Source of the DNA: a virus
Virus record (IMG/VR): IMGVR_UViG_3300029448_000013
Span: 9,263-73,262 of that record
DNA: 64,000 nt
Reading direction: 5' to 3' (one strand)
In this document: positions 1 through 64,000 of the stretch, one piece after another
Layout of the letters: every line of letters starts with the position of its first letter
Position numbering within the stretch: position 1 is the first letter of the stretch
The notes under the pieces: model-generated
Seen by the model: only the letters and a program-made list of their open reading frames with translations
The model's database searches: none
What the model was told of the DNA's origin: nothing
Made by a program: the position numbers and the translations under genes

Positions 1-1388
1 AGGTTTCCAATGAATGTCCCTGCAACGAATGTCTCAGAACCAACTGTCCATCTATCTGCACTCTCATCCCAAAATAATGTCTTGTTGGTTTGGTTTCCTC
101 TCTCTACTTCTATACCAGCATCTTGTGATGGTGTGCCTGTCTCGTCTGAGTTTAAGGTGATTATACTGTCACCTATGTTAACAGTGTTTGAAAGAGTAGT
201 GGTTGTTGTGCCACTAACAGTCAAATCGCCACCGATAGTCAGATTTCCCACACTGATATTGTCGCTTGAATCACCAAGGCTGAAAGTTCCTAGATTCACA
301 TTATGCAAAGCAGTCTTCACATTGTCTGTATCTGTAACATCTGCACTTGCTTCTATACCAAGCATGGTCACTAGATTGGCAGGGGATATCTCCTCTATGT
401 TTCCTGCACCTGAAGAGTCCCTTCCAAGTATTCTGTTTGTAGCAGATACGTTTTGCATCTTGGCATATGTGATTGCATCGTTAGCCACATCTGCTGTCGC
501 TATTGTTGCATCTGCTATCATTGCTGATGTGACTTGTACCTCTTCTACTGTTCCTGTGGAAGACTTACCTAGAACTCGATTTGCTGTGCCGATGTCTTGT
601 ATCTTATCATAGGTTACTGCGTCACTTGCAATCTTAGCAGTAGTTACATTGTTATCTGCAATCTTAGCAGTCGTCACGTTTGAGTCAACAATGCTTGCTG
701 TAACAACAGCACTGGATGCTAACTTAGCCGCAGTCACTGCATCATCTGCTAAATTGCTTGTTCCTAAGTTAGATATCTCACTGGTTAAGGCTAGTGTTCC
801 TGTGCTAGAAGGTAATGTAATAGTAGCAGAACCCTTGGTTAGTGTTCCATCATTATTGATTCGCATTGTCTCAGAACCACTGTTGATTGCAGAGAACTGC
901 CGGGTTGATTGTGGATAGAATAGAAACTGATGTAGTCTATCCGTAGCATCGTTTGCATCTCCTGTATCTACCTTTATCACAATCAATGGTATGTCTGCCG
1001 TTGCTAGTTCTGCAACAGTCGCTGCACCAGTGGTTGCCTTTCCAGTAACAGCACCATGTCTCCATGCTAAGACATTTGATGAGGTTACTACAATCACACC
1101 ATACCAATCATTAGAGTTAGGAGCAATAGTAGCAGTGGTCGTTGTTAACGTAGCACCTGATACGCTAACTAACTTACCATCTCTCAGAACTTTACCTGCT
1201 GCCACTTGAAACGAACTAGTTGTTCCTCCATCAACTTGTGTTAGTCCGAATCCATCTATTCCTCTGTTCTCACCAGTGGCAGCGTGTAGTGCCTTGATGA
1301 TTCCTGAGTGTATATTGTCTGTGTTATCCTTCAGTTGTGCAGTTGGATTGGTCGCTAGTGTTGAAATTATACCCGGATTTGTCGTCAT
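1..1388 (-). CDS. Tail fibre-like protein, truncated at the window edge (not in ORF track)
   Basis: ATG at 1388 overlaps the upstream TAA (TAATG). Open frame MTTNPGIISTLATNP... runs to the edge, with VTTAKIAD/AVTYDKIQ/AITYAKMQ repeats and a GIEVERG...LFWDES motif typical of fibres. Confidence 0.75.
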   Translation of the reverse strand, partial: MTTNPGIISTLATNPTAQLKDNTDNIHSGIIKALHAATGENRGIDGFGLTQVDGGTTSSFQVAAGKVLRDGKLVSVSGATLTTTTATIAPNSNDWYGVIVVTSSNVLAWRHGAVTGKATTGAATVAELATADIPLIVIKVDTGDANDATDRLHQFLFYPQSTRQFSAINSGSETMRINNDGTLTKGSATITLPSSTGTLALTSEISNLGTSNLADDAVTAAKLASSAVVTASIVDSNVTTAKIADNNVTTAKIASDAVTYDKIQDIGTANRVLGKSSTGTVEEVQVTSAMIADATIATADVANDAITYAKMQNVSATNRILGRDSSGAGNIEEISPANLVTMLGIEASADVTDTDNVKTALHNVNLGTFSLGDSSDNISVGNLTIGGDLTVSGTTTTTLSNTVNIGDSIITLNSDETGTPSQDAGIEVERGNQTNKTLFWDESADRWTVGSETFVAGTFIGN

Positions 1389-1747
1389 TAATTACCCACC
1401 TCTACTCTAACTGTAAACGAAACTGTGTCTCCACTTGCTACAACACCAGTATTCGTGAAGGTGACTCGGCTCAATAACGTGCCGTTTCCGTTTGTAGTAC
1501 CCGATTTGAAAATGCCTAATTCTGAAACTCCTGATGGTGGTATCTGCGACCCTGTAAAACTCACGTTGTAAACTAAAGTAGAACCCACCACTGTCGGTGT
1601 TTGTGTTGATGGGTGTTGAAAGACGAAGTTATTCAACCCTGTTTGGCTTGCTGATGTACTGTCACCACCATCACCTATTGCAATAATATTGAAATCTCCT
1701 GCTATCAATGTCGCTATTCTGCTTGTTCCTTCATTTACCACTGTCAT
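1388..1747 (-). CDS. Small tail/baseplate or fibre-collar protein
   Basis: 119 aa; IAIGDG...SELGIF...LLSRVTF...GDTVSFTV pattern of small beta-rich tail proteins; lies between hub and fibre genes. Confidence 0.55.
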   Translation of the reverse strand: MTVVNEGTSRIATLIAGDFNIIAIGDGGDSTSASQTGLNNFVFQHPSTQTPTVVGSTLVYNVSFTGSQIPPSGVSELGIFKSGTTNGNGTLLSRVTFTNTGVVASGDTVSFTVRVEVGN

Positions 1748-1749
1748 TT

Positions 1750-4700
1750 TTAATCCTCACTTGTGTAATATCCTATAACTTGACCTGCTGTTGTCTCGAA
1801 TCCTAATGTCTCACCAAATCCAAACAGGTCATCAAAGCCCATATTGGCTGTCTCACCCGTTCCAGTAATTGTATACTGAACCAATGTAGTCTTTAACGGT
1901 ATAGAATCCTTGAAGACTTTACCGACTGAAACTTGTTGTGAGTTTCTGCTGAATAATGTAGAGTTGCTAGAACTCTGTTGACTTCCTATTTCTGACAATC
2001 TCTCTGCTATCGTCTTATCAAAAGTACCTACTGTCATTGTGAGAGTTGGTGTTAGTACATTCTGTATCTCAAAGATTACATAATCATTAGGTGGAATATC
2101 ATATTGAGGAAAATCCAAATAAACGATATCACCTGCTTCAAGAGTCTCAAGACCTTTCTTCTCGACATTAAGTGTTATCTTCCTAGCATCTGATGAATGA
2201 AGTGCCAATAATTCGTTTGCCTTTACCTTCGCATCCGTGATAGTTCTGATATTTGCATCTACGAAGTTTATGTGTGTACCACTCTCATCATTTGCCACAC
2301 TTGTTCTTATCCTATCACCAATTACAGTCACTTTGTTAGCCTTAGCAAACAACGAACTATTTTTCTTCACGGAGAAGATTCTATGGCTTCGATAAGAAAT
2401 TCCCTGTTTTCTCAACAAGGCAGCAGAATTTAAATCACGAAATACCACTTTTCTATTATTAATTCTAAAATCCAAGTTCTTCTTTCCTGCTAATTTGTTC
2501 AATACTTGGAAAGCAGATGCTTGAATGAAATTATCGGTACTAACGAATGTTTTCTTGTTGAACTTAATTATCTCATCATTTAGAAGAGGAACGAACCATA
2601 AATCCACATCTGCATCAGTAGTATCTACATCATTAACAGTGATAGTAGTTCCACTAGTAGAGGAAACAGAACCTATTGGATATCCTTCATGTGTGAATAT
2701 TATATCACCATCTGCAATATTCTCTACTGTGGCTTTGCAAGTAATGACATTATTAGAGACTGAACTCACGATGTTTCCAGTGAACTCTGCTTGAGACTGC
2801 ACCATGTCAATATCGAGACCTGCTTCCTTGGCTATACGCTCAATCTCTGTCTCTACCTCTTCACCGATAATCATACTAGTTCCAATATGGCATTTTGATA
2901 TATTGTTTAGATTCGGTTTTCTATCTAACTCCAACTCTATTATCTCACCAAATGACACTACTCCATTTCCAGTTAATGTTCCCTCATATGTTAGTTTAGC
3001 CTCTCGCTGCCTAACTCCATCCTTTATTGATGGTGAAACATCTGTAAAGGTCATTAGTTTCCTTTGTTTATTCATACCATCTGTAATAAAACAATCAAAA
3101 ACATCGCCAGTTGAGAATGGCATGTTATACACAGAATTACTAGGTGTTTCAGGAACTATCGATTCGATACTGCTTGTTTCAGGTGCTTTATCCAAGTTCA
3201 TCAATACATAAGCACTGAATACTCCTTCGTCTAGATGTTGTCTTGAGTTTCCTGACCTGTTACCTGTATCGTATCTAGAAGTAGTTTCACTGTAATCCAA
3301 ACCAGTTGAATGTAATCGATTCAAAATTATCTCTTTCGGTGTATCTCTAAATGTTGTCTCCGCCAGCCTCATCAATCTGAATCTTGGTTTTCTTGCTCGT
3401 TGGTTGCCGAAAAATATGGAATCGTCTTCTATACTTCTATCTAATTTTATTACATGGGTAAATGAAGTGGCTGTGTTAGTTGTTTGATTGGTGGTGTGGC
3501 TGATAATCTTAGCCATGAAACCAATGTTTCCTCCTCTTCCTGACTCAAATATCTCTCCCTTATGTACTGCTGATGCAGCCACCTTTGCAGCAAGACCAAG
3601 AGATAATTCGTCTTTCAACTCCAAAGTCTTCTCAGCAACAAGGTAGTATCCTGTTAGATTCGGAACGAAAGAGAGCCAAGTGTGCTGTGAATCAGAATCA
3701 CTAGTATCAATGGTAATTGTGTCCCTTGCACTATTAGTCTGACTAAGAGTTATGTTCCCATCAGTTATGTCTAGTACAGGTTTTATCATCATCTGCGCTC
3801 TGTATAGTCCACCATCGTTACTAGAGGTGAAATCGGTATCATTATGTAAGTCATATTCTGTGGTTGTTACAGATTCACCTTCGCTAGAACCTAAGAAGTA
3901 TTTCACTCCCAAATCAGTAAAAGACCCTACACCACTATTTCCAGTATTGTCAACTCTGCCTGACCTCGTATGCGTCCCTGTTATTGCATAGGTGTGCGGA
4001 TTATTTTGGAATATCATTGTATTTACAGTGTGTTGGTCAAGGTCAGTTGCACTGTCATTACTGCCCCCATCGAAGCCAGTAACATAATCGGTGTGGTTGG
4101 TTATTTCTTGTCTGCTTCCTAGTATAGCACTTGTTTGAAACATGTCATTTGGTACACTTGGCCCATCTGCACTAATTTTCCTGATGTTTCTAAATACTCC
4201 AATACAGTTCTCATAAGGATGAGCATCGGTATGTAGTCCATATTTTTCTGCACGATGAACATCAGTGGCACTACCGGGTCTATGTACTAAACCTGCAATA
4301 ACCCTTGAACTGTTTGTAAAAATGTCAGTTCCACTATTCAATCCGGTGTCACTATGCCATGTGTATTCAGGATGATATGGACTCAAATCCGAGACATTGG
4401 GATTCGTGCTATGTGTTGATGATTTGAATACGAATGGAATGAAAACACTAGGCGGCAAAAAATCATCACTGTTATTGCTGAGTTTAGCATACTTGAATAT
4501 ACCACCCTCTGAATGATAGTTAGGTCTTGCTAAGTAGACACTTGTGAAATCTACTTTTGCCTGTGACTCAGCAAAGTCATCATTCGTTAGTATTGGTGTT
4601 TGAAACCCTTCATCTTCAAACTTGAATATCTCAAAGGACAACTTTGAGTATTGTCTGATTAGATATGCAGGAGTGTTTAGAGCAGTGTTGTCTCCTGTTA

Positions 4701-7700
4701 CGTTTTCCAAGTTAGATTGATTTGCACCACTGCTCATAGTAGTAATAGTTCCCTTGACAATGAATACCAACTCTCCTGTATCTGCTCTGAAGACAGCATC
4801 TCCCTCTGCTAGTGATAGAGTACCACCACCTGTGAAAGTCAATGTGTTATTGTTACTACCATCTTTGACGGCTGCTAACGTAGCAGGACTGGTTTCTCTA
4901 ACTGCATACATCTGATATCTTTCGATGTCTAGTAGTGCATCATTAGGAGTGGGTAGTGAATCAGGGTCAACAGGATTAAAATGCCAATCAAAGGTTGCTT
5001 CTACTAATCTAGCAATACCGAACCTCTTGATGTTGTTCGTAGTCGTACTAGCAGATTTTATTGATACTCTTTCATAGTTCGTATCTGTCTTCTCAATCAT
5101 TTTTGTAGTTCCACTGTAAGATGAATGGGAAACTGATGTTGTAGAGTTCTTTCCACTGCTTTCTAGTAGACATGCTAAGTCTTCAAAGTTGATTGTCTGA
5201 CTTCCAATGTTGTTGTATCTTAGGTTTGAATATGGAAATAAATCTCCTGTTGCGAATATCTCATAGTTCTGTGCTTTAGGAGCATGATGCAATAATTTGT
5301 TTATGTCAGATATCCTTGTATTAATTGTACCAGTAGAACTGATAGCATGGTTTGGTGGCACTACATTAGTCACACTAGCAACATCGACAAATGCACTCCC
5401 TGTTGCATGTCTTAATGTGTAGTTAGAGTCATTCATGTTGCTTCCCAACAGAGGAGCAGAAGAGACAGATAGAGTAGGTGAAGAAGGTGCGATACCATTT
5501 GCCTTTATTGGATAAGCAATTGAATAAGCAGATATTGCCTGTGGATGATTAGCACTCTCGTATATTCCAGCATCCGACTTAGTAATCATTCCTGCTTGTA
5601 ATATTTGAGTATCCCAATACCTGTATGTTTCTTTGGGTGTATAGAAGGTGTTTTGTTGATTTCCCTTTCCTCCTATTTGTGGGTCTACTCTATGTATGAA
5701 TCCACCAGTGTTTACATTGTTATTCACCATGTAGAATGAATATCCAGTTCTAGTGTCAGCAGTGTTGCTTTCTAGTCTAGCCATAACCAAAGGACATATT
5801 GGTGAGATTGACATTTTGAATCCACCATCATCCTTAGAAATGGTTTCTACAATATCAAACATCTCGGAAGCATATGTCATCTTGCTAATTTTTGTTGTTG
5901 ATACTCCTGTTTCCTTTGACAACTGTATTGCAAAAGCAGAGTCTGCATTCAATGTACTGGTGTTTAACGAGTTAATACTTATTGGGCTAGTGATATCATA
6001 TCCTAGTGTTCTGTCTTCAGCGAATGAAGCAGTGTTGGATGTCGATTCTAACTTGGTTCTAGTATCTGTTCTATTAAACGAGAATGAATCGGAGAATACC
6101 AAGCCTTTGTCGCTGACTCTTGAGAAATCAGTAGCAGAGTTAGTTATCAATGAATTGCTACCAATCGCTTTCTTGCCTGAGAGGTATGTTGCTTCAGCAT
6201 GAGGGTCATAGTAGTAGATATCAGTATCCGCAGTAGTGGATAGTGTCACCAAAGGCTCATGTGTGAGAGTTGTAGCAGTTGTTGTTGCCGATGCTACCTC
6301 CCCAATAAAAATCATATTGTCTGCTTCAGTGGTACTTCTAGTAAACAACAAAATTCTTGCTAAAGCAGTAGTATTCCAATTGCTTATCGCAGCGTGAGTA
6401 ATGACTTTGCCACTCACACCGCTTACATCCATAGTTGTTTCATTCAATGCTGGTACAATAGGATTCAATGTGCTATACACCATGTCCTCAGAAAAGGATA
6501 GATTCTTGTCTATCAAAGTGTTCAACAAAGCAGCATTAGTATCTCTTCCTTCAATCACCAACGTTGACAGACCATTCTCAGCAGAAGTCTCACTTAATTC
6601 AACTGTACCATCAAAGACCTCTTCTTGCAAACTGTATGTATTTGTATAATAGTAGAATCTCTGTATGTTTGTGTTCTGATAGAACTTTCTACTTGCGTCT
6701 TGGAACTTGACAAACTCCATATCCTTGTCTATGTAATCTACATGGTTCTGATGAGTGTTGAGATTAGAGAAGACAACCTTAGTATCATAGAACTTGGATT
6801 CTTCTTTAGGTATGGTTGTGCCTGATACGGTTAGTCTGTTTCCATCTGCATAAACTACCTGAGTATCAGAATCAAAGTCCTCTGTGTTTAGAACTCCTGT
6901 CCAAGCAGCAATCTCAACATCTTCATTATCGAAGTCATGCACAGTTGCAGCGACAGTGAATGTTGTTGCCTTGAGAGTCTTATTTGCCTTTACTGTGACA
7001 TCTTGCGTACCTGAAGATTTACTCTGTACTGCATCTATCACATAATAATAACCATCTATCTTGATGATAGAATTAGCAGCAAGTTTAGTGGATAATGCGT
7101 AGTCATGTGTATCGAACATCTCTGTGAATCGAATCTCATTTGCACCATCTACCTTGAATGCCTTGAATGGTAGTTTCTTGAAAGTCATTTTGTCGCTGAA
7201 TGTTGTCTTCATTGCCTTGAGTTTCTGACCCTCTCGTATTTTTTCTGACATCATTCCTGAGTTGTTTAGTAATTTAGTTTTGAATATCTTACTCATTTTA
7301 TTTTGAGGATTATTGACAATTATATCCGTAGTGAATGGAATGATGTCATTCCTACGAGGTCTTGGGTCAGATGTTATGTATCTTGAAGGACCAGTTCGAT
7401 TACCATCAAGAGTCGCTGATGTTACGGATGTGCTATCCCCCGTATGTCTCTTCATGTTTGGGAACGCTTCGTGCCATAGAATCGGATTAAAATTACTATC
7501 ACCGTCATCAGTCGCCCTTAGATTATCCACAAGAGTCGCATCTAGTTTTCTCCTTCCGATGTTGGTTATTGTTCCTTTCAACTTCGCTTCCGTTCTGAAT
7601 ACTATATTCTGTATTCCCTTGCCATAACGAAGAACGAATGCTCCTCCACTAGCATTCCATGTAGATGACGATGCTTGTCTAGAGAAATCCAGTTCAATAG

Positions 7701-8781
7701 AGTTATCACTAGTATTGATTGTTTTCACATTTCCTACAAAATCATCTGTGGCATCATCGAACAATGACATTCCTTGAAAGACTGTATTCATAAAAGTGGA
7801 ATAACTGCCAGTGCTAACGAATAGTTTCTTTGATGAACTTCCTTCTTCAAACGCTGAGTAAGCATTACTTGTATTCAGGAATCCTACTTGATTTTGATTT
7901 CCAGCCCCACCATGATTGTAATCCCACCATCTCAATCTAGTGACGGTGTATTTCTCCATGTAGTCCAATTGGTCATCCTGCTCCAACCTGTCATTGTAGA
8001 AGTAGAACGTTGGTCTATCGACTCTGTTTAGCACATCATAGTTGTCTGTCGAAGCCTGATTGTCACCACGAAGACCATAACTCACAGCCATGACATCGGT
8101 ATCTGTCTTCGCTGGCCCTTTGAATATCTCAAAGTTAGTTCCCTTCGGTATAGAAGTAGGATACTTAGGACTGAACTCCAAACCATCTCCAAACTCATCG
8201 AATGTAGATATTCGGTTTATCTTGGCAAAGTGCGGTCTTGCGGTATCCGTCTGTGTTGATGAATCATATATCTCAGGATTCAACATAATGAAGTAATCAT
8301 AGTTCTCTATATCTAATGCTACAACATCAGTAGCAGGATAGTCAATGACAGTAGCACCCAATGAGGTATCTGCATATACAAACTTTCTATTTGTCTCGCC
8401 TGTACTAATACTAGTATCATATGCTTTTATTTTGAAGGGAGGTGTTGTTTCCTTAGTCGTAGCATAGTTAGCGATAGTCTTATTCTTTGGAAGAAGCCTA
8501 TTTCCTATTTGGTCAGCCTTGTCATTGGATATAGAGCCACCATGAGACCCCTTTCTAATCTCAGTGAATATGACAGATGGAACTACATCAGATGTGGCAG
8601 TTCCAGTTCCACTAGTCTCAGACTCTACATATGTTGCTTTCAATACAGGATTGACTGATACATCCTTGAATGCAAAACTATCAGAGAACTCCGTAGCCAT
8701 ACTAGCATAGGCTTCAGTAGCATTAGACTCATTGACTCCTGATTTCAAAGGATAGAGAATAGTTCCGTTTGTCTTTGCCAT
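1750..8781 (-). CDS. Very large tail tip/baseplate hub-type protein (about 2340 aa)
   Basis: S/T/D/N-rich, downstream of the tape measure gene. C-terminal LEAGDIVYLDFP...YVIFEI resembles tail hub C-termini. Start placed at MAKTNG. Confidence 0.6.
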   Translation of the reverse strand: MAKTNGTILYPLKSGVNESNATEAYASMATEFSDSFAFKDVSVNPVLKATYVESETSGTGTATSDVVPSVIFTEIRKGSHGGSISNDKADQIGNRLLPKNKTIANYATTKETTPPFKIKAYDTSISTGETNRKFVYADTSLGATVIDYPATDVVALDIENYDYFIMLNPEIYDSSTQTDTARPHFAKINRISTFDEFGDGLEFSPKYPTSIPKGTNFEIFKGPAKTDTDVMAVSYGLRGDNQASTDNYDVLNRVDRPTFYFYNDRLEQDDQLDYMEKYTVTRLRWWDYNHGGAGNQNQVGFLNTSNAYSAFEEGSSSKKLFVSTGSYSTFMNTVFQGMSLFDDATDDFVGNVKTINTSDNSIELDFSRQASSSTWNASGGAFVLRYGKGIQNIVFRTEAKLKGTITNIGRRKLDATLVDNLRATDDGDSNFNPILWHEAFPNMKRHTGDSTSVTSATLDGNRTGPSRYITSDPRPRRNDIIPFTTDIIVNNPQNKMSKIFKTKLLNNSGMMSEKIREGQKLKAMKTTFSDKMTFKKLPFKAFKVDGANEIRFTEMFDTHDYALSTKLAANSIIKIDGYYYVIDAVQSKSSGTQDVTVKANKTLKATTFTVAATVHDFDNEDVEIAAWTGVLNTEDFDSDTQVVYADGNRLTVSGTTIPKEESKFYDTKVVFSNLNTHQNHVDYIDKDMEFVKFQDASRKFYQNTNIQRFYYYTNTYSLQEEVFDGTVELSETSAENGLSTLVIEGRDTNAALLNTLIDKNLSFSEDMVYSTLNPIVPALNETTMDVSGVSGKVITHAAISNWNTTALARILLFTRSTTEADNMIFIGEVASATTTATTLTHEPLVTLSTTADTDIYYYDPHAEATYLSGKKAIGSNSLITNSATDFSRVSDKGLVFSDSFSFNRTDTRTKLESTSNTASFAEDRTLGYDITSPISINSLNTSTLNADSAFAIQLSKETGVSTTKISKMTYASEMFDIVETISKDDGGFKMSISPICPLVMARLESNTADTRTGYSFYMVNNNVNTGGFIHRVDPQIGGKGNQQNTFYTPKETYRYWDTQILQAGMITKSDAGIYESANHPQAISAYSIAYPIKANGIAPSSPTLSVSSAPLLGSNMNDSNYTLRHATGSAFVDVASVTNVVPPNHAISSTGTINTRISDINKLLHHAPKAQNYEIFATGDLFPYSNLRYNNIGSQTINFEDLACLLESSGKNSTTSVSHSSYSGTTKMIEKTDTNYERVSIKSASTTTNNIKRFGIARLVEATFDWHFNPVDPDSLPTPNDALLDIERYQMYAVRETSPATLAAVKDGSNNNTLTFTGGGTLSLAEGDAVFRADTGELVFIVKGTITTMSSGANQSNLENVTGDNTALNTPAYLIRQYSKLSFEIFKFEDEGFQTPILTNDDFAESQAKVDFTSVYLARPNYHSEGGIFKYAKLSNNSDDFLPPSVFIPFVFKSSTHSTNPNVSDLSPYHPEYTWHSDTGLNSGTDIFTNSSRVIAGLVHRPGSATDVHRAEKYGLHTDAHPYENCIGVFRNIRKISADGPSVPNDMFQTSAILGSRQEITNHTDYVTGFDGGSNDSATDLDQHTVNTMIFQNNPHTYAITGTHTRSGRVDNTGNSGVGSFTDLGVKYFLGSSEGESVTTTEYDLHNDTDFTSSNDGGLYRAQMMIKPVLDITDGNITLSQTNSARDTITIDTSDSDSQHTWLSFVPNLTGYYLVAEKTLELKDELSLGLAAKVAASAVHKGEIFESGRGGNIGFMAKIISHTTNQTTNTATSFTHVIKLDRSIEDDSIFFGNQRARKPRFRLMRLAETTFRDTPKEIILNRLHSTGLDYSETTSRYDTGNRSGNSRQHLDEGVFSAYVLMNLDKAPETSSIESIVPETPSNSVYNMPFSTGDVFDCFITDGMNKQRKLMTFTDVSPSIKDGVRQREAKLTYEGTLTGNGVVSFGEIIELELDRKPNLNNISKCHIGTSMIIGEEVETEIERIAKEAGLDIDMVQSQAEFTGNIVSSVSNNVITCKATVENIADGDIIFTHEGYPIGSVSSTSGTTITVNDVDTTDADVDLWFVPLLNDEIIKFNKKTFVSTDNFIQASAFQVLNKLAGKKNLDFRINNRKVVFRDLNSAALLRKQGISYRSHRIFSVKKNSSLFAKANKVTVIGDRIRTSVANDESGTHINFVDANIRTITDAKVKANELLALHSSDARKITLNVEKKGLETLEAGDIVYLDFPQYDIPPNDYVIFEIQNVLTPTLTMTVGTFDKTIAERLSEIGSQQSSSNSTLFSRNSQQVSVGKVFKDSIPLKTTLVQYTITGTGETANMGFDDLFGFGETLGFETTAGQVIGYYTSED

Positions 8782-8783
8782 TG

Positions 8784-11288
8784 TCAATCACCAAAAGAAT
8801 AGTAGAAGAGAGTATCATTGTAATTAGGAGTAAGTGTAGAGATACTGGCACATGGAGTTGAAGATTTATGAAATGCAATCTCATAGAGTTCTCCCATGAA
8901 TTGCGTTGCTTTTCTAGCAGTAGCAGACAGACTCGCATCTTGCCCAATGAAACAATCGCCCGGATTTGTATCCAATCTGAACTTGCCGATATTTACCTTT
9001 ACTCTCTTTACTGGTTGGTTATTCAAATACAGGGTAATAGTATTGCTGTCAAAAGACATTCCTACTTTGTTGACTTGCTCTAGATACAATGCTTCTTTTT
9101 GTTGGTCTCTGTATATAGTAGATGTAACCGTTGTAGCGGGATTTGTTGCAAGAGTTATGTTATCACCACTCACACTAGAAACAGTGCCTATCAATGTACC
9201 AACGTTATCGTATATGCTGTTACCAGCACCTATGCTAATCGCTTCTCCTGAACCTACTGTGATTGTTTGGGTGTTTGTACTAAATGCTCCTAAGGTTAGT
9301 CCTGAAGTTATTCCTGTACTGGCAATTGCTTGGTCTCCTGCTGAAGCCGCTATAATAGTAATAACACTTCCACTTCTAGAGACCGACAATGAACCATTGT
9401 GTCCCGAAGAACCTGCAATGACTGCTTTTAGATTATCAGCAGTCGTTTGTGTATTTCCTGCTACGTTTGTAAAGAAGACAACATCATTACTTCCTTCTGT
9501 TGCAGTAGAGCCATTGGTCTCACTATTGTCTCCTTTGGTTGGCTTGTACTTCTTGACGAGACCAGCACTGTCTTCTAAAGTGATGAATGCGGTTGGTGTG
9601 CTTGCGGCAGAGTAGTTGGAAAACTGACTACCACTAACACTAACGACACTAGAGTAGCCACTTACTCTTGCTAGAGCCTGATTAGTTTGAGTTGATGTGC
9701 TTGGAGATGTGACCGTTACTACGCTGCCACTCGCACTCGCTTGGTCTCCTGCAAAATTCGTACCACTAAAAGCAGCATTAATTGCTCCTGCTAAATAACT
9801 AGCAGTGACACTTGTATTGCCTCCTATCAAAACTTTGTGAACAGGACTAACACTTGTTGTGCTGTTAGTATCCAATGTCCCATTTGTAAAAGTACCACTA
9901 AAGAACTTGAAATATTTAGTTTGTAAATTACCAATACTGTTTCTTAATGCTACTGTCATGTAGTAGTTTACATTACTAGCACCTGTGGCATTTGTTCCTC
10001 CTGAGAAAACAGTGGCAGTCAACTTACCACCGTTAGCAATACTAGAACCAATAACAGGACCAGTATTAGGAGTAGTGCTATGGTTTCCTGCTGTTCCAGT
10101 AGCATCTTGTGTCAATGAAATAGTTCCTGTAACACCAGTGACATTGAGAGTTGTAGCAGTAATATCCAATCCTGAACTTGGGTTGCTGCCAACACCATTG
10201 AATGTGTTGATTGCTTGGTTTAACATTAATCTAAAATTTTGACTACTACCACTAGAAGTTAAACCCACTTCAGGAACAAATATGTCAGTCGGTAAATATC
10301 CCGCTCCGGTTAATGCATCGACTATAAGACCACCACCCGTCATACCCGCCATACCATCCATGTCCGATATTCTTGCACTAGCCCCTTGCATTTCAGAAGG
10401 AAATCCATTACTGGAAGAATTATCAATGTAAAAGAATCTATATGTTTTATTTGCACTAGTTCCTGAACCTGTTTGTCTGTTCCTTAAAATGATAGCATTA
10501 TTGTCACTAGGAGCAGTGCTTGCTGTTATCGGAGTAGGACTCCAACCACTACTGAATGTTATAGCCCCTGTTGCTACTGTTGCTGATGAACCAGCGACAT
10601 CCAAGTGGGAAGAACCCGGTTGAGCATTCATCGTGAATGTAGCACTTCCAAGTGTTCCAGCAGTGTTTGTGAAACTAGCCAAGTTTCCTGATACCGTTGT
10701 TGTTGCTGTTGGTAGAGAACCAGTTGCACTACTGGTTATTTTTGTCTTATCTGTTGTTATTCCACTGTATAATCCATTAGGGTCATAATATCCTACAAGG
10801 TTCTTCTGAGAGACAAACACTGGTTCACTTGCAACAGTGTGTGCTATTGGTGTGCCAATGGAGTCAGTTAGTTCAACAACCATCTTGTATTCTGCTGGTT
10901 GATTGAAGTTGGATGACGTAGTATTCTGTAAGTAAAACTTCAGATAGTCATTGCAGAATATCATCATCTTGTGAGTGCTTCTACCTGCTCCGAAGTAACT
11001 GACACTCTCAAAGTCCGATGTTGCATCTGTTTGGTCATCTAATGATAGATTCGGACTAGGAGGGGTTTTTGTGCTGTCGAGTCTTCCCTTTCCCGTTGTT
11101 CTATTACCAACCCCATTTACATCATAGGGAGTTAATATTGCTTCAATACTAAATGGCCCTCCGTAATCCCACAACTCATCTTTAGAAGTATTCGTATTAT
11201 AGTCATCATACTCTATCTTCAGATGTCCATCACACATAACAGGAAATATCAATGCTCTTGTATCTCCTACATGTGCTGTTGTTGCCAT
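8784..11288 (-). CDS. Tail protein with a split LamG-like domain
   Basis: N-terminal GPFSIEAILTP and C-terminal TLYLNNQ...FIGQD...FMGELYEIAF are LamG-like; the middle is S/T/G-rich. Confidence 0.55.
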   Translation of the reverse strand: MATTAHVGDTRALIFPVMCDGHLKIEYDDYNTNTSKDELWDYGGPFSIEAILTPYDVNGVGNRTTGKGRLDSTKTPPSPNLSLDDQTDATSDFESVSYFGAGRSTHKMMIFCNDYLKFYLQNTTSSNFNQPAEYKMVVELTDSIGTPIAHTVASEPVFVSQKNLVGYYDPNGLYSGITTDKTKITSSATGSLPTATTTVSGNLASFTNTAGTLGSATFTMNAQPGSSHLDVAGSSATVATGAITFSSGWSPTPITASTAPSDNNAIILRNRQTGSGTSANKTYRFFYIDNSSSNGFPSEMQGASARISDMDGMAGMTGGGLIVDALTGAGYLPTDIFVPEVGLTSSGSSQNFRLMLNQAINTFNGVGSNPSSGLDITATTLNVTGVTGTISLTQDATGTAGNHSTTPNTGPVIGSSIANGGKLTATVFSGGTNATGASNVNYYMTVALRNSIGNLQTKYFKFFSGTFTNGTLDTNSTTSVSPVHKVLIGGNTSVTASYLAGAINAAFSGTNFAGDQASASGSVVTVTSPSTSTQTNQALARVSGYSSVVSVSGSQFSNYSAASTPTAFITLEDSAGLVKKYKPTKGDNSETNGSTATEGSNDVVFFTNVAGNTQTTADNLKAVIAGSSGHNGSLSVSRSGSVITIIAASAGDQAIASTGITSGLTLGAFSTNTQTITVGSGEAISIGAGNSIYDNVGTLIGTVSSVSGDNITLATNPATTVTSTIYRDQQKEALYLEQVNKVGMSFDSNTITLYLNNQPVKRVKVNIGKFRLDTNPGDCFIGQDASLSATARKATQFMGELYEIAFHKSSTPCASISTLTPNYNDTLFYYSFGD

Positions 11289-11296
11289 ATCTTCAC

Positions 11297-12055
11297 CTAC
11301 ATGTTATTGATTGGGTTCTCAGAGAGAACCTTAGCAACTTCAAACTCTAAGGTGAATTGGACACTATTGGGTTGCTCCCCTGAAAACGTAGTGTTGAAAG
11401 AACGAATGAAGCCTAGCATTCCGGGTAGTTCATCCATTTCAGAAATATCAGTAAAGGAACTCGTTGGGCTTGAGTCTAACAATCCTGAGACACCGACATT
11501 GCTCTCTATGAAATCATTAGCGGCTCTCTTGAATCTTTCATCATATCTTCTATTATCAAACGTGAATGGTATCAATGGTAATTCAGCCATGTCCTTAGTT
11601 TCAGAACCTTCAGGTGAATGATAATTGAAGTTAGTATCTATTCTGCTAGGAATCAGAATGATTATCTTGTTGATTGACTGGTCATCCTGTGCTGCACTAC
11701 TATCTACATAGGAGTGTATTAATTGTGCCAACTCAAACGGGGTGAGTATCTTGTCCTTTTCAGAACCAGCGTTCTCTCCTGTATTCTTTGATATTCGTTG
11801 ATTCAACAGTATTCCATTAAGCGATACGTTCTTGCTCGCTATACCCATATCGAAAGCCAGTGTCTCAGACTTTCCTGTTGCCAACGAACCGAATGGAATC
11901 GGAATTGTAGGAACGGTCTTCTGTGTTCCAATGCTAATCTCGTTCACAAAGAGAGGTATCCTATTGACTGCTCTATCTCCGCCTATCTCGTTTCTTCTTT
12001 GTAGTTCCAACCAAACTCGAAAGTTTGTTCCCGCATATCCTTCACTTGTAGCCAT
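11297..12055 (-). CDS. Putative distal tail protein
   Basis: Directly follows the tape measure gene; C-terminal GFIRSFNTTFSGEQ..VQFTLEF is a tube-fold-like pattern. Confidence 0.45.
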   Translation of the reverse strand: MATSEGYAGTNFRVWLELQRRNEIGGDRAVNRIPLFVNEISIGTQKTVPTIPIPFGSLATGKSETLAFDMGIASKNVSLNGILLNQRISKNTGENAGSEKDKILTPFELAQLIHSYVDSSAAQDDQSINKIIILIPSRIDTNFNYHSPEGSETKDMAELPLIPFTFDNRRYDERFKRAANDFIESNVGVSGLLDSSPTSSFTDISEMDELPGMLGFIRSFNTTFSGEQPNSVQFTLEFEVAKVLSENPINNM

Positions 12056-14037
12056 TAGAATTTCACCACCGATGTCGAAGTTCTATTCATTCTAGTATTG
12101 ATTTCCCTTGCGACCTTATTTGCGATATCTCGTATCTCGGTATCAGAAGCACCTACTCTTCCGGTTACTTGCACTGTTATATGGTTAGTAACTGAAGAAG
12201 CAATAGCCTTAGATGCAGTGTTAGAATGAACTTGCGCTCCTCTTGGCAGTTGTACTAGTTCAGGCCCACGTTCCCCAACAACAGCGAGACCACCTTGACT
12301 TATCCTTCCGCCCTCTGCTAATCCAAGAATATTTCCTGCCCTCTTCAATGCTCCTGAGGCTTTATCCTTGACCTTTCCTTTGACATCTAATGCTTCCTTG
12401 AACTTATCACCAATATAATCAGCAATCTTTGCTGGTATCCCGGCTATGTAAGCAGGAATACCCATGATGAAATCCTTTATTCCAAACAAGACATTTGCTA
12501 TCTCATCAGAGTATTGATAGAGGAACTCTGCTGCTTTCATAACCACTAGAGCAATTCCAGCAATTAATAGAGCAATCCAACCACCACCAAAGAACACAGC
12601 AAGGAAAGCCACTGCTGCCACTATCTTTGCAATAATACGTATTACTTGCAATGTCGCTCCTACTATTGCTGCTCTAGCATTACCAAATTCTTTAGTGGCA
12701 ACTTCGTAAAATCGCTTGTAGAGTTCTGAGATGTATGTCCCAATACCAATAAGAACTGCTCCTAATGTAGCAACTAGTAGGCCACCTAGTATTGTAAGTC
12801 CTGCCAGCAGTAACTCTCCTACGCCATAGACTACTTCCATTAGTTTACCCTCTTGAAAACCCTCCCATATTCTCTGTAATGCATCTTTGGCATCACCTAG
12901 TCCTTGTGCGACAATTGCCATGCCTATTGCAAAGACTTCTTTCATTGCAGCAAAACCTGTTGCTAGTTCGTCCTTTGTCTCATCGAACACGCTCTTCAAT
13001 AGAGTCAGACCTAACATTAGAATTAACAGGTATCCTGCTGCCATTGCCATGTATCTGACAATAGAGAGTATTCCCTTTCCTAGTCTCACCATTTGCTTTG
13101 CTATGTTTCTAATTGGCGTACTGGCGAACTTGAAGAAACCAGCAGTTTTTCGTGCCGTTTTCTTTCTCGTTGTTCTGCTTTCCTCTGCCAACATTACCAG
13201 TTCATTGAACTCCTTTATCTGCTCTTCACTAGCAAACTTGTTTCCTATCTTTCCGGTTATCTTCCCGTCTTTATGTCTCACGTTATCTTTGTCGCTCTCA
13301 CTGCGACCTATTGCCTCAAATCTCTTAGCAATTTCTTCTTCGGTAATTCCAAATGTTCCTTCCTTCATCTTTTCAGCAAATTCTGCAACATTTGTTAACT
13401 TAGTAGAAGCAATTCCCTTTGTGCTGTCAAAGACACTCTTCATTTTGTTTTCTAAAGCACTAATAATTTTGAATGTCAAAGAATTAGCAAGTAGACCATC
13501 CTTTCTTCTTCTTGCTGTTTTGGTTGCAATCTTCTCTAACTTCTCCATGTCCTTAGTCTGTCTATTCATCATCATGCCCATTTCTTTTAGGGCTTTGTTA
13601 GAGTCCTGATATTGGAATAGTAATCCACCAAAAATTTGTGATTGGTCTTTCAAGTCATCAATGGCTTTTTGCCTTCTTACACCAGTGCTTTTTTCGGCTA
13701 TCTCGATGTTTGCTTGTATTTGTTGTATTTCTTTGGAAGTATCTGCAATCTCTGCATAGACCTTGAGTTGCTTTACTTCCTCAAGTCTTCTTCGCTCTGT
13801 CGAACTAGCCATCTCATTGAGAAGGATGACAGAAGCCTTGATTCTATTCTGTACTCTCCAAAGTCCTGTTCCTGATATGAATCGAGAGAACACCTCCCAA
13901 TTCTTTGACCCCATTATTGCATTAGTTCTACTTAATGATGCTTGAAGAGTTTTCATGTTTTTTGCGCCATCAACAATGGCTCTGTCGATACCAGTAAACT
14001 CTTCACGAAGGTCTTTGATATCTTGTGCAGTTGACAT
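12055..14037 (-). CDS. Tape measure protein
   Basis: Helical A/G/I/L-rich body with hydrophobic segments; C-terminal LAEGG...VVGERGPELV..PRG motif; follows the tail chaperones. Confidence 0.8.
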   Translation of the reverse strand: MSTAQDIKDLREEFTGIDRAIVDGAKNMKTLQASLSRTNAIMGSKNWEVFSRFISGTGLWRVQNRIKASVILLNEMASSTERRRLEEVKQLKVYAEIADTSKEIQQIQANIEIAEKSTGVRRQKAIDDLKDQSQIFGGLLFQYQDSNKALKEMGMMMNRQTKDMEKLEKIATKTARRRKDGLLANSLTFKIISALENKMKSVFDSTKGIASTKLTNVAEFAEKMKEGTFGITEEEIAKRFEAIGRSESDKDNVRHKDGKITGKIGNKFASEEQIKEFNELVMLAEESRTTRKKTARKTAGFFKFASTPIRNIAKQMVRLGKGILSIVRYMAMAAGYLLILMLGLTLLKSVFDETKDELATGFAAMKEVFAIGMAIVAQGLGDAKDALQRIWEGFQEGKLMEVVYGVGELLLAGLTILGGLLVATLGAVLIGIGTYISELYKRFYEVATKEFGNARAAIVGATLQVIRIIAKIVAAVAFLAVFFGGGWIALLIAGIALVVMKAAEFLYQYSDEIANVLFGIKDFIMGIPAYIAGIPAKIADYIGDKFKEALDVKGKVKDKASGALKRAGNILGLAEGGRISQGGLAVVGERGPELVQLPRGAQVHSNTASKAIASSVTNHITVQVTGRVGASDTEIRDIANKVAREINTRMNRTSTSVVKF

Positions 14038-14043
14038 TACTAA

Positions 14044-14232
14044 TCACTTCTTTGTTCCTTCTTTCATTGCCTCCGATTCCAGTCTCTTTACTTCTCCATG
14101 TATTTCCAACATTTCTTTTACTACGGATACTGGTGTATCATAAGCCTCCAAAGGATTGATTGAAAAAGCGGTACAGTAAGTGTATAGCATAATCTTCATT
14201 GCCACCTCACTACCTACACTTCCACCTTTCAA
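14044..14232 (-). CDS. Tail assembly chaperone, -1 frameshift extension (GT-like)
   Basis: Only a TTG start; the frame is open from the GGGAAAC slippery site of the upstream gene. Confidence 0.7.
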   Translation of the reverse strand: MKGGSVGSEVAMKIMLYTYCTAFSINPLEAYDTPVSVVKEMLEIHGEVKRLESEAMKEGTKK

Positions 14233-14243
14233 TGCTCTTCGGA

Positions 14244-14624
14244 TTAGTTTTCGTTTCCCTTATCATCCCCCATGACATCCACGAATGGATTAGGGAGGAT
14301 TTCTTTTAGTTGCGCCCCGATATAGGGATTGAGTCTAATTAAGTCAGTAGTAGATAGTTGAGGCTCTGTCTTCTCTACGAAGTTTTCAACCATGTATCTA
14401 TACATCTTGTTCAGATTGATACCCATAGTTTGACCCTGAGCATCCATATCCATTACAGACGATAGAGCCTGTTCTACCTGTAACCAAGTTGGTTCTTTAA
14501 TCCAAACTTGGAGGTATTCATCAGAATCAGAGGCTACCCTAATCTGATGGCATTCGGTTTCTGTTCTTGCGAACAGCATATTCTTATTACTTACAATTTT
14601 TCTTTCTGTCATTTTTCTTTCCAC
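14244..14624 (-). CDS. Tail assembly chaperone (G-like)
   Basis: Lies between tail tube and tape measure genes; ends in G GGA AAC slippery heptamer. Confidence 0.7.
   Translation of the reverse strand: MERKMTERKIVSNKNMLFARTETECHQIRVASDSDEYLQVWIKEPTWLQVEQALSSVMDMDAQGQTMGINLNKMYRYMVENFVEKTEPQLSTTDLIRLNPYIGAQLKEILPNPFVDVMGDDKGNEN
14253..14259 (-). promoter_or_regulatory. -1 ribosomal frameshift slippery site GGGAAAC
   Basis: X XXY YYZ in the correct phase (AAG GGA AAC). The -1 frame reads KRKLIRRALKGGSVG... into ORF 14044-14232. Confidence 0.75.
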
Positions 14625-14629
14625 CTACA

Positions 14630-14696
14630 AAACAAATCAACAAACAAACGTGTTGATGGAATAAAACTTGGATAGCGTTACCTGTTTGGTTACGCC
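14630..14696 (-). terminator. Two hairpins plus T-rich tract after the major tail gene
   Basis: Minus strand GCGTAACC..GGTAACGC (imperfect) and ATCAACA..TGTTGAT followed by TTGTTTTG. Confidence 0.35.
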
Positions 14697-14698
14697 TC

Positions 14699-16240
14699 CT
14701 AATTACCTGTCGCACTACCGCCAAGAGTCATGATTGCCCACTTACCCTTGTAAGTTGCAGTCGTCAGAGTCCTTGCTGTGATTGAAACCTCAACCTCTAC
14801 TGGCCCTTTATCTTCAGGGAATGGGATAGTAACTGCATTGATTAAGTAATCAGCAAGTTGAATGTCAATCTCTTCACCTGTGTCTTTGGTGAATTTCAAT
14901 GTCAAAGCACCAGTTGATTCGTTAGCATTTCTCAACTCATCCCATAGTTTCGTATCTGTTATGAGCATAGTCAAAGTCATTTCATATGTCCTTTGGCCGG
15001 GTAGATGAGCAGATGCAATTTCTCTGTTGTAGTTACCAATGAACCTCTGCGGTAGTAGGTTATTGTTGATGACAAGAGAGCCACCTTTTACCCTAGCCAA
15101 AGACTGACCAAAGACTTTTATTTCTCCATCAGAGAAGAGGAATGGATAGTTGTCTGCTAGAGTAGAACTGTAATTTACCATTCCCCTACCATTCTCTGCA
15201 TCACTGAGAGCAGTTAGAGAAGCATTACCACCAAGAGGCAAATAGTTAGCAGGTGGGTCAAAGGCTCTTCTTGAAACTAAATCCATTGTACACTTTAGTT
15301 CTTGACCCTCTTCAAAGTTAAGAGTGAGAGTATTGACCTGACATCCTGTAAAGATTCTAGAGTACATGTTCTCATTTGGAGTTAGAGAATCCAATACCGT
15401 TGTATTAGTATGTCCTGATTTGCGATATACTACATCAAGAGCGAAAGATGGAAGAACATCATCGTTCGCTTCAGAGAAAGTATAGTTGAACATGTCTGTC
15501 CCATTGTATACCTTCAAGTTACCAATAGTCAAGTCAGAACCACCAGCATCTATCTCAGGGTAGTTGTTGTGTTCGTAAGACCTGAGTATTCTGTCATCAT
15601 CTATATCGACAACAACTGCGTTCTCTCCGTTTGAAGTGTCTAGAGTGGCATGAGTTCCTGAAAGAGTGTAAGATAGTTTACCTAATGCGTAATACAACCA
15701 AGAACCATTGTTGAGAGATACATCTAGTGAACCTCCGCTTACAGTCTCTGCTCCCTTGTACTGATAGTCGAAGTTCCTACCACCAGCAGCAGCAAGGTTG
15801 AGTTGCTTCATCTCCACCTCTACGCTTGGTGGTGTGAATGTGTTGACTAGTCCAAGCCAACCATCAGAGTGTATTCTAGGATTAGTACCGCCATCTCTAG
15901 AAGCATAGAGAGGCGCACCAAACGAAAGTATAGTCGCATCCATAGTTCCTGAAGTTACTGCACTGCCGTTAGAGTCAACTGGTGCAGAATCTATGACTAT
16001 CGTTGTTGCGGTGTTGTCTACGACAGTTCGATATGAAGTTGCATTGTTTGAGGCTAATGCTCCAATCTTCACAGTGCAGCCGATATACAAATCAGGAACT
16101 AAGTGAACTAATCCCGCTTGACCAGTTGATAGAGTTAAGGTAGTGCTACTTGAAAGAACAGCGTCTTGAAAATACAAGTCCAATTCAGGACTCATTCCTA
16201 CTTGTGCATTTGCTCCTACGAATACTTCATTGCTTACCAT
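14699..16240 (-). CDS. Major tail tube protein
   Basis: 513 aa; LPSFAL...FTGCQVNTLTLNF and GQRTYEMTLT phage tail-tube patterns; precedes the chaperones. Confidence 0.7.
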   Translation of the reverse strand: MVSNEVFVGANAQVGMSPELDLYFQDAVLSSSTTLTLSTGQAGLVHLVPDLYIGCTVKIGALASNNATSYRTVVDNTATTIVIDSAPVDSNGSAVTSGTMDATILSFGAPLYASRDGGTNPRIHSDGWLGLVNTFTPPSVEVEMKQLNLAAAGGRNFDYQYKGAETVSGGSLDVSLNNGSWLYYALGKLSYTLSGTHATLDTSNGENAVVVDIDDDRILRSYEHNNYPEIDAGGSDLTIGNLKVYNGTDMFNYTFSEANDDVLPSFALDVVYRKSGHTNTTVLDSLTPNENMYSRIFTGCQVNTLTLNFEEGQELKCTMDLVSRRAFDPPANYLPLGGNASLTALSDAENGRGMVNYSSTLADNYPFLFSDGEIKVFGQSLARVKGGSLVINNNLLPQRFIGNYNREIASAHLPGQRTYEMTLTMLITDTKLWDELRNANESTGALTLKFTKDTGEEIDIQLADYLINAVTIPFPEDKGPVEVEVSITARTLTTATYKGKWAIMTLGGSATGN

Positions 16241-16250
16241 TTTCTATCCC

Positions 16251-16781
16251 TCATGTCGCTCTTGCAAACCGCTTTAGTTCCACTCCAATCTTATATCCCA
16301 ATAATCTTTTCCCTCTATCATTCGCTTCATTTCTAGATGTTAGTCGTATTAAATCAGCATCTCCTAAGACCGTACTTGTGGTATCGGCGGGTGTTGCATA
16401 GACAGTTGGCCTAAAAGCATTGTTTTCCAAGACGTATCTTACTATCTTGTATAATGCCTCTAATCTGTCTCTTGAAAACGTGTTACTGGTCATGTCTCTT
16501 CGGTGTAAAACACGCAAATGTAATGTTAAACCAAAGTCTTCACTTCGAGCAGAATAATCAATCGTTGGATAGGTCGTAGAAGCACTGTCCTCAAAAACTA
16601 TTATCACCGATTCTGAATCGATGTCTACTCTCCTACCCTCTTGAGGTTCTATGGAACGAATGTCAATGAACTTAGGAGTGGCATTATGACTTGCAGTTAT
16701 TGTACCTGCACTGACTAAAGCAGAGGCTGATGATGACCAATTATCTTGTAGAAGTCTAATGATTAAAGTTACTTCATCCAT
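16251..16781 (-). CDS. Putative tail completion/terminator protein
   Basis: Position upstream of the tail tube gene; 176 aa alpha/beta pattern. Confidence 0.45.
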   Translation of the reverse strand: MDEVTLIIRLLQDNWSSSASALVSAGTITASHNATPKFIDIRSIEPQEGRRVDIDSESVIIVFEDSASTTYPTIDYSARSEDFGLTLHLRVLHRRDMTSNTFSRDRLEALYKIVRYVLENNAFRPTVYATPADTTSTVLGDADLIRLTSRNEANDRGKRLLGYKIGVELKRFARAT

Positions 16782-16963
16782 ATCTTAATCTTCTCCTTGA
16801 GTTCTTTTTCATATACCTTCATAAATTTCTCTGTGGCATTTTTCGTCACCTGTTCATCTGAGAAACTAATATCAAAACCAATTTCATCTTGCATCTCCTT
16901 GAGAAGTTCGTTTCTTTCCTTCTCTATCTTTAGAATAGCAAGATAGTCTTTTGTTGCACTCAT
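16769..16963 (-). CDS. Small hypothetical neck-region protein
   Basis: 64 aa from MSATKD, charged helical, coupled to neighbours. Confidence 0.5.
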   Translation of the reverse strand: MSATKDYLAILKIEKERNELLKEMQDEIGFDISFSDEQVTKNATEKFMKVYEKELKEKIKIWMK

Positions 16964-16967
16964 GATA

Positions 16968-18044
16968 TCACACAATGAAATGTATTATGTCCTTTTTACC
17001 ATTCAAAATTGCGTTTGCCTCTTCCAACAAAATATCATGTTTGGTTTTCAGGTCTATGTTAGAACCAGTTTCTGCAATAAGTATTGAGTTGTCATCATGT
17101 CTTATCACTTCAGCCGCAACTAATTTGGTTGTAGCGTCTTGAATAGTAGCAGGAACTCTAGACTCACCACTAACATATGTTACTCTAATAGAATGTGAAT
17201 GTAGATATGGATAGTTCTTCAAGAAGAATATCTTACCATCTTTATTGATTGTCCAATAGTCTCCTAATCTTCTTTGGTCTTGGTTGTCTGTGAACTGAGT
17301 TACTGTCCCAACTGTGGATGAGATTGTGCAAGCAGAACCATCATCTCCCATTAGAAGAGATGAGATTACAACAGTATCCCCTGCTTCACTATCTGTCGTA
17401 GCATAGAAGAAATCAGAGATATTGACGGTAGTTGCTCCTTGAGCAGTCACAGTCTTAGCAGTAGTCTCACCTGTGAACTTAGCAGTTTTATGCGGAAATA
17501 CTTCGTTGATTGCATCTGCTATTTGACTAGCAGTTGTCTTAGGCCCATAGTTATCAAAGAAATCTACTCCTTTGTCTAGATGGAATGTATATGCTCCAAC
17601 TCCTAATATTATTCTCCAAGAACCACTTTCAGGGCCACTTGGAACTTTAACCTTAGCAGTCGCAGAAGCCAAGTCAACATACTCTGTTCCTTGCCATACC
17701 TCTAGACGTACTAATTTCTGAACATTATTTCTATCTAACTGAACAAATCCAATGTAATCCTTGAATCTGTTTACTGGATACGCACCCATTCTAAACGCTT
17801 CAAACCCATGAAACTCATGATGATAGATAACAGGACGGTAAGAATGTGCTACAATGTCATCAACTCTTTCTTCTGCTCTTCTGATTAATCCACCTACTTC
17901 AGCAATAGATGGAGTTGTAGACGAACTAAATGCGGCTATTTGTAGCAACTGAGAAACATCAGAATGTGTAGTATAAAATCCTCTTCCTTGAGAGTAGTTT
18001 GGATTAATGTTTGTGAAGTCACTTGGGGAGGATAGTTTTGGCAT
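16968..18044 (-). CDS. Head-tail adaptor/connector with an inserted domain
   Basis: N-terminal YTTHSDV...LIRRAEERVD and C-terminal IRVTYVSG...VPATIQDATTKLVA are typical adaptor motifs. Confidence 0.7.
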   Translation of the reverse strand: MPKLSSPSDFTNINPNYSQGRGFYTTHSDVSQLLQIAAFSSSTTPSIAEVGGLIRRAEERVDDIVAHSYRPVIYHHEFHGFEAFRMGAYPVNRFKDYIGFVQLDRNNVQKLVRLEVWQGTEYVDLASATAKVKVPSGPESGSWRIILGVGAYTFHLDKGVDFFDNYGPKTTASQIADAINEVFPHKTAKFTGETTAKTVTAQGATTVNISDFFYATTDSEAGDTVVISSLLMGDDGSACTISSTVGTVTQFTDNQDQRRLGDYWTINKDGKIFFLKNYPYLHSHSIRVTYVSGESRVPATIQDATTKLVAAEVIRHDDNSILIAETGSNIDLKTKHDILLEEANAILNGKKDIIHFIV

Positions 18045-18049
18045 AATAT

Positions 18050-19396
18050 TCAACTCCTGAATCTACGGGCTTTAGCCATGAAGGTCTTAACACCCTTGAG
18101 TATATCAGATATGCCCTTTATTTTATCCTTATCAGCCACAACGAACGCACCTTCTTCTGCAAGTCTTAACTCTCCTTCTTTGTTTAAAATCAAACTATAA
18201 TTAAGAATTCTCTTTTCTTCAACTGAAAGACTTCCTCTATCTTCTTCTTTTCCTGTTGTGCTTTTTGATGGTTTTATTTTTCCACTCTTGAGAGGTTTAT
18301 AGTTAGAGATAGAAACTACAAGAGTCATTTTACCTACATCCAAATCTAGATAGGTTCTTGTTAATTCTGAAAGAGATGGGTCTTGACCTCTTGTTTTTTT
18401 ATCTCTATCCCTAATTCTTCTTGCTACCATAAAATTAGACCTTTCTAATAGATAAATTGCTATCTTGTCTAATTGCTCGTCATCTAAATCTAATAACGTA
18501 TGCAAGTAAGAGATAGCATCGTTTCTACCACCCGATTCATTAACCTCATATTTCTTTTCATGTATGTTGTACGTTAAGGGTATTTCATCGTGTGGTGGTT
18601 TAGAATCCATGCCATAAGAAATTTCTAATTTGTTAGGCTTACCTTTCAATACAAAATCATCAAACTTTATTTTATTGAGTGTAACTGTTTTATTTTTCTT
18701 ATCATTTTCAATGTATTGAAAGTGTTCACCCATGTTTGGGTCTGCCGTTATTCCATCATCTTCTAGTAAAGAGATTAGATATGCTTCTAAATCCCATGTG
18801 TATGATACCCTACCTGACCTATCTATTTCATCATTAGATGTCCTATAATCATCAATCTTATTCGCATCAAAGAGACTTTTATTTTTATCAACCTTATCCA
18901 TTACTTTAGAGCCTTTACCTTCATAGGTTTGCCCTAAATAAGCAGGTAGCAACAGTTGTTCAAAGGTTACTTTTTTCTTAATCAAATTATTTACTATGCT
19001 GTTATCTTTCTCAGGCCCAAATAACTCAAATACTGCTGCACCTTTTTTTGCACTGAAGTTACTTTCCATTGCATTGATAGTTTCAACTACTGGAAGTTTG
19101 AGTGCTTTCTCTATTAATACCTTCATGTATTTTTCATAAGTTTCATATTCTTCTTTAGATTGAAAATCTTTTTCAGTCAAGGACATTAAAATTCTAAAGT
19201 CTCTTTTAATATATTCTTTTTTGAACTTTCTTGTATCTTTAATTTTTTTTTGAAACATCTTGAGAACTAAAGTTCGCAATAGAACAGAAGCATCGTCTGT
19301 TGGATTTACTGTTGCACTGTTTACTGATGCATCGTCTAAGTTGAATATTGTATCCTTGAAGTCGCTATCATTATTCTTGTCGATAGTTAAACTCAT
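18050..19396 (-). CDS. Hypothetical K/D-rich protein
   Basis: 448 aa ORF, visibly AT-rich, no recognised motif. Confidence 0.6.
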   Translation of the reverse strand: MSLTIDKNNDSDFKDTIFNLDDASVNSATVNPTDDASVLLRTLVLKMFQKKIKDTRKFKKEYIKRDFRILMSLTEKDFQSKEEYETYEKYMKVLIEKALKLPVVETINAMESNFSAKKGAAVFELFGPEKDNSIVNNLIKKKVTFEQLLLPAYLGQTYEGKGSKVMDKVDKNKSLFDANKIDDYRTSNDEIDRSGRVSYTWDLEAYLISLLEDDGITADPNMGEHFQYIENDKKNKTVTLNKIKFDDFVLKGKPNKLEISYGMDSKPPHDEIPLTYNIHEKKYEVNESGGRNDAISYLHTLLDLDDEQLDKIAIYLLERSNFMVARRIRDRDKKTRGQDPSLSELTRTYLDLDVGKMTLVVSISNYKPLKSGKIKPSKSTTGKEEDRGSLSVEEKRILNYSLILNKEGELRLAEEGAFVVADKDKIKGISDILKGVKTFMAKARRFRS

Positions 19397-19410
19397 ACAT
19401 TAAATTCCAC

Positions 19411-20118
19411 CTATGCCAACCACTTTGCCCAAGCGACACCCTTACTCAAAGCACCTGCTAAACCGAGACCGCTTTGAGGTGGTGTATACGATGGTTGACC
19501 AGTAGCGGGGTCAATCCAGTACGGATTATTGAACTGGTCATAACCAGTAGGAGGTATAGGATATCCACTACCATTGTTCATAGCCATTTGTTGAGTCATC
19601 ATTTGTTGGTTCATTCCACCCATAGCAGGTGCGCCTTGTATCTGTGCAGGATTCAAACCTTGTGGATTTCCTACTTGTTGTTGTTGCATTCCTCCCATTT
19701 GTGCTTCTTGAGAGGGAGATGAGAATCCCTGTGACTCTAGGTATTGTTGCTTTGCCATTCTTCTTTGCATTATGACTTCTGAGTTAACTGCTGTTTGTAA
19801 TAGATTAACTATATCCAAATCAATGTTTTCTTGTGTAATACTTGTAAACTCAGACAGTGAATCAGGATGTATTTCTAAATCTCCATTAGTGTTTGAAACA
19901 AATTTCATTTTTACTAACATTTGACTTACTACCCTAGTTGTAACATCTTCCATCATTTTTTCAAATGCATTTAAGAACTGTTCTCCGTGATATTGAAAGA
20001 ACTCTTCAACATGATTTTCCTGCAATGTTAGAAGATTATTAGTCATTTTAAATTGTGATTGCCCCATTGTATTCATCTGCGAAGACAGCGCAGAGTTGCT
20101 TGTTCCGAACATACCCAT
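19411..20118 (-). CDS. Q/M/G-rich protein with WW-like segment and C-terminal amphipathic helix
   Basis: Low-complexity QQQ/MGG region, PYWIDPATGQPSYTPP, ends GLAGALSKGVAWAKWLA. Confidence 0.6.
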   Translation of the reverse strand: MGMFGTSNSALSSQMNTMGQSQFKMTNNLLTLQENHVEEFFQYHGEQFLNAFEKMMEDVTTRVVSQMLVKMKFVSNTNGDLEIHPDSLSEFTSITQENIDLDIVNLLQTAVNSEVIMQRRMAKQQYLESQGFSSPSQEAQMGGMQQQQVGNPQGLNPAQIQGAPAMGGMNQQMMTQQMAMNNGSGYPIPPTGYDQFNNPYWIDPATGQPSYTPPQSGLGLAGALSKGVAWAKWLA

Positions 20119-20798
20119 CAGTTCCCCTCCTCCGGTGTAGTAATCTTAACGCCTTCGGTCAATAAAGATTTAACTTTAGCCGACATCGCTGCGTTTTGTA
20201 TCATTAGTGAATATAATTGTTCTTCTTTTGAAGAAGCGTCATTAGCAGGAGGAGTAATACCCCAACCCAATGAGGTTAGTGAATTGATATCCTCTTGTTT
20301 CAATTGTGTTATTGGCCCTGACTTCACAAGATTTACAGGGTTAAGACTTCTAGCAGATGGGATATAGGCACTAAAAGAAAGTCCATGTTCTTCTGCCAAT
20401 ATCTGCTGTTCTAACATTTCATATTGCATATGTATTTGAGCATGTTTCTCACAATAAGTTCCTCTCATTGGATATCCCTTACGTACCTTGTGCAGTGGAA
20501 GTGGTGGTCTTCTAGTATCGTTAGAAGTCCATATCTTCTGTGTTCCACATATTACACATCTATCTTTGATGTTGTATTTGAAACTGTAAGGCACTTTCAG
20601 CATTGTTTTCTTTTCAGGTTTCAATACTTTGATAATTTCCTTCAATTGTTTCTTTGGCTTCATTGATTTATACTCGTATGGCATTATCGGCCCTGCTGCT
20701 CTTGCAGCAGTTAGCCTATCCATAAACGGGTTAGGGCCAGCATTTATTGTTGCGTTCGTTGCTCCTATCAAACTAGGGGGTGTAAATTGCATAGACAT
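20118..20798 (-). CDS. Putative Zn-binding protein
   Basis: CVICG...YCEKH motif. Confidence 0.55.
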   Translation of the reverse strand: MSMQFTPPSLIGATNATINAGPNPFMDRLTAARAAGPIMPYEYKSMKPKKQLKEIIKVLKPEKKTMLKVPYSFKYNIKDRCVICGTQKIWTSNDTRRPPLPLHKVRKGYPMRGTYCEKHAQIHMQYEMLEQQILAEEHGLSFSAYIPSARSLNPVNLVKSGPITQLKQEDINSLTSLGWGITPPANDASSKEEQLYSLMIQNAAMSAKVKSLLTEGVKITTPEEGN

Positions 20799-20859
20799 TT
20801 TATTTTTTCTCCTATCAATCTAAGCCTACCTTGCGGTGAGACCTAAGTAGTCTGACGTA

Positions 20860-21531
20860 TCAGTAGTCTTTTATCATTGTTAATACTCCACGATAGACCA
20901 TTTCAGAATCAGACTTAGCACTCACTATGTATTTGTGGCATGGAATACCCGTTTCATTTAACTTCTGAAGTCCGGGTTTGAATGATGCAAATATTGGGTG
21001 GTCTTCTATTTTTCCAGCATGTGGATACTTATCTTTCCAAAGGTCATACTTGTTTGCCCACAGACCAACTGCTAACGGGTAGTCATGGTCTTGTTTCTTT
21101 TTCTTTCTTCCACCAATTGTGTAATATTGATTACATATTGTATCTACAAGAAATGTCCAAGACAACTGTTGTTCGATATCATAGTGCTTATCTAAATGCC
21201 TATCATCAAATAGGAATACAATGTATTTGACATGTCTTTCCCTCATATCTCTAACCCATTCTTCCCAATATACTGTCTGTCCTCCTATGTCAGCAGTCTT
21301 GATTGTATGAGCATCCCCGTCTAACTTTACAAATTTTCTAGTTGCTCTATGTCTCCCAACAGTTCGTTTTTGTATTTCAGGAACTTCACCCCTAGTCATC
21401 AACTGTCGATGCAGTGTTGTTTTACCTGCTTTGCTTGCTCCATAAATCCCGAAGTTAATAGCGTGGAGGCGATTATACAGTTTATTCATTGCCTCTACAA
21501 TGAGTATTGCAAACCCTGCCATTACCGACAT
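20860..21531 (-). CDS. Ras-superfamily (Arf-like) small GTPase
   Basis: G1 GASKAGKT, G2 RTVG, G3 DIGGQ, G4 ANKYD, G5 SAK; hydrophobic N-terminal helix. Confidence 0.85.
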   Translation of the reverse strand: MSVMAGFAILIVEAMNKLYNRLHAINFGIYGASKAGKTTLHRQLMTRGEVPEIQKRTVGRHRATRKFVKLDGDAHTIKTADIGGQTVYWEEWVRDMRERHVKYIVFLFDDRHLDKHYDIEQQLSWTFLVDTICNQYYTIGGRKKKKQDHDYPLAVGLWANKYDLWKDKYPHAGKIEDHPIFASFKPGLQKLNETGIPCHKYIVSAKSDSEMVYRGVLTMIKDY

Positions 21532-21585
21532 ACTAACACCCCTTCAGTGAGTCGGATGTCGGAGAGCATTAAAATGGTTGAGAAT

Positions 21586-21807
21586 CTAATGCCCGCCCCA
21601 AAGAGAGGAAAGTAGATGCCAACCTCCACTGTATAGATTGATTCCCCATAGAGAAATAGCGTGTCCTACAAAGAAACTAACAACAGAAGATATTATTCCC
21701 CAAAGCCAAAACCTTGCTCTTAGAAACCACACATCAGCAGAGTGCGCTCGTTGTAAATCATATGCGAGAGTGGATTCATCCATCCCGAATAAGATTTCAC
21801 TTACCAT
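21586..21807 (-). CDS. Small membrane protein
   Basis: Hydrophobic FWLWGIISSVVSFFVGHAISLWGI, Trp-rich. Confidence 0.65.
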   Translation of the reverse strand: MVSEILFGMDESTLAYDLQRAHSADVWFLRARFWLWGIISSVVSFFVGHAISLWGINLYSGGWHLLSSLWGGH

Positions 21808-21812
21808 TCAAA

Positions 21813-22241
21813 TCACTCTTGGAATCCTGTCAAGAAAGTAGGACTAACTGTTTGCACTTCTTGTTGCTTTTGTAATGTAGGAAGGTTTGGGTCTCCATAC
21901 ACTGTTTGTCCAACACCGAATTGTTGTTGGAAACCTCTAAATGATTCCCTGACTCTCTTTCGGTTTTCTTCATCTCTTGCCTTTCTGTTCCAGTATGAGT
22001 TGATTTGTCTTTGAAGTAGGAAGTCTTCAATGTAGTCGTTAACAAACAAATCAAACAGTGCTTTTAGAATGACTATGCCACCTACGGTTAATACCCCGAA
22101 TATCATAGCAACTGGATAAGAACCGTATGCGTTGACAAAAGTTGTGCCATATTGTGAGAAGAAGTAAACATTTACTCCGCTAACTGCTCCAACAAATAGA
22201 ACAGTCATTATTAGTCTAGTATCTGTATCTATGCTTGGCAT
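21813..22241 (-). CDS. Membrane protein with two predicted TM helices
   Basis: LIMTVLFVGAVSGVNVYFF and YPVAMIFGVLTVGGIVILKAL, then a charged helical tail; GAGGTGA RBS before MPSID. Confidence 0.7.
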   Translation of the reverse strand: MPSIDTDTRLIMTVLFVGAVSGVNVYFFSQYGTTFVNAYGSYPVAMIFGVLTVGGIVILKALFDLFVNDYIEDFLLQRQINSYWNRKARDEENRKRVRESFRGFQQQFGVGQTVYGDPNLPTLQKQQEVQTVSPTFLTGFQE

Positions 22242-22251
22242 AGTAATCACC

Positions 22252-22548
22252 TCAAGCAAAGTTAACAGACACAGTTCCAGTGCCAGTAATCTGAACGAAT
22301 ATTCCGTTGGCTACTAGAACACCATGTAGGTCTTGCTCAATGGTTTGAGCAGTTCCTCCTGCATGTAATACTAGTCGAGCAACCTCCTTCTTGCTCGTTG
22401 TTGTGGAGTTGTCACTGTCCCATATCTTGACAGTCATTACAGCGTTTGCTGTTGATGTAGCGTGAACACTCATTATCTTAGCATGATGTTTTACTGCTAC
22501 TGTGCTTGTAGAAAGAACTCCGGTACTGTTGCAGGTAGGTGATGCCAT
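22252..22548 (-). CDS. Small beta-rich virion protein
   Basis: 98 aa T/V/S-rich, ends NGIFVQITGTGTVSVNF; head module context. Confidence 0.5.
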   Translation of the reverse strand: MASPTCNSTGVLSTSTVAVKHHAKIMSVHATSTANAVMTVKIWDSDNSTTTSKKEVARLVLHAGGTAQTIEQDLHGVLVANGIFVQITGTGTVSVNFA

Positions 22549-23033
22549 CACTCTGCCTCCGACAATCTCTCTACTAGGTCTGCTTTCTTTCCTTCTGTGG
22601 AAAGACCCCTTTCTGTCAAAACAACCTTTAGTTCCTTAACGGTTAGTTCTGACCAATCCATATCCAATGGTGCTTCACCATCTTCTACGGCTTCTTCTAC
22701 CACTGGCTCTTCGACTACGGGAGTCTCTTTGATGAGTTTAGGAATGAATGACTTCTTTGCTGAAGGGAACATAACTGCTCTTACTGCTTTAGCATCTCCT
22801 TCGACATTGAACTCTTTCTTCAATAAGTTAAGTAGATAGTCATTCAATTGTAGTATCTCTGAAGAATCTGAAGCATCGAACTCTATTGTTATTCCTGAGT
22901 CTCCTAGCATTCCTATTGCTATTCCTAACGGAACTTTCGTTTCTTCTTGCGCTGTTAATGCATATGTCTGACCGCCTCTTCTCAAAAGAAGTGGCCCTGA
23001 CACTCTATGTCTTGCTAACTTTACCTTTGCCAT
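22548..23033 (-). CDS. Protein with C-terminal SAP/HeH domain
   Basis: WSELTVKELKVVLTERGLSTEGKKADLVERL matches the SAP consensus. Confidence 0.8.
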   Translation of the reverse strand: MAKVKLARHRVSGPLLLRRGGQTYALTAQEETKVPLGIAIGMLGDSGITIEFDASDSSEILQLNDYLLNLLKKEFNVEGDAKAVRAVMFPSAKKSFIPKLIKETPVVEEPVVEEAVEDGEAPLDMDWSELTVKELKVVLTERGLSTEGKKADLVERLSEAE

Positions 23034-23057
23034 ATTATCACCTTATTTTTGTTGTTG

Positions 23058-23096
23058 GTAGTAACCCCTGCCCTGTTACGGGCAGAGGCCACTACT
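23058..23096 (-). terminator. GC-rich stem-loop after the capsid and decoration genes
   Basis: CTGCCC-TGTTAC-GGGCAG hairpin with outer GTAGT/ACTAC pairing, in a 90-bp intergenic gap. Confidence 0.45.
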
Positions 23097-23123
23097 TTAC
23101 GTTATCACTTAATCATTGTGATT

Positions 23124-23477
23124 TCAGAGATTACCGTATACACGGACTCTGACAGAACCGCCGTTAGCATCGTTAGACAACGTAGCGTTAGTTCCGTCTA
23201 ATGCAGTGAACATGAGAGCAAAGGATGTTCCACTCTCATAAGCACCTGCGGCACTAATCTCTACTAATGGCAATACTGCGTTGGCGTTATCACTGCCTGT
23301 GATTGATACACTATGAATGGATGATAGGCCAAGAGCCGAAGCAGGTATTACTGACCCTGCTGCGACTATTGACGTTACATCTATCAGAGCATCAACAACA
23401 TACTCGTCACCTGCGACCTTTGGGGCAGTTACGCCCTTATGGTCAGCAAGCAAAGTAACTGTGTATGCTAATGCCAT
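23124..23477 (-). CDS. Putative capsid decoration protein
   Basis: 117 aa A/S/V-rich, immediately after the capsid gene, ends VRVRVYG. Confidence 0.55.
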   Translation of the reverse strand: MALAYTVTLLADHKGVTAPKVAGDEYVVDALIDVTSIVAAGSVIPASALGLSSIHSVSITGSDNANAVLPLVEISAAGAYESGTSFALMFTALDGTNATLSNDANGGSVRVRVYGNL

Positions 23478-23488
23478 TCTTAATCACC

Positions 23489-24850
23489 TCACGCACTCTT
23501 GATGTTGGTTATCTTTCCTTGTCCCTTGAAGAACGAACATCCGGTCTCAGCCATAGTTCGGTACATTCCTTGGTTTCCAAGTTTGCCAACACCGAATGGG
23601 TTTCCACTAGTGATACCATCCTCGAAATACTGAGTAGGCTTCATTACAGACAACCACATGTGGTCTGTGTCTAGAATGAGTATGTCACTCAGTTCGTTGG
23701 TTGTGTTGCTACCAGTTGATGGCATGTCCTTGGTTGGAATGATTGGTATGTCATAGTATGTTGCAACTCTGAATCCAACCTCTGCACCCTTAACTCCACG
23801 AACTCCGTTGTGGGTAGGTACGATTTCTTTCCTGTCCATGAACCTCTCTTGGCTTTGTAGCAAGTCAGCAAGGTGCTGTACGGTATCGTATCCTGTTAGG
23901 ATAACTTTCGGGTTTCCGCCGTTCTGCCTGATTCTCCTAATCATGTCGTTAAGCATGGTTAGTGTTAGAACTCTAGCATCGCTAGCACCATATCCTGCAC
24001 CGAAGTCAACCTCTGCATCCAAGAAGGAAGCAGTTCCAGTTGCAGCGTTGCTGGATACAGAGACAGTTCGGCTAGTACCGAATAGTCTTACTACATCAGC
24101 AACAACAGCAGAGTTGTCTGCGTTGTTAGCACCAGTGTCCAATAGGTTTGCGTTGTACATAGCAGCGATTTCACCAGCAGATGAAACAATCTTTAGTAGA
24201 GAAGTATAGTTTCTCTCGATTGTTGTTGCAGTACCGTCATCGTATCTCTCAAGAGGCATAACTAGCATCTTGCTCTGAGTCTCTGCGTGTAGTTTACCCA
24301 TGTCCTCACGAACGATTGCACGAATGTCACCAACACCGTCATCAATTGCAGCAAGTTCCATTCCAAGTTCTGAGAACTCGAATAGATGTGCAACAGTCTT
24401 TGGACTAATGTATAGTTTCTCATACTGTGGTGCAATAGGTGGAATATCGTTTCCAGTTCCTAGAGTTGCGTTCTCACCAACACCACCGATTTTGTCTGCT
24501 CTTGGTGTGTCTGAACCTTCTGCGCCAGTTCCTATTCCGAATGCAGAACCTGAACCTCCTTCTGCTCTGCTCTTTAGAACTCTCCATCCACTAGATGTGT
24601 ATGGTCTCTTTGCGAGCATAGCAAGAGGGTTAACCTCTTGGTTTAGCATTGACCATACTTTCTGTCCGTAAAGAACATTGTATAGGTCTCCTAACCCACT
24701 AGCAGCAGAAAACGGGTTGCTTGCTGCATCGTGGGGCGTTCCGAAACCACCAACGACACCAGCCGCTTTCAACAGGGCGTTACCTGATGCGCCAGCATAG
24801 CCGTATGTGGCTGCTTCTAAGTCTTTTACTGTGTTAATATATCCACTCAT
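23489..24850 (-). CDS. Major capsid protein (HK97-like fold)
   Basis: 453 aa after protease/scaffold; YYDIPIIPTKDMP, ILILDT, MYRTMAET...FKGQGKITNIK resemble archaeal tailed-virus capsid proteins. Confidence 0.85.
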   Translation of the reverse strand: MSGYINTVKDLEAATYGYAGASGNALLKAAGVVGGFGTPHDAASNPFSAASGLGDLYNVLYGQKVWSMLNQEVNPLAMLAKRPYTSSGWRVLKSRAEGGSGSAFGIGTGAEGSDTPRADKIGGVGENATLGTGNDIPPIAPQYEKLYISPKTVAHLFEFSELGMELAAIDDGVGDIRAIVREDMGKLHAETQSKMLVMPLERYDDGTATTIERNYTSLLKIVSSAGEIAAMYNANLLDTGANNADNSAVVADVVRLFGTSRTVSVSSNAATGTASFLDAEVDFGAGYGASDARVLTLTMLNDMIRRIRQNGGNPKVILTGYDTVQHLADLLQSQERFMDRKEIVPTHNGVRGVKGAEVGFRVATYYDIPIIPTKDMPSTGSNTTNELSDILILDTDHMWLSVMKPTQYFEDGITSGNPFGVGKLGNQGMYRTMAETGCSFFKGQGKITNIKSA

Positions 24851-24851
24851 T

Positions 24852-25541
24852 TTAGTTCACCTTCCTTGCGAGGTTGTGTATGTCTCCCCATGACATCTCA
24901 GCCATTGCGTCAGCAGTGGTTGGGAATCCTTCAGGTAGAGAGAAAGCGACTTCTGTTGCTTTCCTTATCTCATCATCCTTTGCGGTAAGAGATTTGCGTA
25001 GTTCTGCAAACTCTTCTTTCAAAGCCGCTACTTCTGTTGAAGCATCGTACTCTGCTCTCTCTGCTGCTGATTTCTTAACATCGAGTTCAGCAGCGAATCT
25101 GTCAGCAAATGTCTTCGATAGGTTATCGTAAGCCATTGCTTCTAGTTGCTCTGCTTTGTAAGCCTCGTAAGCCTTCTCCACATTCTCAGCACTTAAGTCA
25201 AGAGTAGTAAAGTCCGTACCTTCTAGACCCTTAGAGACAGATAGCGCAGCAGGAGCAGCCTTTGGCTTTCCGCCACTTACTACTTCTTCTCCGGCCTCGT
25301 AATCTCTTGTCGAGTCCTCATCGAGAGCCTTATCCATGCTCTCAAGTTCGTCTTCCTTCATAGACATTTTATCTTCCATGTCCATGCTCTCCACTTCTTC
25401 TTCTTTCATCGTTTCTTCTTCATCTTTCATTTCCATTGTCTCCAATTCACTTTCTTTTGTTATAGAGTCACCAGTGACTTCTCTGACTTGCGTTAGCAAT
25501 CCATTGAGTTCTTCCAGTGCTTTCTCCAATTTTTCCGTCAT
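24852..25541 (-). CDS. Nested in-frame scaffold protein (internal start)
   Basis: GGAGGT-AGAAAT-ATG in frame at the protease/coil boundary (MTEKLEKALEE...). Confidence 0.6.
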   Translation of the reverse strand: MTEKLEKALEELNGLLTQVREVTGDSITKESELETMEMKDEEETMKEEEVESMDMEDKMSMKEDELESMDKALDEDSTRDYEAGEEVVSGGKPKAAPAALSVSKGLEGTDFTTLDLSAENVEKAYEAYKAEQLEAMAYDNLSKTFADRFAAELDVKKSAAERAEYDASTEVAALKEEFAELRKSLTAKDDEIRKATEVAFSLPEGFPTTADAMAEMSWGDIHNLARKVN

Positions 25542-26081
25542 ATTTCTACCTCCTTTCTCATGTTTTAGTATGTCGAATTTTGCTTCGGGGTTAATCCCCT
25601 TCTCACAGATAGTAACTTCATGCAACTCTAGGTTGTCAATCTCGTTGTATTCTCCGTATTCCTCTGATTTTCTTTCTCTTTTAGAAATGGCTTGTCCACC
25701 TATGCTAAATGACCGAAGAGTTCCTTTTCTGATACTCCTGTTGATTTCTTTTGCTTTTTCTATGTCATCTCTCATTTTGATGACTACATAGAAGCCAACA
25801 CCATCTACTCCTGTTTTGTGTAATACACCATTAGTATCTCGATACTGTTCAATAACTTCTCCAACTTGAACATTAGAATGATTGGACATAACGTTCCTGT
25901 AAGATTTTTCAGTCATGAAATCTTTAACAGCCTTTTCTAATGCTTCTAACGTGATTAAATCATTTTGTTTGTCAACTATTTCTATTGATGCATAACCACC
26001 AATCACTAGATTATCAGACTTAAGTATTTGAAAACTAGCAGGGCTATCCTGCCTAATTAATACTTCCTGCTGTGCAAACAC
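24852..26081 (-). CDS. Prohead protease fused to acidic scaffold
   Basis: IGGYASIEIVDKQND, NH (His), SFSIGG (Ser), LHEVTICEKGINPEA are HK97/U35-type protease motifs; C-half is E/M/K-rich coil. Confidence 0.85.
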   Translation of the reverse strand: MFAQQEVLIRQDSPASFQILKSDNLVIGGYASIEIVDKQNDLITLEALEKAVKDFMTEKSYRNVMSNHSNVQVGEVIEQYRDTNGVLHKTGVDGVGFYVVIKMRDDIEKAKEINRSIRKGTLRSFSIGGQAISKRERKSEEYGEYNEIDNLELHEVTICEKGINPEAKFDILKHEKGGRNMTEKLEKALEELNGLLTQVREVTGDSITKESELETMEMKDEEETMKEEEVESMDMEDKMSMKEDELESMDKALDEDSTRDYEAGEEVVSGGKPKAAPAALSVSKGLEGTDFTTLDLSAENVEKAYEAYKAEQLEAMAYDNLSKTFADRFAAELDVKKSAAERAEYDASTEVAALKEEFAELRKSLTAKDDEIRKATEVAFSLPEGFPTTADAMAEMSWGDIHNLARKVN

Positions 26082-26120
26082 AACACAGCACCTTAAACTC
26101 TTACTATATTAAATAGGCGT

Positions 26121-28685
26121 TTATTCAGGTAATTGTAAATTACTATACTTGTCCTTGGTGATGTCGATAATTCCTTCATCGGATGAGTCTTCTAACATCT
26201 CTTGTTTCTTTCCTGTAAATACTATCCAAGACTTCTTTTCATCTAGTGGAACAACTCGGAAATGTATTCTAGATTGAAACTTGTCTCCTTCCATTCTATA
26301 TTCATGGTATCCATCTCTTTGAACACCAAAGATTAACTCACCACTATCTAGTATTTTACTGCTGTCTATCTTCTCTGAAACCATTGCAGGGAATTTTCCT
26401 GACTTACCAAACAAATCGAATATGTCTTCAGGTTTATCTATATCAATCAACCAAGCCATTCTTTTGTCATCTGTCTCGATTATAAAATCGATGTTTCCAT
26501 CTTCTCGTTGCCTAACCTCAAACTCTCCTGCTAGTTCTTCTTCTTCGTCTTTTTCTATATTCTCAGGAGACACATCGAATCTGTTTGGAGAAAGGAAAAC
26601 AAAAGCGTCTTGATTTTTCAACCAAGCAAGTAGTTCTTTTGGTTTACCTTCAAAGATTTCATCATATGCGTCTTCCTCTGTAATCCTGAGTTTTTCTTCT
26701 AGTTCGTCAAACTCTATTGCTTTTTGATTGTCTTCTATGATTTTTCTAATCGCAACCCTTAGTTTTGACTTTCTAGATTTCATCAGTTTCTCTAGTTGAC
26801 CTTTCCAGTCATCCATATTGTAAAGAGCATTCTTCTGCATCAGTGAATCACCATCGAACCCATAGACAGTGAAACCTTCTAAGTCATGTTTGCAGATTAT
26901 CTCTGCTTCACCGTGAACGTAATCTGTAACAATATACTTCCTTATCTTCTTCTTGTTCTTTCTCTCTCTTTGAAGTTCTGCTATCACAGTAAGAGGATTA
27001 GCCAAATCTGATGGTTTCATGAACGGATGTCTAGGCACTAGTGCTTTCTTAGTCTTAGATGCCAGTTGTTCTAGGGTCTCTAGTTTATCTGATTCATCTA
27101 CTTCAGGCAACTCTATCACTTTAGCAGAATAGAGGCTGAAGCCCTTTCCTTTCTTAGTAACCTCATCAACCTTAACACGAATGATTGTGCCTATGTCAAC
27201 CTCAACTTTAGTATTCAATGCCTTACCAACAGGAAGATAGTTCTTATCATCAAGTTCTATTGTCTTCATCTCTCTTGTTTGTTCCGCAGTTAATGGGCCA
27301 ATTCCCATAGTGTAGGAATGTAGGCCGCTTTTTGTTTTCTTATCCTCTAAAACTATTACATCCAAATCAACGAACTTCTTCCATTTAATCCACTTCGGGT
27401 TTTTCTTTCTACCCATGTAGTATGTTGATTCTATGTCTTTAATGACAACACCTTCTGATGTAGGCATGTCCATGATTTTCTCTGCGTATTCTCCGACTTC
27501 TTTCATAGAGTCAGCGATTCTTGTATCTTTCTTAGAAGGAAATGCCAACTCATCCGATGAGTGTTGTGAGTATTGGTAGAACATAATGTTGATTCTTTCT
27601 CTCAAAGGTTCATCCATCATATCCTTGCCTTCGTGTTTCATCACATCAAACACATGCGCTCTGAGTTTTGTATCGGGTATCTTCTTCTTGAAGATGTGAG
27701 TAATCACATTCGCTCTATGTAGCGCATCATCTCCTTGGAAGAGAAGAAGTTCCCCGTCTAATATACAGTCACCAATTCCCTTCTTTTCCATTTTCTCTAC
27801 AATCTCAGGACACTTATCTGTTATGTCCTTTTGATTATATGAGTATATTTTGATATTGTCTCCTACTTTGTGAATCTGTATTCTCATCCCGTCATATTTT
27901 TCTTGAACAACGTATTCCCCACTTAGACCCTTGATGTCTTTCATGTCATCAAGTTCAAAGATACGATACATTGGTTTGTTAGGCACAATAAAGTCGATAT
28001 CTTCTTTCTCTTCTTCTGACTTTGCAATATCTATATCTTTCAAAGATTCCCACTTGTCTTCGGAATAACTTTCATTATACACTTCTTTCAGTAGAGAAAG
28101 TGCCTCCTTGAATTTTCCTTTGACTCTCTTTGAATCTTTGTCATCTCCGTAATGTTCTATGATGTAAAGTGGAATGTCTTTCTCCTCTAAATCTAATCCC
28201 ATAAATCCTTGAGTTATTTCATCAGGTTTCAATTCGTTCTCCTCCCATGCTTTCTTGGGTATTGGATTTGAGTGGCTTCTCAATGCATAGTGAACGAAGG
28301 CTGCAAAGGTTGCTTTATCTTCCAACAATACCTCTAACACCTTGTCGCCTAATTGTTTTGAGAATGGGTCTGATGCACCCTTTGATTCAAATCTCATCCT
28401 CTTTACATCTTCATAGATTCTCCTAGCAAGGAGACTTTCAGCATCATATACCTTATTGTCAAAGAGTTCTTTTTCTTTGATATGTTCTTTCAGTTCAGAA
28501 GCAAACTCTCCTAGTCCGTCATACTCTTCACGTATGGACTTGACAGTTGACTTCCACTTCTTACCGTATTCCTTCGGATTTTCCTTTGCAGATAGATATG
28601 CATAACGTACTCTCTCAAAGAAATCTAAAACTCTTTTTGATAGAGCCTTAGTTTCCTTTTCAAAGGACACGCCTGATGTTGTCAT
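26121..28685 (-). CDS. lig: ATP-dependent DNA ligase with N- and C-terminal extra domains
   Basis: Motifs I EKYDG, III LDGEL, IIIa FDVM, IV EGVVIK, V WIKWK, then an OB domain; C-terminus resembles a degenerate LigD phosphoesterase domain. Confidence 0.9.
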   Translation of the reverse strand: MTTSGVSFEKETKALSKRVLDFFERVRYAYLSAKENPKEYGKKWKSTVKSIREEYDGLGEFASELKEHIKEKELFDNKVYDAESLLARRIYEDVKRMRFESKGASDPFSKQLGDKVLEVLLEDKATFAAFVHYALRSHSNPIPKKAWEENELKPDEITQGFMGLDLEEKDIPLYIIEHYGDDKDSKRVKGKFKEALSLLKEVYNESYSEDKWESLKDIDIAKSEEEKEDIDFIVPNKPMYRIFELDDMKDIKGLSGEYVVQEKYDGMRIQIHKVGDNIKIYSYNQKDITDKCPEIVEKMEKKGIGDCILDGELLLFQGDDALHRANVITHIFKKKIPDTKLRAHVFDVMKHEGKDMMDEPLRERINIMFYQYSQHSSDELAFPSKKDTRIADSMKEVGEYAEKIMDMPTSEGVVIKDIESTYYMGRKKNPKWIKWKKFVDLDVIVLEDKKTKSGLHSYTMGIGPLTAEQTREMKTIELDDKNYLPVGKALNTKVEVDIGTIIRVKVDEVTKKGKGFSLYSAKVIELPEVDESDKLETLEQLASKTKKALVPRHPFMKPSDLANPLTVIAELQRERKNKKKIRKYIVTDYVHGEAEIICKHDLEGFTVYGFDGDSLMQKNALYNMDDWKGQLEKLMKSRKSKLRVAIRKIIEDNQKAIEFDELEEKLRITEEDAYDEIFEGKPKELLAWLKNQDAFVFLSPNRFDVSPENIEKDEEEELAGEFEVRQREDGNIDFIIETDDKRMAWLIDIDKPEDIFDLFGKSGKFPAMVSEKIDSSKILDSGELIFGVQRDGYHEYRMEGDKFQSRIHFRVVPLDEKKSWIVFTGKKQEMLEDSSDEGIIDITKDKYSNLQLPE

Positions 28686-28691
28686 CCACCA

Positions 28692-29213
28692 TCAAAACCT
28701 TCGTGACATAGGAGTTCTTTCTAAATCTCTAGTGGGTAGTCCAGTTGGGGTTAACGCTTTGATTTTGTCAAGTTCTTTTTCCATGTTTCTAGTGATTTTC
28801 GTATACTCATTTCCACTTGTTCCTCTTGGAGAGTTTGCTAGTGCTTCTGTTAATTCCTTGAGTCTATTCAATGATGCATTCATCTCACCGCTCACCATAT
28901 CTCTTGCTTCTTGCTCTGCCATAACTTTCAGCAAGTCATCAACAGCAGCCAAGATGGATTTCTTCATAGTACCATCATTGACTTTATCCTCTTTGCCTTC
29001 GATGTTGCTCAGGTCTCTCATCTGAGCGATGAAAGGACCAGTCAGATTGACTTCTGATGGTTTTTTCTTGGGCTTCTTGACTTTCATCTCTTCTCCCATG
29101 ACATCCTCATCAAGTTTCAATCTTCCAAGATGCCCTGCATCTTGTAGAATCTCTTTGGCTTTCAGTATTGCTAATTCAATTATTTTCTCTTCTTTCGTAA
29201 CTCTTTCCGGCAT
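28692..29213 (-). CDS. Hypothetical head-region protein
   Basis: 173 aa charged helical ORF with GGTGA RBS. Confidence 0.6.
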   Translation of the reverse strand: MPERVTKEEKIIELAILKAKEILQDAGHLGRLKLDEDVMGEEMKVKKPKKKPSEVNLTGPFIAQMRDLSNIEGKEDKVNDGTMKKSILAAVDDLLKVMAEQEARDMVSGEMNASLNRLKELTEALANSPRGTSGNEYTKITRNMEKELDKIKALTPTGLPTRDLERTPMSRRF

Positions 29214-29218
29214 TTAAT

Positions 29219-29443
29219 TCACCCCATTTTCTCCGCCATCTTGCGAATCTCATCCCAAGACATTTGACCACCATCAGGTACTTGCGTATTCGCAATTACT
29301 GGTGTTGGAGTTTCACGAACAACCAATCCTGATTTCATCAGTATGTTGTCTTTGTTGTATACTGCTTGTTCCAAGGCATTTACCTTGTTCACAAGTTCTT
29401 TCATTAATAGTAACATTTCATTTTTTTCTTCTTTCTTGCTCAT
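29219..29443 (-). CDS. Small coiled-coil protein with scaffold-like C-terminus
   Basis: Ends MSWDEIRKMAEKMG, similar to scaffold end MSWGDIHNLARKVN. Confidence 0.65.
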   Translation of the reverse strand: MSKKEEKNEMLLLMKELVNKVNALEQAVYNKDNILMKSGLVVRETPTPVIANTQVPDGGQMSWDEIRKMAEKMG

Positions 29444-29445
29444 CT

Positions 29446-29763
29446 TTAATACTTCCTTTCTTCCCCTTCTAGTCTGAAACTTAATTCACCATCTGAACCA
29501 GTAAATATTGCGCTGTATCCTTTATCGCCATACAACTCTCTCGCCACTTCTTGTGCCTTCTTCTCTGACATTTTCAAGTCAGTGAGTTTAATGCTTGCAT
29601 ATCTTTCTTTCTTTTTACCTGCTTCGCTTATTATTGGGTCTACTTTCTCTCTAAACAAATCAATATACTCAGGCATTGATAAATCGTCATTACTGTTATT
29701 ACTAAACTCTGATTCTCTAGGATTCCTTATCGGTGGTGCTTTTAGTATATCATGCCATGTCAT
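29446..29763 (-). CDS. W-tag protein (MTWHDILKA)
   Basis: 105 aa with the shared N-terminal motif. Confidence 0.7.
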   Translation of the reverse strand: MTWHDILKAPPIRNPRESEFSNNSNDDLSMPEYIDLFREKVDPIISEAGKKKERYASIKLTDLKMSEKKAQEVARELYGDKGYSAIFTGSDGELSFRLEGEERKY

Positions 29764-29943
29764 TTAATTTCCCCTCGCTTTCTTGTTTCTCTCACGTATC
29801 ATAGCCAACAGTTCTGCTTCTTTATCCTCAGTCCTCTTGGCCGCTTCTTCGTCTTGTCCGGTAGAGGCTGTCGTTGTAACTCTTGCCATTGGGTCAGACT
29901 TCTCTGCACCACAATCTCCCTTTAGTGTTTCAAACCAACTCAT
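29764..29943 (-). CDS. W-tag protein (MSWFETLKG), not in ORF track
   Basis: 59 aa MSWFETLKGDCGAEKSDPM...KKARGN; AGGTGA RBS; fills the gap exactly. Confidence 0.7.
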   Translation of the reverse strand: MSWFETLKGDCGAEKSDPMARVTTTASTGQDEEAAKRTEDKEAELLAMIRERNKKARGN

Positions 29944-29949
29944 TCTAAA

Positions 29950-30219
29950 TCACCTTTTCATTCTACTATCTATATCATAGCCAAATACTTTAGATTCTCT
30001 ACCATCATAAAACTCTTGAAACTCTTTTAAGAGTCTTGCAAGTTTTCTAATTTTAGATAGTTCAAACTCATCTTTTTCTCTTAGACCATCATTAGCCACT
30101 AATAACGTATCTTCAAACTCATCTAATCCAACATCTCTAATTATATCTGCCAAAGCATTTCCAATATCACTTTGATATGGTGCTACACCATCTTCTTTAA
30201 TCACTTCTTTCCAACTCAT
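29950..30219 (-). CDS. W-tag protein (MSWKEVIKED)
   Basis: 89 aa with the shared N-terminal motif. Confidence 0.7.
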   Translation of the reverse strand: MSWKEVIKEDGVAPYQSDIGNALADIIRDVGLDEFEDTLLVANDGLREKDEFELSKIRKLARLLKEFQEFYDGRESKVFGYDIDSRMKR

Positions 30220-30220
30220 T

Positions 30221-30499
30221 CTAATCCATCCTTTTTAATGCATATGCGAATGCAACATCTTTTAGTTCCTTTTCTGACAATTCATTGTCTTGTAGTCTTT
30301 CATAAAATTCCATCAATCTGTTAGCCTTAGCGGGGGTTAATCTTCCCCCTCTCTGTTCTAATTGTTCTCCAAAAACTTGTTCAACTCTTAACGTGTTATA
30401 CTTCTTACCATGTATGGTAACTTTTTTGTTAGAGTGTTGGTCGAACATCTCTTCAACATCATTGGTTTTATCTTCTTTGATTACTTCTTTCCAACTCAT
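30221..30499 (-). CDS. W-tag protein (MSWKEVIKED)
   Basis: 92 aa; first 10 aa identical to the neighbour, remainder unrelated. Confidence 0.7.
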   Translation of the reverse strand: MSWKEVIKEDKTNDVEEMFDQHSNKKVTIHGKKYNTLRVEQVFGEQLEQRGGRLTPAKANRLMEFYERLQDNELSEKELKDVAFAYALKRMD

Positions 30500-30569
30500 T
30501 CTAAATCACCTATTATTGGTAAACTCATTCCTACTTGCCACACTATTATGTCAGATACTAATCTAAGTT

Positions 30570-30893
30570 TCATTTTTTCTTCTCTCCTTTTGGATATGCT
30601 ACACTTCTAATTTGACCATACAATGTTTCGTAGTCTTTACGAAGTTCAGCAGCACTTGCGAGTATATCTAGATTTTTTTCACTAAATGATTTTACTTTTT
30701 TAGTAAGTAATTTATCGGACTTAACAACATCAAGTTCTTCTAGTTCTTTAATGAGGTCTTCTAACTTAGTCATCTCCTGACCCATGTATTCGTTTGGTTG
30801 AGTTGATTGTAGAAGTTTTTTAATTTTCTTCTTTTGTTTAGGCTCTAGTTTTTCTAGAAAATCTGATGCCTTCAGTATCTCCTGCCACGCCAT
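30570..30893 (-). CDS. W-tag protein (MAWQEILKA)
   Basis: 107 aa K/E/L-rich helical. Confidence 0.7.
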   Translation of the reverse strand: MAWQEILKASDFLEKLEPKQKKKIKKLLQSTQPNEYMGQEMTKLEDLIKELEELDVVKSDKLLTKKVKSFSEKNLDILASAAELRKDYETLYGQIRSVAYPKGEKKK

Positions 30894-30914
30894 ATTGTTC
30901 TCTCCTATGTATGC

Positions 30915-32033
30915 TCAGTTAATGTTGATTGCCCTTGTTTTGTTATCTTCTAGTTTAAATTTATATTTTCCTACTGTAACACTAATCAGTTTTTTCATTT
31001 TCTGATGTGTCTTGTCTAACACCGCTACTTTGGTTTCTTCTACTTCGTTGTTTCTCATGTTCAAAACCATTTCTAGAATCTCTTCAACCTTGTCTATTAA
31101 TGTAGGGATTTCTGCTGCTATACTGCGGTAGTTATCAAATATCTCTAGTTGTTGCTCATAAATTTTCTTACCTTCTTGAGTTGATTCATCTATTCTTTGT
31201 GGAAACATCACTCCTCCGATATCCACTACGTCTGCATCAACTTCTCTTCCCAATGCAAATTTCCAATTTTCATCTTCAGCATCAAGAGATTTGGTTAATG
31301 TTGATTCTTGTAACTCTTTGATTCTATCTAAGGTAAGAAGTATCTCTCTCATTTTTGTCAATAGTATATCAGGGTTTTCAGGAAGATTATCAATATCTAT
31401 TTCTTCAGTTTTTTCTAACATAGAAGTAACCTTGTCTAATGCTCCTCTAGTCATTTTTTTACCCGTAAGCAATCCTCTTGGCATATCAGCAGCCGCTTCA
31501 AAAAACTCTCTTAATATTTCAAGAGATTCTTTACCGTTGTATGTTTTTTCTACCTGAGTATCAAAAGCATCAGTGTCACCTGAAATTGTTATTCCTAAAT
31601 CTTCAGCATCCCGAAAGAATAGTTCCAACAAATTGTTTGGTGCAGTTTTTTGTATAATACTCTGATAAAAATTATCTATCTTTTCTTTACTTCTAGTTCT
31701 AGGTATGAGATATGATTTGCTAAATTCTATCATTGTTCCACGCATATCTGAATCAGTAACATCAGCAGTTCTACTAAATCTTTCTAGAATCTCTGTCCAC
31801 ATTGTAACAGTAGTTGCTAACGCATCTGCTCTTTCCTTTGCTGCTTCTGATTGTCGGGCTGCTTGTTCTGATTCTTTAGCCTCTTTTTCTGATTGTCGTT
31901 TATCCCTTGCTTCTACTTGCTTAGGAGTTAACTGGCGTATTCCTTCGTCAGTATCTTCTTCTGTTTCAGCAGTGAAATCAGTAATATCAAGCGATTTCTT
32001 TTTACGCAAGATATCCATAAAATCCTGCGACAT
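30915..32033 (-). CDS. Acidic helical protein with variant tag (MSQDFMDILRK)
   Basis: 372 aa E/D/K-rich ORF. Confidence 0.65.
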   Translation of the reverse strand: MSQDFMDILRKKKSLDITDFTAETEEDTDEGIRQLTPKQVEARDKRQSEKEAKESEQAARQSEAAKERADALATTVTMWTEILERFSRTADVTDSDMRGTMIEFSKSYLIPRTRSKEKIDNFYQSIIQKTAPNNLLELFFRDAEDLGITISGDTDAFDTQVEKTYNGKESLEILREFFEAAADMPRGLLTGKKMTRGALDKVTSMLEKTEEIDIDNLPENPDILLTKMREILLTLDRIKELQESTLTKSLDAEDENWKFALGREVDADVVDIGGVMFPQRIDESTQEGKKIYEQQLEIFDNYRSIAAEIPTLIDKVEEILEMVLNMRNNEVEETKVAVLDKTHQKMKKLISVTVGKYKFKLEDNKTRAININ

Positions 32034-32038
32034 CTAAA

Positions 32039-32269
32039 TCATCCCCAAGGATTGTTTGGTGTTTTTGACCTCTTCTTTTTAGGCAGTAAAATAGCATCGG
32101 GAACATCTCTTGTATCAGGAGATTTCTTTTCCACAGCATTAGGGTCAATACCACCAACAGAATAATCTCTGTTCTTAGTGGCATTCCTACTGTGGTGAGC
32201 ATATTGCTCTGCTCTTGCGTTCGCTAGTTCCCTTTCTAATTCTTTTACTCCTTTCTTTTTTTCTGTCAT
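32039..32269 (-). CDS. Small basic hypothetical protein
   Basis: 76 aa, ATGA-coupled to the upstream gene. Confidence 0.6.
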   Translation of the reverse strand: MTEKKKGVKELERELANARAEQYAHHSRNATKNRDYSVGGIDPNAVEKKSPDTRDVPDAILLPKKKRSKTPNNPWG

Positions 32270-32517
32270 TTCTTTTCCTCCCTTAATTGTTTGAAATCTT
32301 CTCTATCGATGTCTCCATCCTTGTCTTTATCTAGTTTCTTTTGTCCACCATAAAGTGTCTTTTCCATTTCTTCAGCAACAGCAGGGTCAACTGGATGTTC
32401 TCTTGCTTCATGCATATCTCTAGCAGGTTTGATTTTACCTTCTTCTGTATCCATCATATCTCCACCATCATCAGGCATTGGCATGTCAATTTGTTTGATT
32501 ACATTCCACCAGTTCAT
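32266..32517 (-). CDS. W-tag protein (MNWWNVIKQ) with EF-hand-like loop
   Basis: LDKDKDGDIDREDF matches a DxDxDG Ca-binding loop. Confidence 0.7.
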   Translation of the reverse strand: MNWWNVIKQIDMPMPDDGGDMMDTEEGKIKPARDMHEAREHPVDPAVAEEMEKTLYGGQKKLDKDKDGDIDREDFKQLREEKK

Positions 32518-32522
32518 CTCTC

Positions 32523-32810
32523 TCACCACAGTTTTTTACATGCTAGGCACTTGGGGGTAGTAATTCTACCTTTACATTGGTCACAGTTATGCCTTGCTCT
32601 GAAATTCTTTCTCCTAGCAGGGTCTTTGTGTGTTCCACCACCACGATTCTTACCCTTTCTCTTGTAATTACCGTAGCCTTTAGCACCAGCATGAATCTTC
32701 TTTCCTTCATGAGTTAGCATCATTATCTTCTTACCATCTCTGTCAGAAGGATAAACAGTGCCAACTCTCATGTCTTCCTTATCTTTCTTAACTACTGTAA
32801 ACCAACTCAT
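32523..32810 (-). CDS. W-tag basic protein (MSWFTVVKK), DUF5754-like
   Basis: IHAGAKGYGNY...HKDPARRKNFRARHNC resembles a widespread viral basic family. Confidence 0.6.
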   Translation of the reverse strand: MSWFTVVKKDKEDMRVGTVYPSDRDGKKIMMLTHEGKKIHAGAKGYGNYKRKGKNRGGGTHKDPARRKNFRARHNCDQCKGRITTPKCLACKKLW

Positions 32811-33779
32811 CTAACCCCTCCTCTTGAACCAGCCATGAAGACCCTCATCTTTTTCTCGGCTAAACGTTCCAGCCTTTCTTTTCTTCGGTTTCCCGCCTCT
32901 TCTCTTGTAATCCTTACAAGCAGAACAAGTTGGACGACATCTTCTCTTTGTTCCTTTTGAAGCATCTTTTCTACCACACGATTCTGTTCCGGGTTTGTCA
33001 TCATCACAAGAAGCACAACTAACCCAATCTTTCACTAGCATATCTTCCCAAGATTTTTTGACATCCCTATCTAAATACGCATCAGCAATTAGAAGCCCTG
33101 CTTCCTTTCCAATTTCGATGTCGCTTGGATAATGGCTGCCCATTTTAACTCTTGATAGTGATATCTTCCCGGCAAGTTTCATCAACTCCTCCTCTTTGTC
33201 AGGATACTCCTTACCTAAAATCTTGGCTAATGCATAGGCTTCCATCGCATGACCGCTTGGAAAGGATGGACTATCATCTGTATCGGTTGTGGACTCTATC
33301 TTGTCTGAAATCTCATATGGTCTTGGTCTTCCGTATTTCACTTTGAGTTTGATTGTATGGATATCGATATCCTCAATCAAATCCTCTCTATCCTCCTTAC
33401 TCTCACCAACAACCTTCAACATCATCTCGTTATTGCTTTCGTCTAGGTCTTCCATTTCTTCATCATCAATCTTGTTAGCGTTCATCATAGCGAGAACTTT
33501 AGGAAGTTCCTTCTCATTCTCAGGATGTTTATAGTCAGGGAAGTCTACATCGAATGAAGGCTCAGACTCAAACAGTCTCCTCTTTTCCTCTGACAGATTC
33601 TTAGGAGTGTATTTTGATTCTGCTTTCTTCACCGAGTTACCCCAATTAGCAGCACCAACCTTTCTACACTGTACTAATGCACCTGAAGCATAAGCAGAAG
33701 GCCACTTCTTGTATCTGCTTCTGACCTTGCGATAACAAGCATCTTTCTCTTTTTTTAATTCCTCAAACCAAAGAGTCAT
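32811..33779 (-). CDS. W-tag protein (MTLWFEELKK) containing a PAP2-superfamily phosphatase
   Basis: KxxxxRPRP, PSFPSGH and SRxxxGxHYPSD motifs, flanked by basic Cys-containing domains (WPSAYASGALVQCRK); GGAGG RBS. Confidence 0.8.
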   Translation of the reverse strand: MTLWFEELKKEKDACYRKVRSRYKKWPSAYASGALVQCRKVGAANWGNSVKKAESKYTPKNLSEEKRRLFESEPSFDVDFPDYKHPENEKELPKVLAMMNANKIDDEEMEDLDESNNEMMLKVVGESKEDREDLIEDIDIHTIKLKVKYGRPRPYEISDKIESTTDTDDSPSFPSGHAMEAYALAKILGKEYPDKEEELMKLAGKISLSRVKMGSHYPSDIEIGKEAGLLIADAYLDRDVKKSWEDMLVKDWVSCASCDDDKPGTESCGRKDASKGTKRRCRPTCSACKDYKRRGGKPKKRKAGTFSREKDEGLHGWFKRRG

Positions 33780-33879
33780 GCTTTTCCTCCAAATATTTCC
33801 TGATTCTTTCATCTGTTTCTGCATTGAGTCTGTCTATTTCTTTCTTCCACATTTTGACAAACTCAAGTATGTCACTCAA
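33763..33879 (-). CDS. Possible 38-aa protein coupled to the portal stop
   Basis: TTG start overlapping the portal TGA; MSDILEFVKMWKKEIDRLNAE... helical. Confidence 0.35.
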   Translation of the reverse strand: MSDILEFVKMWKKEIDRLNAETDERIRKYLEEKHDSLV

Positions 33880-35501
33880 CCTACTCTCCTCTCTGTTCGT
33901 GAATCAACATTCTGATTACCCGCTTCTTGTGGTAATCCTGTAAATCTCTTGTCAGGGCCAGTTTCCATAGACGGTTTGTTTCTAGTTTCTCCACCGCCTT
34001 GACCCACCAATTGTTGTTCTTGTAATTGCCCAAGTTGGCTTGCATCAATGTCTGTTCCTGCGTATGGGTCAGTTTCTACTTCTCCCTCTGCTCCTTCTTG
34101 CGGTGGTGCTTCAGGTTTAGGGTCAGGTTTCTTGAAGGTGAATCTACCTTCATCATCCATATCGACCTCAAACCCTAGATTCTTAATTGATGCTGCTACG
34201 TTAACTTCAATCTCCCTCTTTCGTAGTTTAGCAATCTCATCCTCTTCCTCTGATGGAGGTAGTTTCAACTGCCAATCTGTAATTCCGAATTCCTTAGTCA
34301 TAAATGGAAACACATAATTATTCCAAATAGTCTGTGCCATTTCCACTGCTCTATTAGTTACGAGTATCTGCATACCCTCGTTATTCAAACCACCACTGGC
34401 AGAGTTGTCTGCCATGAAGATTTTACTCACACCATAGAAAGCAGCAATCCTATCTCTCAAGTCTTCTTTGACTTGTATGTAATCCATTTCTTTCAGACTA
34501 TCCATGAACTTGACCCATTCGACACCTCCTTTTCCTTCACCTTCTATTCCCATTACAGGAATGAAGTGTGGGTCTTGTTCCATCTTCTCCTTTACACCAC
34601 GCCAAAATGATTTCATTGACTCCATGTTTCTAGTTTGTACAGTCAATATTCCTCTTGGCATTCTCGCTTTGGTATATGATGAGTTGACATAGTTTTCCAT
34701 TGCAATCAGAGTTGTGATATGATTCCAAAGAGTCATGATAGGTGATTGTCCATATAATCTTGAAGGAGAATATTTACTGAAATGTAGGACTTCCCCTTCA
34801 ATGAATGCCTGTTCCTGACCATTGGCCCTATTCACATAATGCACTGGATGTAGTTCAGAACCGCACATCTCACAAGAATCACTCATGCTTCTACTGATAT
34901 TGTTTCTATGTGTTAAGCAAGTATATCCTTCACTTCCTCTTTCACCATTTTCATCTGCATAGATATGCATACTAACAGGGTCTCCTCGATAGACTTCCTT
35001 TATTCGGTGCATTCTGATATCACCATTTCCATCTAAGAAGTATTCCTTTACCATTACCATATATGCATCGTCCATGATATTCAAATCATCTTCCATCTCT
35101 TTCAAAACATCAACGAATAATTGTTCACCTTTGTTTACATAACCGTCTAATAGTTTCTCAATATACTTCAATTGGCTTCTATCCGGTTTGATTAGATTCG
35201 TACTCCCACATTCAACACATTCTGTTACAGCCTGTTTGTGTTCTCTTCCACAATCACCACAACGTGCAGTGAATTTTTCTTCCCAAATATATCCTCTTCT
35301 GAATATTTCATTCTTCAGTTGCGTTATGCACGTTCTAGCAATCACGGACTGATAAGTAACGTGATAGATTATTGGTGCAGTAATCAAGTACGAAGTATCC
35401 TTCTCTTGAATACCCGGATTGTATATCGTTCGGTCTTGTGGCTTCGGTGTTGTTCTGCGAGTTAATCGCCTAAACAACGAGGGTTTGTTTTCTTCTACCA
35501 T
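33876..35501 (-). CDS. Portal protein with Zn-ribbon insertions
   Basis: EVLHF...SRLYGQSPI, MPRGIL, IAAFYGVS portal motifs; extra CGDC..CVEC and C..H..CEMC segments. Confidence 0.85.
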   Translation of the reverse strand: MVEENKPSLFRRLTRRTTPKPQDRTIYNPGIQEKDTSYLITAPIIYHVTYQSVIARTCITQLKNEIFRRGYIWEEKFTARCGDCGREHKQAVTECVECGSTNLIKPDRSQLKYIEKLLDGYVNKGEQLFVDVLKEMEDDLNIMDDAYMVMVKEYFLDGNGDIRMHRIKEVYRGDPVSMHIYADENGERGSEGYTCLTHRNNISRSMSDSCEMCGSELHPVHYVNRANGQEQAFIEGEVLHFSKYSPSRLYGQSPIMTLWNHITTLIAMENYVNSSYTKARMPRGILTVQTRNMESMKSFWRGVKEKMEQDPHFIPVMGIEGEGKGGVEWVKFMDSLKEMDYIQVKEDLRDRIAAFYGVSKIFMADNSASGGLNNEGMQILVTNRAVEMAQTIWNNYVFPFMTKEFGITDWQLKLPPSEEEDEIAKLRKREIEVNVAASIKNLGFEVDMDDEGRFTFKKPDPKPEAPPQEGAEGEVETDPYAGTDIDASQLGQLQEQQLVGQGGGETRNKPSMETGPDKRFTGLPQEAGNQNVDSRTERRVG

Positions 35502-35502
35502 T

Positions 35503-36840
35503 TTATTCATCCTCGTTCTTCACTATGGATTCTAATTTATCCATTGTTGACATCTTATCGTTGTCGTAGTATTTTACAACGCTGTCTATGTCAATTTCAT
35601 ACTTTGCGAAATCATAGTTCTTATCATCCTTGTGATTTTCATATTTCATGAGTTTGAATAATTCTACCTTTCTAGCCTTGTACCATCCTGCTTTCTTATG
35701 GCTCTTTTTCATGCGAAGTAGTTCTACTAATATCTCAGCATTTTTCTTCTTCAATCTGAAATATGGCATACATTTGCTTAGTATCTCACCGACATCTTTC
35801 CTAGAGTAGAAGTTTAACCTATTAATTGGTTTAGTATCTTGTGGAGATTTTTGGTCTAGATGTAGTCTACCACATCCTAGAGACTTGTGCATCTCTAACA
35901 TGAATGCTTTACCTCTATCCCCTGTTGCAACTAATCCTACTCTTGGGTTGTGATTCTTATCCATTGTAATGTAGCCATCAGAATCAATAAATGCAGCAGT
36001 ATAAGCATAGATGTCTTTCTTTATCTCGTCACTCATTTTATACAATGCACCATCGACAACAGTTACATTTGCAGAACGTGCCATTTTTGAAATCATAGAA
36101 GGAGAGGATTTCCTAAAAAGATTCTGAGGCAATCTCTCATGTATTTGTCTTGCTGATATTCCCTGCTCTTCACTGACTAGTTTTACTATGTGTCTTTTGA
36201 TAAGTTCCTTTGGCCCAATATTTACCACATACTTTCTGATACGGCTGTTAACCTTCCTCTTACTGTTAGTCATATCCTTAGACAACTTAGCATATTCTTC
36301 CCCATATGCCATATCATCTCTATCTAATCTAGATTCCCAATATTTACAAAGTGTATCTACTATATCTCTACGAGTAGATGCATCATGAATTAAAGACAGT
36401 TTAATGATATTCTCTTCTGATAATGTCATATCTTTCAATGCAGGTTTGTATTTCTTAATCCAGTATATTTTGTTGATGCTTTCATCTAGATGTGAAGAGT
36501 ATGCATCAATTAGATTCTCTATCGATTTAGTCACTGCAAGTTTTGGTTCTCCTTTCAGTGTTCTTCGATATACTTTGAGTTCCTTAATCATGAGTGGAAT
36601 ATCTTTACCTTCTATTTCATATTTTTTCAAATCGTTTCTTATTGCTTTTCTAGCATCTGAAAGACCTACATTATAATGCTCTGCAAATCTTTTCTCTAAT
36701 TCAAAATGACTACTCAAGGGCTGTTCTTCTAACCATTGACTTTTGAGTTCAGAGGTAAGTGTTTTCTGTCTCTCTCGAAGTTCTTCTTCTTCGTCAGCGA
36801 GTTCCGCCACTTCTCTGAGTTTGTCTCCTTTTTCACTCAT
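35503..36840 (-). CDS. Protein with C-terminal LAGLIDADG endonuclease-like domain
   Basis: YAYTAAFIDSDGYI motif followed by LGCG and PYFRLKK; wHTH-like GISARQIHERL; long helical N-terminus. Confidence 0.75.
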   Translation of the reverse strand: MSEKGDKLREVAELADEEEELRERQKTLTSELKSQWLEEQPLSSHFELEKRFAEHYNVGLSDARKAIRNDLKKYEIEGKDIPLMIKELKVYRRTLKGEPKLAVTKSIENLIDAYSSHLDESINKIYWIKKYKPALKDMTLSEENIIKLSLIHDASTRRDIVDTLCKYWESRLDRDDMAYGEEYAKLSKDMTNSKRKVNSRIRKYVVNIGPKELIKRHIVKLVSEEQGISARQIHERLPQNLFRKSSPSMISKMARSANVTVVDGALYKMSDEIKKDIYAYTAAFIDSDGYITMDKNHNPRVGLVATGDRGKAFMLEMHKSLGCGRLHLDQKSPQDTKPINRLNFYSRKDVGEILSKCMPYFRLKKKNAEILVELLRMKKSHKKAGWYKARKVELFKLMKYENHKDDKNYDFAKYEIDIDSVVKYYDNDKMSTMDKLESIVKNEDE

Positions 36841-36849
36841 ACTCTCACC

Positions 36850-38286
36850 TCAAAAATTCATACCCAATACACCGGGTACACTACGCCGAGTGGTAGTAGG
36901 TTCATCAAAGATGTCCAAGTCATCTAGTAAAACAAATTGATTTCCTGTTCCTTGTGAAGCGGCATTTGCTAATGCCAAACTCATAACCAAATCGTCATGT
37001 GCGCCAACTCCCTCGAACTTTCCTGATGCTGTTATCGAGAACATTGAAAGTTCTTCAACCAAAGCACCTGTAAGTCTTCTACTTGCGTTATCACCATACG
37101 GCATAATTATTTTTTGATTCTCAATATTCATCTGAAGATTTAGAATTATTTCCTGTTTATTTTTTCTCGTTGTGTTGAAATCTCTAATATTCAAATCAGT
37201 CATGCTCTTCAACTCTTGAGTAAAAGCCTTTGCAAAAGTGTTAGTCTCAAACAAAATTTCCTCCGGCTCAAACACTTTACCAATCAATCTAATCTTCTCT
37301 ATGTTTTCTCTGAACTCTATGTTCTTCGCTCTGTCTACATGAACAATTGCTTTGTTCTGCTCATCATCAACTTCTAGAACCGTAATAACATTGTAGTCAC
37401 CATCAGTAGAAATAGCAGGGTCAACACCAACATAGTATCTGTAACCCTTGTCCTTTCTGTTTCCAAGTTTCAAAACATATTCTCTGTTTTTACATTTCTC
37501 TATGAACTCAGGATTAAACAAAGCAGTTCCAGTAGAAATAGGAACACATAGATATTCTCTTGTAAATTTAAGAGAACCTATCTCAGCCTTTCTTTGCATC
37601 AACGCATCATATGCCCAACGCTCAGGCCAAAGTGGTTCGTTCAAAGCATTGAGACACGGATATTTCGTTACAGTGTATGCTGCATTTTCTTCTAACTGTG
37701 CAAATATATCCGTATAAGTAAATGGAGTTCCTATCATTCTGAGTTTAGATGTGTGGTGTAGAGTTGGTATCATGTCACCAAAGAACCAGTCAGTAACTCT
37801 CTGAATACCAGCGAGGCTGAACTCCTTCAAGGGGTCGTCAATGATAATTTCTTGTGGGTGAAGACCACGAATCTGAGAACCAACGGAACGCTCAAGAATC
37901 GCATTGCCATTGGTTAACTGAATATTCCCAATTGCCCATCCACGACTAGGTTTGAATTGTTTTAATGCTGGCAGGTTGAAATACCTGTCAATTTCCCTCA
38001 TGTGAACGAGTGTCTGCTTTTGGTTAGATGAGATGTAAAGCATTTGATATGGTGGTTCTTGAAACACAAGATTCCACACTACCCAACTGTGCATAAACAC
38101 AGATTTTCCGTGGTCTCTTGAGCAAATAATAACTGTACGGTCAGTCTTATCCATTGAGTCTAGCCACTCTTTCATGTACTCAGGATACATCATCCCTAGA
38201 ACATTTTGAAAGAAATAAGGAAAAGAGTTTTTTGACAGTTCCATATCCATGCTAGATACAAAATCTAAGTTGTTTATCTCAGCCAT
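36850..38286 (-). CDS. terL: Terminase large subunit
   Basis: Walker A SRDHGKS, Walker B IIIDD, coupling motif GTP, nuclease GVDPA and HDDLVMSLALA. Confidence 0.92.
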   Translation of the reverse strand: MAEINNLDFVSSMDMELSKNSFPYFFQNVLGMMYPEYMKEWLDSMDKTDRTVIICSRDHGKSVFMHSWVVWNLVFQEPPYQMLYISSNQKQTLVHMREIDRYFNLPALKQFKPSRGWAIGNIQLTNGNAILERSVGSQIRGLHPQEIIIDDPLKEFSLAGIQRVTDWFFGDMIPTLHHTSKLRMIGTPFTYTDIFAQLEENAAYTVTKYPCLNALNEPLWPERWAYDALMQRKAEIGSLKFTREYLCVPISTGTALFNPEFIEKCKNREYVLKLGNRKDKGYRYYVGVDPAISTDGDYNVITVLEVDDEQNKAIVHVDRAKNIEFRENIEKIRLIGKVFEPEEILFETNTFAKAFTQELKSMTDLNIRDFNTTRKNKQEIILNLQMNIENQKIIMPYGDNASRRLTGALVEELSMFSITASGKFEGVGAHDDLVMSLALANAASQGTGNQFVLLDDLDIFDEPTTTRRSVPGVLGMNF

Positions 38287-38771
38287 CAGAGAACACCCCT
38301 AATGAATGGATAAAACCATGAAGTGTTCTTCATTATTCCCCAATCATCTCCGTAACGCTCTCGAAATTTATCTACAATTTCTTCAGGAACTCCCATTAAG
38401 TCTTCAGTTTGAAATCCTGCTCTTCTGTTCATTGAAACCCACTGACCCTGTGGCACTTTGCTTGAACGTAGACCAACTAACTTTGGCTTACCAACAAACT
38501 TGTCTTTCCTGTAATCCAAAAGGGCTTTCCAGTTACCGCCACCTTTAGGTTGATTTTTTGCTCTAGCCTTCAGACCTCCGAAGATAACATAATCTCCCAT
38601 ATCAGTGTATCCGGCCATCCCAACTACTTCACCATCAACAGTACGAAGAATCCAATTTTCAATATTATACCATGATGGTGCTTTTCTTACAAACGGGTCT
38701 TCGGGATTATCCCTGTTCCACATGAGAATAGCATCTCTTTCAGAGACCTCTTTGAAATTAACGTCTGCCAT
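38286..38771 (-). CDS. GNAT-fold-like protein
   Basis: VDGEVVGMAGY...GGGNWKALL...RRAGF pattern; GGTGAGG RBS before MADVNF. Confidence 0.45.
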   Translation of the reverse strand: MADVNFKEVSERDAILMWNRDNPEDPFVRKAPSWYNIENWILRTVDGEVVGMAGYTDMGDYVIFGGLKARAKNQPKGGGNWKALLDYRKDKFVGKPKLVGLRSSKVPQGQWVSMNRRAGFQTEDLMGVPEEIVDKFRERYGDDWGIMKNTSWFYPFIRGVL

Positions 38772-38775
38772 TTCC

Positions 38776-41601
38776 TCACCTGAAGTTCGCTTTGAGGAAA
38801 TAGACCCCCTCTTGTGGAATACCATATTTAGTTCCAAGACTACTCATTGAGTCAAAGTCCTTGACGACATTCTCTATATCCATAGCAGTCATATCTGTTT
38901 TGTAATTGATATTCATGTAATCTATTGCTTCAGAAACTGCACTATAATTATCAACATTTGACATACCATAGTAAATTGGTTTACCTAACATCTTTCTGAT
39001 TTCATCATGTGCTTGTAAAATAAGAGTCTCTTCATCAGATTTGGTTATTTTCAAATCTACCTCTGCTTGTATTATATTTCTTATTAGAGGGTCTGCTCCT
39101 TGCATGTCTTTGTAAGTGCTAGTATTTCTATTAGACATCAAATGATAGAATAGAGTCTCGAATGGATACATCTTACTTGATTCATATTCTTCAGCCAATT
39201 CGTTAGTTGATTTCTTACTTCCTCCTAGACCGAATGGCTTTGAGTCTAGATTGGCATCTGTGAATATATTATGTAAGAAGTTACCAAACTCAACATTAAC
39301 TAATTTTGTTAATTCTCCTTCAAAGATATCGTCTATTGTATCTGCCAATTTTGTAGTTTGAACCATAAGTTCATTTTGTTTTGAGCCTACATTCAATGAA
39401 GTCAGAAGTCTCATGAAATCTCTAATCTCTTGTAATTCTGAGATATCCAAACTGAAGTCTCTACTTTCCATTCTCAAAAGTTGTATGAATGGGCTATCAG
39501 TCGCTGAAGTTTCCAATGCTATGTTCTCAATAGGACGACTACCAATCTTCTCAATAAACTCAAGCGGTTCATCTGTTGGTTTGAACTTGCTTCTACTAGG
39601 TTCTATGTAAAAGGCAATTATTGCCTTTGATAATTTTTCAAATTTATCAGCAATACCTAGTTCTTTGATTTCTTTGATATGTGTCTTCCCTGCTCCTGCT
39701 CGACCAAAAGATGTTCTAGGAGAACGTGCTTCTCTTACTGTCTTGCCTTCAGGAGTTTTCTTTGCCGCTTGTCCAATACCACTAGTAGAACCTTTAGAGC
39801 GTCTTTCAAAGTCATTACCATATTCAATAAATTCATGGAAAAGTTCTAGATAGTTTACTATTCTATCATGTACTTTCTTATCTTGTTCTCCTTCAATCTC
39901 TTTCATAACAGGAAGATATGTGTTGTCAGCATCACCTACTTCCATTCTCTCTAAATCTTTGATATATCTATCTAGACTAGGAATAAGATTACCCATATCA
40001 ACTACAACCATACTGGTTTTCAATCTCCTTGAAATTTCTTTCAACTGTTTACCAATAACAGCACCTGCCTTCAATCCATCTGCATCTCCTTTATTCATTG
40101 CATAAGCATAAAGTGGGTCAACCTTAATTTTCCCTAATGAGTTTATTTTATCTTTCAACTCGTTTTCTTGGTCATCGAATACTTTAGTTGTTTCTTGCAT
40201 TAACTCGCCGTATCTACTAACATCATCTTGAGACTCCGCTTCTTCCACCATCACAAGCCTTTGCTCAGGATACTGCCTGACTTCCCTCAAGAATCCTTCT
40301 AGAAGCAATATTGATTTTTGCTCAACATTATCAATATCGTCAATCTCAACTCTATCGTAACGTTGTACATAATTTAAATCATCAACCTTAACAGCCTTAA
40401 ATTTCTTAAACGTGCTTTGCAATTCTTCACCGTACTCATCATCTATCTTATCCATTGCACCAATAAACTCATCATGTGCTTTTGTGAAATCAGAGAACTG
40501 CTCATTAATCTTAGACCAGTAAGAATAAATCTCCTTTCTTCTCTTTAGGTCTTTAGTATCTAATCTACCAATAATCTCGGACGCTCTAGGTAGTGATACT
40601 CTATATCGCCCTTCACCTTCTTGCTTCTTAGCATCCAATCGTTTCAACATCATCTTAAACGGATGCATAATTGGAACGAAGTATTCAGGTATTGATGTGT
40701 CCAAGATGCTTATCGCTTCATTGATATCCGCATCAGTGAATCCAAGTTTTATGTTTCTCTTAACGTAATTGTTCCAAGATATGTTTCTTCTGACAGTTTT
40801 CTTTGGTGCAAACTTTCTAAAATACAAATCAAAAATACTAACATTTACTTTTTTCCCTTCTTGCTTAAACATACCAAGTATTTCAGAAATGTCTTTGTCT
40901 CTCTTTGCTTCAGCAATAACTTCAGATGAAGATAGCCTAGTCGTTGTGGAGTCGTCTGCTGTTGCTGCCTTCCCAAATCCTCGCCTGACAAGTTCATCAA
41001 TGTACACCTTTAGGTCAGACGCTTTAAGTGAATCAAACAACTTAGGAAACTTCTCATCTAATTCAGATTCTACATCTGCCCTGACTGTTGTTGGATTTTT
41101 TGCAGACCCATCAGAATTAACAGAAAGTCTTCCTTGTAGAGATGCGCCTCTCATGATGGCTTCATCACTAGACTCTCTAGAGTTAGATTTGCTTTGTAGA
41201 TAAACATACAACACATCGTCAGGAAACTCCTTCATATCTTTTATCTTGAGTTTTTCAGTAGCGTCCTTACCTGAAGTTTTGTCTTGACCATAAACAGGTC
41301 TAGCATCCTCCCTTGTTAATAGGTCTATGAGAACGGCTGTCTTCGGGTTGCCTGTTATTCCAGCAAGAAGTCCTTTTTCATCTGCCAATTGTTTTAACTG
41401 ACGATGAGACATTTTTGAATAATCGGCAGTTTCCTTTGTCTCAGTTTTTTTTGGTGTACCGTCTTCATTAAACTCTGCCTTAGATTTACCATTCTGCCAA
41501 AAGTGTTCAGCATTCAAACGATTCATATAATCTTTCAAGCCGACTTTACCATCTTCTATTAAGATAGTAAATGCTCTATTCAAATCAACATTAGGCTTCA
41601 T
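38776..41601 (-). CDS. Large charged protein with N-terminal SAP/HeH-like motif
   Basis: About 940 aa; DYSKMSHRQLKQLADEKGL...KTAVLIDLL. Confidence 0.65.
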   Translation of the reverse strand: MKPNVDLNRAFTILIEDGKVGLKDYMNRLNAEHFWQNGKSKAEFNEDGTPKKTETKETADYSKMSHRQLKQLADEKGLLAGITGNPKTAVLIDLLTREDARPVYGQDKTSGKDATEKLKIKDMKEFPDDVLYVYLQSKSNSRESSDEAIMRGASLQGRLSVNSDGSAKNPTTVRADVESELDEKFPKLFDSLKASDLKVYIDELVRRGFGKAATADDSTTTRLSSSEVIAEAKRDKDISEILGMFKQEGKKVNVSIFDLYFRKFAPKKTVRRNISWNNYVKRNIKLGFTDADINEAISILDTSIPEYFVPIMHPFKMMLKRLDAKKQEGEGRYRVSLPRASEIIGRLDTKDLKRRKEIYSYWSKINEQFSDFTKAHDEFIGAMDKIDDEYGEELQSTFKKFKAVKVDDLNYVQRYDRVEIDDIDNVEQKSILLLEGFLREVRQYPEQRLVMVEEAESQDDVSRYGELMQETTKVFDDQENELKDKINSLGKIKVDPLYAYAMNKGDADGLKAGAVIGKQLKEISRRLKTSMVVVDMGNLIPSLDRYIKDLERMEVGDADNTYLPVMKEIEGEQDKKVHDRIVNYLELFHEFIEYGNDFERRSKGSTSGIGQAAKKTPEGKTVREARSPRTSFGRAGAGKTHIKEIKELGIADKFEKLSKAIIAFYIEPSRSKFKPTDEPLEFIEKIGSRPIENIALETSATDSPFIQLLRMESRDFSLDISELQEIRDFMRLLTSLNVGSKQNELMVQTTKLADTIDDIFEGELTKLVNVEFGNFLHNIFTDANLDSKPFGLGGSKKSTNELAEEYESSKMYPFETLFYHLMSNRNTSTYKDMQGADPLIRNIIQAEVDLKITKSDEETLILQAHDEIRKMLGKPIYYGMSNVDNYSAVSEAIDYMNINYKTDMTAMDIENVVKDFDSMSSLGTKYGIPQEGVYFLKANFR

Positions 41602-43436
41602 TCTCTCACCCCCTGTGCTATCTGTACCCAAATAGCAGGTTCTACAAATCCACCTTCAGGACTTGGTATTTTCTTTCCCATCACCTTGCCCTCTGCACTG
41701 ATGTCTTTCATTCTATCCTTTACTCCGGCAAGAAACAGTTCTCTGATTTTAGGGTATGACTCTATAACTAGTTTCTTAAATTCTTCAGTGGTTATTTCCC
41801 CTTCTTCTAAATCTTCTTCATCTATTTCAGGGCCATCATATAGTTCACTTAATCTCTTTAACGTAATTACTATCCTATCTAAAGTCCCATCAGATTCTGT
41901 ATTTATCGAAGGAGTTAGGTCATCACTTATTACATCCTCAAGGATAGACCAAGCATCGACTTTCTGAGATTCAAAATACTTTAGTGTTTTCTTATCTTCC
42001 TTAGAAGTCGCAACCATTGTGTTATCACTTCTTCTCAATGTCATTTCCTTTAGGGCATCTTCTACCTTTTGTGAATCACCTAACTCTTCCTCAAGTTCTC
42101 TGAAGTTCTTGAAGGAGTCCTTGATTCCTAGTTTTTCTATGGCTTCCATAAAACCATCTTCATCACTTCCTTCTAATGCATCAACTATCTCATCTCTGAT
42201 TTCTTCAGTCATACTCTGAGAAGTGTCGCCTTCTACTTCACTCATCACCTTTTCAAAATCGGCATTTGCTTCTTCATCTTCTTTTATGTCGGCAAACATA
42301 TCTCTCTTCGCTTTGTTTCCCTTTCTTGAAACAGTGTTAAATTTATCTCTATTACTCTCTAAGAGATTTAATCTACTTTCTCTCTGTTCAGTTGTCTCGC
42401 CCTTTCTTCCATAAAGAGCAATAATGTCATCCTTGTATTTATCATAGATATTAGTAATAGATGGGTTTTTTATTGCCTCATCAATTATTCTTCTCAAAGC
42501 CCTTTCCTCTACATTATATCTTTTCTTATATGCAGTTGGTATCGCTGATTGATTAAGAGCCTCATTTTCTAATATGAACTCTAAGGCTGGTGACATCGCT
42601 CTAGTCCCAAACAGACTCTTTGCAACTGCATCACTCTTCTCCTCATAGATGAACTCTACTTTCTTAGGAGAAACTATATTCATTATTTTCTTAACATAAT
42701 CAATTGCAACATCATCCCCTATACTAGTTCCAATTTCCACTTGAGGAACTCCACCTATCTTTAGAATTTCTTTTATTTTCTTTAGTTCGGGATATTTATC
42801 TTCAGTATCAGTGAGGATGGCTCTCCTCAAACTTTTGTTTTCTTGGATATATCTCCTTGCTCTTTGTGTAATATTGGAAAGTTTTTCAGCATATCGCTCT
42901 TTACCTCTTCCCTCTAACATAGTAAGAAGTCCTTCATAATTTTTGGTGTCAATAAATGATTTGACATTCTTTGTAACTGATGCTCTTTTTCCTGTCAGTT
43001 TAGTTTTTTTTGGTTGTATATTTTCAAGTCTCTTAACCATCTCATCTACATTAGAAAATGGTGCGTCTGATAGTTTGAAGTCTGTTCCTCTGATGTTCAC
43101 AACTTCCCCTTGAAGAAGTCTCTTTGCCTTCTGAACAGATTGGACTTGGGAAGAAGTCAAACCGTCTTTCGTGTAATCTGCCCAAGTATCATCCTTAGAT
43201 GCTGCTTGCCAAATGTTGAATGTCGGTGTGTTGGGTTTAATTGGAAACTCCTTTGCTTCCTGCTTTCCAAAATCGAAGAGATTAGCATCTTTAGTCTTAG
43301 CAGATTCTTTCTCCCTGCGAAGTTTCTCTTCTCTCTTTCGATGAAACTTCTTTCTCTCTTCGTTATAGCCCATAACTTGAGGCTTCACCTTCTTTGGTTC
43401 GATTTTCTTTTCCTTCAGAACGTCTTGCCAACTCAT
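41598..43436 (-). CDS. Large W-tag protein (MSWQDVLKE)
   Basis: 612 aa K/E-rich helical; GAGGTGA RBS. Confidence 0.7.
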   Translation of the reverse strand: MSWQDVLKEKKIEPKKVKPQVMGYNEERKKFHRKREEKLRREKESAKTKDANLFDFGKQEAKEFPIKPNTPTFNIWQAASKDDTWADYTKDGLTSSQVQSVQKAKRLLQGEVVNIRGTDFKLSDAPFSNVDEMVKRLENIQPKKTKLTGKRASVTKNVKSFIDTKNYEGLLTMLEGRGKERYAEKLSNITQRARRYIQENKSLRRAILTDTEDKYPELKKIKEILKIGGVPQVEIGTSIGDDVAIDYVKKIMNIVSPKKVEFIYEEKSDAVAKSLFGTRAMSPALEFILENEALNQSAIPTAYKKRYNVEERALRRIIDEAIKNPSITNIYDKYKDDIIALYGRKGETTEQRESRLNLLESNRDKFNTVSRKGNKAKRDMFADIKEDEEANADFEKVMSEVEGDTSQSMTEEIRDEIVDALEGSDEDGFMEAIEKLGIKDSFKNFRELEEELGDSQKVEDALKEMTLRRSDNTMVATSKEDKKTLKYFESQKVDAWSILEDVISDDLTPSINTESDGTLDRIVITLKRLSELYDGPEIDEEDLEEGEITTEEFKKLVIESYPKIRELFLAGVKDRMKDISAEGKVMGKKIPSPEGGFVEPAIWVQIAQGVRE

Positions 43437-43443
43437 TGTAACT

Positions 43444-43662
43444 TCACCTCAACCTGAATAAATCCATTTCTTTGATTTTTTTTAGAGCCTCTCTGACATC
43501 ACTAACATGGTCAGGATTAGTCATATCCTTTGTCTTTGGTATTTCTTCATGAGCCATATCTTTCAATATATCAACAATATCATCAAACTCAAATGCTAAA
43601 TCTTGCAATTGCTGATGTGTTTCTCTTAATTGACTACCCTTCATTATATTTTTCCAACTCAT
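43444..43662 (-). CDS. W-tag protein (MSWKNIMKG)
   Basis: 72 aa with the shared motif. Confidence 0.7.
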   Translation of the reverse strand: MSWKNIMKGSQLRETHQQLQDLAFEFDDIVDILKDMAHEEIPKTKDMTNPDHVSDVREALKKIKEMDLFRLR

Positions 43663-43673
43663 TGTAATTTCCC

Positions 43674-43970
43674 CTACTGTCCTCTTCTTCTAATTGAATC
43701 AATAATATCTTTCTCTAACATTTTATCCCAAAATCCATCTGCATCGGGTAAAGTTCCATCGGCCTCTATGTCTGCATCCTTTATTAAAAACAAGTATTCA
43801 ACCAGTTCTCTTAGGTATTTTTCTCCCAATCCCTTTCTTTCTTCTCCATCATGATGAAAAGACAAAATTCCCCAATAACCCGCATAGAAAACTTCTGCAC
43901 TTGCCTTTCCATCTTTTGAATCCCAAAAAATTTCTAATTCTTCTTGTTTAAGAATATTTTTCCAACTCAT
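43674..43970 (-). CDS. W-tag GNAT-like protein (MSWKNILKQ)
   Basis: ERKGLGEKYLREL (acetyl-CoA motif A) and ADGFWDKM; ATGA-coupled to the TerS-like gene. Confidence 0.6.
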   Translation of the reverse strand: MSWKNILKQEELEIFWDSKDGKASAEVFYAGYWGILSFHHDGEERKGLGEKYLRELVEYLFLIKDADIEADGTLPDADGFWDKMLEKDIIDSIRRRGQ

Positions 43971-44629
43971 TGTAACTTCTCCTGCATCTTGTCTCTTACA
44001 TCCAACCAAACTTCAGGATGATTCTGTGCTAGAACCTCCTTGATGACTTGCATCTGATGAACGATGATAGTGTCTTGCCTCTTATGTACCAGTTTGCCCT
44101 TAAATTCTAGCAAATACTTCAGAGACTCACGAACTTCCTTCGCTAATTTAGTCAATGAGTCGATATATTTCGGGTCTGTTGAGTCTTCAGCAAAAAGCGT
44201 ATCAATTTTTTGCTCTAATCTCTGAACATTCACACTCAGAGTTTCGATTTCGTCAACTTCTCTAGTTGCAATCAGGTTCGCAGCAGATTGTTGGACAATT
44301 GGCTGAAGATGTTTCTCCATATGTCGCATGACTTGGACATCTGAGCAACCAACCATCTCTCCGACTGCTGAAGGAGTGACTTCTCCGGCATGAAGTCTTG
44401 ATTCTATTTCTGCTCTCATTGGATTGGAGCAGATATTGCAACTTGGATTTGCTGAATCGACATATCCGCCCATGTGATTCCTCTGATGTTTGGCAGTTGT
44501 GCCACTTTTCCAGTTCATTTCTTGGTCGAGAGCGTCTGCTGTGATATTCCATGATTCCAAATCAGCCTCAAGTTGACTCCTATCCTCATGCATACACAAA
44601 GGACAACGCTTTCTAGTAATCATACTCAC
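43967..44629 (-). CDS. Putative terminase small subunit / duplicated Zn-HTH protein
   Basis: Two CxxC...HTH...HxxxH units (CPLC..HQRNH; CNIC..HMEKH) followed by a coiled coil. Confidence 0.55.
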   Translation of the reverse strand: MSMITRKRCPLCMHEDRSQLEADLESWNITADALDQEMNWKSGTTAKHQRNHMGGYVDSANPSCNICSNPMRAEIESRLHAGEVTPSAVGEMVGCSDVQVMRHMEKHLQPIVQQSAANLIATREVDEIETLSVNVQRLEQKIDTLFAEDSTDPKYIDSLTKLAKEVRESLKYLLEFKGKLVHKRQDTIIVHQMQVIKEVLAQNHPEVWLDVRDKMQEKLQ

Positions 44630-44718
44630 TCAGCCCAACAATTTCTAAAACAATATGGGCAACAACTACCTATTGCCATGTCATCTACATCTACTCTTCT
44701 AATTCCTCTACACTTCAT
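44626..44718 (-). CDS. 30-aa Cys-rich micro-protein (not in ORF track)
   Basis: MKCRGIRRVDVDDMAIGSCCPYCFRNCWAE; abuts the upstream TAA and overlaps the downstream GTGA. Confidence 0.45.
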   Translation of the reverse strand: MKCRGIRRVDVDDMAIGSCCPYCFRNCWAE

Positions 44719-45825
44719 TTACTGTACCGCCTTTACAATCTGTCTCCAATCTGAAAAATCCTGCTTTTCTATTCCATCATCGGTTTTCTTATTCTTGAAA
44801 CCAGCGATTTCTGCCATGTTATCAATTTGCCTTCTTGATATGTCGAGGTAAGCATTATCTAAATCCAACTTTACAGAAGAACCCAACCACTCAAGCAACT
44901 TTACTGACTCTGCATCTGATAACTTGAAAGGTATCTTGGCTCTTTTAGTTCCCTCGTCTATTAATTCACGATGGACTTTTCTTGAAGCAAAATTACCACT
45001 TGTTTTTACTGTGTAAGCAGGATTGTTCATCTTACTATCAAACCAATTTTTGAATTCACTAATGTTCTCATATACCCATTTTGCTGCTACGCCTTTCTTC
45101 CTTCCTCTTTCCAACGCTCTCAAGCGAAGAGGCTTCTCAGGCTTGTTGACAAACTCGACTTTAGGTATGGCTTCAATAAAGTCATTACACATTGCTAGTA
45201 AACTAGGGTGTTTGAAATCCTCTATCTTATCAGCGAACAATGCTTGCCAAACAGGAGGTCTTGCTTGTTTGGGTTTCTTGCTATACCAATGAGGAGGAAC
45301 ATTATCTACTGTCCTATCCTTATATCTTCTCTGATATTTCACATACTTTGGAGTTCTAAAGTCACCATAGATTGGTTTCCGTGTCAAAACTTTACCTTGT
45401 TTGTTGTAAGAACGAATATCGTTAAATTTAATGTTGGCAGGATTTACCTTTGACTGAGCGTTTGTCCTAGCATCCTCCAAATACTTCTGTAAATCTGTTA
45501 TTGCTTGAATTTGGTCTTTTGAAAAAAATCTTTTGCTACCTGCTAACTTTGCCTTATCGATATACTCTTGTGTGGGGGCTTTGACATCCATAGGAGTTCC
45601 GTCTGATGAGGTTCTTGATTTAACTCCCATGTTCTGAATGAACTCTAGAATGTTAGTATCAGTTCTACCCATGTTGAGTTTGAACTTTCCAGCAGCGTCT
45701 GCCCAAGAAGCATAGTCTTCTGAGAAGTTAGGAATAGCATCAGGGTCTTTAGATTCTACGACCAATTCCGGTGTCACTTCTATCTGTTGAGTCTTCTTCC
45801 TTACGGGTTTTTTTCCTTTTACCAC
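44719..45825 (-). CDS. Basic protein with C-terminal W-tag (SDWRQIVKA)
   Basis: 368 aa K-rich; GGAGG RBS before GTG. Confidence 0.65.
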   Translation of the reverse strand: MVKGKKPVRKKTQQIEVTPELVVESKDPDAIPNFSEDYASWADAAGKFKLNMGRTDTNILEFIQNMGVKSRTSSDGTPMDVKAPTQEYIDKAKLAGSKRFFSKDQIQAITDLQKYLEDARTNAQSKVNPANIKFNDIRSYNKQGKVLTRKPIYGDFRTPKYVKYQRRYKDRTVDNVPPHWYSKKPKQARPPVWQALFADKIEDFKHPSLLAMCNDFIEAIPKVEFVNKPEKPLRLRALERGRKKGVAAKWVYENISEFKNWFDSKMNNPAYTVKTSGNFASRKVHRELIDEGTKRAKIPFKLSDAESVKLLEWLGSSVKLDLDNAYLDISRRQIDNMAEIAGFKNKKTDDGIEKQDFSDWRQIVKAVQ

Positions 45826-45943
45826 GTTTCTTTCCTCCCCCGTATTTTACATTGAATAATGGTGCTGTTCCGCCGGAGGTTGTGGTAACTGCGCCAGCCA
45901 TTCGCAAAATATTAAACCAAGAAGATTCGGATACTGATGACAC
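45749..45943 (-). CDS. Small basic protein with W-tag variant (SWFNILR)
   Basis: GGAGGT RBS plus GTG; overlaps the next gene by 77 nt. Confidence 0.5.
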   Translation of the reverse strand: MSSVSESSWFNILRMAGAVTTTSGGTAPLFNVKYGGGKKRGKRKKTRKEEDSTDRSDTGIGRRI

Positions 45944-46022
45944 AACCTGAACCTCCTGAATACACTGTGGACAATAAACATTGTTCTAAAACCATTCTGT
46001 TAATGAGTTTAGAAAACCAAGT

Positions 46023-46577
46023 TTAGAACTGTCCCTGTACCAAATTAGATTGAGGGTTGTCTTGAATAAACTCTCTTGCCCTTCTATCTTTCCCCGCAGT
46101 GAATGGGTTAATTTTTCTTCCTTGTCTTCTAAGTGTGTTCATGAAACCACTTCTTGAGTCTCTTGCTTGCAATTGTCTTGGGTCAGTCATACGCTGCCCT
46201 GTTGATGTCCGTATTGCAGTCTTAGGAATTTGAACAGTTATGTCCTTGCCCATGAAAGAGCCTTTTGCTTTGTATCCTGCTCTCTTGAAAACTTCTTGCA
46301 ACTTTGCCTTGATTCTATTGGGGTCTCCTCCTAATCTTCTGATTTGGTCTCGGCCAACAATAAACGTGTCTCCCTGAGGGCCACTGTTAGCAGCATTGTT
46401 GTCAACCCGCAACTTGAAAACTGGAAGTTGACCCTGTTTTAGATTAGCCATGATATTTGAAACGAATGGAGTTATCTGCTTCTCTTGGAACACTTCAATT
46501 TCCTGATTTATCTTCTGCTCGTTACCCGCTACACCGAACTGAGGAACTACCTTTAGAACGTCTGTCCAATCACTCAT
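46023..46577 (-). CDS. W-tag protein (MSDWTDVLKV)
   Basis: About 184 aa Q/R-rich. Confidence 0.65.
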   Translation of the reverse strand: MSDWTDVLKVVPQFGVAGNEQKINQEIEVFQEKQITPFVSNIMANLKQGQLPVFKLRVDNNAANSGPQGDTFIVGRDQIRRLGGDPNRIKAKLQEVFKRAGYKAKGSFMGKDITVQIPKTAIRTSTGQRMTDPRQLQARDSRSGFMNTLRRQGRKINPFTAGKDRRAREFIQDNPQSNLVQGQF

Positions 46578-46603
46578 CGTTAATCCCATGCCCTCTAAGT
46601 TAA

Positions 46604-46828
46604 TTATGATGTCGCTGCTGCATCAGAATAAAACCGTCTTTTGCACAAAGCACAAATTTCCCTTCCTTCAGGGTCTAAATCGCCTCTCATGAAATTAGAA
46701 GAACCACACTTGGCACAAACCTTCTCTGCTTCTGTCTTAGGAACTTCAGGAGTTTTGCTTGCCATCCTTTCTCGCATTCGCATGTTGTATTCTAAAGGGT
46801 CTATTTTTAGAACATCGAACCAACTCAT
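46604..46828 (-). CDS. W-tag Zn-ribbon protein (MSWFDVLKI)
   Basis: CAKC...CALC. Confidence 0.65.
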   Translation of the reverse strand: MSWFDVLKIDPLEYNMRMRERMASKTPEVPKTEAEKVCAKCGSSNFMRGDLDPEGREICALCKRRFYSDAAATS

Positions 46829-47175
46829 AGAACATCTCCCAATAAGACGGCTACCTTGTTTAACCCTACAATTAGTGACTCTATTTCCTTAGTTGTAGTG
46901 TCTTTCAATAATTTTTCATTTTGCTGTAAATCCCCATCTGTGTAATCTTCTAAGTCGTTTAGTAATTCTAAAACATCAAAATGTGCTGTTCTCATTTGAC
47001 CTATTGAGGCTTGCCTACGAGGACTAAACGCATCGGGTTGTAAGTCAAACTCTCTAATATTCGCCTCTGTGAATTTTCTATCCTCTAAATCTTCTGCTGT
47101 TATCTCTCTTGGGTTTTTTGGATTCTCTTTGGAATGAATAGTTCCCTTTCTTTTCACTACGTCTTCCCAACTCAT
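46825..47175 (-). CDS. W-tag protein (MSWEDVVKR)
   Basis: GAGGT RBS; first tagged gene of the block. Confidence 0.65.
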   Translation of the reverse strand: MSWEDVVKRKGTIHSKENPKNPREITAEDLEDRKFTEANIREFDLQPDAFSPRRQASIGQMRTAHFDVLELLNDLEDYTDGDLQQNEKLLKDTTTKEIESLIVGLNKVAVLLGDVL

Positions 47176-47236
47176 TTCCAATACCTCTTTCCTTGATTGT
47201 ATAGCAACTCAAAATCAATCTTAGTAGTGTAATTCA

Positions 47237-47710
47237 TCAGTCGCATCTCCATAGTTCCTCATCTGAGATTAACTCATACTCGGACTCTAGCATGACATCC
47301 GAGACATCGGCATACGATAATACTTCTGAATAACCAAGAGTTAACAGAAAACCAATTAACTCGATTAAATTAGTTTCTTCTATTGGCCTCAGTATAGCAA
47401 TCTTAGGATAATGAGACAATCGCTGATTTCTACGATATACCATCTCCTTCAGAATGCCTTTCTTCCTGTGAACTGGCTTCACATAGTTATTGCCTATGAA
47501 GTACCAAGTTCCCATATCAGCAAATGAGGTGTGGGCCACAATTTGGTCATCTACGAACTTCCCAATAACATACATGTTATCACAGATATGCTCAGGATAA
47601 CCCTTCTCTAAAGCAGTCAGGAAACTATCTCCCCAACGAGCCTGAATTTCGCTCTCTCTCAAAAAGCCTGAGAACCATTCACCCTTATCATTGGTTTTAA
47701 CAGGTAGCAA
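47237..47710 (-). CDS. GNAT-family acetyltransferase-like protein
   Basis: YVKPVHRKKGILKEM motif A and LLTLGY; start uncertain. Confidence 0.6.
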   Translation of the reverse strand: MLPVKTNDKGEWFSGFLRESEIQARWGDSFLTALEKGYPEHICDNMYVIGKFVDDQIVAHTSFADMGTWYFIGNNYVKPVHRKKGILKEMVYRRNQRLSHYPKIAILRPIEETNLIELIGFLLTLGYSEVLSYADVSDVMLESEYELISDEELWRCD

Positions 47711-48093
47711 TATGTTTATCCCCTTCTTTTTTCAGAAAATGGGCCGGAATTTTTTCACTACTAGCGAATTAATTTTTTCTTGTTTGTTTCCATTCCCAAG
47801 ATAAGGATTTAACAAACGCCTACTGTTACACAAGAATGTATTTTTATTTGTATCTCCTGTTGTATTTAGTCGTGCATTTAACAATGGGCCGTTTTTTACA
47901 AACTTTCCTTTTAGGTGATTCTCCTTGACCATATCAGACAAGCCGATAACACCCTAGTAGATTATTTTAACTCAAGAGGTTAAAAGCAACAGGAAAAAAA
48001 TTTTGGCATATGGTTGGATATTCTATTAAGAGTATAAAATTGTCAACGCTTGCGAAGTATAAATACTCTCAGTTTCAAAATACTTGTAAACTG

Positions 48094-48146
48094 CTACCAT
48101 ATGGTAGTATATACTTTGTAAAGCGTAGCGATACTACCTCATTAAC
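48094..48146 (+). repeat. Degenerate plus-oriented copy of the dyad/promoter repeat
   Basis: Perfect CTACCATATGGTAG, then ACTTTGTAAAGCGTAGCGATACTACCTCAT, close to the reverse complement of the 49344-49410 copy. Confidence 0.6.
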
Positions 48147-48411
48147 TGAGGAGTCAGAACAGGGACAGTAGTTGCATGGATAAGGATTCATATCCGATTC
48201 ATTGCTTAGAGTGTATTCCGGCTTCATCTAAGACTGATAACGCTGCTGCACATATTTGCATGTCGAACTTACTGTTTGTTCATCATCCCCAATTGTTCCC
48301 TTAAGGGGTGGAGTTGTAGGTCGAGGATTGCCCATCTTTCTGAGTTTATTTCAACTCGTTTGGTTACGGGTTTAGGACTACACCACTATTGTAGTCGCTC
48401 CTCGTTTACGT
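48121..48411 (+). ncRNA. Candidate structured RNA
   Basis: Many complementary segments by eye (GAGGAG/CTCCTC, ACAGTAG/TTACTGT, CTTAGA/TCTAAG, GACTACA/TGTAGTC); no ORF over 60 aa. Confidence 0.3.
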
Positions 48412-49152
48412 TCACTCTTCTTCCGAAGAGGCTTTTTCTCTTGCTTCTCTAAGCATTGCTATCGTTGATGGCTTGCATTCAGAGGAGTGGTTTGAGACAA
48501 CGTTGAACATACATTCAATCATTGGTTCTCCTATTGTCTTATCAAAGGACTCTGATGAAACAGTATCCTCAAACAATGCCTGTATTCTACCCATCAAAGG
48601 TGTGGGTAAGTTAACGAGTTGTTCTTCAAGCACTGAATCCTTCTGAACCTTGTCAGTAGGGAACTCAACAACGAACTTCAAGGTCGAAGAGAACGAATAA
48701 CAAGTGAAGAACACTGATAGTGATACATCTGTCTCACCTACATCGTTAGTAGTGATAACATGCTTGTTGGCTCTCCATGAAAGTTCATGAGGAACACCTT
48801 CTAACATTAGACACTCGCCTCTCCAAGATGGAGTAGACATTCTTGTTGTTTCAACTTTGATATCCTCAGATGTATAATCAACACCTTGCTCATTGTATTG
48901 CTCTTTTACTTTATCTGCTGTACTCATGCTTGTGAATGTAAGAGATACACCCTTGTCTGTTATGATTTTGTATATATATTTCTTATCGATTACTTCCTTC
49001 TCTTCGTATTGGATGTCTTCTATAACATCATCATACTTACCCATGTTGACTATTCCGACATTCTTCAATGCTAGATGTAGTAGGTCTTTCTCAGATGAGG
49101 AGAACCCGAAATCATACTCTATTTCTACTGTTCTTGTGTGTATGTAACTCAT
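48412..49152 (-). CDS. Hypothetical early protein
   Basis: 246 aa, ATGA-coupled to the upstream gene. Confidence 0.65.
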   Translation of the reverse strand: MSYIHTRTVEIEYDFGFSSSEKDLLHLALKNVGIVNMGKYDDVIEDIQYEEKEVIDKKYIYKIITDKGVSLTFTSMSTADKVKEQYNEQGVDYTSEDIKVETTRMSTPSWRGECLMLEGVPHELSWRANKHVITTNDVGETDVSLSVFFTCYSFSSTLKFVVEFPTDKVQKDSVLEEQLVNLPTPLMGRIQALFEDTVSSESFDKTIGEPMIECMFNVVSNHSSECKPSTIAMLREAREKASSEEE

Positions 49153-49328
49153 TCAATCAACTCCTGTATGTTTGAAAGTCCTGCTTTCAATTCTGCTATC
49201 ACTAAAGATAGGTCATCACCACGAACCTTGAGGCTCTTGATAATAAGAACGTGGTCAGAGCCTGATTTGGCTTGACCTAGTTCGATTTCATAGGCGGGCA
49301 TTTGTATGGGTACTTGTTGGGCTTCCAT
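49149..49328 (-). CDS. Small hypothetical protein (leaderless start MEAQQ)
   Basis: ATG lies 21 nt after the CATAAG box of the repeat. Confidence 0.6.
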   Translation of the reverse strand: MEAQQVPIQMPAYEIELGQAKSGSDHVLIIKSLKVRGDDLSLVIAELKAGLSNIQELIE

Positions 49329-49343
49329 GACTATACACAAACT

Positions 49344-49410
49344 CATCACCTTATGAGGTAGGTCGCTGCGCTCTACGAAAGTTGTCCTACCATATGGTGG
49401 TCAAACTTTG
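49344..49410 (-). promoter_or_regulatory. Dyad plus promoter repeat, copy 1
   Basis: ACCATATGGT palindrome with AAAGT/ACTTT flanks, then CCTCATAAGGTGATG on the minus strand. Confidence 0.7.
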
Positions 49411-49478
49411 TCTCAAGACTCACCTCAAAGACTGATAAATCAGTCTAAGGGTGGTCGCAGAGGTGCAGGACTACCTAA

Positions 49479-49967
49479 TCAGTTGTCCCCCTTGTGAGCA
49501 GACACGAAGCCCGCCTCAAGTTTGCTCATTAATGTATGAGCGACCATGTTCTCATTACTTCCCCATGATTCTAGAGGGTTACCATTCTCATCCTTACGGC
49601 CTGAGAAGGTTGTGTGATAATCGTATGCGTTAGCACCAAGAGTAATGGTAGTGATACCATCAACTGTCTCCATGCTTACAGTGTCAGACCAAATTGCTTG
49701 AAGTTCATCAGATAGCCTTGCAACTCCTGTTGCTCTGCTTGATGCTCTTCGGCCGTTCAAAGGTGAATCCGTGTATTGTGATAGGATATCCTTGATTGTT
49801 CTAGATAGCCTTACTTGCTGTCTAGGGTCTTTTGTACCCTGTACGATGAAGTTACTTGCCATCTCAGCAGTAAACTTATCTTCAGGGGCGGTCAGTGTTT
49901 CAACGTAGTTAACTACGGTCTCGCTAAATTCATTCCAATTTTCCATTGCCATTCTTTTCATCTCCAT
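49479..49967 (-). CDS. Hypothetical early protein
   Basis: 162 aa downstream of repeat copy 2. Confidence 0.65.
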   Translation of the reverse strand: MEMKRMAMENWNEFSETVVNYVETLTAPEDKFTAEMASNFIVQGTKDPRQQVRLSRTIKDILSQYTDSPLNGRRASSRATGVARLSDELQAIWSDTVSMETVDGITTITLGANAYDYHTTFSGRKDENGNPLESWGSNENMVAHTLMSKLEAGFVSAHKGDN

Positions 49968-50011
49968 TTAAGTGTGTATCGCACCTCTACGACTACAACC
50001 CTACGGAGAAC

Positions 50012-50067
50012 CATCACCTTATGAGGTAGTTTTGACAAAGTTTCACTACCATATGGTGGGAACTTTG
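50012..50067 (-). promoter_or_regulatory. Dyad plus promoter repeat, copy 2
   Basis: Plus strand CATCACCTTATGAGGTA...CAAAGTTTCACTACCATATGGTGGGAACTTTG. Confidence 0.7.
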
Positions 50068-50090
50068 TACTAGTCACCTCAAGGGGTAGA

Positions 50091-50118
50091 GAGGACAGCC
50101 CGCAAGGACTGCCCCCTC
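50091..50118. terminator. GC-rich hairpin between transcription units
   Basis: GAGGACAGCCC-GCAA-GGACTGCCCCCTC imperfect stem. Confidence 0.4.
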
Positions 50119-50201
50119 ATTCAATAACTCGTTAATGAGAGGCTTCTTTCATATCTGCCGTTCTTAACCTGCCCATTATACTCGATTAACGAGCCGTGAG
50201 T

Positions 50202-50495
50202 TTAAAAGTCTTGAATTATCAAAGAGTTGTTGCATTCTATAACTTGAGTCCATTCGCTGAGTTCTTCAAGGTCTTTGTATTCTTTACCGTATGCCTCGCT
50301 TATTTCCTTGAGGTCTTTGTATTCGCTGAAGTCGCAACATATAGCGATGACATCAAGTTCTATCTCCTCACCTATATCCTCTTCTAACTCAATTAAATAA
50401 TCATATAGGGAATAAAGACCGTCCCTGCTGAAGTTGTCGGGTCGTATTTTCATAAACGCATCAAGAAACTGGTGTTCATTTACATTCTGTTTCAT
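50202..50495 (-). CDS. Small acidic protein (leaderless start MKQNV)
   Basis: FSRDGLYSLYDYLIELEEDIGEEIELDVIAICCDFSEY resembles a common acidic phage family; ATG 21 nt after CATAAG. Confidence 0.7.
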   Translation of the reverse strand: MKQNVNEHQFLDAFMKIRPDNFSRDGLYSLYDYLIELEEDIGEEIELDVIAICCDFSEYKDLKEISEAYGKEYKDLEELSEWTQVIECNNSLIIQDF

Positions 50496-50510
50496 GACCT
50501 TAATGAAAAC

Positions 50511-50567
50511 CATCACCTTATGAGGTATGCTCACGAAAGTATGCCTACCATATGGTGGGGGACTTTG
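50511..50567 (-). promoter_or_regulatory. Dyad plus promoter repeat, copy 3
   Basis: Same two conserved blocks as copies 1 and 2. Confidence 0.7.
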
Positions 50568-50582
50568 TAAAGTGAAACGGCA

Positions 50583-50596
50583 CACCCCGAAGGGTG
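50583..50596 (-). terminator. C(UUCG)G tetraloop hairpin after the 50602 gene
   Basis: Minus strand CACCC-TTCG-GGGTG just past the stop codon. Confidence 0.45.
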
Positions 50597-50601
50597 GCGT
50601 T

Positions 50602-50883
50602 TTAATCTTCTAAGTCATCACCTTGACAGTCTAAGTCCTCAACATACGAGTCAACATCAACTGACAGCCACTTACCTGCACTGCATTTATCACAGGTGAA
50701 GTAGGCTTCAAACTCGTAGTCATCCACCTCGATGTAATCGCCTTTTCGTCTGTAATGGATACGCATGGGTATTCTGACTCTAACTCTAACATCCTCGACA
50801 CTGGTAGATTCATGCAAACACCCACTGTATCCATCAAGGTAGGCATGGTCAGCAGAAGTCATTCCATCGGGGTAGTTGCTCAT
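50602..50883 (-). CDS. Small acidic Cys-containing protein
   Basis: MSNYPDG...CLH...CDKC. Confidence 0.6.
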   Translation of the reverse strand: MSNYPDGMTSADHAYLDGYSGCLHESTSVEDVRVRVRIPMRIHYRRKGDYIEVDDYEFEAYFTCDKCSAGKWLSVDVDSYVEDLDCQGDDLED

Positions 50884-50925
50884 TCCCACAACTCCCATGT
50901 ATATTCATCAGTTTCAACTCTCATC

Positions 50926-51051
50926 TTAAGAATCAAGATTCTCACCTTCCCAACCACAGCACTCGCACCATGCATCTTCAATAAGTCCAAGATAAGCACC
51001 TGTAATTCTTACTTCTTTCTTACATCCTTCACATTCCATTTCGTATTCCAT
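50926..51051 (-). CDS. 41-aa Zn-ribbon micro-protein (not in ORF track)
   Basis: MEYEMECEGCKK...WCECCGWEG; abuts the upstream stop. Confidence 0.55.
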   Translation of the reverse strand: MEYEMECEGCKKEVRITGAYLGLIEDAWCECCGWEGENLDS

Positions 51052-51177
51052 TTAATCACTCTCCAATTCTGATAACCATTCATCAACTACACTAGCGACA
51101 TCATCAGGTATGTCTGCTAGTTGTATCGACTCACCATTCTCAAGCATTGCTTCAATAAACCAACTTACTATCTTCAT
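51052..51177 (-). CDS. 41-aa acidic micro-protein (not in ORF track)
   Basis: MKIVSWFIEAMLENGESIQLADIPDDVASVVDEWLSELESD; ATGA overlap and GAGGTGA RBS. Confidence 0.55.
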   Translation of the reverse strand: MKIVSWFIEAMLENGESIQLADIPDDVASVVDEWLSELESD

Positions 51178-51569
51178 TCTTCTTCACCTCTTTGCATCGC
51201 TCTTTCAAACGCATCGAACTCTAACTGATTTAATCTGACTAACCAGTTCTTGTATTCACTGTTAAACTTCCGCTTGTCGTATGTACTCACGTTGCATGAC
51301 CAATCAGCATCCATCAATCTCTGACAGAACTCAAGAGTCATTGTTTCATAAAAAGCACTCATCTTGTATATCTCATTAGCGAAATTACATAGTAGCATTC
51401 TGCGTCTGAACTCTTCAGGAGTGATTTTTGCTCCTCCATATCTAACACTCATGCTTCCAACACCTGCATTCTGTGCTAATAGACCAAATCCAAATCCATT
51501 AACTAACTGTATCTCGCTTTCGCTGAAGCCCTTCTCTATTCCGTTTACTATTCCTACTATTAGTGGCAT
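51174..51569 (-). CDS. Hypothetical early protein (leaderless start MPLIV)
   Basis: ATG 21 nt after CATAAG of repeat copy 4. Confidence 0.65.
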   Translation of the reverse strand: MPLIVGIVNGIEKGFSESEIQLVNGFGFGLLAQNAGVGSMSVRYGGAKITPEEFRRRMLLCNFANEIYKMSAFYETMTLEFCQRLMDADWSCNVSTYDKRKFNSEYKNWLVRLNQLEFDAFERAMQRGEEE

Positions 51570-51584
51570 GACCTTACACAAATC

Positions 51585-51633
51585 CATCACCTTATGAGGT
51601 TAGAGCGAGCAAAGTTGTCTAACCATATGGTTG
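51585..51633 (-). promoter_or_regulatory. Dyad plus promoter repeat, copy 4
   Basis: CATCACCTTATGAGGT...CAAAGTTGTCTAACCATATGGTT. Confidence 0.7.
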
Positions 51634-51695
51634 TGTTAAAATCAGACTTTACGCATGACAGCAGTTTTTGCGGTGGTCTAGTGGGGTGGAGGATT

Positions 51696-51726
51696 CTTTA
51701 TAAGGTGATGAAACGGTATATGGTCG
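51696..51726 (+). promoter_or_regulatory. Divergent copy of the promoter core
   Basis: CTTTATAAGGTGATG followed by GGTC at the same spacing as in the minus copies. Confidence 0.55.
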
Positions 51727-51859
51727 TTGAGACTCACCAGTGATATTTCACGGACAGTCTCTTATTTGTGCAGTAGTTTCTATACCCGCTTTTGTTAGAC
51801 AATCGCTAGTTGTCCTTATTTATTAATACCAAAAACTACTGACGATAGATAGAGTGTAA

Positions 51860-52245
51860 TTTGCATTCCCTATATGTATAGTATATCATATATGTCATAT
51901 GGATATCTTATCCCATATATACATACTACATATCGTAGTGTAATTACAACAATTTCTATTATTTTCATATATTCTCGATATTCTCATTGAGTGAGAAAAT
52001 TGAAATGTGGCTAAACAGTGTAGAATTAATGATTATAATTAATATTATCATATTATCATTATTATCATCATCTCTACTACTACTACTATGTTTCATATCT
52101 TCTTCTCTCTCTCTCCTATGGAGACCCTGATAAAATTGATAAAATGATAAAATAGAGCAAAAACGCTACACTGCTCTAAAGTTTGATTTTATCAGAGCCT
52201 GAGAATATTCGATAATAAACAATAAAAGCATAAACAGGTTGGAAC
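51860..52245. other. AT-rich origin-like region at the strand switch
   Basis: Imperfect inverted arms (51979-52023 and 52166-52207) around ATTATC, TAC and TC runs; three TGATAAAAT copies. Confidence 0.45.
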
Positions 52246-52249
52246 TAAT

Positions 52250-52567
52250 ATGACAGAAGAAAAAACAAATTGGGGTGCAAAGACACCAAGCAAAGCAGAA
52301 GATGCCATGACAGATTCACAGCAGAAGATTGCTGATGTGTGTGAAGAGATGAAGAGAATGCTTCTTCAGAAGAACAGACAGTATGGTGATTCAGTGTTGA
52401 ATCCTAGTAGGTTCTTTTCTCATGCAGACCAAGAAGAACAAATCAAAGTCAGAATCGATGACAAGTTAAACAGACTTGTTCAAGGTAATGACTCACTAGA
52501 ATCAGATGACGATATCATAATGGATTTGATAGGTTATCTGACATTACTACTTGTCTCAAGAAGATAA
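52250..52567 (+). CDS. DUF1599/Nmad1-like nucleotide-modification-associated protein
   Basis: KNRQYGDS...RIDDKLNRL...DIIMDLIGY pattern. Confidence 0.7.
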   Translation: MTEEKTNWGAKTPSKAEDAMTDSQQKIADVCEEMKRMLLQKNRQYGDSVLNPSRFFSHADQEEQIKVRIDDKLNRLVQGNDSLESDDDIIMDLIGYLTLLLVSRR

Positions 52568-52574
52568 GTAAATC

Positions 52575-53165
52575 ACACTCCACCAATGCTCGTAGAACCA
52601 AGAAGTCCTTAGCGGGATTTCGGGGAGCATGGAGATTCGGGGGTTTCCGAATAATTAGAAGGAAAGATACTAGGGTTGTAACAGAAACAACAAACGTCAA
52701 ATCTAGCGAAGAGACTAGTAGTTGTGAAAAACGAGTTCGTTCGATAAGGCTTGGTTCACTGTACTCATTTGAGAAGCGGTGTGTTAAATTCCAAGTCGTG
52801 GAACAATTGAATGGCTTTGCGCTATAAAAAATAAAGCAGGTTAATTCGGTTACATAATCAATAAATTGGCTTAGTGTTCTACCACTGAGCAGTTCCCTAC
52901 CCGTAGGTAAAGGCATAGGACTGACCTTCTTCCCCCCTCCCATTCAAACATCGGTTTACTGTGGTAAAAAATGCAAATCAATAGCAGTGTTGAGACTCAT
53001 CTCCCTCATGCATTTTTCCGATAACACACTCACAGCCTTCACTCACACTGTTGGCAAGAGCAGAGTTTGCTGCGAATAAAAAAGGTGAAGCACCTCGAAA
53101 GAGATATGATGTTGGGCAAAAACATTGTTAGCAACAAAGGGCTGTGGTGGCTCTCACCTTTCTCT
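52575..53165 (+). ncRNA. Candidate large structured RNA or RNA cluster
   Basis: About 600 nt without a plausible sense ORF and dense in hairpins with G-U pairs on the plus strand. Confidence 0.4.
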
Positions 53166-53201
53166 GCAATTACATTCAATTAACAATAGGAGACAATTAA
53201 A

Positions 53202-53774
53202 ATGAACATATTTACTTTAGACCAAAGCCCAAGAAAGAGTGCCGAACTAATGTTGGACAAGCATGTAGTCAAGATGCCGACTGAAAGTTTGCAGATGCTT
53301 TTCACAATAGTTGACTATCTAGGTTTGGAAGCAGGTTGGAAGCCTGTGATGTTGAATCACCCATCTACTATTTGGGCGAGAGAAACAAGACAGAACTTTC
53401 AATGGTTGCGTGAACATACCTATGCACTGTGCAGGGAGTATACTCACAGGTATGGTAGGATTCACAAGGTCGAAGTTCTGATGAACAGATATTCGACACA
53501 GATGGATGAGGCCGAGATGCTTCTTCCTGATGATGGTCTAACACCATTCGCTATTGCTATCTCTCCACACATGGAGTGTAGAAAGACAGATGGTTTCGAT
53601 GACATGTCAACAATCGAAAAGTATAGGCAATACTATCTTGATGACAAATGGAGATTTGCTCATTGGACAAAGAGAGAGAAACCTGATTGGTGGCCGCTTG
53701 ACCATCATTCAGTTAAGTCAAGAGAGTTTGACAAAACAAGCAATGCTTTTCTGAAGCAGTTGGGATTGATATGA
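53202..53774 (+). CDS. Pyrimidine-dimer DNA glycosylase-like protein (T4 endonuclease V family)
   Basis: MNIF.LD...DKHVVKMPTESLQML, NHPSTIWAR, LCREYTHRYGRIHK. Confidence 0.8.
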   Translation: MNIFTLDQSPRKSAELMLDKHVVKMPTESLQMLFTIVDYLGLEAGWKPVMLNHPSTIWARETRQNFQWLREHTYALCREYTHRYGRIHKVEVLMNRYSTQMDEAEMLLPDDGLTPFAIAISPHMECRKTDGFDDMSTIEKYRQYYLDDKWRFAHWTKREKPDWWPLDHHSVKSREFDKTSNAFLKQLGLI

Positions 53775-53941
53775 GAATAATTAGAGTAATTAGAAAAGAA
53801 GAAACATGTAATGTTTGTGATGACACAGGAACGGCAGTTTTACAAACCGCAGATGGTGAGAAAGAACCTGTCCCTTGTCTGTGTCTGTGTGAACCTGACT
53901 ATGACGAGTGGTTAGCACTGCATGGAATTGAAGAAGAATGA
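53771..53941 (+). CDS. 56-aa Zn-finger micro-protein (not in ORF track)
   Basis: CNVCDDTG...PCLC; ATGA overlaps at both ends. Confidence 0.6.
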   Translation: MRIIRVIRKEETCNVCDDTGTAVLQTADGEKEPVPCLCLCEPDYDEWLALHGIEEE

Positions 53942-54228
53942 AAGGCTACATCCGATTTACTAACGGCATTGTATCTATTGAAGAGATGCAAGCATTTACT
54001 TGGAGACCGTTAGATGAGGATGACCCTTTGATGGGTAGATTCAGGAATAGAGAACACGAACACATTGAGCGTTTCTTTAGTATCCTGATTTTCCTGCGTG
54101 GAGGTCAGAAGTTTATGACAGCCACAACTAAGAATAACTTGAATGATATGATTAAGAGATTCAAACATAATAATAATGGTGAACAATATGAATATAATAA
54201 TGAAAATATGGAAGAGAAAAACTCTTGA
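53938..54228 (+). CDS. Hypothetical protein
   Basis: 96 aa, coupled start. Confidence 0.6.
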   Translation: MKGYIRFTNGIVSIEEMQAFTWRPLDEDDPLMGRFRNREHEHIERFFSILIFLRGGQKFMTATTKNNLNDMIKRFKHNNNGEQYEYNNENMEEKNS

Positions 54229-54481
54229 AGATGAGTATAACGATTTAACTAATTGTACTCTAGATGTTACTAAGATGTACTACGGTGAAACCTATGAGAG
54301 CATCATAAAACTGGCTGGAACGCCGAGCATCAACTTTCTACTAAGAAAGGAACGTGTGTATCTTGAGATACTAAAGAAGAAGAGAGTAGAAAGAATCTTG
54401 ATGACAATCGCCAAGTCAATTGGTGGTTTGTTTCAAGCGTTGATTCCCAAAGACGAATTTAATGGGAGGTATGAAAAATGA
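54188..54481 (+). CDS. Hypothetical protein
   Basis: GGTGA RBS; start uncertain. Confidence 0.5.
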   Translation: MNIIMKIWKRKTLEDEYNDLTNCTLDVTKMYYGETYESIIKLAGTPSINFLLRKERVYLEILKKKRVERILMTIAKSIGGLFQALIPKDEFNGRYEK

Positions 54482-54663
54482 AAGAAGTAATAGAAATAAT
54501 GAAAATAAAAATGAATGATATGAAAGACGCATTGTTGTTCGGTAAGAAGCCGGACATCATGAAAGACCCTGCACACTGGCGAAGAGTGTTTTGGAGAGCA
54601 GGACATGAAAAGTCTCTAGAAATGTTAGAAGAGACAGACAGACAAGGATACCCTTGGAGGTGA
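54478..54663 (+). CDS. Hypothetical protein
   Basis: 61 aa; GGAGGT RBS and ATGA overlap. Confidence 0.6.
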   Translation: MKEVIEIMKIKMNDMKDALLFGKKPDIMKDPAHWRRVFWRAGHEKSLEMLEETDRQGYPWR

Positions 54664-54667
54664 AGAA

Positions 54668-54913
54668 ATGGATATGGTAGAATTTAGATTAGTAAATGAC
54701 CCGACAATGCCACCGATAATCATAACGATGGATGAGAACGATATACCGAAAGTGGTTCTGAATGCAGAACATAGAGTTTGGCTATCACTACATCGTAAGA
54801 CCATCGGTGGTTGTGCAGAGGCACTGTTTGGTAAAATAAACGAACTTCTTACTGCTTTCTTAGCAGAGCAGAGAAGTTATGAATTAATGGATAGAACTGA
54901 TGAGCATGAGTAA
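54668..54913 (+). CDS. Hypothetical protein
   Basis: 81 aa; GGAGGTGA RBS. Confidence 0.65.
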   Translation: MDMVEFRLVNDPTMPPIIITMDENDIPKVVLNAEHRVWLSLHRKTIGGCAEALFGKINELLTAFLAEQRSYELMDRTDEHE

Positions 54914-55025
54914 AGAGATTGGAAGATGTGCTAATTGTAGGAGGATGGGAGTATTATGGAAGTCCTACACCGGAAAAGGTGTTTACTGCAAAGCATGTTC
55001 CATGAAAGAGTATGTAGGTGAATAA
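54906..55025 (+). CDS. 39-aa Zn-finger micro-protein (not in ORF track)
   Basis: MSKEIGRCANCRR...YCKACSMKEYVGE. Confidence 0.5.
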   Translation: MSKEIGRCANCRRMGVLWKSYTGKGVYCKACSMKEYVGE

Positions 55026-55027
55026 AA

Positions 55028-56146
55028 ATGAATGATGAATATATTACAGCAAAAAGAGAATTAGGCGAAGGTAGATGGGACAGGAAACTAAGGCAGAACA
55101 TGACTGCACTTTCTGTCGCAGACAACTATGATGATGCAAAGCATGAGTGGATTGCAACAGGAGAAGTTTGGTGGCAAGGTATTGGAACTCCAAGACCTGA
55201 TTGGGCATTGAATCATCCTAACCAGTGTTTGTGTAGTCATCGTATTGTCTACCATTTTGAGATACATAATACTGAGACTGGTGTTAGAGAGTGTGTTGGT
55301 TCAGACCACATCAACTCCTACATGATTCTCAGAGCGATTGTAGAAGAGACAGGTATCAGTGCAGATGCAATTACAGAAGACATGATTCAGGAATGGATTG
55401 ATGTTCGTGTTTCTGCGTTGATGAAAGATGCTTGGTGGAGACATAACGGTGAAGAATTTGAGAGAAGATTCAATGAGATAAAGGAGTTGGACTTGAGAGT
55501 GAATGTTCGCAGAAGCGGGCGTAAAACGTTTGACCAATCACTAGGAATAAGTATCGATGAGACTAAGATTCGTAAGAAGGGTCGAGGTCAACTAGGTACT
55601 AGTGATTACGAGATGGCATCAATTGTTTGGCGATGGAATCATCCTGATAATCCGAAGGCTCAGATACACACAAAGGGTTTTCCGAACGAGAAACTAATGT
55701 CTGATTTGGATATCTTTCACATGTTGATTGATAGACACAAGGCAACTGTTGCAGAAGAGGATGAAAGGATTGAGACTCAGCAATTGAAGAATGCAGAGTA
55801 TCGAAAGCAGATTCAGATTAGGAATAGTGTTCTTCGGGAAAAGAAAGAACATGAGTTTGTTGAGTCATGCAAGTATTTTGATATTCCTGTGTTTAAATCT
55901 GACATGGGAATTAATGAATGGGAGAAGCGATTCTTAACAGACATGGAAAGTAGAATTATCAGGAGAAGAGAACTCTCACAACGGCAGATATTAAAACTGA
56001 AAACAATAGTGAGTCGCTACAATGATAAGCCCACTGAGCGTCAGGTGAATTACCTGCGGGCTTTGGGGTATGAAGGAGACTTTACTGTATTAACAAAAGG
56101 TGAAGTATCTGCATTAATTGATGAACTAAAGGAGGAAACAATATGA
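55028..56146 (+). CDS. Hypothetical protein with Cys/His metal motif and C-terminal small helical domain
   Basis: CLCSH...VGSDHI; PTERQVNYLRALGY...LTKGEVSALIDEL. Confidence 0.7.
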   Translation: MNDEYITAKRELGEGRWDRKLRQNMTALSVADNYDDAKHEWIATGEVWWQGIGTPRPDWALNHPNQCLCSHRIVYHFEIHNTETGVRECVGSDHINSYMILRAIVEETGISADAITEDMIQEWIDVRVSALMKDAWWRHNGEEFERRFNEIKELDLRVNVRRSGRKTFDQSLGISIDETKIRKKGRGQLGTSDYEMASIVWRWNHPDNPKAQIHTKGFPNEKLMSDLDIFHMLIDRHKATVAEEDERIETQQLKNAEYRKQIQIRNSVLREKKEHEFVESCKYFDIPVFKSDMGINEWEKRFLTDMESRIIRRRELSQRQILKLKTIVSRYNDKPTERQVNYLRALGYEGDFTVLTKGEVSALIDELKEETI

Positions 56147-56373
56147 CAAAAAAGAAAGAAACAAAAAAGGAAGAAACGAAGATAGACGCAAAAGATGCTA
56201 GGATTGCAGAACTAGAGCAGTTGCTCTTGCAGAACAATGCTAACATTCAGACTCTAGTGAACACAGCCAACAATTACATTGGTCTGTGCCAACACTACGA
56301 GCAAACAATAAACATCTTGACCGGAAGGATTCAAGAGATGCAGACTGTTAAAGAACAGAATGCAAACAAGTAA
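56143..56373 (+). CDS. Small coiled-coil protein
   Basis: Heptad pattern; GGAGG RBS. Confidence 0.6.
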   Translation: MTKKKETKKEETKIDAKDARIAELEQLLLQNNANIQTLVNTANNYIGLCQHYEQTINILTGRIQEMQTVKEQNANK

Positions 56374-56398
56374 AACAAAAAAAACGGAGGAAATGAAA

Positions 56399-56599
56399 AT
56401 GAAATTGTATATAGCAAATGAAAGAGGACACACGGAAATGATAGTGAATGCCACCAGTGTTATCGAGCAGATAACCGACCACCCTACACATTGGGTGTTT
56501 GTCGATGGTGATATGATAATGAGGGAGAACATCCCCGAAGTTAATTGGGAAGAAGTCACTGAAGTTCGTTTACAAGAAGCAGTCATTGGCGGCTTCTGA
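56399..56599 (+). CDS. Ubiquitin-like (ThiS/MoaD/SAMP-like) small protein
   Basis: 66 aa; WVFVDG and EVRLQEAVIGG-F parallel ThiS/MoaD V.VNG and EV..P.V.GG; GGAGG RBS. Confidence 0.6.
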   Translation: MKLYIANERGHTEMIVNATSVIEQITDHPTHWVFVDGDMIMRENIPEVNWEEVTEVRLQEAVIGGF

Positions 56600-56684
56600 G
56601 AACGCAGATAGTCTTAGCAGTAGTAGTTTGACTGCCGGGTAGGTGCAACGCCTATCTTTAAAACTCAGAAAGGAGATGAATAAA

Positions 56685-58574
56685 ATGGAATTACAACAAG
56701 AGATATTATCAGATATCACTGTGCATATGAAGTATGCAAAGTGGAAAGAAGCAGAACAGAGAAAAGAAACATGGGAAGAGATTTGCAATAGAAACATGCA
56801 AATGCATCTTGACTCAGTAAGAGGTAGAGATTTACCAACTGAGACTAAGCAGATTATTTACAATAAGATTCACGAAACATACGACAACTATGTTATCCCT
56901 AAGAAGATATTACCTTCTATGAGGTCAATGCAATTCGCAGGAAAGCCAATTGAACTATCACCTAACCGTGTTTACAATTGTGCCTACATGCCTATTGACC
57001 ATTACCTGTCGTTTTCAGAAGCAATGTTTCTATTGCTTGGAGGAACAGGAGTAGGTTATTCAGTACAGAGACATCATGTGGACAAGTTACCTGAGATTAG
57101 ACTACCTAATCCAAAGAGAACTTATCGACATCTAGTTGCTGATTCAATAGAGGGTTGGGCAGATGCTGTCAAGGTATTGTTTGAATCATACATTGGTAAG
57201 AGAGCAACGACAGTTAGATTTGACTACTCAGACATTAGACCAAAGGGAAGCCCATTGAAAACTAGTGGTGGAAAAGCACCCGGCCCACAACCATTGAAAG
57301 AATGTTTAGTTAAGGTCGAAGGCATACTAGCCAACAAGAACAATGGAGACAAGTTATCTACGTTAGAAGCACATGATATTGTGTGTTATATTGCAGATGC
57401 AGTATTAGCAGGTGGCATTCGTAGAGCAGCACTAATCAGTTTGTTCAGTGCAGATGATGATGAAATGATTACTTCAAAATCAGGACAGTTTTGGGACACT
57501 AATCCACAAAGAGCAAGAGCGAACAATTCAGTGGTTCTACTAAGACACAGAATCAAGAGAGACTTCTTCAATAATCTATGGAAGAGAGTTCAAGACTCAG
57601 GTTCAGGAGAACCCGGATTCTATTTCAGTAATGATAAGGATTGGGGAACTAACCCTTGTTGTGAGATAGCACTTAGGCCATATCAGTTCTGTAACTTAAC
57701 AGAAGTAAACGTGTCTAATATCACTAGTCAGTCTGACTTAAACAAGAGAGTTGAACATGCTACATTCTTAGGAACAATGCAAGCCTCTTACACAGACTTC
57801 CATTATCTCAGAGAAGTATGGAAGAAGACTTCAGAGAAAGACGCACTGCTTGGTGTGTCAATGACAGGGATTGCAAGTGGTAGAGTTCTAGATTTAGATA
57901 TGGAATCTGCTGCGAATAAAGCAAGAAGCACTAATGAGTTCTTTGCTAATGCGTTAGGTATTAACACAGCAGCAAGAATTACATGTGTCAAACCTGCGGG
58001 TACTACCAGTCTAGTTATGGGAACATCATCAGGCATACATGCTTGGTGGTCTGAATATTACATTAGGAGAATCAGAGTTCTTAAAACAGAGGCAATCTAT
58101 GACTACTTGATAACTAAGTTTCCTGATTTGGTGGAAGATGATTATCATAATCCTAGTCAGGCTATCATATCAATACCACAGAAGACTCCTGCTGGCACTT
58201 CAATAACAAGAGAAGAATCAGCACTAGAAATGCTTGAGAGAGTAAAGCGAGTATCAGTGGATTGGGTAGTAACAGGACACAGAAGAGGTGTCAATACTCA
58301 CAACGTTTCTGCAACTGTCAACATCCGTGAGGATGAATGGGAGGATGTTAGAAACTGGATGTGGAAGAACAGAGATTTCTACAATGGACTATCTGTTCTA
58401 CCGTTCGATGGTGGTGTCTACAAGCAAGCACCGCACGAACCTATTAGCAAGAAGCAATATGAAACAATGCTTGAACTTCTGACAGAGATAGAACTCACAG
58501 AAGTAGTCGAGACAGAAGACAACACCGACTTGCAGGGAGAACTTGCTTGTGCAGGTGGAGTTTGTGAAATATGA
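56685..58574 (+). CDS. nrdJ: Class II (B12-dependent) ribonucleotide reductase
   Basis: LPSMRSM, YNCAY, GTGVG, GGIRRAA, TNPCCEI, CNLTE, KPAGT, C-terminal CAGGVCEI. Confidence 0.92.
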   Translation: MELQQEILSDITVHMKYAKWKEAEQRKETWEEICNRNMQMHLDSVRGRDLPTETKQIIYNKIHETYDNYVIPKKILPSMRSMQFAGKPIELSPNRVYNCAYMPIDHYLSFSEAMFLLLGGTGVGYSVQRHHVDKLPEIRLPNPKRTYRHLVADSIEGWADAVKVLFESYIGKRATTVRFDYSDIRPKGSPLKTSGGKAPGPQPLKECLVKVEGILANKNNGDKLSTLEAHDIVCYIADAVLAGGIRRAALISLFSADDDEMITSKSGQFWDTNPQRARANNSVVLLRHRIKRDFFNNLWKRVQDSGSGEPGFYFSNDKDWGTNPCCEIALRPYQFCNLTEVNVSNITSQSDLNKRVEHATFLGTMQASYTDFHYLREVWKKTSEKDALLGVSMTGIASGRVLDLDMESAANKARSTNEFFANALGINTAARITCVKPAGTTSLVMGTSSGIHAWWSEYYIRRIRVLKTEAIYDYLITKFPDLVEDDYHNPSQAIISIPQKTPAGTSITREESALEMLERVKRVSVDWVVTGHRRGVNTHNVSATVNIREDEWEDVRNWMWKNRDFYNGLSVLPFDGGVYKQAPHEPISKKQYETMLELLTEIELTEVVETEDNTDLQGELACAGGVCEI

Positions 58575-58855
58575 GAAGAGTGGAAATTCTAGCAATAGAA
58601 GATGAAGTTATTCGTAGTATGAATAACAATGGTGCAAAGGAAAGCATCGCAGGATTCTACGAAAGAACTAGGTCAATGGGAAGAAAATACCCATCAACTC
58701 TAGTCCTTAATCGAATCAGATATTATATCCGTATGGGTTATTCTGATTTAACAACAGATGAGTTATACTCATTGTACAATAAGAAAATGTACTACAAAAG
58801 AAATGGTGATGAAAATGAAAATAAAAGTGATGCTACCAAGAGTGAGAACCGATAG
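58571..58855 (+). CDS. Hypothetical protein
   Basis: 94 aa, ATGA-coupled to nrdJ. Confidence 0.55.
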   Translation: MRRVEILAIEDEVIRSMNNNGAKESIAGFYERTRSMGRKYPSTLVLNRIRYYIRMGYSDLTTDELYSLYNKKMYYKRNGDENENKSDATKSENR

Positions 58856-60038
58856 AGAAATTACTAATGAAACTAGTTCGTTCTTATGTAAGACTAATCG
58901 TGATTTACGTTACAGTCTTTCTAGAAGAGACAAGAACCATTTTGGTGAAATTACCTTTAATGCAGGTAGAAGCAGTAGTTCTAAAAAGACCTTTCATGAG
59001 AACAGATACTGGAACATATTTGCATATAGGATGTATGACTTATTCGTAAGAACTCATGATAATGCTAAATCCAATGAGATGACATGGATTACCTTCCGTT
59101 ACAGTAACGGCGACTCTTCAGTTATGTTGAGGAAAGATGGTAGTTCTATCTTTATGAATGGTGTGAAGAAGAATCAGAATGACATTGCTATCGCTCTTGC
59201 GAAGATTATTGCCTTCGGAGCGCATAACCGTGATGCTCAAGCAATGAATGCTTATATTGAGAGAAACGTCACATACTCTGCTAACGTATTGTATGCTCTA
59301 GAAAACAGAACACCTTACTGGTTGTTTGTTGATGGAACTCAGCACAATGTTAAGATTAACACTACGCTCATCAGTAGAGATGAGGTTGCGTTTGAAGTCT
59401 CAGAGAATGTTTGGGGTTCTCTTTCTCTTGATGATGCAAACACTTTCATTGACTGTTACAGACACAATTCAAAGAGGTCTAGGAAGTGGGCTAATATCAG
59501 TCCGTCTAATCTATGGTTCAATATGTTCAGCAACCATGCAACTGATGACCAAGAGGCACTAATGAAAGCGTGGCTTATGCAAAACAGGACAGATGTAATA
59601 GTCGAAGAGAGAGCATTCCATCTCCTACAAGATATGGATAAGAACTATGATGAGTTCACTCTTGTTGACTTGCGTAAAGAACCATTCTCAACAATGAACA
59701 TAGCCGAGAAGTCGAATACTCTTAACTTTGCAATGCATGTAAAGGGTAGTCTAGGAGATTGGTTGGTGTATCCAAATAGCAGAAGTTCAGGAACACAACG
59801 ATGTAAGGCATTGTTCTTCCAAAGCAAAGACACAGTAAATGGCCCATTCTGTATCGATGATATTAATGGTAAGAATGTGGTTGGCGACCAAATAGCAACA
59901 AGAGCAATGTTGTTGAAGAGCGATACAGTCGCTAAATCAATGGTTTCTACATTGAGGGATATAGGACGGTCTAGTTTCCGTATCCCTGATAGACAATTAA
60001 AGAAAGCAAAATTCACGGAGAAGTTAACATGGAGATAG
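58815..60038 (+). CDS. Hypothetical protein (about 407 aa)
   Basis: Long ORF with GGTGA RBS; C-terminal GPFCIDD...GDQIATRAMLLKSD. Confidence 0.65.
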   Translation: MKIKVMLPRVRTDREITNETSSFLCKTNRDLRYSLSRRDKNHFGEITFNAGRSSSSKKTFHENRYWNIFAYRMYDLFVRTHDNAKSNEMTWITFRYSNGDSSVMLRKDGSSIFMNGVKKNQNDIAIALAKIIAFGAHNRDAQAMNAYIERNVTYSANVLYALENRTPYWLFVDGTQHNVKINTTLISRDEVAFEVSENVWGSLSLDDANTFIDCYRHNSKRSRKWANISPSNLWFNMFSNHATDDQEALMKAWLMQNRTDVIVEERAFHLLQDMDKNYDEFTLVDLRKEPFSTMNIAEKSNTLNFAMHVKGSLGDWLVYPNSRSSGTQRCKALFFQSKDTVNGPFCIDDINGKNVVGDQIATRAMLLKSDTVAKSMVSTLRDIGRSSFRIPDRQLKKAKFTEKLTWR

Positions 60039-60943
60039 TGTCAGTAAAGTGTCCTGAGTGTGAAGGGTTTGACTGGACTTTCAATGATTCGTTGGGTGAG
60101 AATGTCTGTGATGATTGTGGCTTGGTGCAAGTTGTCAGACCATTTGAGGAGACTACCACTATAATGCGTGATGGAACTGGTCACTTCACAGGAACATATG
60201 AACCAACCAAAAGGTTAGGTTCTCTTATTATTGAGACTAACTCAAACTATAAATCTAATCAGATGTATAGAATGAGAAACCATAACGTGTATGCTGCCTC
60301 CCTTTCAGATGCGGATAGAAGAACAATCACATTATGTAACATGATTCTTTCTAATTACAGTGCTAGTAAACCAATCAGAGATAAAGTAGGAGTATATCTG
60401 AGGTCATTAAAGGCTGAACATGTGTTTAGAGGATGTTCTGTGGAACAAAGAGCAGCAGCATTAACATTCTATATTCTCAAAGAGAGCGATATACCATTGA
60501 ATATTAGAACACACAGTAAGTATTCTATGGTAGAAAGCAAGTACATATCACGTTGGGCTAAAAGAATAGCGAGACATTTCAGAAAGTCCTATGTATTCTC
60601 ACAAGAGAATGCAATGCGTAATGCAACTGGTATTATTGATAGGTTGGATAACATACCTGATGGGTATCGTCCTGATGCTCTTGATATTATTCAGTACCTA
60701 GAAAGGTTCTACAAAGAGCAGAACATCCGTTTCTCCCCTAACAAGATAGTTGCCGCACTATGGTTAGCAGGGAAAATGGGAAAATACGGAGTAACTCAGA
60801 AGCAGTTGGTGAAGTCATCAGGAAACACTTCTTCTGAAATGGGAATAAGAGAACAGATAAGAGAAATGAGGCGATTCTTTGGTTTATCTAAAGAAGAGTT
60901 GTATGAAATGTCTGTATCTGATTTTACAAATGGAGCGTATTAA
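60029..60943 (+). CDS. tfb: Transcription initiation factor IIB (TFB) homologue
   Basis: Zn ribbon CPEC...GENVCDDCGLV; two cyclin-like repeats (RGCSVEQRAAALTFY; SPNKIVAALWLA...VTQKQL). Confidence 0.85.
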   Translation: MEIVSVKCPECEGFDWTFNDSLGENVCDDCGLVQVVRPFEETTTIMRDGTGHFTGTYEPTKRLGSLIIETNSNYKSNQMYRMRNHNVYAASLSDADRRTITLCNMILSNYSASKPIRDKVGVYLRSLKAEHVFRGCSVEQRAAALTFYILKESDIPLNIRTHSKYSMVESKYISRWAKRIARHFRKSYVFSQENAMRNATGIIDRLDNIPDGYRPDALDIIQYLERFYKEQNIRFSPNKIVAALWLAGKMGKYGVTQKQLVKSSGNTSSEMGIREQIREMRRFFGLSKEELYEMSVSDFTNGAY

Positions 60944-60944
60944 G

Positions 60945-61187
60945 ATGGAAGAGTTAATTGAAACACTAAAGAAAATGCAATACCACTTCAGTAAGTTTAT
61001 TGAAGAGTATGAAAGTCTACCACAGTTGAAGAATGTTGTTAGGAGAACTGTGCTAGAAGACGCAATATCTGTTGTCGGAGCGACAATGGATGGAATAACA
61101 AACGAGATAATTGATGCTTGGCATAATTATCAACAACAACAAATAAATGATGGAGTATTAGATATAGGTGATGAATATGATAAATAG
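60945..61187 (+). CDS. Hypothetical helical protein
   Basis: 80 aa from MEELIETLK. Confidence 0.55.
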   Translation: MEELIETLKKMQYHFSKFIEEYESLPQLKNVVRRTVLEDAISVVGATMDGITNEIIDAWHNYQQQQINDGVLDIGDEYDK

Positions 61188-61773
61188 AAGAGTAATGATA
61201 ATTGGAGCAGGAGGAATAGGTAGTTTTCTAACTCAGTTCCTCCAAAGACTAGGATATAAGATAACAGTTTACGATGATGATGGGGTAGAGAAGAAGAACG
61301 TTGGTTATCAGAACTTCACAACGAGTGATATTGGAGAGAACAAAGCAAGAGTATTGTCTGACAGAATATGGGACACTGATTCTAGAGGAACAGTAGCCGA
61401 TGAACCCTACCGAGTTCTAACTGCAAAGCAATTACAAGGTTTTCACTTGGTAATCTGTTGTGCAGATAACCTTGCTGTGAGGCGGTTGTTGTATCAGCAG
61501 GGCTTCGGGTCAGATGCTAAGTTGAAGTGGCTAGATTTGCGAGCGCAAGGCCGTAATGCAGCGTTGATTTCTTACAAGACAGACCCTAAACTAATGAATG
61601 CTTTTCTTGCGGGTCAAGAGGGTTCATTCTCTTGTCAATCAACAGATTGGGATGGTAGTTCAAAAGGAATCGACTGTATGAATATAGCAATCGCAGGTGT
61701 TGCTACACAGTGGATTCAGAAATGGTTCAACAACAATGATGATGTCATCGATAAGATGGTGTTGAATATATGA
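61177..61773 (+). CDS. ThiF/MoeB/E1-like adenylating enzyme
   Basis: IIGAGGIGS, DDDGVEKKNVGYQ, NKARV, CCADN; a Cys in FSCQ near the crossover loop. Confidence 0.85.
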   Translation: MINRRVMIIGAGGIGSFLTQFLQRLGYKITVYDDDGVEKKNVGYQNFTTSDIGENKARVLSDRIWDTDSRGTVADEPYRVLTAKQLQGFHLVICCADNLAVRRLLYQQGFGSDAKLKWLDLRAQGRNAALISYKTDPKLMNAFLAGQEGSFSCQSTDWDGSSKGIDCMNIAIAGVATQWIQKWFNNNDDVIDKMVLNI

Positions 61774-61934
61774 ATTGTGACTGCAAGGAATGTGAATGTC
61801 ATTTCCCGTTAGAGACTTTCTTGGGAGAGTTGAGTAGTGCGGGAGCATTCTACCCCTTGAAGGAGTCAACTGTAATTTGTGGTAGATGTAAACAGAATCT
61901 ATCATGTAAAAAATGTAGGAGTGAAGATGAATGA
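61770..61934 (+). CDS. 54-aa Cys-rich micro-protein (not in ORF track)
   Basis: MNCDCKECECH...CGRCKQNLSCKKC; ATGA overlap with the E1 stop. Confidence 0.5.
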   Translation: MNCDCKECECHFPLETFLGELSSAGAFYPLKESTVICGRCKQNLSCKKCRSEDE

Positions 61935-62010
61935 AATGTGAAAATTGTGGAATGGAAATAAATGAATTAAGAATAAAGACAGATGAATGTTGTAGATGGG
62001 TGGTGATGAA

Positions 62011-62256
62011 ATGAGAGCGAGTTCAAAGATACATGTTGAGTATGAAGTCCTGAAGTACATTATGGACAGGATAGACTTAACAGAATTAGAAGAGAGGATG
62101 GTGCTACAACACAAAGGCGACCAGTATTATAGCGAGTTAGAGAAGCGTTGGAAGAATGGTGTCAATGAGATTGCATCATTTGTTAACAACAAGATAGAGA
62201 AGAGACTGCACAGGTTGCCAAAGAAGCATCCTGCCTACAAGGAGAAAGGAGAATGA
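62011..62256 (+). CDS. Hypothetical protein
   Basis: GGTGA RBS before MRASSK. Confidence 0.6.
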   Translation: MRASSKIHVEYEVLKYIMDRIDLTELEERMVLQHKGDQYYSELEKRWKNGVNEIASFVNNKIEKRLHRLPKKHPAYKEKGE

Positions 62257-62537
62257 AATACATCTGCTTCTCAATATTAGGAAAGACTCTTTGTGGTAAA
62301 GAGGATGAGCCTGTTCCCGAACACTTGGCAGATAGTAGAAGGTTCTGCAATGAATGTGTTCAAGTGATGTGGAAGGAACAGTATAGAAGAAGTGTACTGC
62401 TCCCCTTACGAAAAGGAATAGACATCAAGAAGGTACAGAAGGAAATAGAAGAAGTAGAGGTAACAGTTGAAGAACCTCGATTAGTCCCACCAAGACCAAT
62501 CAAATCACTTCGACATTATATGAAGGTGAAAGCATGA
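62253..62537 (+). CDS. Hypothetical Cys-containing protein
   Basis: C...TLCG...CNEC. Confidence 0.6.
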   Translation: MKYICFSILGKTLCGKEDEPVPEHLADSRRFCNECVQVMWKEQYRRSVLLPLRKGIDIKKVQKEIEEVEVTVEEPRLVPPRPIKSLRHYMKVKA

Positions 62538-62776
62538 CAAAGGAAGATGAAAATATAGATGACATAAGCGAAGAAGACATAGGCCACATGTTGACAGTAA
62601 TATCAACAGATGGATACTACAAACAGGCAATGATTGTAAAGGTCGTTTGTCCTGTTTGCGGTGAAGAGTTCTTAGGAACAAAGAGACATGCGGGTGGATT
62701 TATCGCAGGTCATAGAGCATATCATGAATTTGAAAATGAAGCAGATATGAGAGTAAAACAAATGGGAGGAATATAA
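62534..62776 (+). CDS. C2H2-like Zn-finger protein
   Basis: CPVCGEEF...HRAYH. Confidence 0.6.
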   Translation: MTKEDENIDDISEEDIGHMLTVISTDGYYKQAMIVKVVCPVCGEEFLGTKRHAGGFIAGHRAYHEFENEADMRVKQMGGI

Positions 62777-63334
62777 ATGAAAACAGATGAAACAGAATAT
62801 GAAAATGAAGGAATAAAAGGATTAGAAATAAAGGATGAGAATTGGAAAGAAGACATCAAGACTGTATTTAACAAGATACAGTTTGTGTATCCGTTTCCCG
62901 ACCCTCAGACAGAAGCCTTCTTCACGGTGATTTGGAATAAGTCTCTTGAGGCTTTTGACTCACCGAGAGAAGTACAAGTAATAGTAGATGCAAAAGACGA
63001 CCTGTATATTAGTGTAGGAACGTTTGGCTTTGTTAGTTTCAAAGACCAAGAAGAACAACTAGGTGGTATGAAGATTCCATTGAAGTGTTGGATACACACA
63101 CATCCATTCGGTAGAGCGTTCTTTAGTGGAACAGATTGGAAAACCATCCACTCATGGAGAGGAATGATGCAGAGTGCAACAGTTCTTGGAGATAACCAGT
63201 TTATCTCTTATGATTGTAATAGCGAGATTGCAAAGCAAGTACAGTATGCCTTGTATCAACAACATCCTGAAACAGAGGATAAGCCTGAGTGGGTTAAGGC
63301 CGCAGAAGATGTATTAGAAGGTGAAGAAGAATGA
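62777..63334 (+). CDS. JAB/JAMM (MPN+) metalloprotease
   Basis: Upstream Glu (PREVQ) and HTHPFGRAFFSGTD matching HxH-x7-S-x2-D. Confidence 0.85.
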   Translation: MKTDETEYENEGIKGLEIKDENWKEDIKTVFNKIQFVYPFPDPQTEAFFTVIWNKSLEAFDSPREVQVIVDAKDDLYISVGTFGFVSFKDQEEQLGGMKIPLKCWIHTHPFGRAFFSGTDWKTIHSWRGMMQSATVLGDNQFISYDCNSEIAKQVQYALYQQHPETEDKPEWVKAAEDVLEGEEE

Positions 63335-63525
63335 GTAAGAAGTTCTACACCATAGCATTGCAGTATGATATTAGTGGAGACCCATGTGACCCACCACATC
63401 ACATTGAAGATAGGATGGTCATGCTCATGCAACTAATGCATGAGAGAGGATTCGGCATGGATGTATCCTACGGATATGCTGAGAAGAAGATAATGAGAAC
63501 AATAGAAGAAGGTGGAAAGGAATGA
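63331..63525 (+). CDS. Hypothetical protein
   Basis: 64 aa, ATGA-coupled. Confidence 0.55.
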   Translation: MSKKFYTIALQYDISGDPCDPPHHIEDRMVMLMQLMHERGFGMDVSYGYAEKKIMRTIEEGGKE

Positions 63526-63878
63526 TTACAGAAAGTACATGGAAGACATACTGCGGTATAGCAGATTGTCATGGCTTAGAGTCATTCCAAGAAACAGGAG
63601 AGATGGGTAAAGCACCTACTAACTTCTCATTCAGAGCGAGGGCAAACAGACACAGACACGCTCTAATCTATTGGGTCGAACTACCTGATGATAAAGCAGA
63701 GCAGATGCATGAAGCAATTAGACAGGCACAAGCAGATGGAGATTGGCATGAGCCTCTTCTTCTTTTGAAGAACCCTGATTTTGTAAAGCATGTATCCTTT
63801 GAGAATTCAATGAAGAACAGTTGGGGTATGATACCCAACGACAGTCTAGACCCATATTGGGGCGGTGATGATGAATGA
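63522..63878 (+). CDS. Hypothetical protein
   Basis: 118 aa, ATGA-coupled; GIADCHGLESF. Confidence 0.6.
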   Translation: MITESTWKTYCGIADCHGLESFQETGEMGKAPTNFSFRARANRHRHALIYWVELPDDKAEQMHEAIRQAQADGDWHEPLLLLKNPDFVKHVSFENSMKNSWGMIPNDSLDPYWGGDDE

Positions 63879-64000
63879 AGTATTGGGCATTTGAAATGAA
63901 AGAAGGTAATGATAAACTAATCAGTTGCAATGACATAGAAAATGTATACTTGTTAGGACAACATCAACAGTATAATGCATCAACTGGTGAAATCATCGAT
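63875..64000 (+). CDS. Hypothetical protein, truncated at the window edge
   Basis: ATGA overlap; open to the end (MKYWAFEMKEG...). Confidence 0.5.
   Translation, partial: MKYWAFEMKEGNDKLISCNDIENVYLLGQHQQYNASTGEIID

Follow-up and report, generated by a model that had tools for sequence, protein, structure and literature searches.

The closest functional analogue of the locus described here is the ArvABC operon of Haloferax volcanii, in which vesicle formation is driven by the small GTPase ArvA, whose N-terminus forms an amphipathic helix, and by two proteins encoded in the same operon (PMC10927574). In the available text of that study, overexpression of ArvA leads to hypervesiculation, ArvC is a Zn-ribbon protein proposed to act as a GAP, and Zn fingers are said to form part of GAPs for Arf-like GTPases (PMC10927574). 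ArfR GTPases are found almost only in Asgard archaea, and prokaryotes have further groups as well, ArfL among them (bioRxiv 10.1101/2024.02.28.582541). A review, in its available part, calls the machinery by which archaeal tailed viruses leave their hosts "completely uncharacterized" (PMC10791045).

The window analyzed here is a 64,000-nucleotide stretch of viral DNA, and ORF translation verified a block of five genes on its minus strand at positions 19411-22259. These genes encode a predicted membrane protein, TM148 (21813..22259), with a TTG start at 22259 and an alternative ATG at 22241; a small protein with one predicted TM helix, TM73 (21586..21807); a small GTPase of 223 aa (20860..21531) with motifs G1-G5 and an N-terminal hydrophobic/amphipathic helix; a partner protein with a Cys/His cluster, Zn226 (20118..20798); and QMG235 (19411..20118), which combines a conserved core, a Q/M/G/N/P-rich region, and a Gly/Ala-rich C-terminus. 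The original prediction began TM148 at the ATG at 22241. Gaps of 5, 54, and 61 nt separate TM148 from TM73, TM73 from the GTPase, and the GTPase from Zn226, and Zn226 and QMG235 overlap by 1 nt; start and stop codons that overlap or almost touch in this way suggest coupled expression. The block lies between the MCP gene and a homolog of HCTV-1 gp117. All five genes had been predicted at this place, with two membrane proteins upstream of the GTPase and Zn226 and QMG235 downstream, and all five ORFs were found there, the membrane proteins having two and one predicted TM helices. The block goes far beyond chance, with 351 homologs at E≤0.001 among 525 candidates and with purifying selection on all five genes.

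The GTPase carries every motif of a complete small GTPase, as first proposed: G1 at G31-ASKAGKT-38, G2 at T57, G3 at D81-IGGQ-85 followed by YWEEW (W89, W92), IVFLFD at residues 104-109, G4 at N160-KYD-163, and G5 at S204-AK-206, with a Lys-rich insertion, ~25 residues long, ahead of G4. These motifs are invariant in 16 relatives from group 1, the lineage of the window, with Q85 as the sole exception, and G36, K37, D81, G84, N160, K161, D163, and W92 are invariant across groups 1-3. Of the proposed Arf-type signature of DIGGQ plus a following Trp, W92 holds throughout groups 1-3; Q85 is present in the window, but most close relatives have Glu, the group-1 consensus, and the lineages overall show Q, E, H, A, or D. 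Since most group-1 members carry Glu, hydrolysis could be slow or could depend on a partner, and the motif does not imply a "timer".

An AF2 model of the GTPase (pLDDT 68.8, pTM 0.71) gave at least 500 Foldseek matches in the PDB at E≤0.001; Rab6B, Gi, Ras, and Arl headed the list, and the probability was 1.00 against Rab, Ras, G-alpha, and Arl structures. The best VIA-align match was an Asgard RagA-like GTPase (Z 14.3, rmsd 3.2, 162 aligned residues), with Gi-alpha, Arf6, Arl2, SR-beta, and Sar1 no more than 1 Z behind. Together, the motifs and the modeled G-domain fold place the protein among the Ras-like small GTPases (P-loop, TRAFAC). Switch I and the interswitch (residues 47-65, 72-74, and 82-84) are modeled with pLDDT <50, and a helix is predicted at residues 3-22. 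The N-terminus is hydrophobic in 16 of 16 sequences of groups 1-3, with a hydrophobic moment of 0.26-0.56 versus a G-domain mean of 0.20, so that its amphipathicity is moderate only. A Kyte-Doolittle scan found no TM segment in the GTPase, Zn226, or QMG235.

How closely this GTPase is related to the Arf family depends on the breadth of the comparison. The window protein itself falls below every Pfam cut-off, scoring 16.9 bits (E 0.0045) against Pfam Arf (PF00025; gathering cut-off 22.3), which is no better than its Roc or MMR_HSR1 score. At E≤0.01, Pfam Arf is matched by 5 of 16 group-1 members and MMR_HSR1 by 15 of 16, the latter matches all lying below or at the cut-off and spanning only the generic G1-G3 half, and TIGR00231 (small_GTP) is matched by 10 of the 19 members of the broad profile A2. 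Searched against the PDB by sequence, the single window GTPase gave only a chance antibody match (E 0.57), and the group-1 profile alone gave no match. Profile A2, in turn, matched GerdArfR1 (8oun_A) at E 5.6e-12, followed by Arl3, Arl8, and Arf1 at ~1e-9 and KRas at ~5e-8, and profile A3, built from cassette-verified GTPase sequences only, matched 8oun at 3.9e-4, Arl8 at ~1e-3, and then Rab33 at 2.7e-3, P-loop-only RecA repeats being set aside. The distant relatives P0154, P0188, P0193, and P0199 exceed the Pfam Arf cut-off (26.8-39.5 bits), with Arf as their best family. In the HMMER alignment with A2, the conserved Trp of the family, seven residues after the Gln position, aligns with a Trp of GerdArfR1, and a Trp at that position is a signature of Arf, Sar, and G-alpha proteins. 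Arf is also the leading Pfam family in all of the closest named non-self ESM Atlas clusters, a language-model lead only. The proposed Arf-likeness is therefore moderately to weakly supported, resting on broader profiles, bridging relatives, and the Atlas lead, but not on the Pfam score of the window protein or the group-1 profile. The best reading is a very diverged Arf/Sar/SR-beta-like small GTPase at the center of the cassette, and it is as tentative as the explanation of the whole cassette given below.

The cassette is conserved as a unit in four viral lineages, each with its own flanking genes, a co-conservation that reaches far past what the original reading of the window could show. In group 1, gene order and strand are identical in 72 of 72 untruncated loci among the best 80 of 214 viral loci. 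The group-2 layout, from the best 80 of 127 loci, is a TM protein (~188 aa), a second TM protein (~82 aa), the GTPase, a Zn-like protein, a QMG protein, and an extra TM protein. An equal layout was seen in the two loci inspected of the four in group 3 and in the two inspected of the 11 in group 4, the remainder of which gave HMM matches. The GTPases of these three further lineages are only ~30-35% identical, and the group-1 and group-2 GTPases align with an hhalign E of 3.9e-36, compared with 0.003-0.8 for cross-controls. Depending on the group, the flanks contain capsid accessory genes, a ~2000-aa protein, or chaperonin-like and glycosyltransferase-like genes, the last two identified by eye; the EPMD[LI]A[MW] motif of group-2 flanking proteins is absent among the window ORFs.

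The GTPase is the most conserved gene of its neighborhood (median identity 76.9% across 80 loci). Purifying selection acts on the whole cassette: dN/dS is 0.06 for the GTPase and lies at 0.14-0.19 for its four partners, at dS values near saturation. Across 73 group-1 loci, GTPase identity is correlated with MCP identity (r = 0.85). Between G002 and the window, identity is 33% for the GTPase, 37% for the MCP, 35% for the protease, 37% for the terminase, and 52% for the portal. Because GTPase divergence matches that of capsid, protease, and terminase between lineages, the cassette is, as judged from sequence, an old module. A search of 1.84 billion representative proteins with the GTPase profile returned 80 matches at E≤0.001, with no large cellular family and no close cellular homolog among them, and this, together with the matching divergences, speaks against a recent isolated capture from a host. 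The prediction that the cassette sits inside the virion module, between head and neck genes, describes the lineage of the window but not group 2, where the cassette is 21-23 kb from the MCP gene, just upstream of the block toward terminase, portal, and capsid; this distance makes the placement "inside the virion module" lineage-specific. All four lineages have the cassette in the same orientation as the structural/packaging block, either adjacent to it or within it.

TM148 has two predicted TM helices (residues 16-34 and 50-68, Kyte-Doolittle), then a charged helix and a tail rich in Q, was found in 77 of the 80 close loci, the three misses being cut by locus ends, and has a dN/dS of 0.15 (dS near saturation). 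Groups 2-4 have proteins that match TM148 in position and architecture and are mutually homologous (HMM E 1e-15 to 1e-20), and homology of the window TM148 to them was undetected (hhalign probability 2-3%). TM73, with one predicted TM helix (~33-56) and a Trp-rich tail, was found in 80 of 80 close loci (dN/dS 0.17); its positional counterparts in groups 2-4 have 69-86 aa, again with homology undetected (hhalign probability 0.4-7.7%).

Zn226 contains a basic N-terminal helix motif and a C81-x2-C84 ... C116-x2-H119 cluster, and C81, G85, T114, Y115, and C116 are invariant in alignments of groups 1-3. The description of this protein as Zn-binding suits the cluster in the window, but group 4 has lost the Cys/His ligands, and single members have an incomplete set. 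Group-1 and group-2 versions align with 93.2% hhalign probability (E 2.9e-7), and the Zn226 profile has 1042 unnamed homologs, none with Pfam domains. Its AF2 model (pLDDT 58.1) matched nothing in the PDB by Foldseek at E≤0.001, a wide VIA-align search gave helix hairpins only (best Z 4.4), and the best ESM Atlas score, 0.78, was uninformative. QMG235 has a conserved core of ~100 aa (residues 29-128) and a low-complexity region at residues 129-211 that is 64% Q/M/G/N/P; it was found in 75 of the 80 close loci, the five misses being cut by locus ends, with a dN/dS of 0.19 and a group-1 to group-2 hhalign probability of 92.1% (E 6.1e-7). Two features once ascribed to it did not hold as general ones: the WW-like segment is confined to the window lineage and has no Pfam support, and the terminal amphipathic helix is likewise confined to that lineage, with a low hydrophobic moment of 0.14-0.25. 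A complex prediction for the GTPase (A3) and Zn226 (A4) with GTP and Mg scored 0.00 against a mark of 0.32 and, having been run without controls, is evidence neither way.

Among 185,579 species genomes there were two GTPase loci, both in one MAG labeled Maricaulis sp.; these are taken for mis-binned viral contigs rather than for a host gene. No match was found in GenBank phages for the window GTPase or the group-2 GTPase P0134, or in plasmids for the window GTPase, and haloarchaeal viruses with a homologous MCP are without the GTPase. Viral-contig context was not found for the distant relatives P0131, P0154, and P0193, and P0154 has only three relatives in a large protein collection. None of the five proteins matches a holin, endolysin, or spanin family in Pfam or PHROGs at E≤0.1, and Pfam and PHROGs reveal no holin or endolysin family in the window as a whole, in agreement with the earlier remark that no holin/endolysin pair is recognizable in the window, holins being diverse and often unrecognizable by sequence. 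PADLOC defense models gave no matches for the five proteins, and a promoter/terminator scan, whose bacterial consensus does not cover archaeal promoters, gave no enrichment. Short contigs from RNA libraries of two further studies (X17 and X19) cover parts of the GTPase, TM73, TM148, and QMG235 genes, with stronger cover on the capsid and protease genes, a weak hint that the cassette is transcribed, with DNA carry-over possible. RNA runs X7 and X11 yielded contigs of 44 kb and 9-16 kb with even cover of the entire 18-kb stretch and are silent on transcription because such cover looks like DNA or whole-genome assembly. The gene is not mentioned in the literature searched, though annotation tables that supplement the magrovirus papers may list it.

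The explanation favored here, tentatively and at somewhat short of an even chance, is that the cassette is a late, membrane-targeted GTPase module with which magrovirus-like tailed viruses of marine archaea remodel or break the host membrane. The GTPase would bind GTP and attach to the cytoplasmic membrane of the host by way of its N-terminal helix, the two co-encoded membrane proteins, or both; there it would recruit the Cys/His protein Zn226 and the Q/M-rich low-complexity protein QMG235, and the resulting assembly would deform or breach the membrane late in infection. The most likely purpose would be release of virions from a host for which no wall-degrading enzyme is needed. That the GTPase binds and hydrolyzes GTP, that it binds membrane, that the five proteins touch one another, and that they act late and in egress are inferences from sequence; vesiculation by ArvA is counted, by analogy, as a precedent for such a membrane switch. 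The constant neighborhood of structural and packaging genes would fit a virion or morphogenetic role equally well, and it speaks for a module of virion morphogenesis or DNA delivery, in which the GTPase would chaperone the assembly of head, neck, or tail or serve as a checkpoint in it, or the TM and low-complexity proteins would be packaged and form a channel through the host membrane at entry. The position between the MCP gene and the gp117 homolog in the window, the position just upstream of the terminase/portal/capsid block in group 2, the shared orientation in every lineage, and GTPase conservation as strong as that of the MCP all agree with this alternative, and tailed phages encode membrane-spanning ejection proteins within structural modules. 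It is a rival to be taken seriously, though considered rather unlikely: the haloarchaeal relatives with a homologous MCP do without the GTPase, no tailed virus is known to us to assemble with the help of a small Ras-like GTPase or to carry one in its particle, and a tight link to one assembly step is disfavored because the whole cassette changes its distance to the capsid genes within the late region.

A membrane role need not mean release, and the likeness to ArvA, which makes vesicles (PMC10927574), also fits a host-manipulation module producing extracellular vesicles or membrane proliferation, for example decoy vesicles, a superinfection block, or a replication or assembly compartment. The outline shared with ArvA, in which a Cys/His protein comes after a GTPase that bears an N-terminal helix, and the membrane-protein neighbors suit this idea, but the families of the ArvA partners are absent: the OapB (ArvB, PF09846) HMM had no match in the record of the window at E≤0.01 and the OapC (ArvC, PF09845 Zn ribbon) HMM none in five virus records at E≤10, the Haloferax volcanii controls being positive for both. 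A location in the late block, lateness being judged from gene position, would also be unusual for takeover or exclusion genes, and host manipulation is regarded as unlikely. A soluble GTPase of the Era/Der/EngB kind, functionally unrelated to its membrane neighbors and kept beside them by inherited linkage, could account for the prevalence of MMR_HSR1 and TIGR00231 matches and for translation-factor G domains with VIA-align Z of 12-13.5, ~1-2 short of the top match. However, the MMR_HSR1 matches are partial and weak, Arf and Arl are ranked first by profiles, KH, OB, or other RNA-binding domains are absent, and the linkage persists in four lineages despite rearranged flanks, with overlapping reading frames, which together leave this alternative very unlikely. 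The favored membrane-remodeling explanation can also be extended to a bolder claim, quite unlikely as a whole, that magroviruses encode a self-contained minimal Arf/Sar-type membrane-remodeling machine that is the missing egress system of archaeal tailed viruses and represents an ancient Arf-related lineage outside Asgard archaea; jointly with this, TM148 and TM73 would be membrane-anchored receptors or exchange factors, the Cys/His protein a GTPase-directed partner, and the low-complexity protein a scaffold.

Magroviruses are a very abundant group of marine archaeal viruses. The cassette offers a concrete, cloneable candidate for how head-tailed archaeal viruses leave their hosts, a question open according to the available part of PMC10791045, and the weight of the candidate comes from conservation as strong as that of the capsid gene, presence in at least four deep lineages, and a membrane-type small GTPase at its center. 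Few prokaryotic small GTPases with Arf-like features are known, and the cassette would extend this list by a viral branch, one that bears on the debate over the origin of eukaryotic membrane-trafficking GTPases. It would also provide a second system, independent of ArvABC, in which to study how GTPases deform membranes made of archaeal lipids. If the minimal-machine claim were true, viruses of Thermoplasmatota could have moved Arf-related GTPases between archaeal lineages.

Compared with known systems, the viral cassette shares with phage holin lysis cassettes the presence of small one- or two-TM proteins in the late region of a tailed virus, but it lacks recognizable holin, endolysin, and spanin families, and to our knowledge no known lysis cassette contains a GTPase. 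Its likeness to COPII and COPI coat initiation (Sec12 - Sar1 - Sec23/24 - Sec13/31; Arf - ArfGAP) lies in working logic only, namely a factor anchored in the membrane, a GTPase with an amphipathic helix, a partner that contains Zn and is directed at the GTPase, and a further partner of low complexity, and no sequence or fold relation was found between the cassette partners and coat, GEF, or GAP proteins. The Arf family (GerdArfR1 8OUN/8OUM, Arl3/Arl8, Sar1, SR-beta) provides the best profile matches of the viral GTPase and has in common with it an N-terminal helix, predicted in the viral protein, directly before strand 1, DxGG in G3, NKxD, a size of ~190-250 aa, and a Trp seven residues past the Q/H/E position, whereas the viral protein differs in falling below the Pfam cut-off, in its variable Gln position, and in its Lys-rich insertion. 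Sar1 and SR-beta carry a His form at the Gln position, which the DIGGH of the group-3 GTPase resembles. The ArvA/B/C operon (OapA/B/C; Euryarchaeota/DPANN) resembles the viral cassette, as far as the available text of PMC10927574 describes it, in its GTPase with an N-terminal amphipathic helix (predicted, and moderately amphipathic, in the viral protein), its tight operon, its two soluble partners, one with a Cys-rich Zn-type motif, its archaeal host domain, and its action at the cell membrane, thought or shown. Unlike ArvABC, the cassette is virus-encoded and has two or three additional small TM proteins and a Q/M-rich low-complexity protein, and the best reading, drawn from gene layout and partner families, is that the viral cassette is probably an analog of the ArvA/B/C operon, whose GTPase is HVO_3014, rather than a member of it.

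Five minus-strand open reading frames (ORFs) lie head to tail at window positions 19411-22259 and encode TM148, TM73, a small GTPase, Zn226, and QMG235, with two transmembrane (TM) helices predicted in TM148, one in TM73, and none in the other three products. The GTPase (223 aa; 20860-21531, minus strand) has motifs G1 to G5, including G1 (GASKAGKT, residues 31-38), the switch-I Thr57, G3 (DIGGQ, residues 81-85, followed by YWEEW), G4 (NKYD, residues 160-163), and G5 (SAK, residues 204-206), along with the segment IVFLFD (residues 104-109). When the GTPase is aligned with 15 relatives (62-77% identity), all of these motifs are invariant save at position 85, where the consensus of this lineage (group 1 of four that carry the cassette) is Glu and the window has Gln. 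The neighbours have recognizable features of their own: Zn226 contains the motifs C81-x2-C84 and C116-x2-H119, and in QMG235 a globular core precedes 83 residues of which 64% are Q/M/G/N/P. An AlphaFold2 model of the GTPase, built from a 16-sequence group-1 alignment, is of moderate quality (pLDDT 68.8, pTM 0.71), with an N-terminal helix at residues 3-22, a G domain, and poorly defined switch I and interswitch regions. Foldseek matched this model to Rab, Ras, G-alpha, and Arl structures at probability 1.00. Thus, ORFs, motifs, TM scan, and fold matches together confirm the original prediction of a GTPase with membrane, Cys/His, and Q/M/G-rich neighbours.

The source record is 73 kb and is rated 76% complete by CheckV. 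Pfam identified a prohead protease (PF04586), a major capsid protein (MCP; PF17236), a portal (PF04860), a tail tube (PF18906), a protein with a ligase domain, and a ribonucleotide reductase in the window, and PHROGs added a large terminase, a tape-measure protein, and a tail chaperone. The only relatives of the MCP among GenBank phages are archaeal tailed viruses, the best being the haloarchaeal Druskaviridae HCTV-1 and HVTV-1 (25-27% identity across 87% of the MCP length). Magroviruses, viruses of Marine Group II archaea (Poseidoniales), are described in PMC11706807 and PMC8651126 as marine relatives of the Druskaviridae, and because of this relationship the window virus is inferred to be magrovirus-like, a label and host set by MCP relatives and published descriptions rather than by named magrovirus genomes. 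The ligase domain, of the ATP-dependent DNA type (PF01068, E 3.3e-30), belongs to an 854-aa protein whose gene (26121-28685, minus strand) is flanked by the portal block and the prohead protease; in the group-2 genome G002, the corresponding protein has 1879 aa. Among 62 window ORFs, single ORFs matched ThiF (E 6.7e-18), the PAP2 lipid phosphatase superfamily (2e-13), pyrimidine-dimer glycosylase (1.4e-8), and a TFIIB zinc ribbon (2.4e-5); a PAP2 enzyme beside a membrane cassette in one virus is perhaps worth attention.

The window cassette sits between the MCP gene and the gene for a 361-aa protein (g361), with the tail tube further on. Three small genes trail the MCP gene before the cassette begins, and one of them encodes a 161-aa protein (22548-23033, minus strand) with a C-terminal SAP DNA-binding domain (PF02037, E 1.7e-11), which is unusual among head genes; this protein is poorly conserved, with a median identity of 54% in close loci. 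On the other side, g448 (18050-19396, minus strand) separates the cassette from g361 and is hypervariable, being detected in 21 of 80 close loci, at coverage of at least 70% in 12 of these 21 and with a median identity of 50%. Both of its neighbours are conserved, and g448 may be a diversity hotspot. The N- and C-terminal parts of g361 (16968-18053, minus strand) each match HCTV-1 gp117 (223 aa) at E 3e-9, with ∼130 additional residues in the middle of g361, which also matches phrog_17057. HCTV-1 gp117 has no annotated function and is encoded five genes after the HCTV-1 capsid gene.

A GTPase relative was found in 214 viral contigs of group 1, the window's own kind, and the best 80 of these 214 were fetched; loci were sampled as best matches to each query GTPase, and cassette-free lineages fall outside such sampling. 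By tblastn, 72 of the 80 loci contain all five genes, and the other eight are cut by their own ends, three starting no more than 280 nt upstream of the GTPase gene and five stopping soon into the Zn gene. Gene order and strand are identical in all 72 five-gene loci. Median identity is 76.9% for the GTPase, 76.2% for the MCP, 69.8% for Zn226, 68.1% for TM73, 67.7% for QMG235, and 64.1% for TM148, making the GTPase the most conserved gene of the neighbourhood in loci picked by GTPase similarity, a choice that bounds its minimum. The identities of GTPase and MCP are correlated (r = 0.85, 73 loci). All five cassette genes are under purifying selection, with dN/dS of 0.06 for the GTPase and 0.14-0.19 for the other four, as estimated from 14 sequences per gene and 10-63 pairs at dS of 1.2-1.6, which is near saturation.

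The co-conservation on which the original prediction depended is borne out by this constant order and by the recurrence of the cassette in groups 2-4. In group 2, the GTPase is ∼30% identical to that of the window, and each of the 80 best loci fetched from 127 viral loci has one GTPase ORF. The layout opens with a protein of two TM helices (median 188 aa) and a one-TM protein (82 aa), the stop of which overlaps the start of the GTPase (240 aa). After the GTPase come a Cys/His protein (312 aa), a Q/M/G-rich protein (206 aa), and one more TM protein (81 aa); in 20 of the 80 loci, a small extra ORF separates the GTPase gene from the Zn-like gene. Profile-profile comparison of groups 1 and 2 gave probabilities of 99.9% for the GTPase (E 3.9e-36), 93.2% for the Zn protein (E 2.9e-7), and 92.1% for the QMG protein (E 6.1e-7), against 0.1-10% for nine mismatched control pairs. 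The group-1 TM proteins scored 2% and 0.4% against group 2, at control level, and 3.2% and 7.7% against pooled groups 2-4, in alignments that are in register over both helices; homology between the TM proteins of the window and those of groups 2-4 is therefore unproven.

The same five genes occur in group 3 (two loci inspected of four found) and in group 4 (two inspected of 11 metagenome loci found), where an acidic protein of 248-260 aa is inserted before the GTPase and a third TM protein follows QMG. Among 506 ORFs searched, group-2 HMMs detected the long TM protein (E 1e-15 to 1e-20), the short TM protein (1e-4 to 1e-7), the Zn protein (1e-28 to 1e-49), and also the third TM protein of groups 3 and 4, with QMG matches (2e-11 to 3.5e-7) in group-4 loci only. 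The second Cys/His motif is missing from the group-4 Zn-like protein, so zinc binding is no constant of this partner family, whose 1042 members include none with a name and have no domains.

Several further features accompany these loci. The group-4 insert (L189:6217-6999 and L185:6253-6999, both plus strand), between the small TM gene and the GTPase, has an extremely acidic, D/E-rich C-terminal half. Directly upstream of the group-3 cassette is a gene (L174:4250-5785 and L177:3820-5481, both plus strand) for a 511-553-aa protein that by eye resembles a group II chaperonin (thermosome). The extra group-2 ORF encodes 54-75 aa (for example, L157:7740-7937 and L129:7727-7906, both plus strand); for MazE/AbrB-type domains (PF04014), the Pfam threshold is reached by the L157 copy (25.1 bits, E 1.7e-5) and not by the L129 copy. 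Large, otherwise unrelated proteins flanking the group-2 cassette contain, by eye, repeated occurrences of the short motif EPMD[LI]A[MW]xLLK (L129:3919-6036, plus; 2385-3857, minus; 10728-12020, plus; and one regex copy in G002 at 46924-47982, plus), which could be a shared docking or targeting peptide. A regex search for EPMD[LI]A[MW] found no copy in window ORFs.

The cassette was originally placed inside the virion module, which holds in the window's lineage and fails in group 2, where 21-23 kb separate it from the MCP gene in three complete genomes. In G002, the cassette immediately precedes the homologue of window ORF 43967-44629, which there opens the terminase-portal-protease-capsid-tube series. 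The block has therefore shifted as a whole inside the late region or to its edge. GTPase identity between the window and G002 is 33%, compared with 37% for the MCP, 35% for the protease, and 37% for the terminase; because the GTPase has diverged about as much as these virion genes, the data fit long vertical descent in these viruses and speak against the recent, isolated host capture that had been raised as a counter-explanation. GenBank phages and plasmids contain no GTPase homologue, and 185,579 cellular species genomes contain no carrier save two contigs in one metagenome-assembled genome labelled Maricaulis sp. These contigs, L178 (28.9 kb) and L179 (12.2 kb), encode the GTPase at 70% and 60% identity and are probably viral contigs mis-binned into a bacterial genome.

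By itself the window GTPase is unclassifiable, with Pfam scores below the respective cut-offs for Roc (22.3 bits), MMR_HSR1 (20.9), and Arf (16.9), and neither it nor its group-1 profile had a sequence match in the PDB. An exhaustive structural comparison of the model placed an Asgard RagA-like GTPase, Gi-alpha, Gs-alpha, Arf6, Arl2, SR-beta, and Sar1 at Z 14.3-13.4, with translation-factor G domains following within ∼1 Z unit, and these near-equal scores mean that structure alone does not pick the subfamily. When 1.84 billion representative proteins were searched by profile, only 80 matched at E≤0.001. These included a single full-length cluster for the group of the window, a few more remote full-length proteins (220-280 aa), and many fragments, and none belonged to a large cellular family; the distant members looked up are all unnamed metagenomic proteins from contigs of up to 59-97 kb. 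When the distant members were included in a broad 19-sequence profile, the top PDB match was the crystal structure 8OUN_A (E 5.6e-12), followed by Arl3, Arl8, and Arf1 (∼1e-9 to 1e-7), with engineered G-alpha chains as well, and KRas (∼5e-8). The structure 8OUN is GerdArfR1, presented as an Asgard ‘Arf-related’ GTPase (bioRxiv 10.1101/2024.02.28.582541); the alignment spans the N-terminal helix to G3, and the conserved Trp of the viral family falls on the ArfR Trp. Since the most distant sequences might bias this profile toward Arf, the search was repeated with 16 sequences, all from verified cassettes, and 8OUN (3.9e-4) and Arl8/Arl10 (∼1e-3) again ranked ahead of Rab33B (2.7e-3), by margins of just 2-3 bits and with P-loop-only matches to RecA concatemers left out. 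Four of the distant relatives clear the Pfam cut-off for Arf, their best-scoring family (26.8-39.5 bits), including P0154, which matches the group-1 profile at E 1.2e-15. As a lead, a language-model Atlas showed, past the GTPase's own viral clusters, only clusters with Arf as the leading Pfam family. Annotation pipelines had already spotted the G domain, some members bearing the automatic JGI name ‘GTPase SAR1 family protein’. The position after DxGG holds Q, E, H, A, or D depending on the member, so the ‘Arf-type Gln’ first noted in the window is not a family trait. In our reading, the GTPase constitutes its own, strongly diverged family within the Ras-like superfamily, with Arf/Arl/ArfR-type proteins as the closest relatives that can be detected, judged from modest score differences and not from a tree; it is not established as a member of the Arf family proper.

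A GTPase with a hydrophobic helix, small TM proteins, and Cys/His and low-complexity partners, inherited jointly under purifying selection in the late region, suggests that a complex switched by nucleotide acts at the host membrane, and two or three small membrane proteins are putatively coupled translationally with the GTPase. Tailed archaeal viruses disrupt the whole cell envelope, and the players are called ‘completely uncharacterized’ in the review PMC10791045. As originally predicted, no holin or endolysin is recognizable in the window, whose record is incomplete, in Pfam and PHROG scans of 16 ORFs singly and 62 as a set (for the set, 25 of 26 PHROG families).

Based on cassette anatomy, the archaeal analogue ArvA, the uncharacterized state of archaeal egress, and the lack of a holin or endolysin match, a late membrane-remodelling or release switch would be the best of four explanations. 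The constant structural-gene neighbourhood supports equally well a role in virion assembly or DNA delivery, which ranks second, and formation of vesicles or compartments for host manipulation comes third. A soluble housekeeping-type GTPase among unrelated neighbours ranks last and is considered unlikely. With regard to expression of the cassette, RNA libraries from two studies contain short contigs over parts of the GTPase, TM73, TM148, and QMG235 genes, with capsid and protease genes more strongly covered; these contigs are blind to strand, level, and timing, DNA carry-over is possible, and they give a weak hint of transcription.

The cassette is new as a described system. Titles and abstracts on archaeal-virus small GTPases and Poseidoniales virus GTPases contain nothing on such a gene, and the word ‘GTPase’ is absent from the main text of PMC5434244, PMC10160649, PMC11706807, PMC8651126, and PMC10768690, whose supplementary annotation tables may list it. 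The best-documented analogue is ArvA of Haloferax volcanii, reported in PMC10927574 as a small GTPase with an N-terminal amphipathic helix, whose deletion abolishes extracellular vesicles and whose overexpression yields many more. Its operon partners, ArvB and the Zn-ribbon protein ArvC, are suggested there to be GEF and GAP, and Zn fingers are noted to form part of Arf GAPs (PMC10927574). The viral block differs from this operon and is not ArvABC, since an OapB HMM had no match within the window's own record and an OapC HMM had none in five virus records. Systems of this general kind, in which a small GTPase and its operon partners act on an archaeal membrane, are already known, and by analogy the viral cassette would be a further variant.

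What the first reader, a model, noticed from the sequence alone, without database searches (positions are those of the whole stretch)
29219..47175. About 16 unrelated head-region proteins share an N-terminal W-tag: candidate capsid-targeting and cargo-loading system
Seen: N-termini MTWHDILK, MSWFETLK, MSWKEVIK (twice), MAWQEILK, MNWWNVIK, MSWFTVVK, MTLWFEELK, MSWQDVLK, MSWKNIMK, MSWKNILK, MSDWTDVLK, MSWFDVLK, MSWEDVVK, plus variants MSQDFMDILR and SWFNILR. The consensus is W-x-x-hydrophobic-hydrophobic-K. The bodies are unrelated (59-612 aa; PAP2 phosphatase, GNAT, EF-hand, Zn ribbon). I saw the tag only between the packaging and protease genes, not in tail or plus-strand genes. Established: T4 internal proteins use a 10-aa N-terminal capsid targeting sequence (MKTYQEFIAE) removed by the prohead protease. 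Inference: this is an analogous archaeal-virus address tag that loads diverse cargo into proheads for delivery with the DNA.
Basis: partly seen in the sequence, partly recalled or inferred. Interest (0 to 1): 0.9.

Follow-up and report, generated by a model that had tools for sequence, protein, structure and literature searches.

The report
Shared terminal W-tag on archaeal-virus head proteins
A marine archaeal virus and its many relatives put the same eight-residue tryptophan tag on dozens of otherwise unrelated small proteins encoded beside the head-assembly genes, most likely an address label that loads them into the capsid.

Summary
In the window, 13 of 26 genes between 28692 and 47181 start with M-x-W-x-x-Φ-Φ-K, against 0 of 55 genes elsewhere (Fisher p = 3e-8). 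Three more carry variants. The virus looks like a magrovirus (a tailed virus of marine Poseidoniales archaea).

The tag is lineage-wide. I found 632 tagged ORFs in 160 related IMG/VR loci, all on the structural strand. They fall into 145 BLAST-unrelated body clusters. Five complete genomes carry 9-15 strict tags each, 50 of 54 clustered around the terminase. Codons for the hydrophobic and Lys positions vary freely, so selection acts on the peptide.

New here: a near-identical M-S-W-x-[DE]-I motif sits 14 residues from the C-terminus of the protease-scaffold fusion and of a 74-aa protein. It is conserved in 45/45 and 64/68 distinct relatives. A W-x-x-Φ-Φ-K motif ends another conserved protein.

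This fits a capsid-targeting peptide, as in T4 CTS, the HK97 protease tail or encapsulin cargo peptides. Encapsidation, the binding partner and cleavage remain untested. I found no mention of the tag in three magrovirus papers or in one search for capsid targeting in archaeal viruses.

The parts
29446..29763 (-). 105-aa ORF with N-terminal tag MTWHDILK
   Evidence: 24.4 bits at residue 1
29764..29943 (-). 59-aa ORF with tag MSWFETLK
   Evidence: 25.8 bits
29950..30219 (-). 89-aa ORF with tag MSWKEVIK
   Evidence: Its first 30 nt differ at 2 positions from those of the next gene, but the two bodies fall into different BLAST clusters.
30221..30499 (-). 92-aa ORF with tag MSWKEVIK
30570..30893 (-). 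107-aa ORF with tag MAWQEILK, a conserved basic core family
   Evidence: M1 and W3 are invariant in 20 aligned orthologues.
30915..32033 (-). 372-aa ORF with variant tag MSQDFMDILR (F in place of W)
   Evidence: 18 homologous ORFs were found. 14 start M[AT]Q..FMD[IV]LR; the other 4 carry the same motif after a short MIIL extension.
32266..32517 (-). 83-aa ORF with tag MNWWNVIK and a weak EF-hand hit
32523..32810 (-). 95-aa ORF with tag MSWFTVVK, DUF5754
32811..33779 (-). PAP2-family phosphatase, about 322 aa counted from Met16, with variant tag MTLWFEELK
   Evidence: Homologues start MELWFEDLK, MDVWFDVLK or MSWFNILK.
41598..43436 (-). 612-aa conserved helical protein with tag MSWQDVLK
   Evidence: W3 is the only invariant column of 44 sequences; tag forms helix 3-9, followed by a disordered linker; no fold match
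43444..43662 (-). 72-aa ORF with tag MSWKNIMK
43674..43970 (-). 98-aa ORF with tag MSWKNILK
45749..45943 (-). Short ORF holding SWFNILR with no ATG before it. Doubtful or degenerate member.
   Evidence: Some homologues start MSWFDTLK or MNWFDQLK.
46023..46577 (-). 184-aa ORF with tag MSDWTDVLK (W offset by one residue)
46604..46828 (-). 74-aa ORF with tag MSWFDVLK
   Evidence: 28.4 bits
46825..47175 (-). 116-aa ORF with tag MSWEDVVK
24852..26081 (-). Prohead protease (Peptidase_S78) fused to a helical scaffold-like domain. C-terminal motif MSWGDIHNL at residues 396-404 (nt 24870-24896).
   Evidence: 45 of 45 distinct C-termini; long helix 298-379, terminal helix 398-408; the model is poor overall
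29219..29443 (-). 74-aa protein whose model-free sequence suggests an N-terminal helix and which carries the C-terminal motif MSWDEIRKM (residues 61-69). Putative small scaffold or core protein.
   Evidence: (64 of 68)
44719..45825 (-). 368-aa ORF (GTG start; 317 aa from the first ATG) ending ...SDWRQIVKAVQ, a C-terminal copy of W-x-x-Φ-Φ-K
   Evidence: 21 of 22 distinct C-termini
43967..44629 (-). 220-aa protein with a Cys-rich N-terminus and a weak HTH hit, ending ...VWLDVRDKMQEKLQ. Possible related C-terminal motif.
   Evidence: 25 of 25. The resemblance is weaker than for the other carriers.
26121..28685 (-). 854-aa protein with an ATP-dependent DNA ligase domain, lying inside the head module. 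Conserved internal W-[KR]-x-[TI]-[VI]-K at residues 44-49.
23489..24850 (-). Major capsid protein (HK97-type, SU10_MCP), a candidate receptor for the tag
33876..35510 (-). Portal protein
36850..38286 (-). Large terminase

Best explanation
The motif is a short amphipathic address peptide: Met, a small residue, Trp, two variable residues, two aliphatic residues, Lys. It recruits proteins into the assembling procapsid of a magrovirus-like archaeal tailed virus.

The protease-scaffold fusion and a 74-aa putative core protein carry a closely related Trp motif at their C-termini. That is where HK97-type proteases and phage scaffolds carry their capsid-binding determinant.

A fast-changing set of about 10-19 small, highly charged, soluble proteins per genome carries the motif at the N-terminus. 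The set also includes a 612-aa conserved protein and a PAP2 phosphatase; a few proteins carry the motif at the C-terminus, and the head-module DNA ligase possibly carries it internally. These proteins would dock on the same interior site as the scaffold, or on the scaffold core itself. They would then be enclosed, stay with the DNA and be delivered into the Poseidoniales host cell, as T4 internal proteins are.

Shown here: the motif, its restriction to the module and strand, selection at the peptide level, the diversity of the bodies, and the C-terminal copies on assembly proteins.

Inferred: binding to capsid or scaffold, encapsidation, delivery, and any cleavage after the Lys.
For: (1) Enrichment and position. 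13 of 26 module genes carry the tag against 0 of 55 others. 491 M-anchored matches in 80 terminase-centred loci are all on the structural strand. In 5 complete genomes, 54 pattern matches occurred against 0 for the reversed pattern, and 50 of the 54 lie around the terminase and portal.

(2) Unrelated cargo. 632 tagged ORFs give 464 distinct sequences and 145 BLAST clusters, of which 85 are singletons; lengths run 40-822 aa. Of 100 cluster representatives, only PAP2 and DUF5754 gave credible Pfam hits.

(3) Selection on the peptide. Positions 6, 7 and 8 use many synonymous and similar codons. In the 612-aa family, W3 is the only invariant column.

(4) The same motif on assembly proteins. M[STNA]W.[DEN][ILV] occurs outside N-termini exactly twice in 81 window proteins, both times 14 residues from the C-terminus of the protease-scaffold and of p74. 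The expectation was 0.055, and 4 of 2000 shuffles reached two or more. These are conserved in 45/45 and 64/68 distinct relatives. p368 ends in W-x-x-Φ-Φ-K in 21/22.

(5) The C-terminal Trp/His helix is older than the N-terminal tag. More distant viruses have it on their pre-MCP scaffold or protease (L216, L211, L215).

(6) Physical character. Tagged proteins have GRAVY -0.94 and 36% charged residues, and 0 of 462 have a TM-like stretch, against 7.7% of untagged ones. In the AlphaFold model the tag is a short helix followed by a disordered linker.

(7) Precedent. [quoted passage not shown] The T4 CTS is 10-19 residues, and residues 4 and 7 matter for targeting (PMC9026906, passages). The N-terminal 30 residues of P1 DarB are sufficient for targeting (PMC9024508, abstract and passages).
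Against: There is no direct evidence that any tagged protein is in a virion, and none for a binding partner.

The protease and p74 motif (W-x-[DE]-Φ-[HR]-x-Φ) differs from the N-terminal tag after the first hydrophobic residue. The protease copy scores only 2.2 bits on the tag matrix, so the two may not share a receptor.

A possible small-terminase-like protein (p220) also ends in a Trp motif. That would fit a terminase or portal hub as well as a capsid hub.

Four of the 54 strict matches in complete genomes lie outside the module. In one divergent relative (L227) the tagged genes lie downstream of the tail-side genes.

Ser at position 2 is encoded by AGT in 257 of 264 cases. Untagged starts use AGT in 129 of 251 cases, and bulk usage is 25%. 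So something also constrains the nucleotides at codon 2.

No conserved residue follows the Lys, so cleavage there is pure conjecture.
Confidence: 0.55

Rival explanations
1. The Trp motif docks proteins on a different hub of the morphogenesis machinery, such as the portal, the terminase or neck, or one another as an inner core. The proteins act as assembly or packaging accessories and are not delivered cargo.
For: The tagged genes flank the terminase and portal block. A Cys-rich, HTH-like protein that may be a small terminase (p220) and the gene just upstream of TerL (p183) also end in Trp motifs, in 25/25 and 9/14 distinct relatives. Scaffolds are also known to contact portals (general knowledge, recalled).
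Against: A portal or terminase offers only 12 or 5 sites, which is few for 10-19 different, rapidly changing proteins. Hypervariability with 145 clusters is typical of host-interaction proteins and not of assembly parts. The scaffold and protease C-terminus is classically a coat-binding element.
Confidence: 0.15
2. The motif is mainly a recognition or cleavage element for the S78 prohead protease. It would be a propeptide that keeps the proteins inactive or marks them for processing, and would carry no targeting information itself.
For: The tag ends in Φ-Φ-K. The MCP has an invariant G-N-[AS]-L-L-K followed by [AS][AGS]GVVGG at residues 23-28 in every relative, and a Φ-Φ-K-x-D-A-P block across the wider MCP family. 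The T4 CTS is removed by the prohead protease (PMC9026906, passages). HK97 MCP is cut after a Lys (recalled, not checked).
Against: The most conserved tag residue is Trp, which the MCP site lacks. Positions after the Lys are not conserved. The other Φ-Φ-K sites in the protease appear to lie within the protease domain itself, judged from sequence only. Processing inside a capsid still requires that the substrate get there first.
Confidence: 0.1
3. The terminal motif is a degron or a chaperone or unfoldase recognition tag. It could be read by host PAN-proteasome or Lon, or by the viral chaperonin, and would time the life or folding of late proteins.
For: It works at either terminus, as degrons do. 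Some magroviruses encode a chaperonin (PMC5434244, passages).
Against: Only 12 of 26 magroviruses encode a chaperonin, and the gene lies in the replication block (PMC5434244). No known archaeal degron has this form (recalled). Restriction to the head and packaging module is not explained.
Confidence: 0.07
4. The conservation reflects nucleic acid and not peptide function. It would be a shared translation-initiation region, or a recombination cassette that moves new genes behind a ready-made RBS and start.
For: The RBS, the spacer and ATG-AGT-TGG are conserved. AGT encodes Ser2 in 257/264 tagged starts, against 129/251 untagged starts and 25% in bulk. Base +4 is A in 86% and base +6 is T in 84%. 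The leaders of two neighbouring genes differ at 2 of 30 nt although their bodies are unrelated.
Against: Codons 6-8 vary freely while the residue class is kept. The same peptide is conserved at C-termini and once internally, where initiation is irrelevant. This may well add to the peptide function, as leader-mediated shuffling, but it cannot replace it.
Confidence: 0.06
5. The tagged genes are one old paralogous family whose bodies have diverged beyond recognition, and the N-terminus is simply the last conserved part.
For: Local paralogue arrays exist. L261 has a run of genes sharing W-x-x-I-L-K-N-I-Q-I-S-S-Q-R-T. Three window ORFs fall into one cluster.
Against: Lengths run 40-822 aa. The bodies include distinct Pfam domains (PAP2, DUF5754) and 145 clusters. 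The motif also sits at C-termini of unrelated conserved proteins.
Confidence: 0.04

Closest known systems
Bacteriophage T4 capsid targeting sequence (CTS) of internal proteins IPI, IPII, IPIII
   Same: Both are short N-terminal peptides shared by otherwise unrelated, fast-evolving small proteins of a tailed virus. In both, an aromatic residue and hydrophobic residues are spaced three to four apart. In both, the gene set varies between close relatives (PMC3012670 and PMC9026906, passages).
   Different: The host is archaeal and the protease is of the HK97/S78 type, not T4 gp21. There are many more tagged genes, 10-19 per genome. The consensus ends in Lys, not in the T4 L/I-x-E cleavage site. 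The same motif also occurs at C-termini, including that of the protease-scaffold. Targeting and cleavage are unproven here.
C-terminal encapsidation signal of the HK97 maturation protease (Duda, Oh and Hendrix 2013)
   Same: A protease of the same Pfam family (Peptidase_S78) carries a conserved short C-terminal element, and that element resembles the cargo tag.
   Different: I know the HK97 result only from its title in a reference list (PMC12749128) and from recall; the paper itself is not held. HK97 has no family of cargo proteins that reuse the signal.
Encapsulin cargo-loading peptides
   Different: Encapsulins are cellular compartments without DNA, portal or protease. Their peptide consensus is different. 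Each operon has one or a few cargo proteins, not a dozen.
Phage P1 DarB N-terminal packaging signal; propeptides of ejection proteins in giant phages such as SPN3US
   Same: N-terminal signals load anti-restriction or ejection proteins into heads (PMC9024508, abstract and passages; PMC5694885, seen in a search listing only).
   Different: These are single proteins or cleavage-site motifs. They are not a shared eight-residue tag on dozens of ORFans.

Membership tests
T4-type capsid targeting sequence | Short N-terminal peptide shared by unrelated proteins encoded by one virus | tested here: met
T4-type capsid targeting sequence | The peptide is necessary and sufficient to place a protein inside the prohead | not testable with these tools
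   Needs expression or proteomics. The one complex prediction gave no verdict.
T4-type capsid targeting sequence | Removed by the prohead protease at a defined site (L/I-x-E in T4) | not testable with these tools
   The tag has no L/I-x-E. It ends in Φ-Φ-K, and the residues after the K vary.
T4-type capsid targeting sequence | Sequence homology to the T4 CTS, or a T4-type (gp21) protease | tested here: not met
   The protease is Peptidase_S78 (HK97 type). The MCP is related to halovirus MCPs. The two systems are analogous, not homologous.
HK97-type protease or scaffold C-terminal capsid-binding tail | Conserved short element at the extreme C-terminus of an S78 protease or scaffold protein | tested here: met
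   45/45; also in distant relatives
HK97-type protease or scaffold C-terminal capsid-binding tail | The tail binds the MCP interior or the scaffold domain | not testable with these tools
   No binding data.
Magroviruses (Magrovirales) | MCP, portal and protease distantly related to haloarchaeal tailed viruses | tested here: met
   For the MCP only: one search gives 25-27% identity to HVTV-1 and HCTV-1 MCP over 87% of the query. Portal and protease were not compared with haloviruses. Criterion from PMC5434244.
Magroviruses (Magrovirales) | ATP-dependent DNA ligase and a homing endonuclease inserted in the structural module | tested here: met
   ligase, E 3e-30; 445-aa ORF between TerL and portal matches an endonuclease PHROG, E 3e-6. 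Criterion from PMC5434244.
Magroviruses (Magrovirales) | Near-complete archaeal replication module (PolB, clamp, RFC, MCM, primase) | tested here: inconclusive
   The record is 76% complete. The plus-strand part of the window shows RNR, a weak TFIIB Zn ribbon, ThiF and a pyrimidine-dimer glycosylase, but no polymerase lies within the window.

The most novel reading that the evidence does not exclude
Globally abundant marine archaeal viruses use a position-independent capsid address code. It is a Trp-centred amphipathic peptide that evolved by copying the scaffold and protease helix that binds the capsid interior. New genes acquire it by leader exchange. Each virion then carries a dozen or more hypervariable effector proteins into Poseidoniales cells together with the DNA, including a soluble PAP2 phosphatase and perhaps the puzzling head-module DNA ligase. 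The tag would then define, from sequence alone, the injected protein arsenal of an uncultured virus-host system. It would also give a ready-made cargo-loading handle for archaeal virus capsids.
Probability: 0.35. Interest if true: 0.9.

Novelty: new variant of a known kind. Interest (0 to 1): 0.78.

Why it matters
Magroviruses are among the most abundant archaeal viruses in the surface ocean. Neither they nor their hosts are cultured, and most of their genes are ORFans.

A sequence tag that marks which ORFans are probably virion-borne and injected would give a first functional handle on about 10-20% of their genes. It would point to the genes at the front line of the virus-host arms race. It might also explain why a DNA ligase sits among the head genes.

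It would be, as far as my searches show, the first capsid-targeting system described for an archaeal virus, and one with an unusually large and varied cargo set. The shared motif on scaffold, protease and cargo suggests how such systems could arise. The idea can be tested with existing marine viral-fraction proteomes and with simple co-expression experiments.

Tried and rejected
- Complex prediction of MCP (84-row alignment) with the 107-aa tagged family (20 rows) scored 0.00, below the mark. The controls were not run. There is no verdict either way.
- Fold search of the 612-aa tagged protein model (pLDDT 77) against the PDB gave no match at E <= 0.001, so its function stays unknown.
- The AlphaFold model of the protease-scaffold was poor (mean pLDDT 46.5). 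Only the long helix 298-379 and the terminal helix are usable.
- Pfam and PHROGs searches on the window's tagged proteins and on 100 cluster representatives were almost empty.
- I first read the [ILV][ILV]K sites in the protease (residues 19-21 and 171-173) as cleavage sites. I dropped this because both lie within the region matched by the S78 protease profiles and are invariant there.
- HVTV-1, the nearest cultured relative, has no tag and no matching protease tail, so its published virion data cannot be used.
- A distant MCP group (34% identity, L163-L210) has no tag, and its protease tail lacks the Trp. The query P0036 found no locus.
The HK97 protease paper is not held.

Full report
**What the window is.** Genes run on the minus strand from 1 to about 52 kb and on the plus strand after that.

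The minus-strand block holds a tailed-virus morphogenesis module:
- large terminase (36850-38286)
- portal (33876-35510)
- an S78 prohead protease of 409 aa (24852-26081)
- an HK97-type major capsid protein (23489-24850)
- an 854-aa protein with an ATP-dependent DNA ligase domain, lying between portal and protease

The ORF between terminase and portal matches an endonuclease PHROG. The MCP is 25-27% identical to those of haloarchaeal viruses HVTV-1 and HCTV-1. A ligase and a homing endonuclease inside the structural module, and halovirus-like head genes, are what Philosof et al. describe for magroviruses of marine group II archaea (PMC5434244, passages read). The plus-strand part encodes a ribonucleotide reductase, which that paper gives for group B.

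The record is 73 kb and estimated 76% complete. Its remaining 9 kb hold only giant tail-fibre-like ORFs.

**The observation.** Twelve are exact M-x-W-x-x-[ILVT]-[ILVM]-K starts. One has the Trp one residue later. Three are variants: MTLWFEELK, MSQDFMDILR, and SWFNILR without an ATG.

In my gene set of 81 ORFs, 13 of the 26 genes in 28692-47181 carry the tag and 0 of the 55 others do (Fisher p = 2.8e-8). Among 774 ATG candidates in all six frames, the 13 matches are all on the coding strand.

A scoring matrix built only from relatives' tags (351 distinct) ranks the 12 exact tags as the top 12 of 19,358 positions, at 23-28 bits. The next score is 10 bits.

The tagged genes form two clusters. One lies between the portal and the p74/p173/ligase/protease genes. 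The other lies upstream of the 951-aa gene, p183 and the terminase.

**The lineage.** The best 80 loci (72-98% MCP identity) gave 178 M-anchored matches with at least 40 residues of ORF remaining, all on the structural strand. A handful of these were one internal MCP false positive.

Eighty terminase-centred loci gave 491 matches, again none on the other strand. After removing duplicates there are 632 tagged ORFs and 464 distinct sequences of 40-822 aa (median 108). With the tag cut off, they fall into 145 BLAST clusters at E < 1e-3, of which 85 are singletons.

Five complete genomes of 98-103 kb hold 54 matches to a strict DNA pattern, and none to the reversed pattern. Fifty of the 54 lie within about 12 kb of the terminase, allowing for wrap-around of the record ends. 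One of the four outliers is not an ORF start.

A blind pattern scan of IMG/VR hit at least 120 stretches. Of 77 new loci, 59 hold ORF-start tags, mostly beside recognisable magrovirus genes. One 14-kb stretch holds 19 tags. Another relative has an MCP only 46% identical.

The tag is absent from HVTV-1. It is also absent from a marine group whose MCP is 34% identical.

**Peptide or nucleotide?** In 419 distinct strict tags:
- position 2 is S (264), N, T, D, K or A
- position 4 is F, E, Q or K
- position 5 is D, E, N or S
- position 6 is I, V or T
- position 7 is L, I or V
- positions 9-16 are charged or Pro/Gly-rich, with no consensus

Positions 6-8 use many codons (for example ATA, ATT, GTT, GTA; CTA, TTG, CTG, TTA; AAA, AAG). 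So the residue class, not the DNA, is conserved there.

In the fast-diverging 612-aa family, W3 is the only invariant column of 44 sequences.

There is one nucleotide-level oddity. Ser2 is AGT in 257 of 264 tags. That compares with 129 of 251 untagged Ser2 starts and 25% of bulk Ser codons. Also, two adjacent window genes share 28 of their first 30 nt although their bodies are unrelated. This suggests that leaders are copied or exchanged between genes, as well as being selected as peptides.

**The bodies.** Only PAP2 (E 2e-13) and DUF5754 (E 1.6e-7) are credible domain hits in the window. The same two are the only credible hits among 100 cluster representatives. PHROGs adds only families of unknown function.

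Tagged proteins are strongly hydrophilic and charged (GRAVY -0.94, 36% charged residues). None of 462 has a TM-like stretch, against 7.7% of untagged ORFs. This argues against a membrane or secretion signal.

The 612-aa protein folds as a mostly helical protein (pLDDT 77). Its tag forms a short helix (residues 3-9) on a disordered linker, and the model has no PDB fold match.

**The new clue.** The same motif appears at C-termini of assembly proteins.
- The protease is fused to an acidic linker and a long helical, scaffold-like region. It ends ...AEMSWGDIHNLARKVN.
- The 74-aa gene next to the tagged cluster ends ...GQMSWDEIRKMAEKMG.

The pattern M[STNA]W.[DEN][ILV] occurs outside N-termini exactly twice in the 81 window proteins. 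These are the two sites, each 14 residues from the stop. Residue shuffles give 0.055 matches on average, and two or more in 4 of 2000 shuffles.

The motifs are kept in 45 of 45 and 64 of 68 distinct C-termini of relatives. A 368-aa conserved protein ends in W-[RK]-x-[IV]-[IVM]-K, which is the tag consensus itself, in 21 of 22 relatives. A Cys-rich, HTH-like protein ends VWLDV[RK] in 25 of 25. The head-module ligase has a conserved W-[KR]-x-[TI]-[VI]-K at residues 44-49.

More distant viruses that lack N-terminal tags still have a W/F-x-x-[IV]-H-x-[LM] tail on the pre-MCP scaffold or the protease (L216, L211, L215). In the 34% group the homologous tail has no Trp. So the C-terminal helix seems to be the older element, and the N-terminal tag a later copy of it.

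**Mechanism.** In HK97-type systems the protease and scaffold are brought into the shell by short terminal elements. In T4 a 10-19-residue N-terminal CTS brings a diverse, fast-evolving set of internal proteins into the scaffold core and is then cut off (PMC9026906 and PMC3012670, passages). The N-terminal 30 residues of P1 DarB do the same job (PMC9024508).

The magrovirus pattern fits this logic. It has one motif shared by protease-scaffold, a small core protein and a hypervariable set of soluble small proteins, all in the head and packaging module.

I therefore favour a capsid-targeting peptide, at about 0.55. The rivals are:
- docking on another hub such as portal or terminase
- a pure protease-recognition propeptide
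- a degron or chaperone tag
- a nucleic-acid-level leader
- an old paralogous family

The MCP carries an invariant G-N-[AS]-L-L-K at residues 23-28, and a Φ-Φ-K-x-D-A-P block across the wider family. So cleavage after Φ-Φ-K is conceivable, but it is untested.

**What is not shown.** Nothing here shows presence in particles, the receptor, cleavage or delivery. The relatives are phylogenetically related, so counts of ORFs are not independent events; the 145 body clusters are the fairer measure. Gene starts are my own calls from ORFs and RBS context.

**Literature.** 'Find' searches for N-terminal, motif, targeting and similar terms in three magrovirus papers found no mention of the tag (PMC5434244, PMC11706807, PMC10160649). 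A full-text search combining 'archaeal virus', 'N-terminal', 'capsid targeting' and 'internal proteins' (a paper needed at least three of the four) found nothing on archaeal viruses.

**Verdict.** The closest known systems are analogues, not homologues. I rate it a new variant of a known kind, with interest 0.78.

Noticed in passing
window 26121-28685 (-): The head-module DNA ligase has a roughly 250-aa N-terminal extension. It holds a conserved W-[KR]-x-[TI]-[VI]-K at residues 44-49 in the relatives examined (the 25 commonest variants listed all keep the W). This may mean that the ligase is itself packaged, which would explain its odd position among the head genes.
   Followed up: partly
window 23489-24850 (-), MCP residues 1-35: The MCP N-terminus (T-[IVM]-K-D-L-E-x-x-T-Y-G ... 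G-N-A-L-L-K-[AS]-[AGS]-G-V-V-G-G) is near-invariant in close relatives. A Φ-Φ-K-x-D-A-P block is kept in homologues down to 27% identity. It may be a maturation cleavage site or a scaffold-contact helix.
   Followed up: partly
start codons of tagged genes, e.g. window 30219, 30499, 43436: Codon 2 is AGT in 257 of 264 Ser-containing tags. More generally it is A-N-T (base +4 is A in 86%, base +6 is T in 84%). This goes beyond the AGT preference of untagged starts (129/251). The cause is unexplained and could be translation initiation or leader copying.
   Followed up: partly
L261:1103-13058 (+): A relative carries 19 tagged ORFs in 14 kb. They include a tandem array of paralogues sharing an extended leader, W-x-x-I-L-K-N-I-Q-I-S-S-Q-R-T-[SG]-S-K; one of them is 806 aa.
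   Followed up: no
window 35503-36840 (-): A 445-aa ORF between terminase and portal matches an endonuclease PHROG (E 3e-6). This fits the homing endonuclease reported inside magrovirus structural modules.
   Followed up: no
window 53202-63334 (+): Plus-strand genes include a pyrimidine-dimer DNA glycosylase (53202-53774), a class II-like ribonucleotide reductase (56643-58574), a protein with a weak TFIIB Zn-ribbon hit (60029-60943) and a ThiF/E1-like protein (61168-61773).
   Followed up: no
window 1750-8787 (-) and the 9 kb before the window: There are very large ORFs of 2345 aa, and of 2118 and 1431 aa in the rest of the record. They are probably tail fibres or adhesins. None carries the tag.
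   Followed up: no
L227:6680-10218 (+) and L252:4239-1762 (-): In more divergent relatives (MCP 46-58% identical) tagged genes also lie downstream of the MCP and tail-side genes. Some of these tags end in Q instead of K (MSWEDILQKK, MNWKDTLQKK).
   Followed up: no
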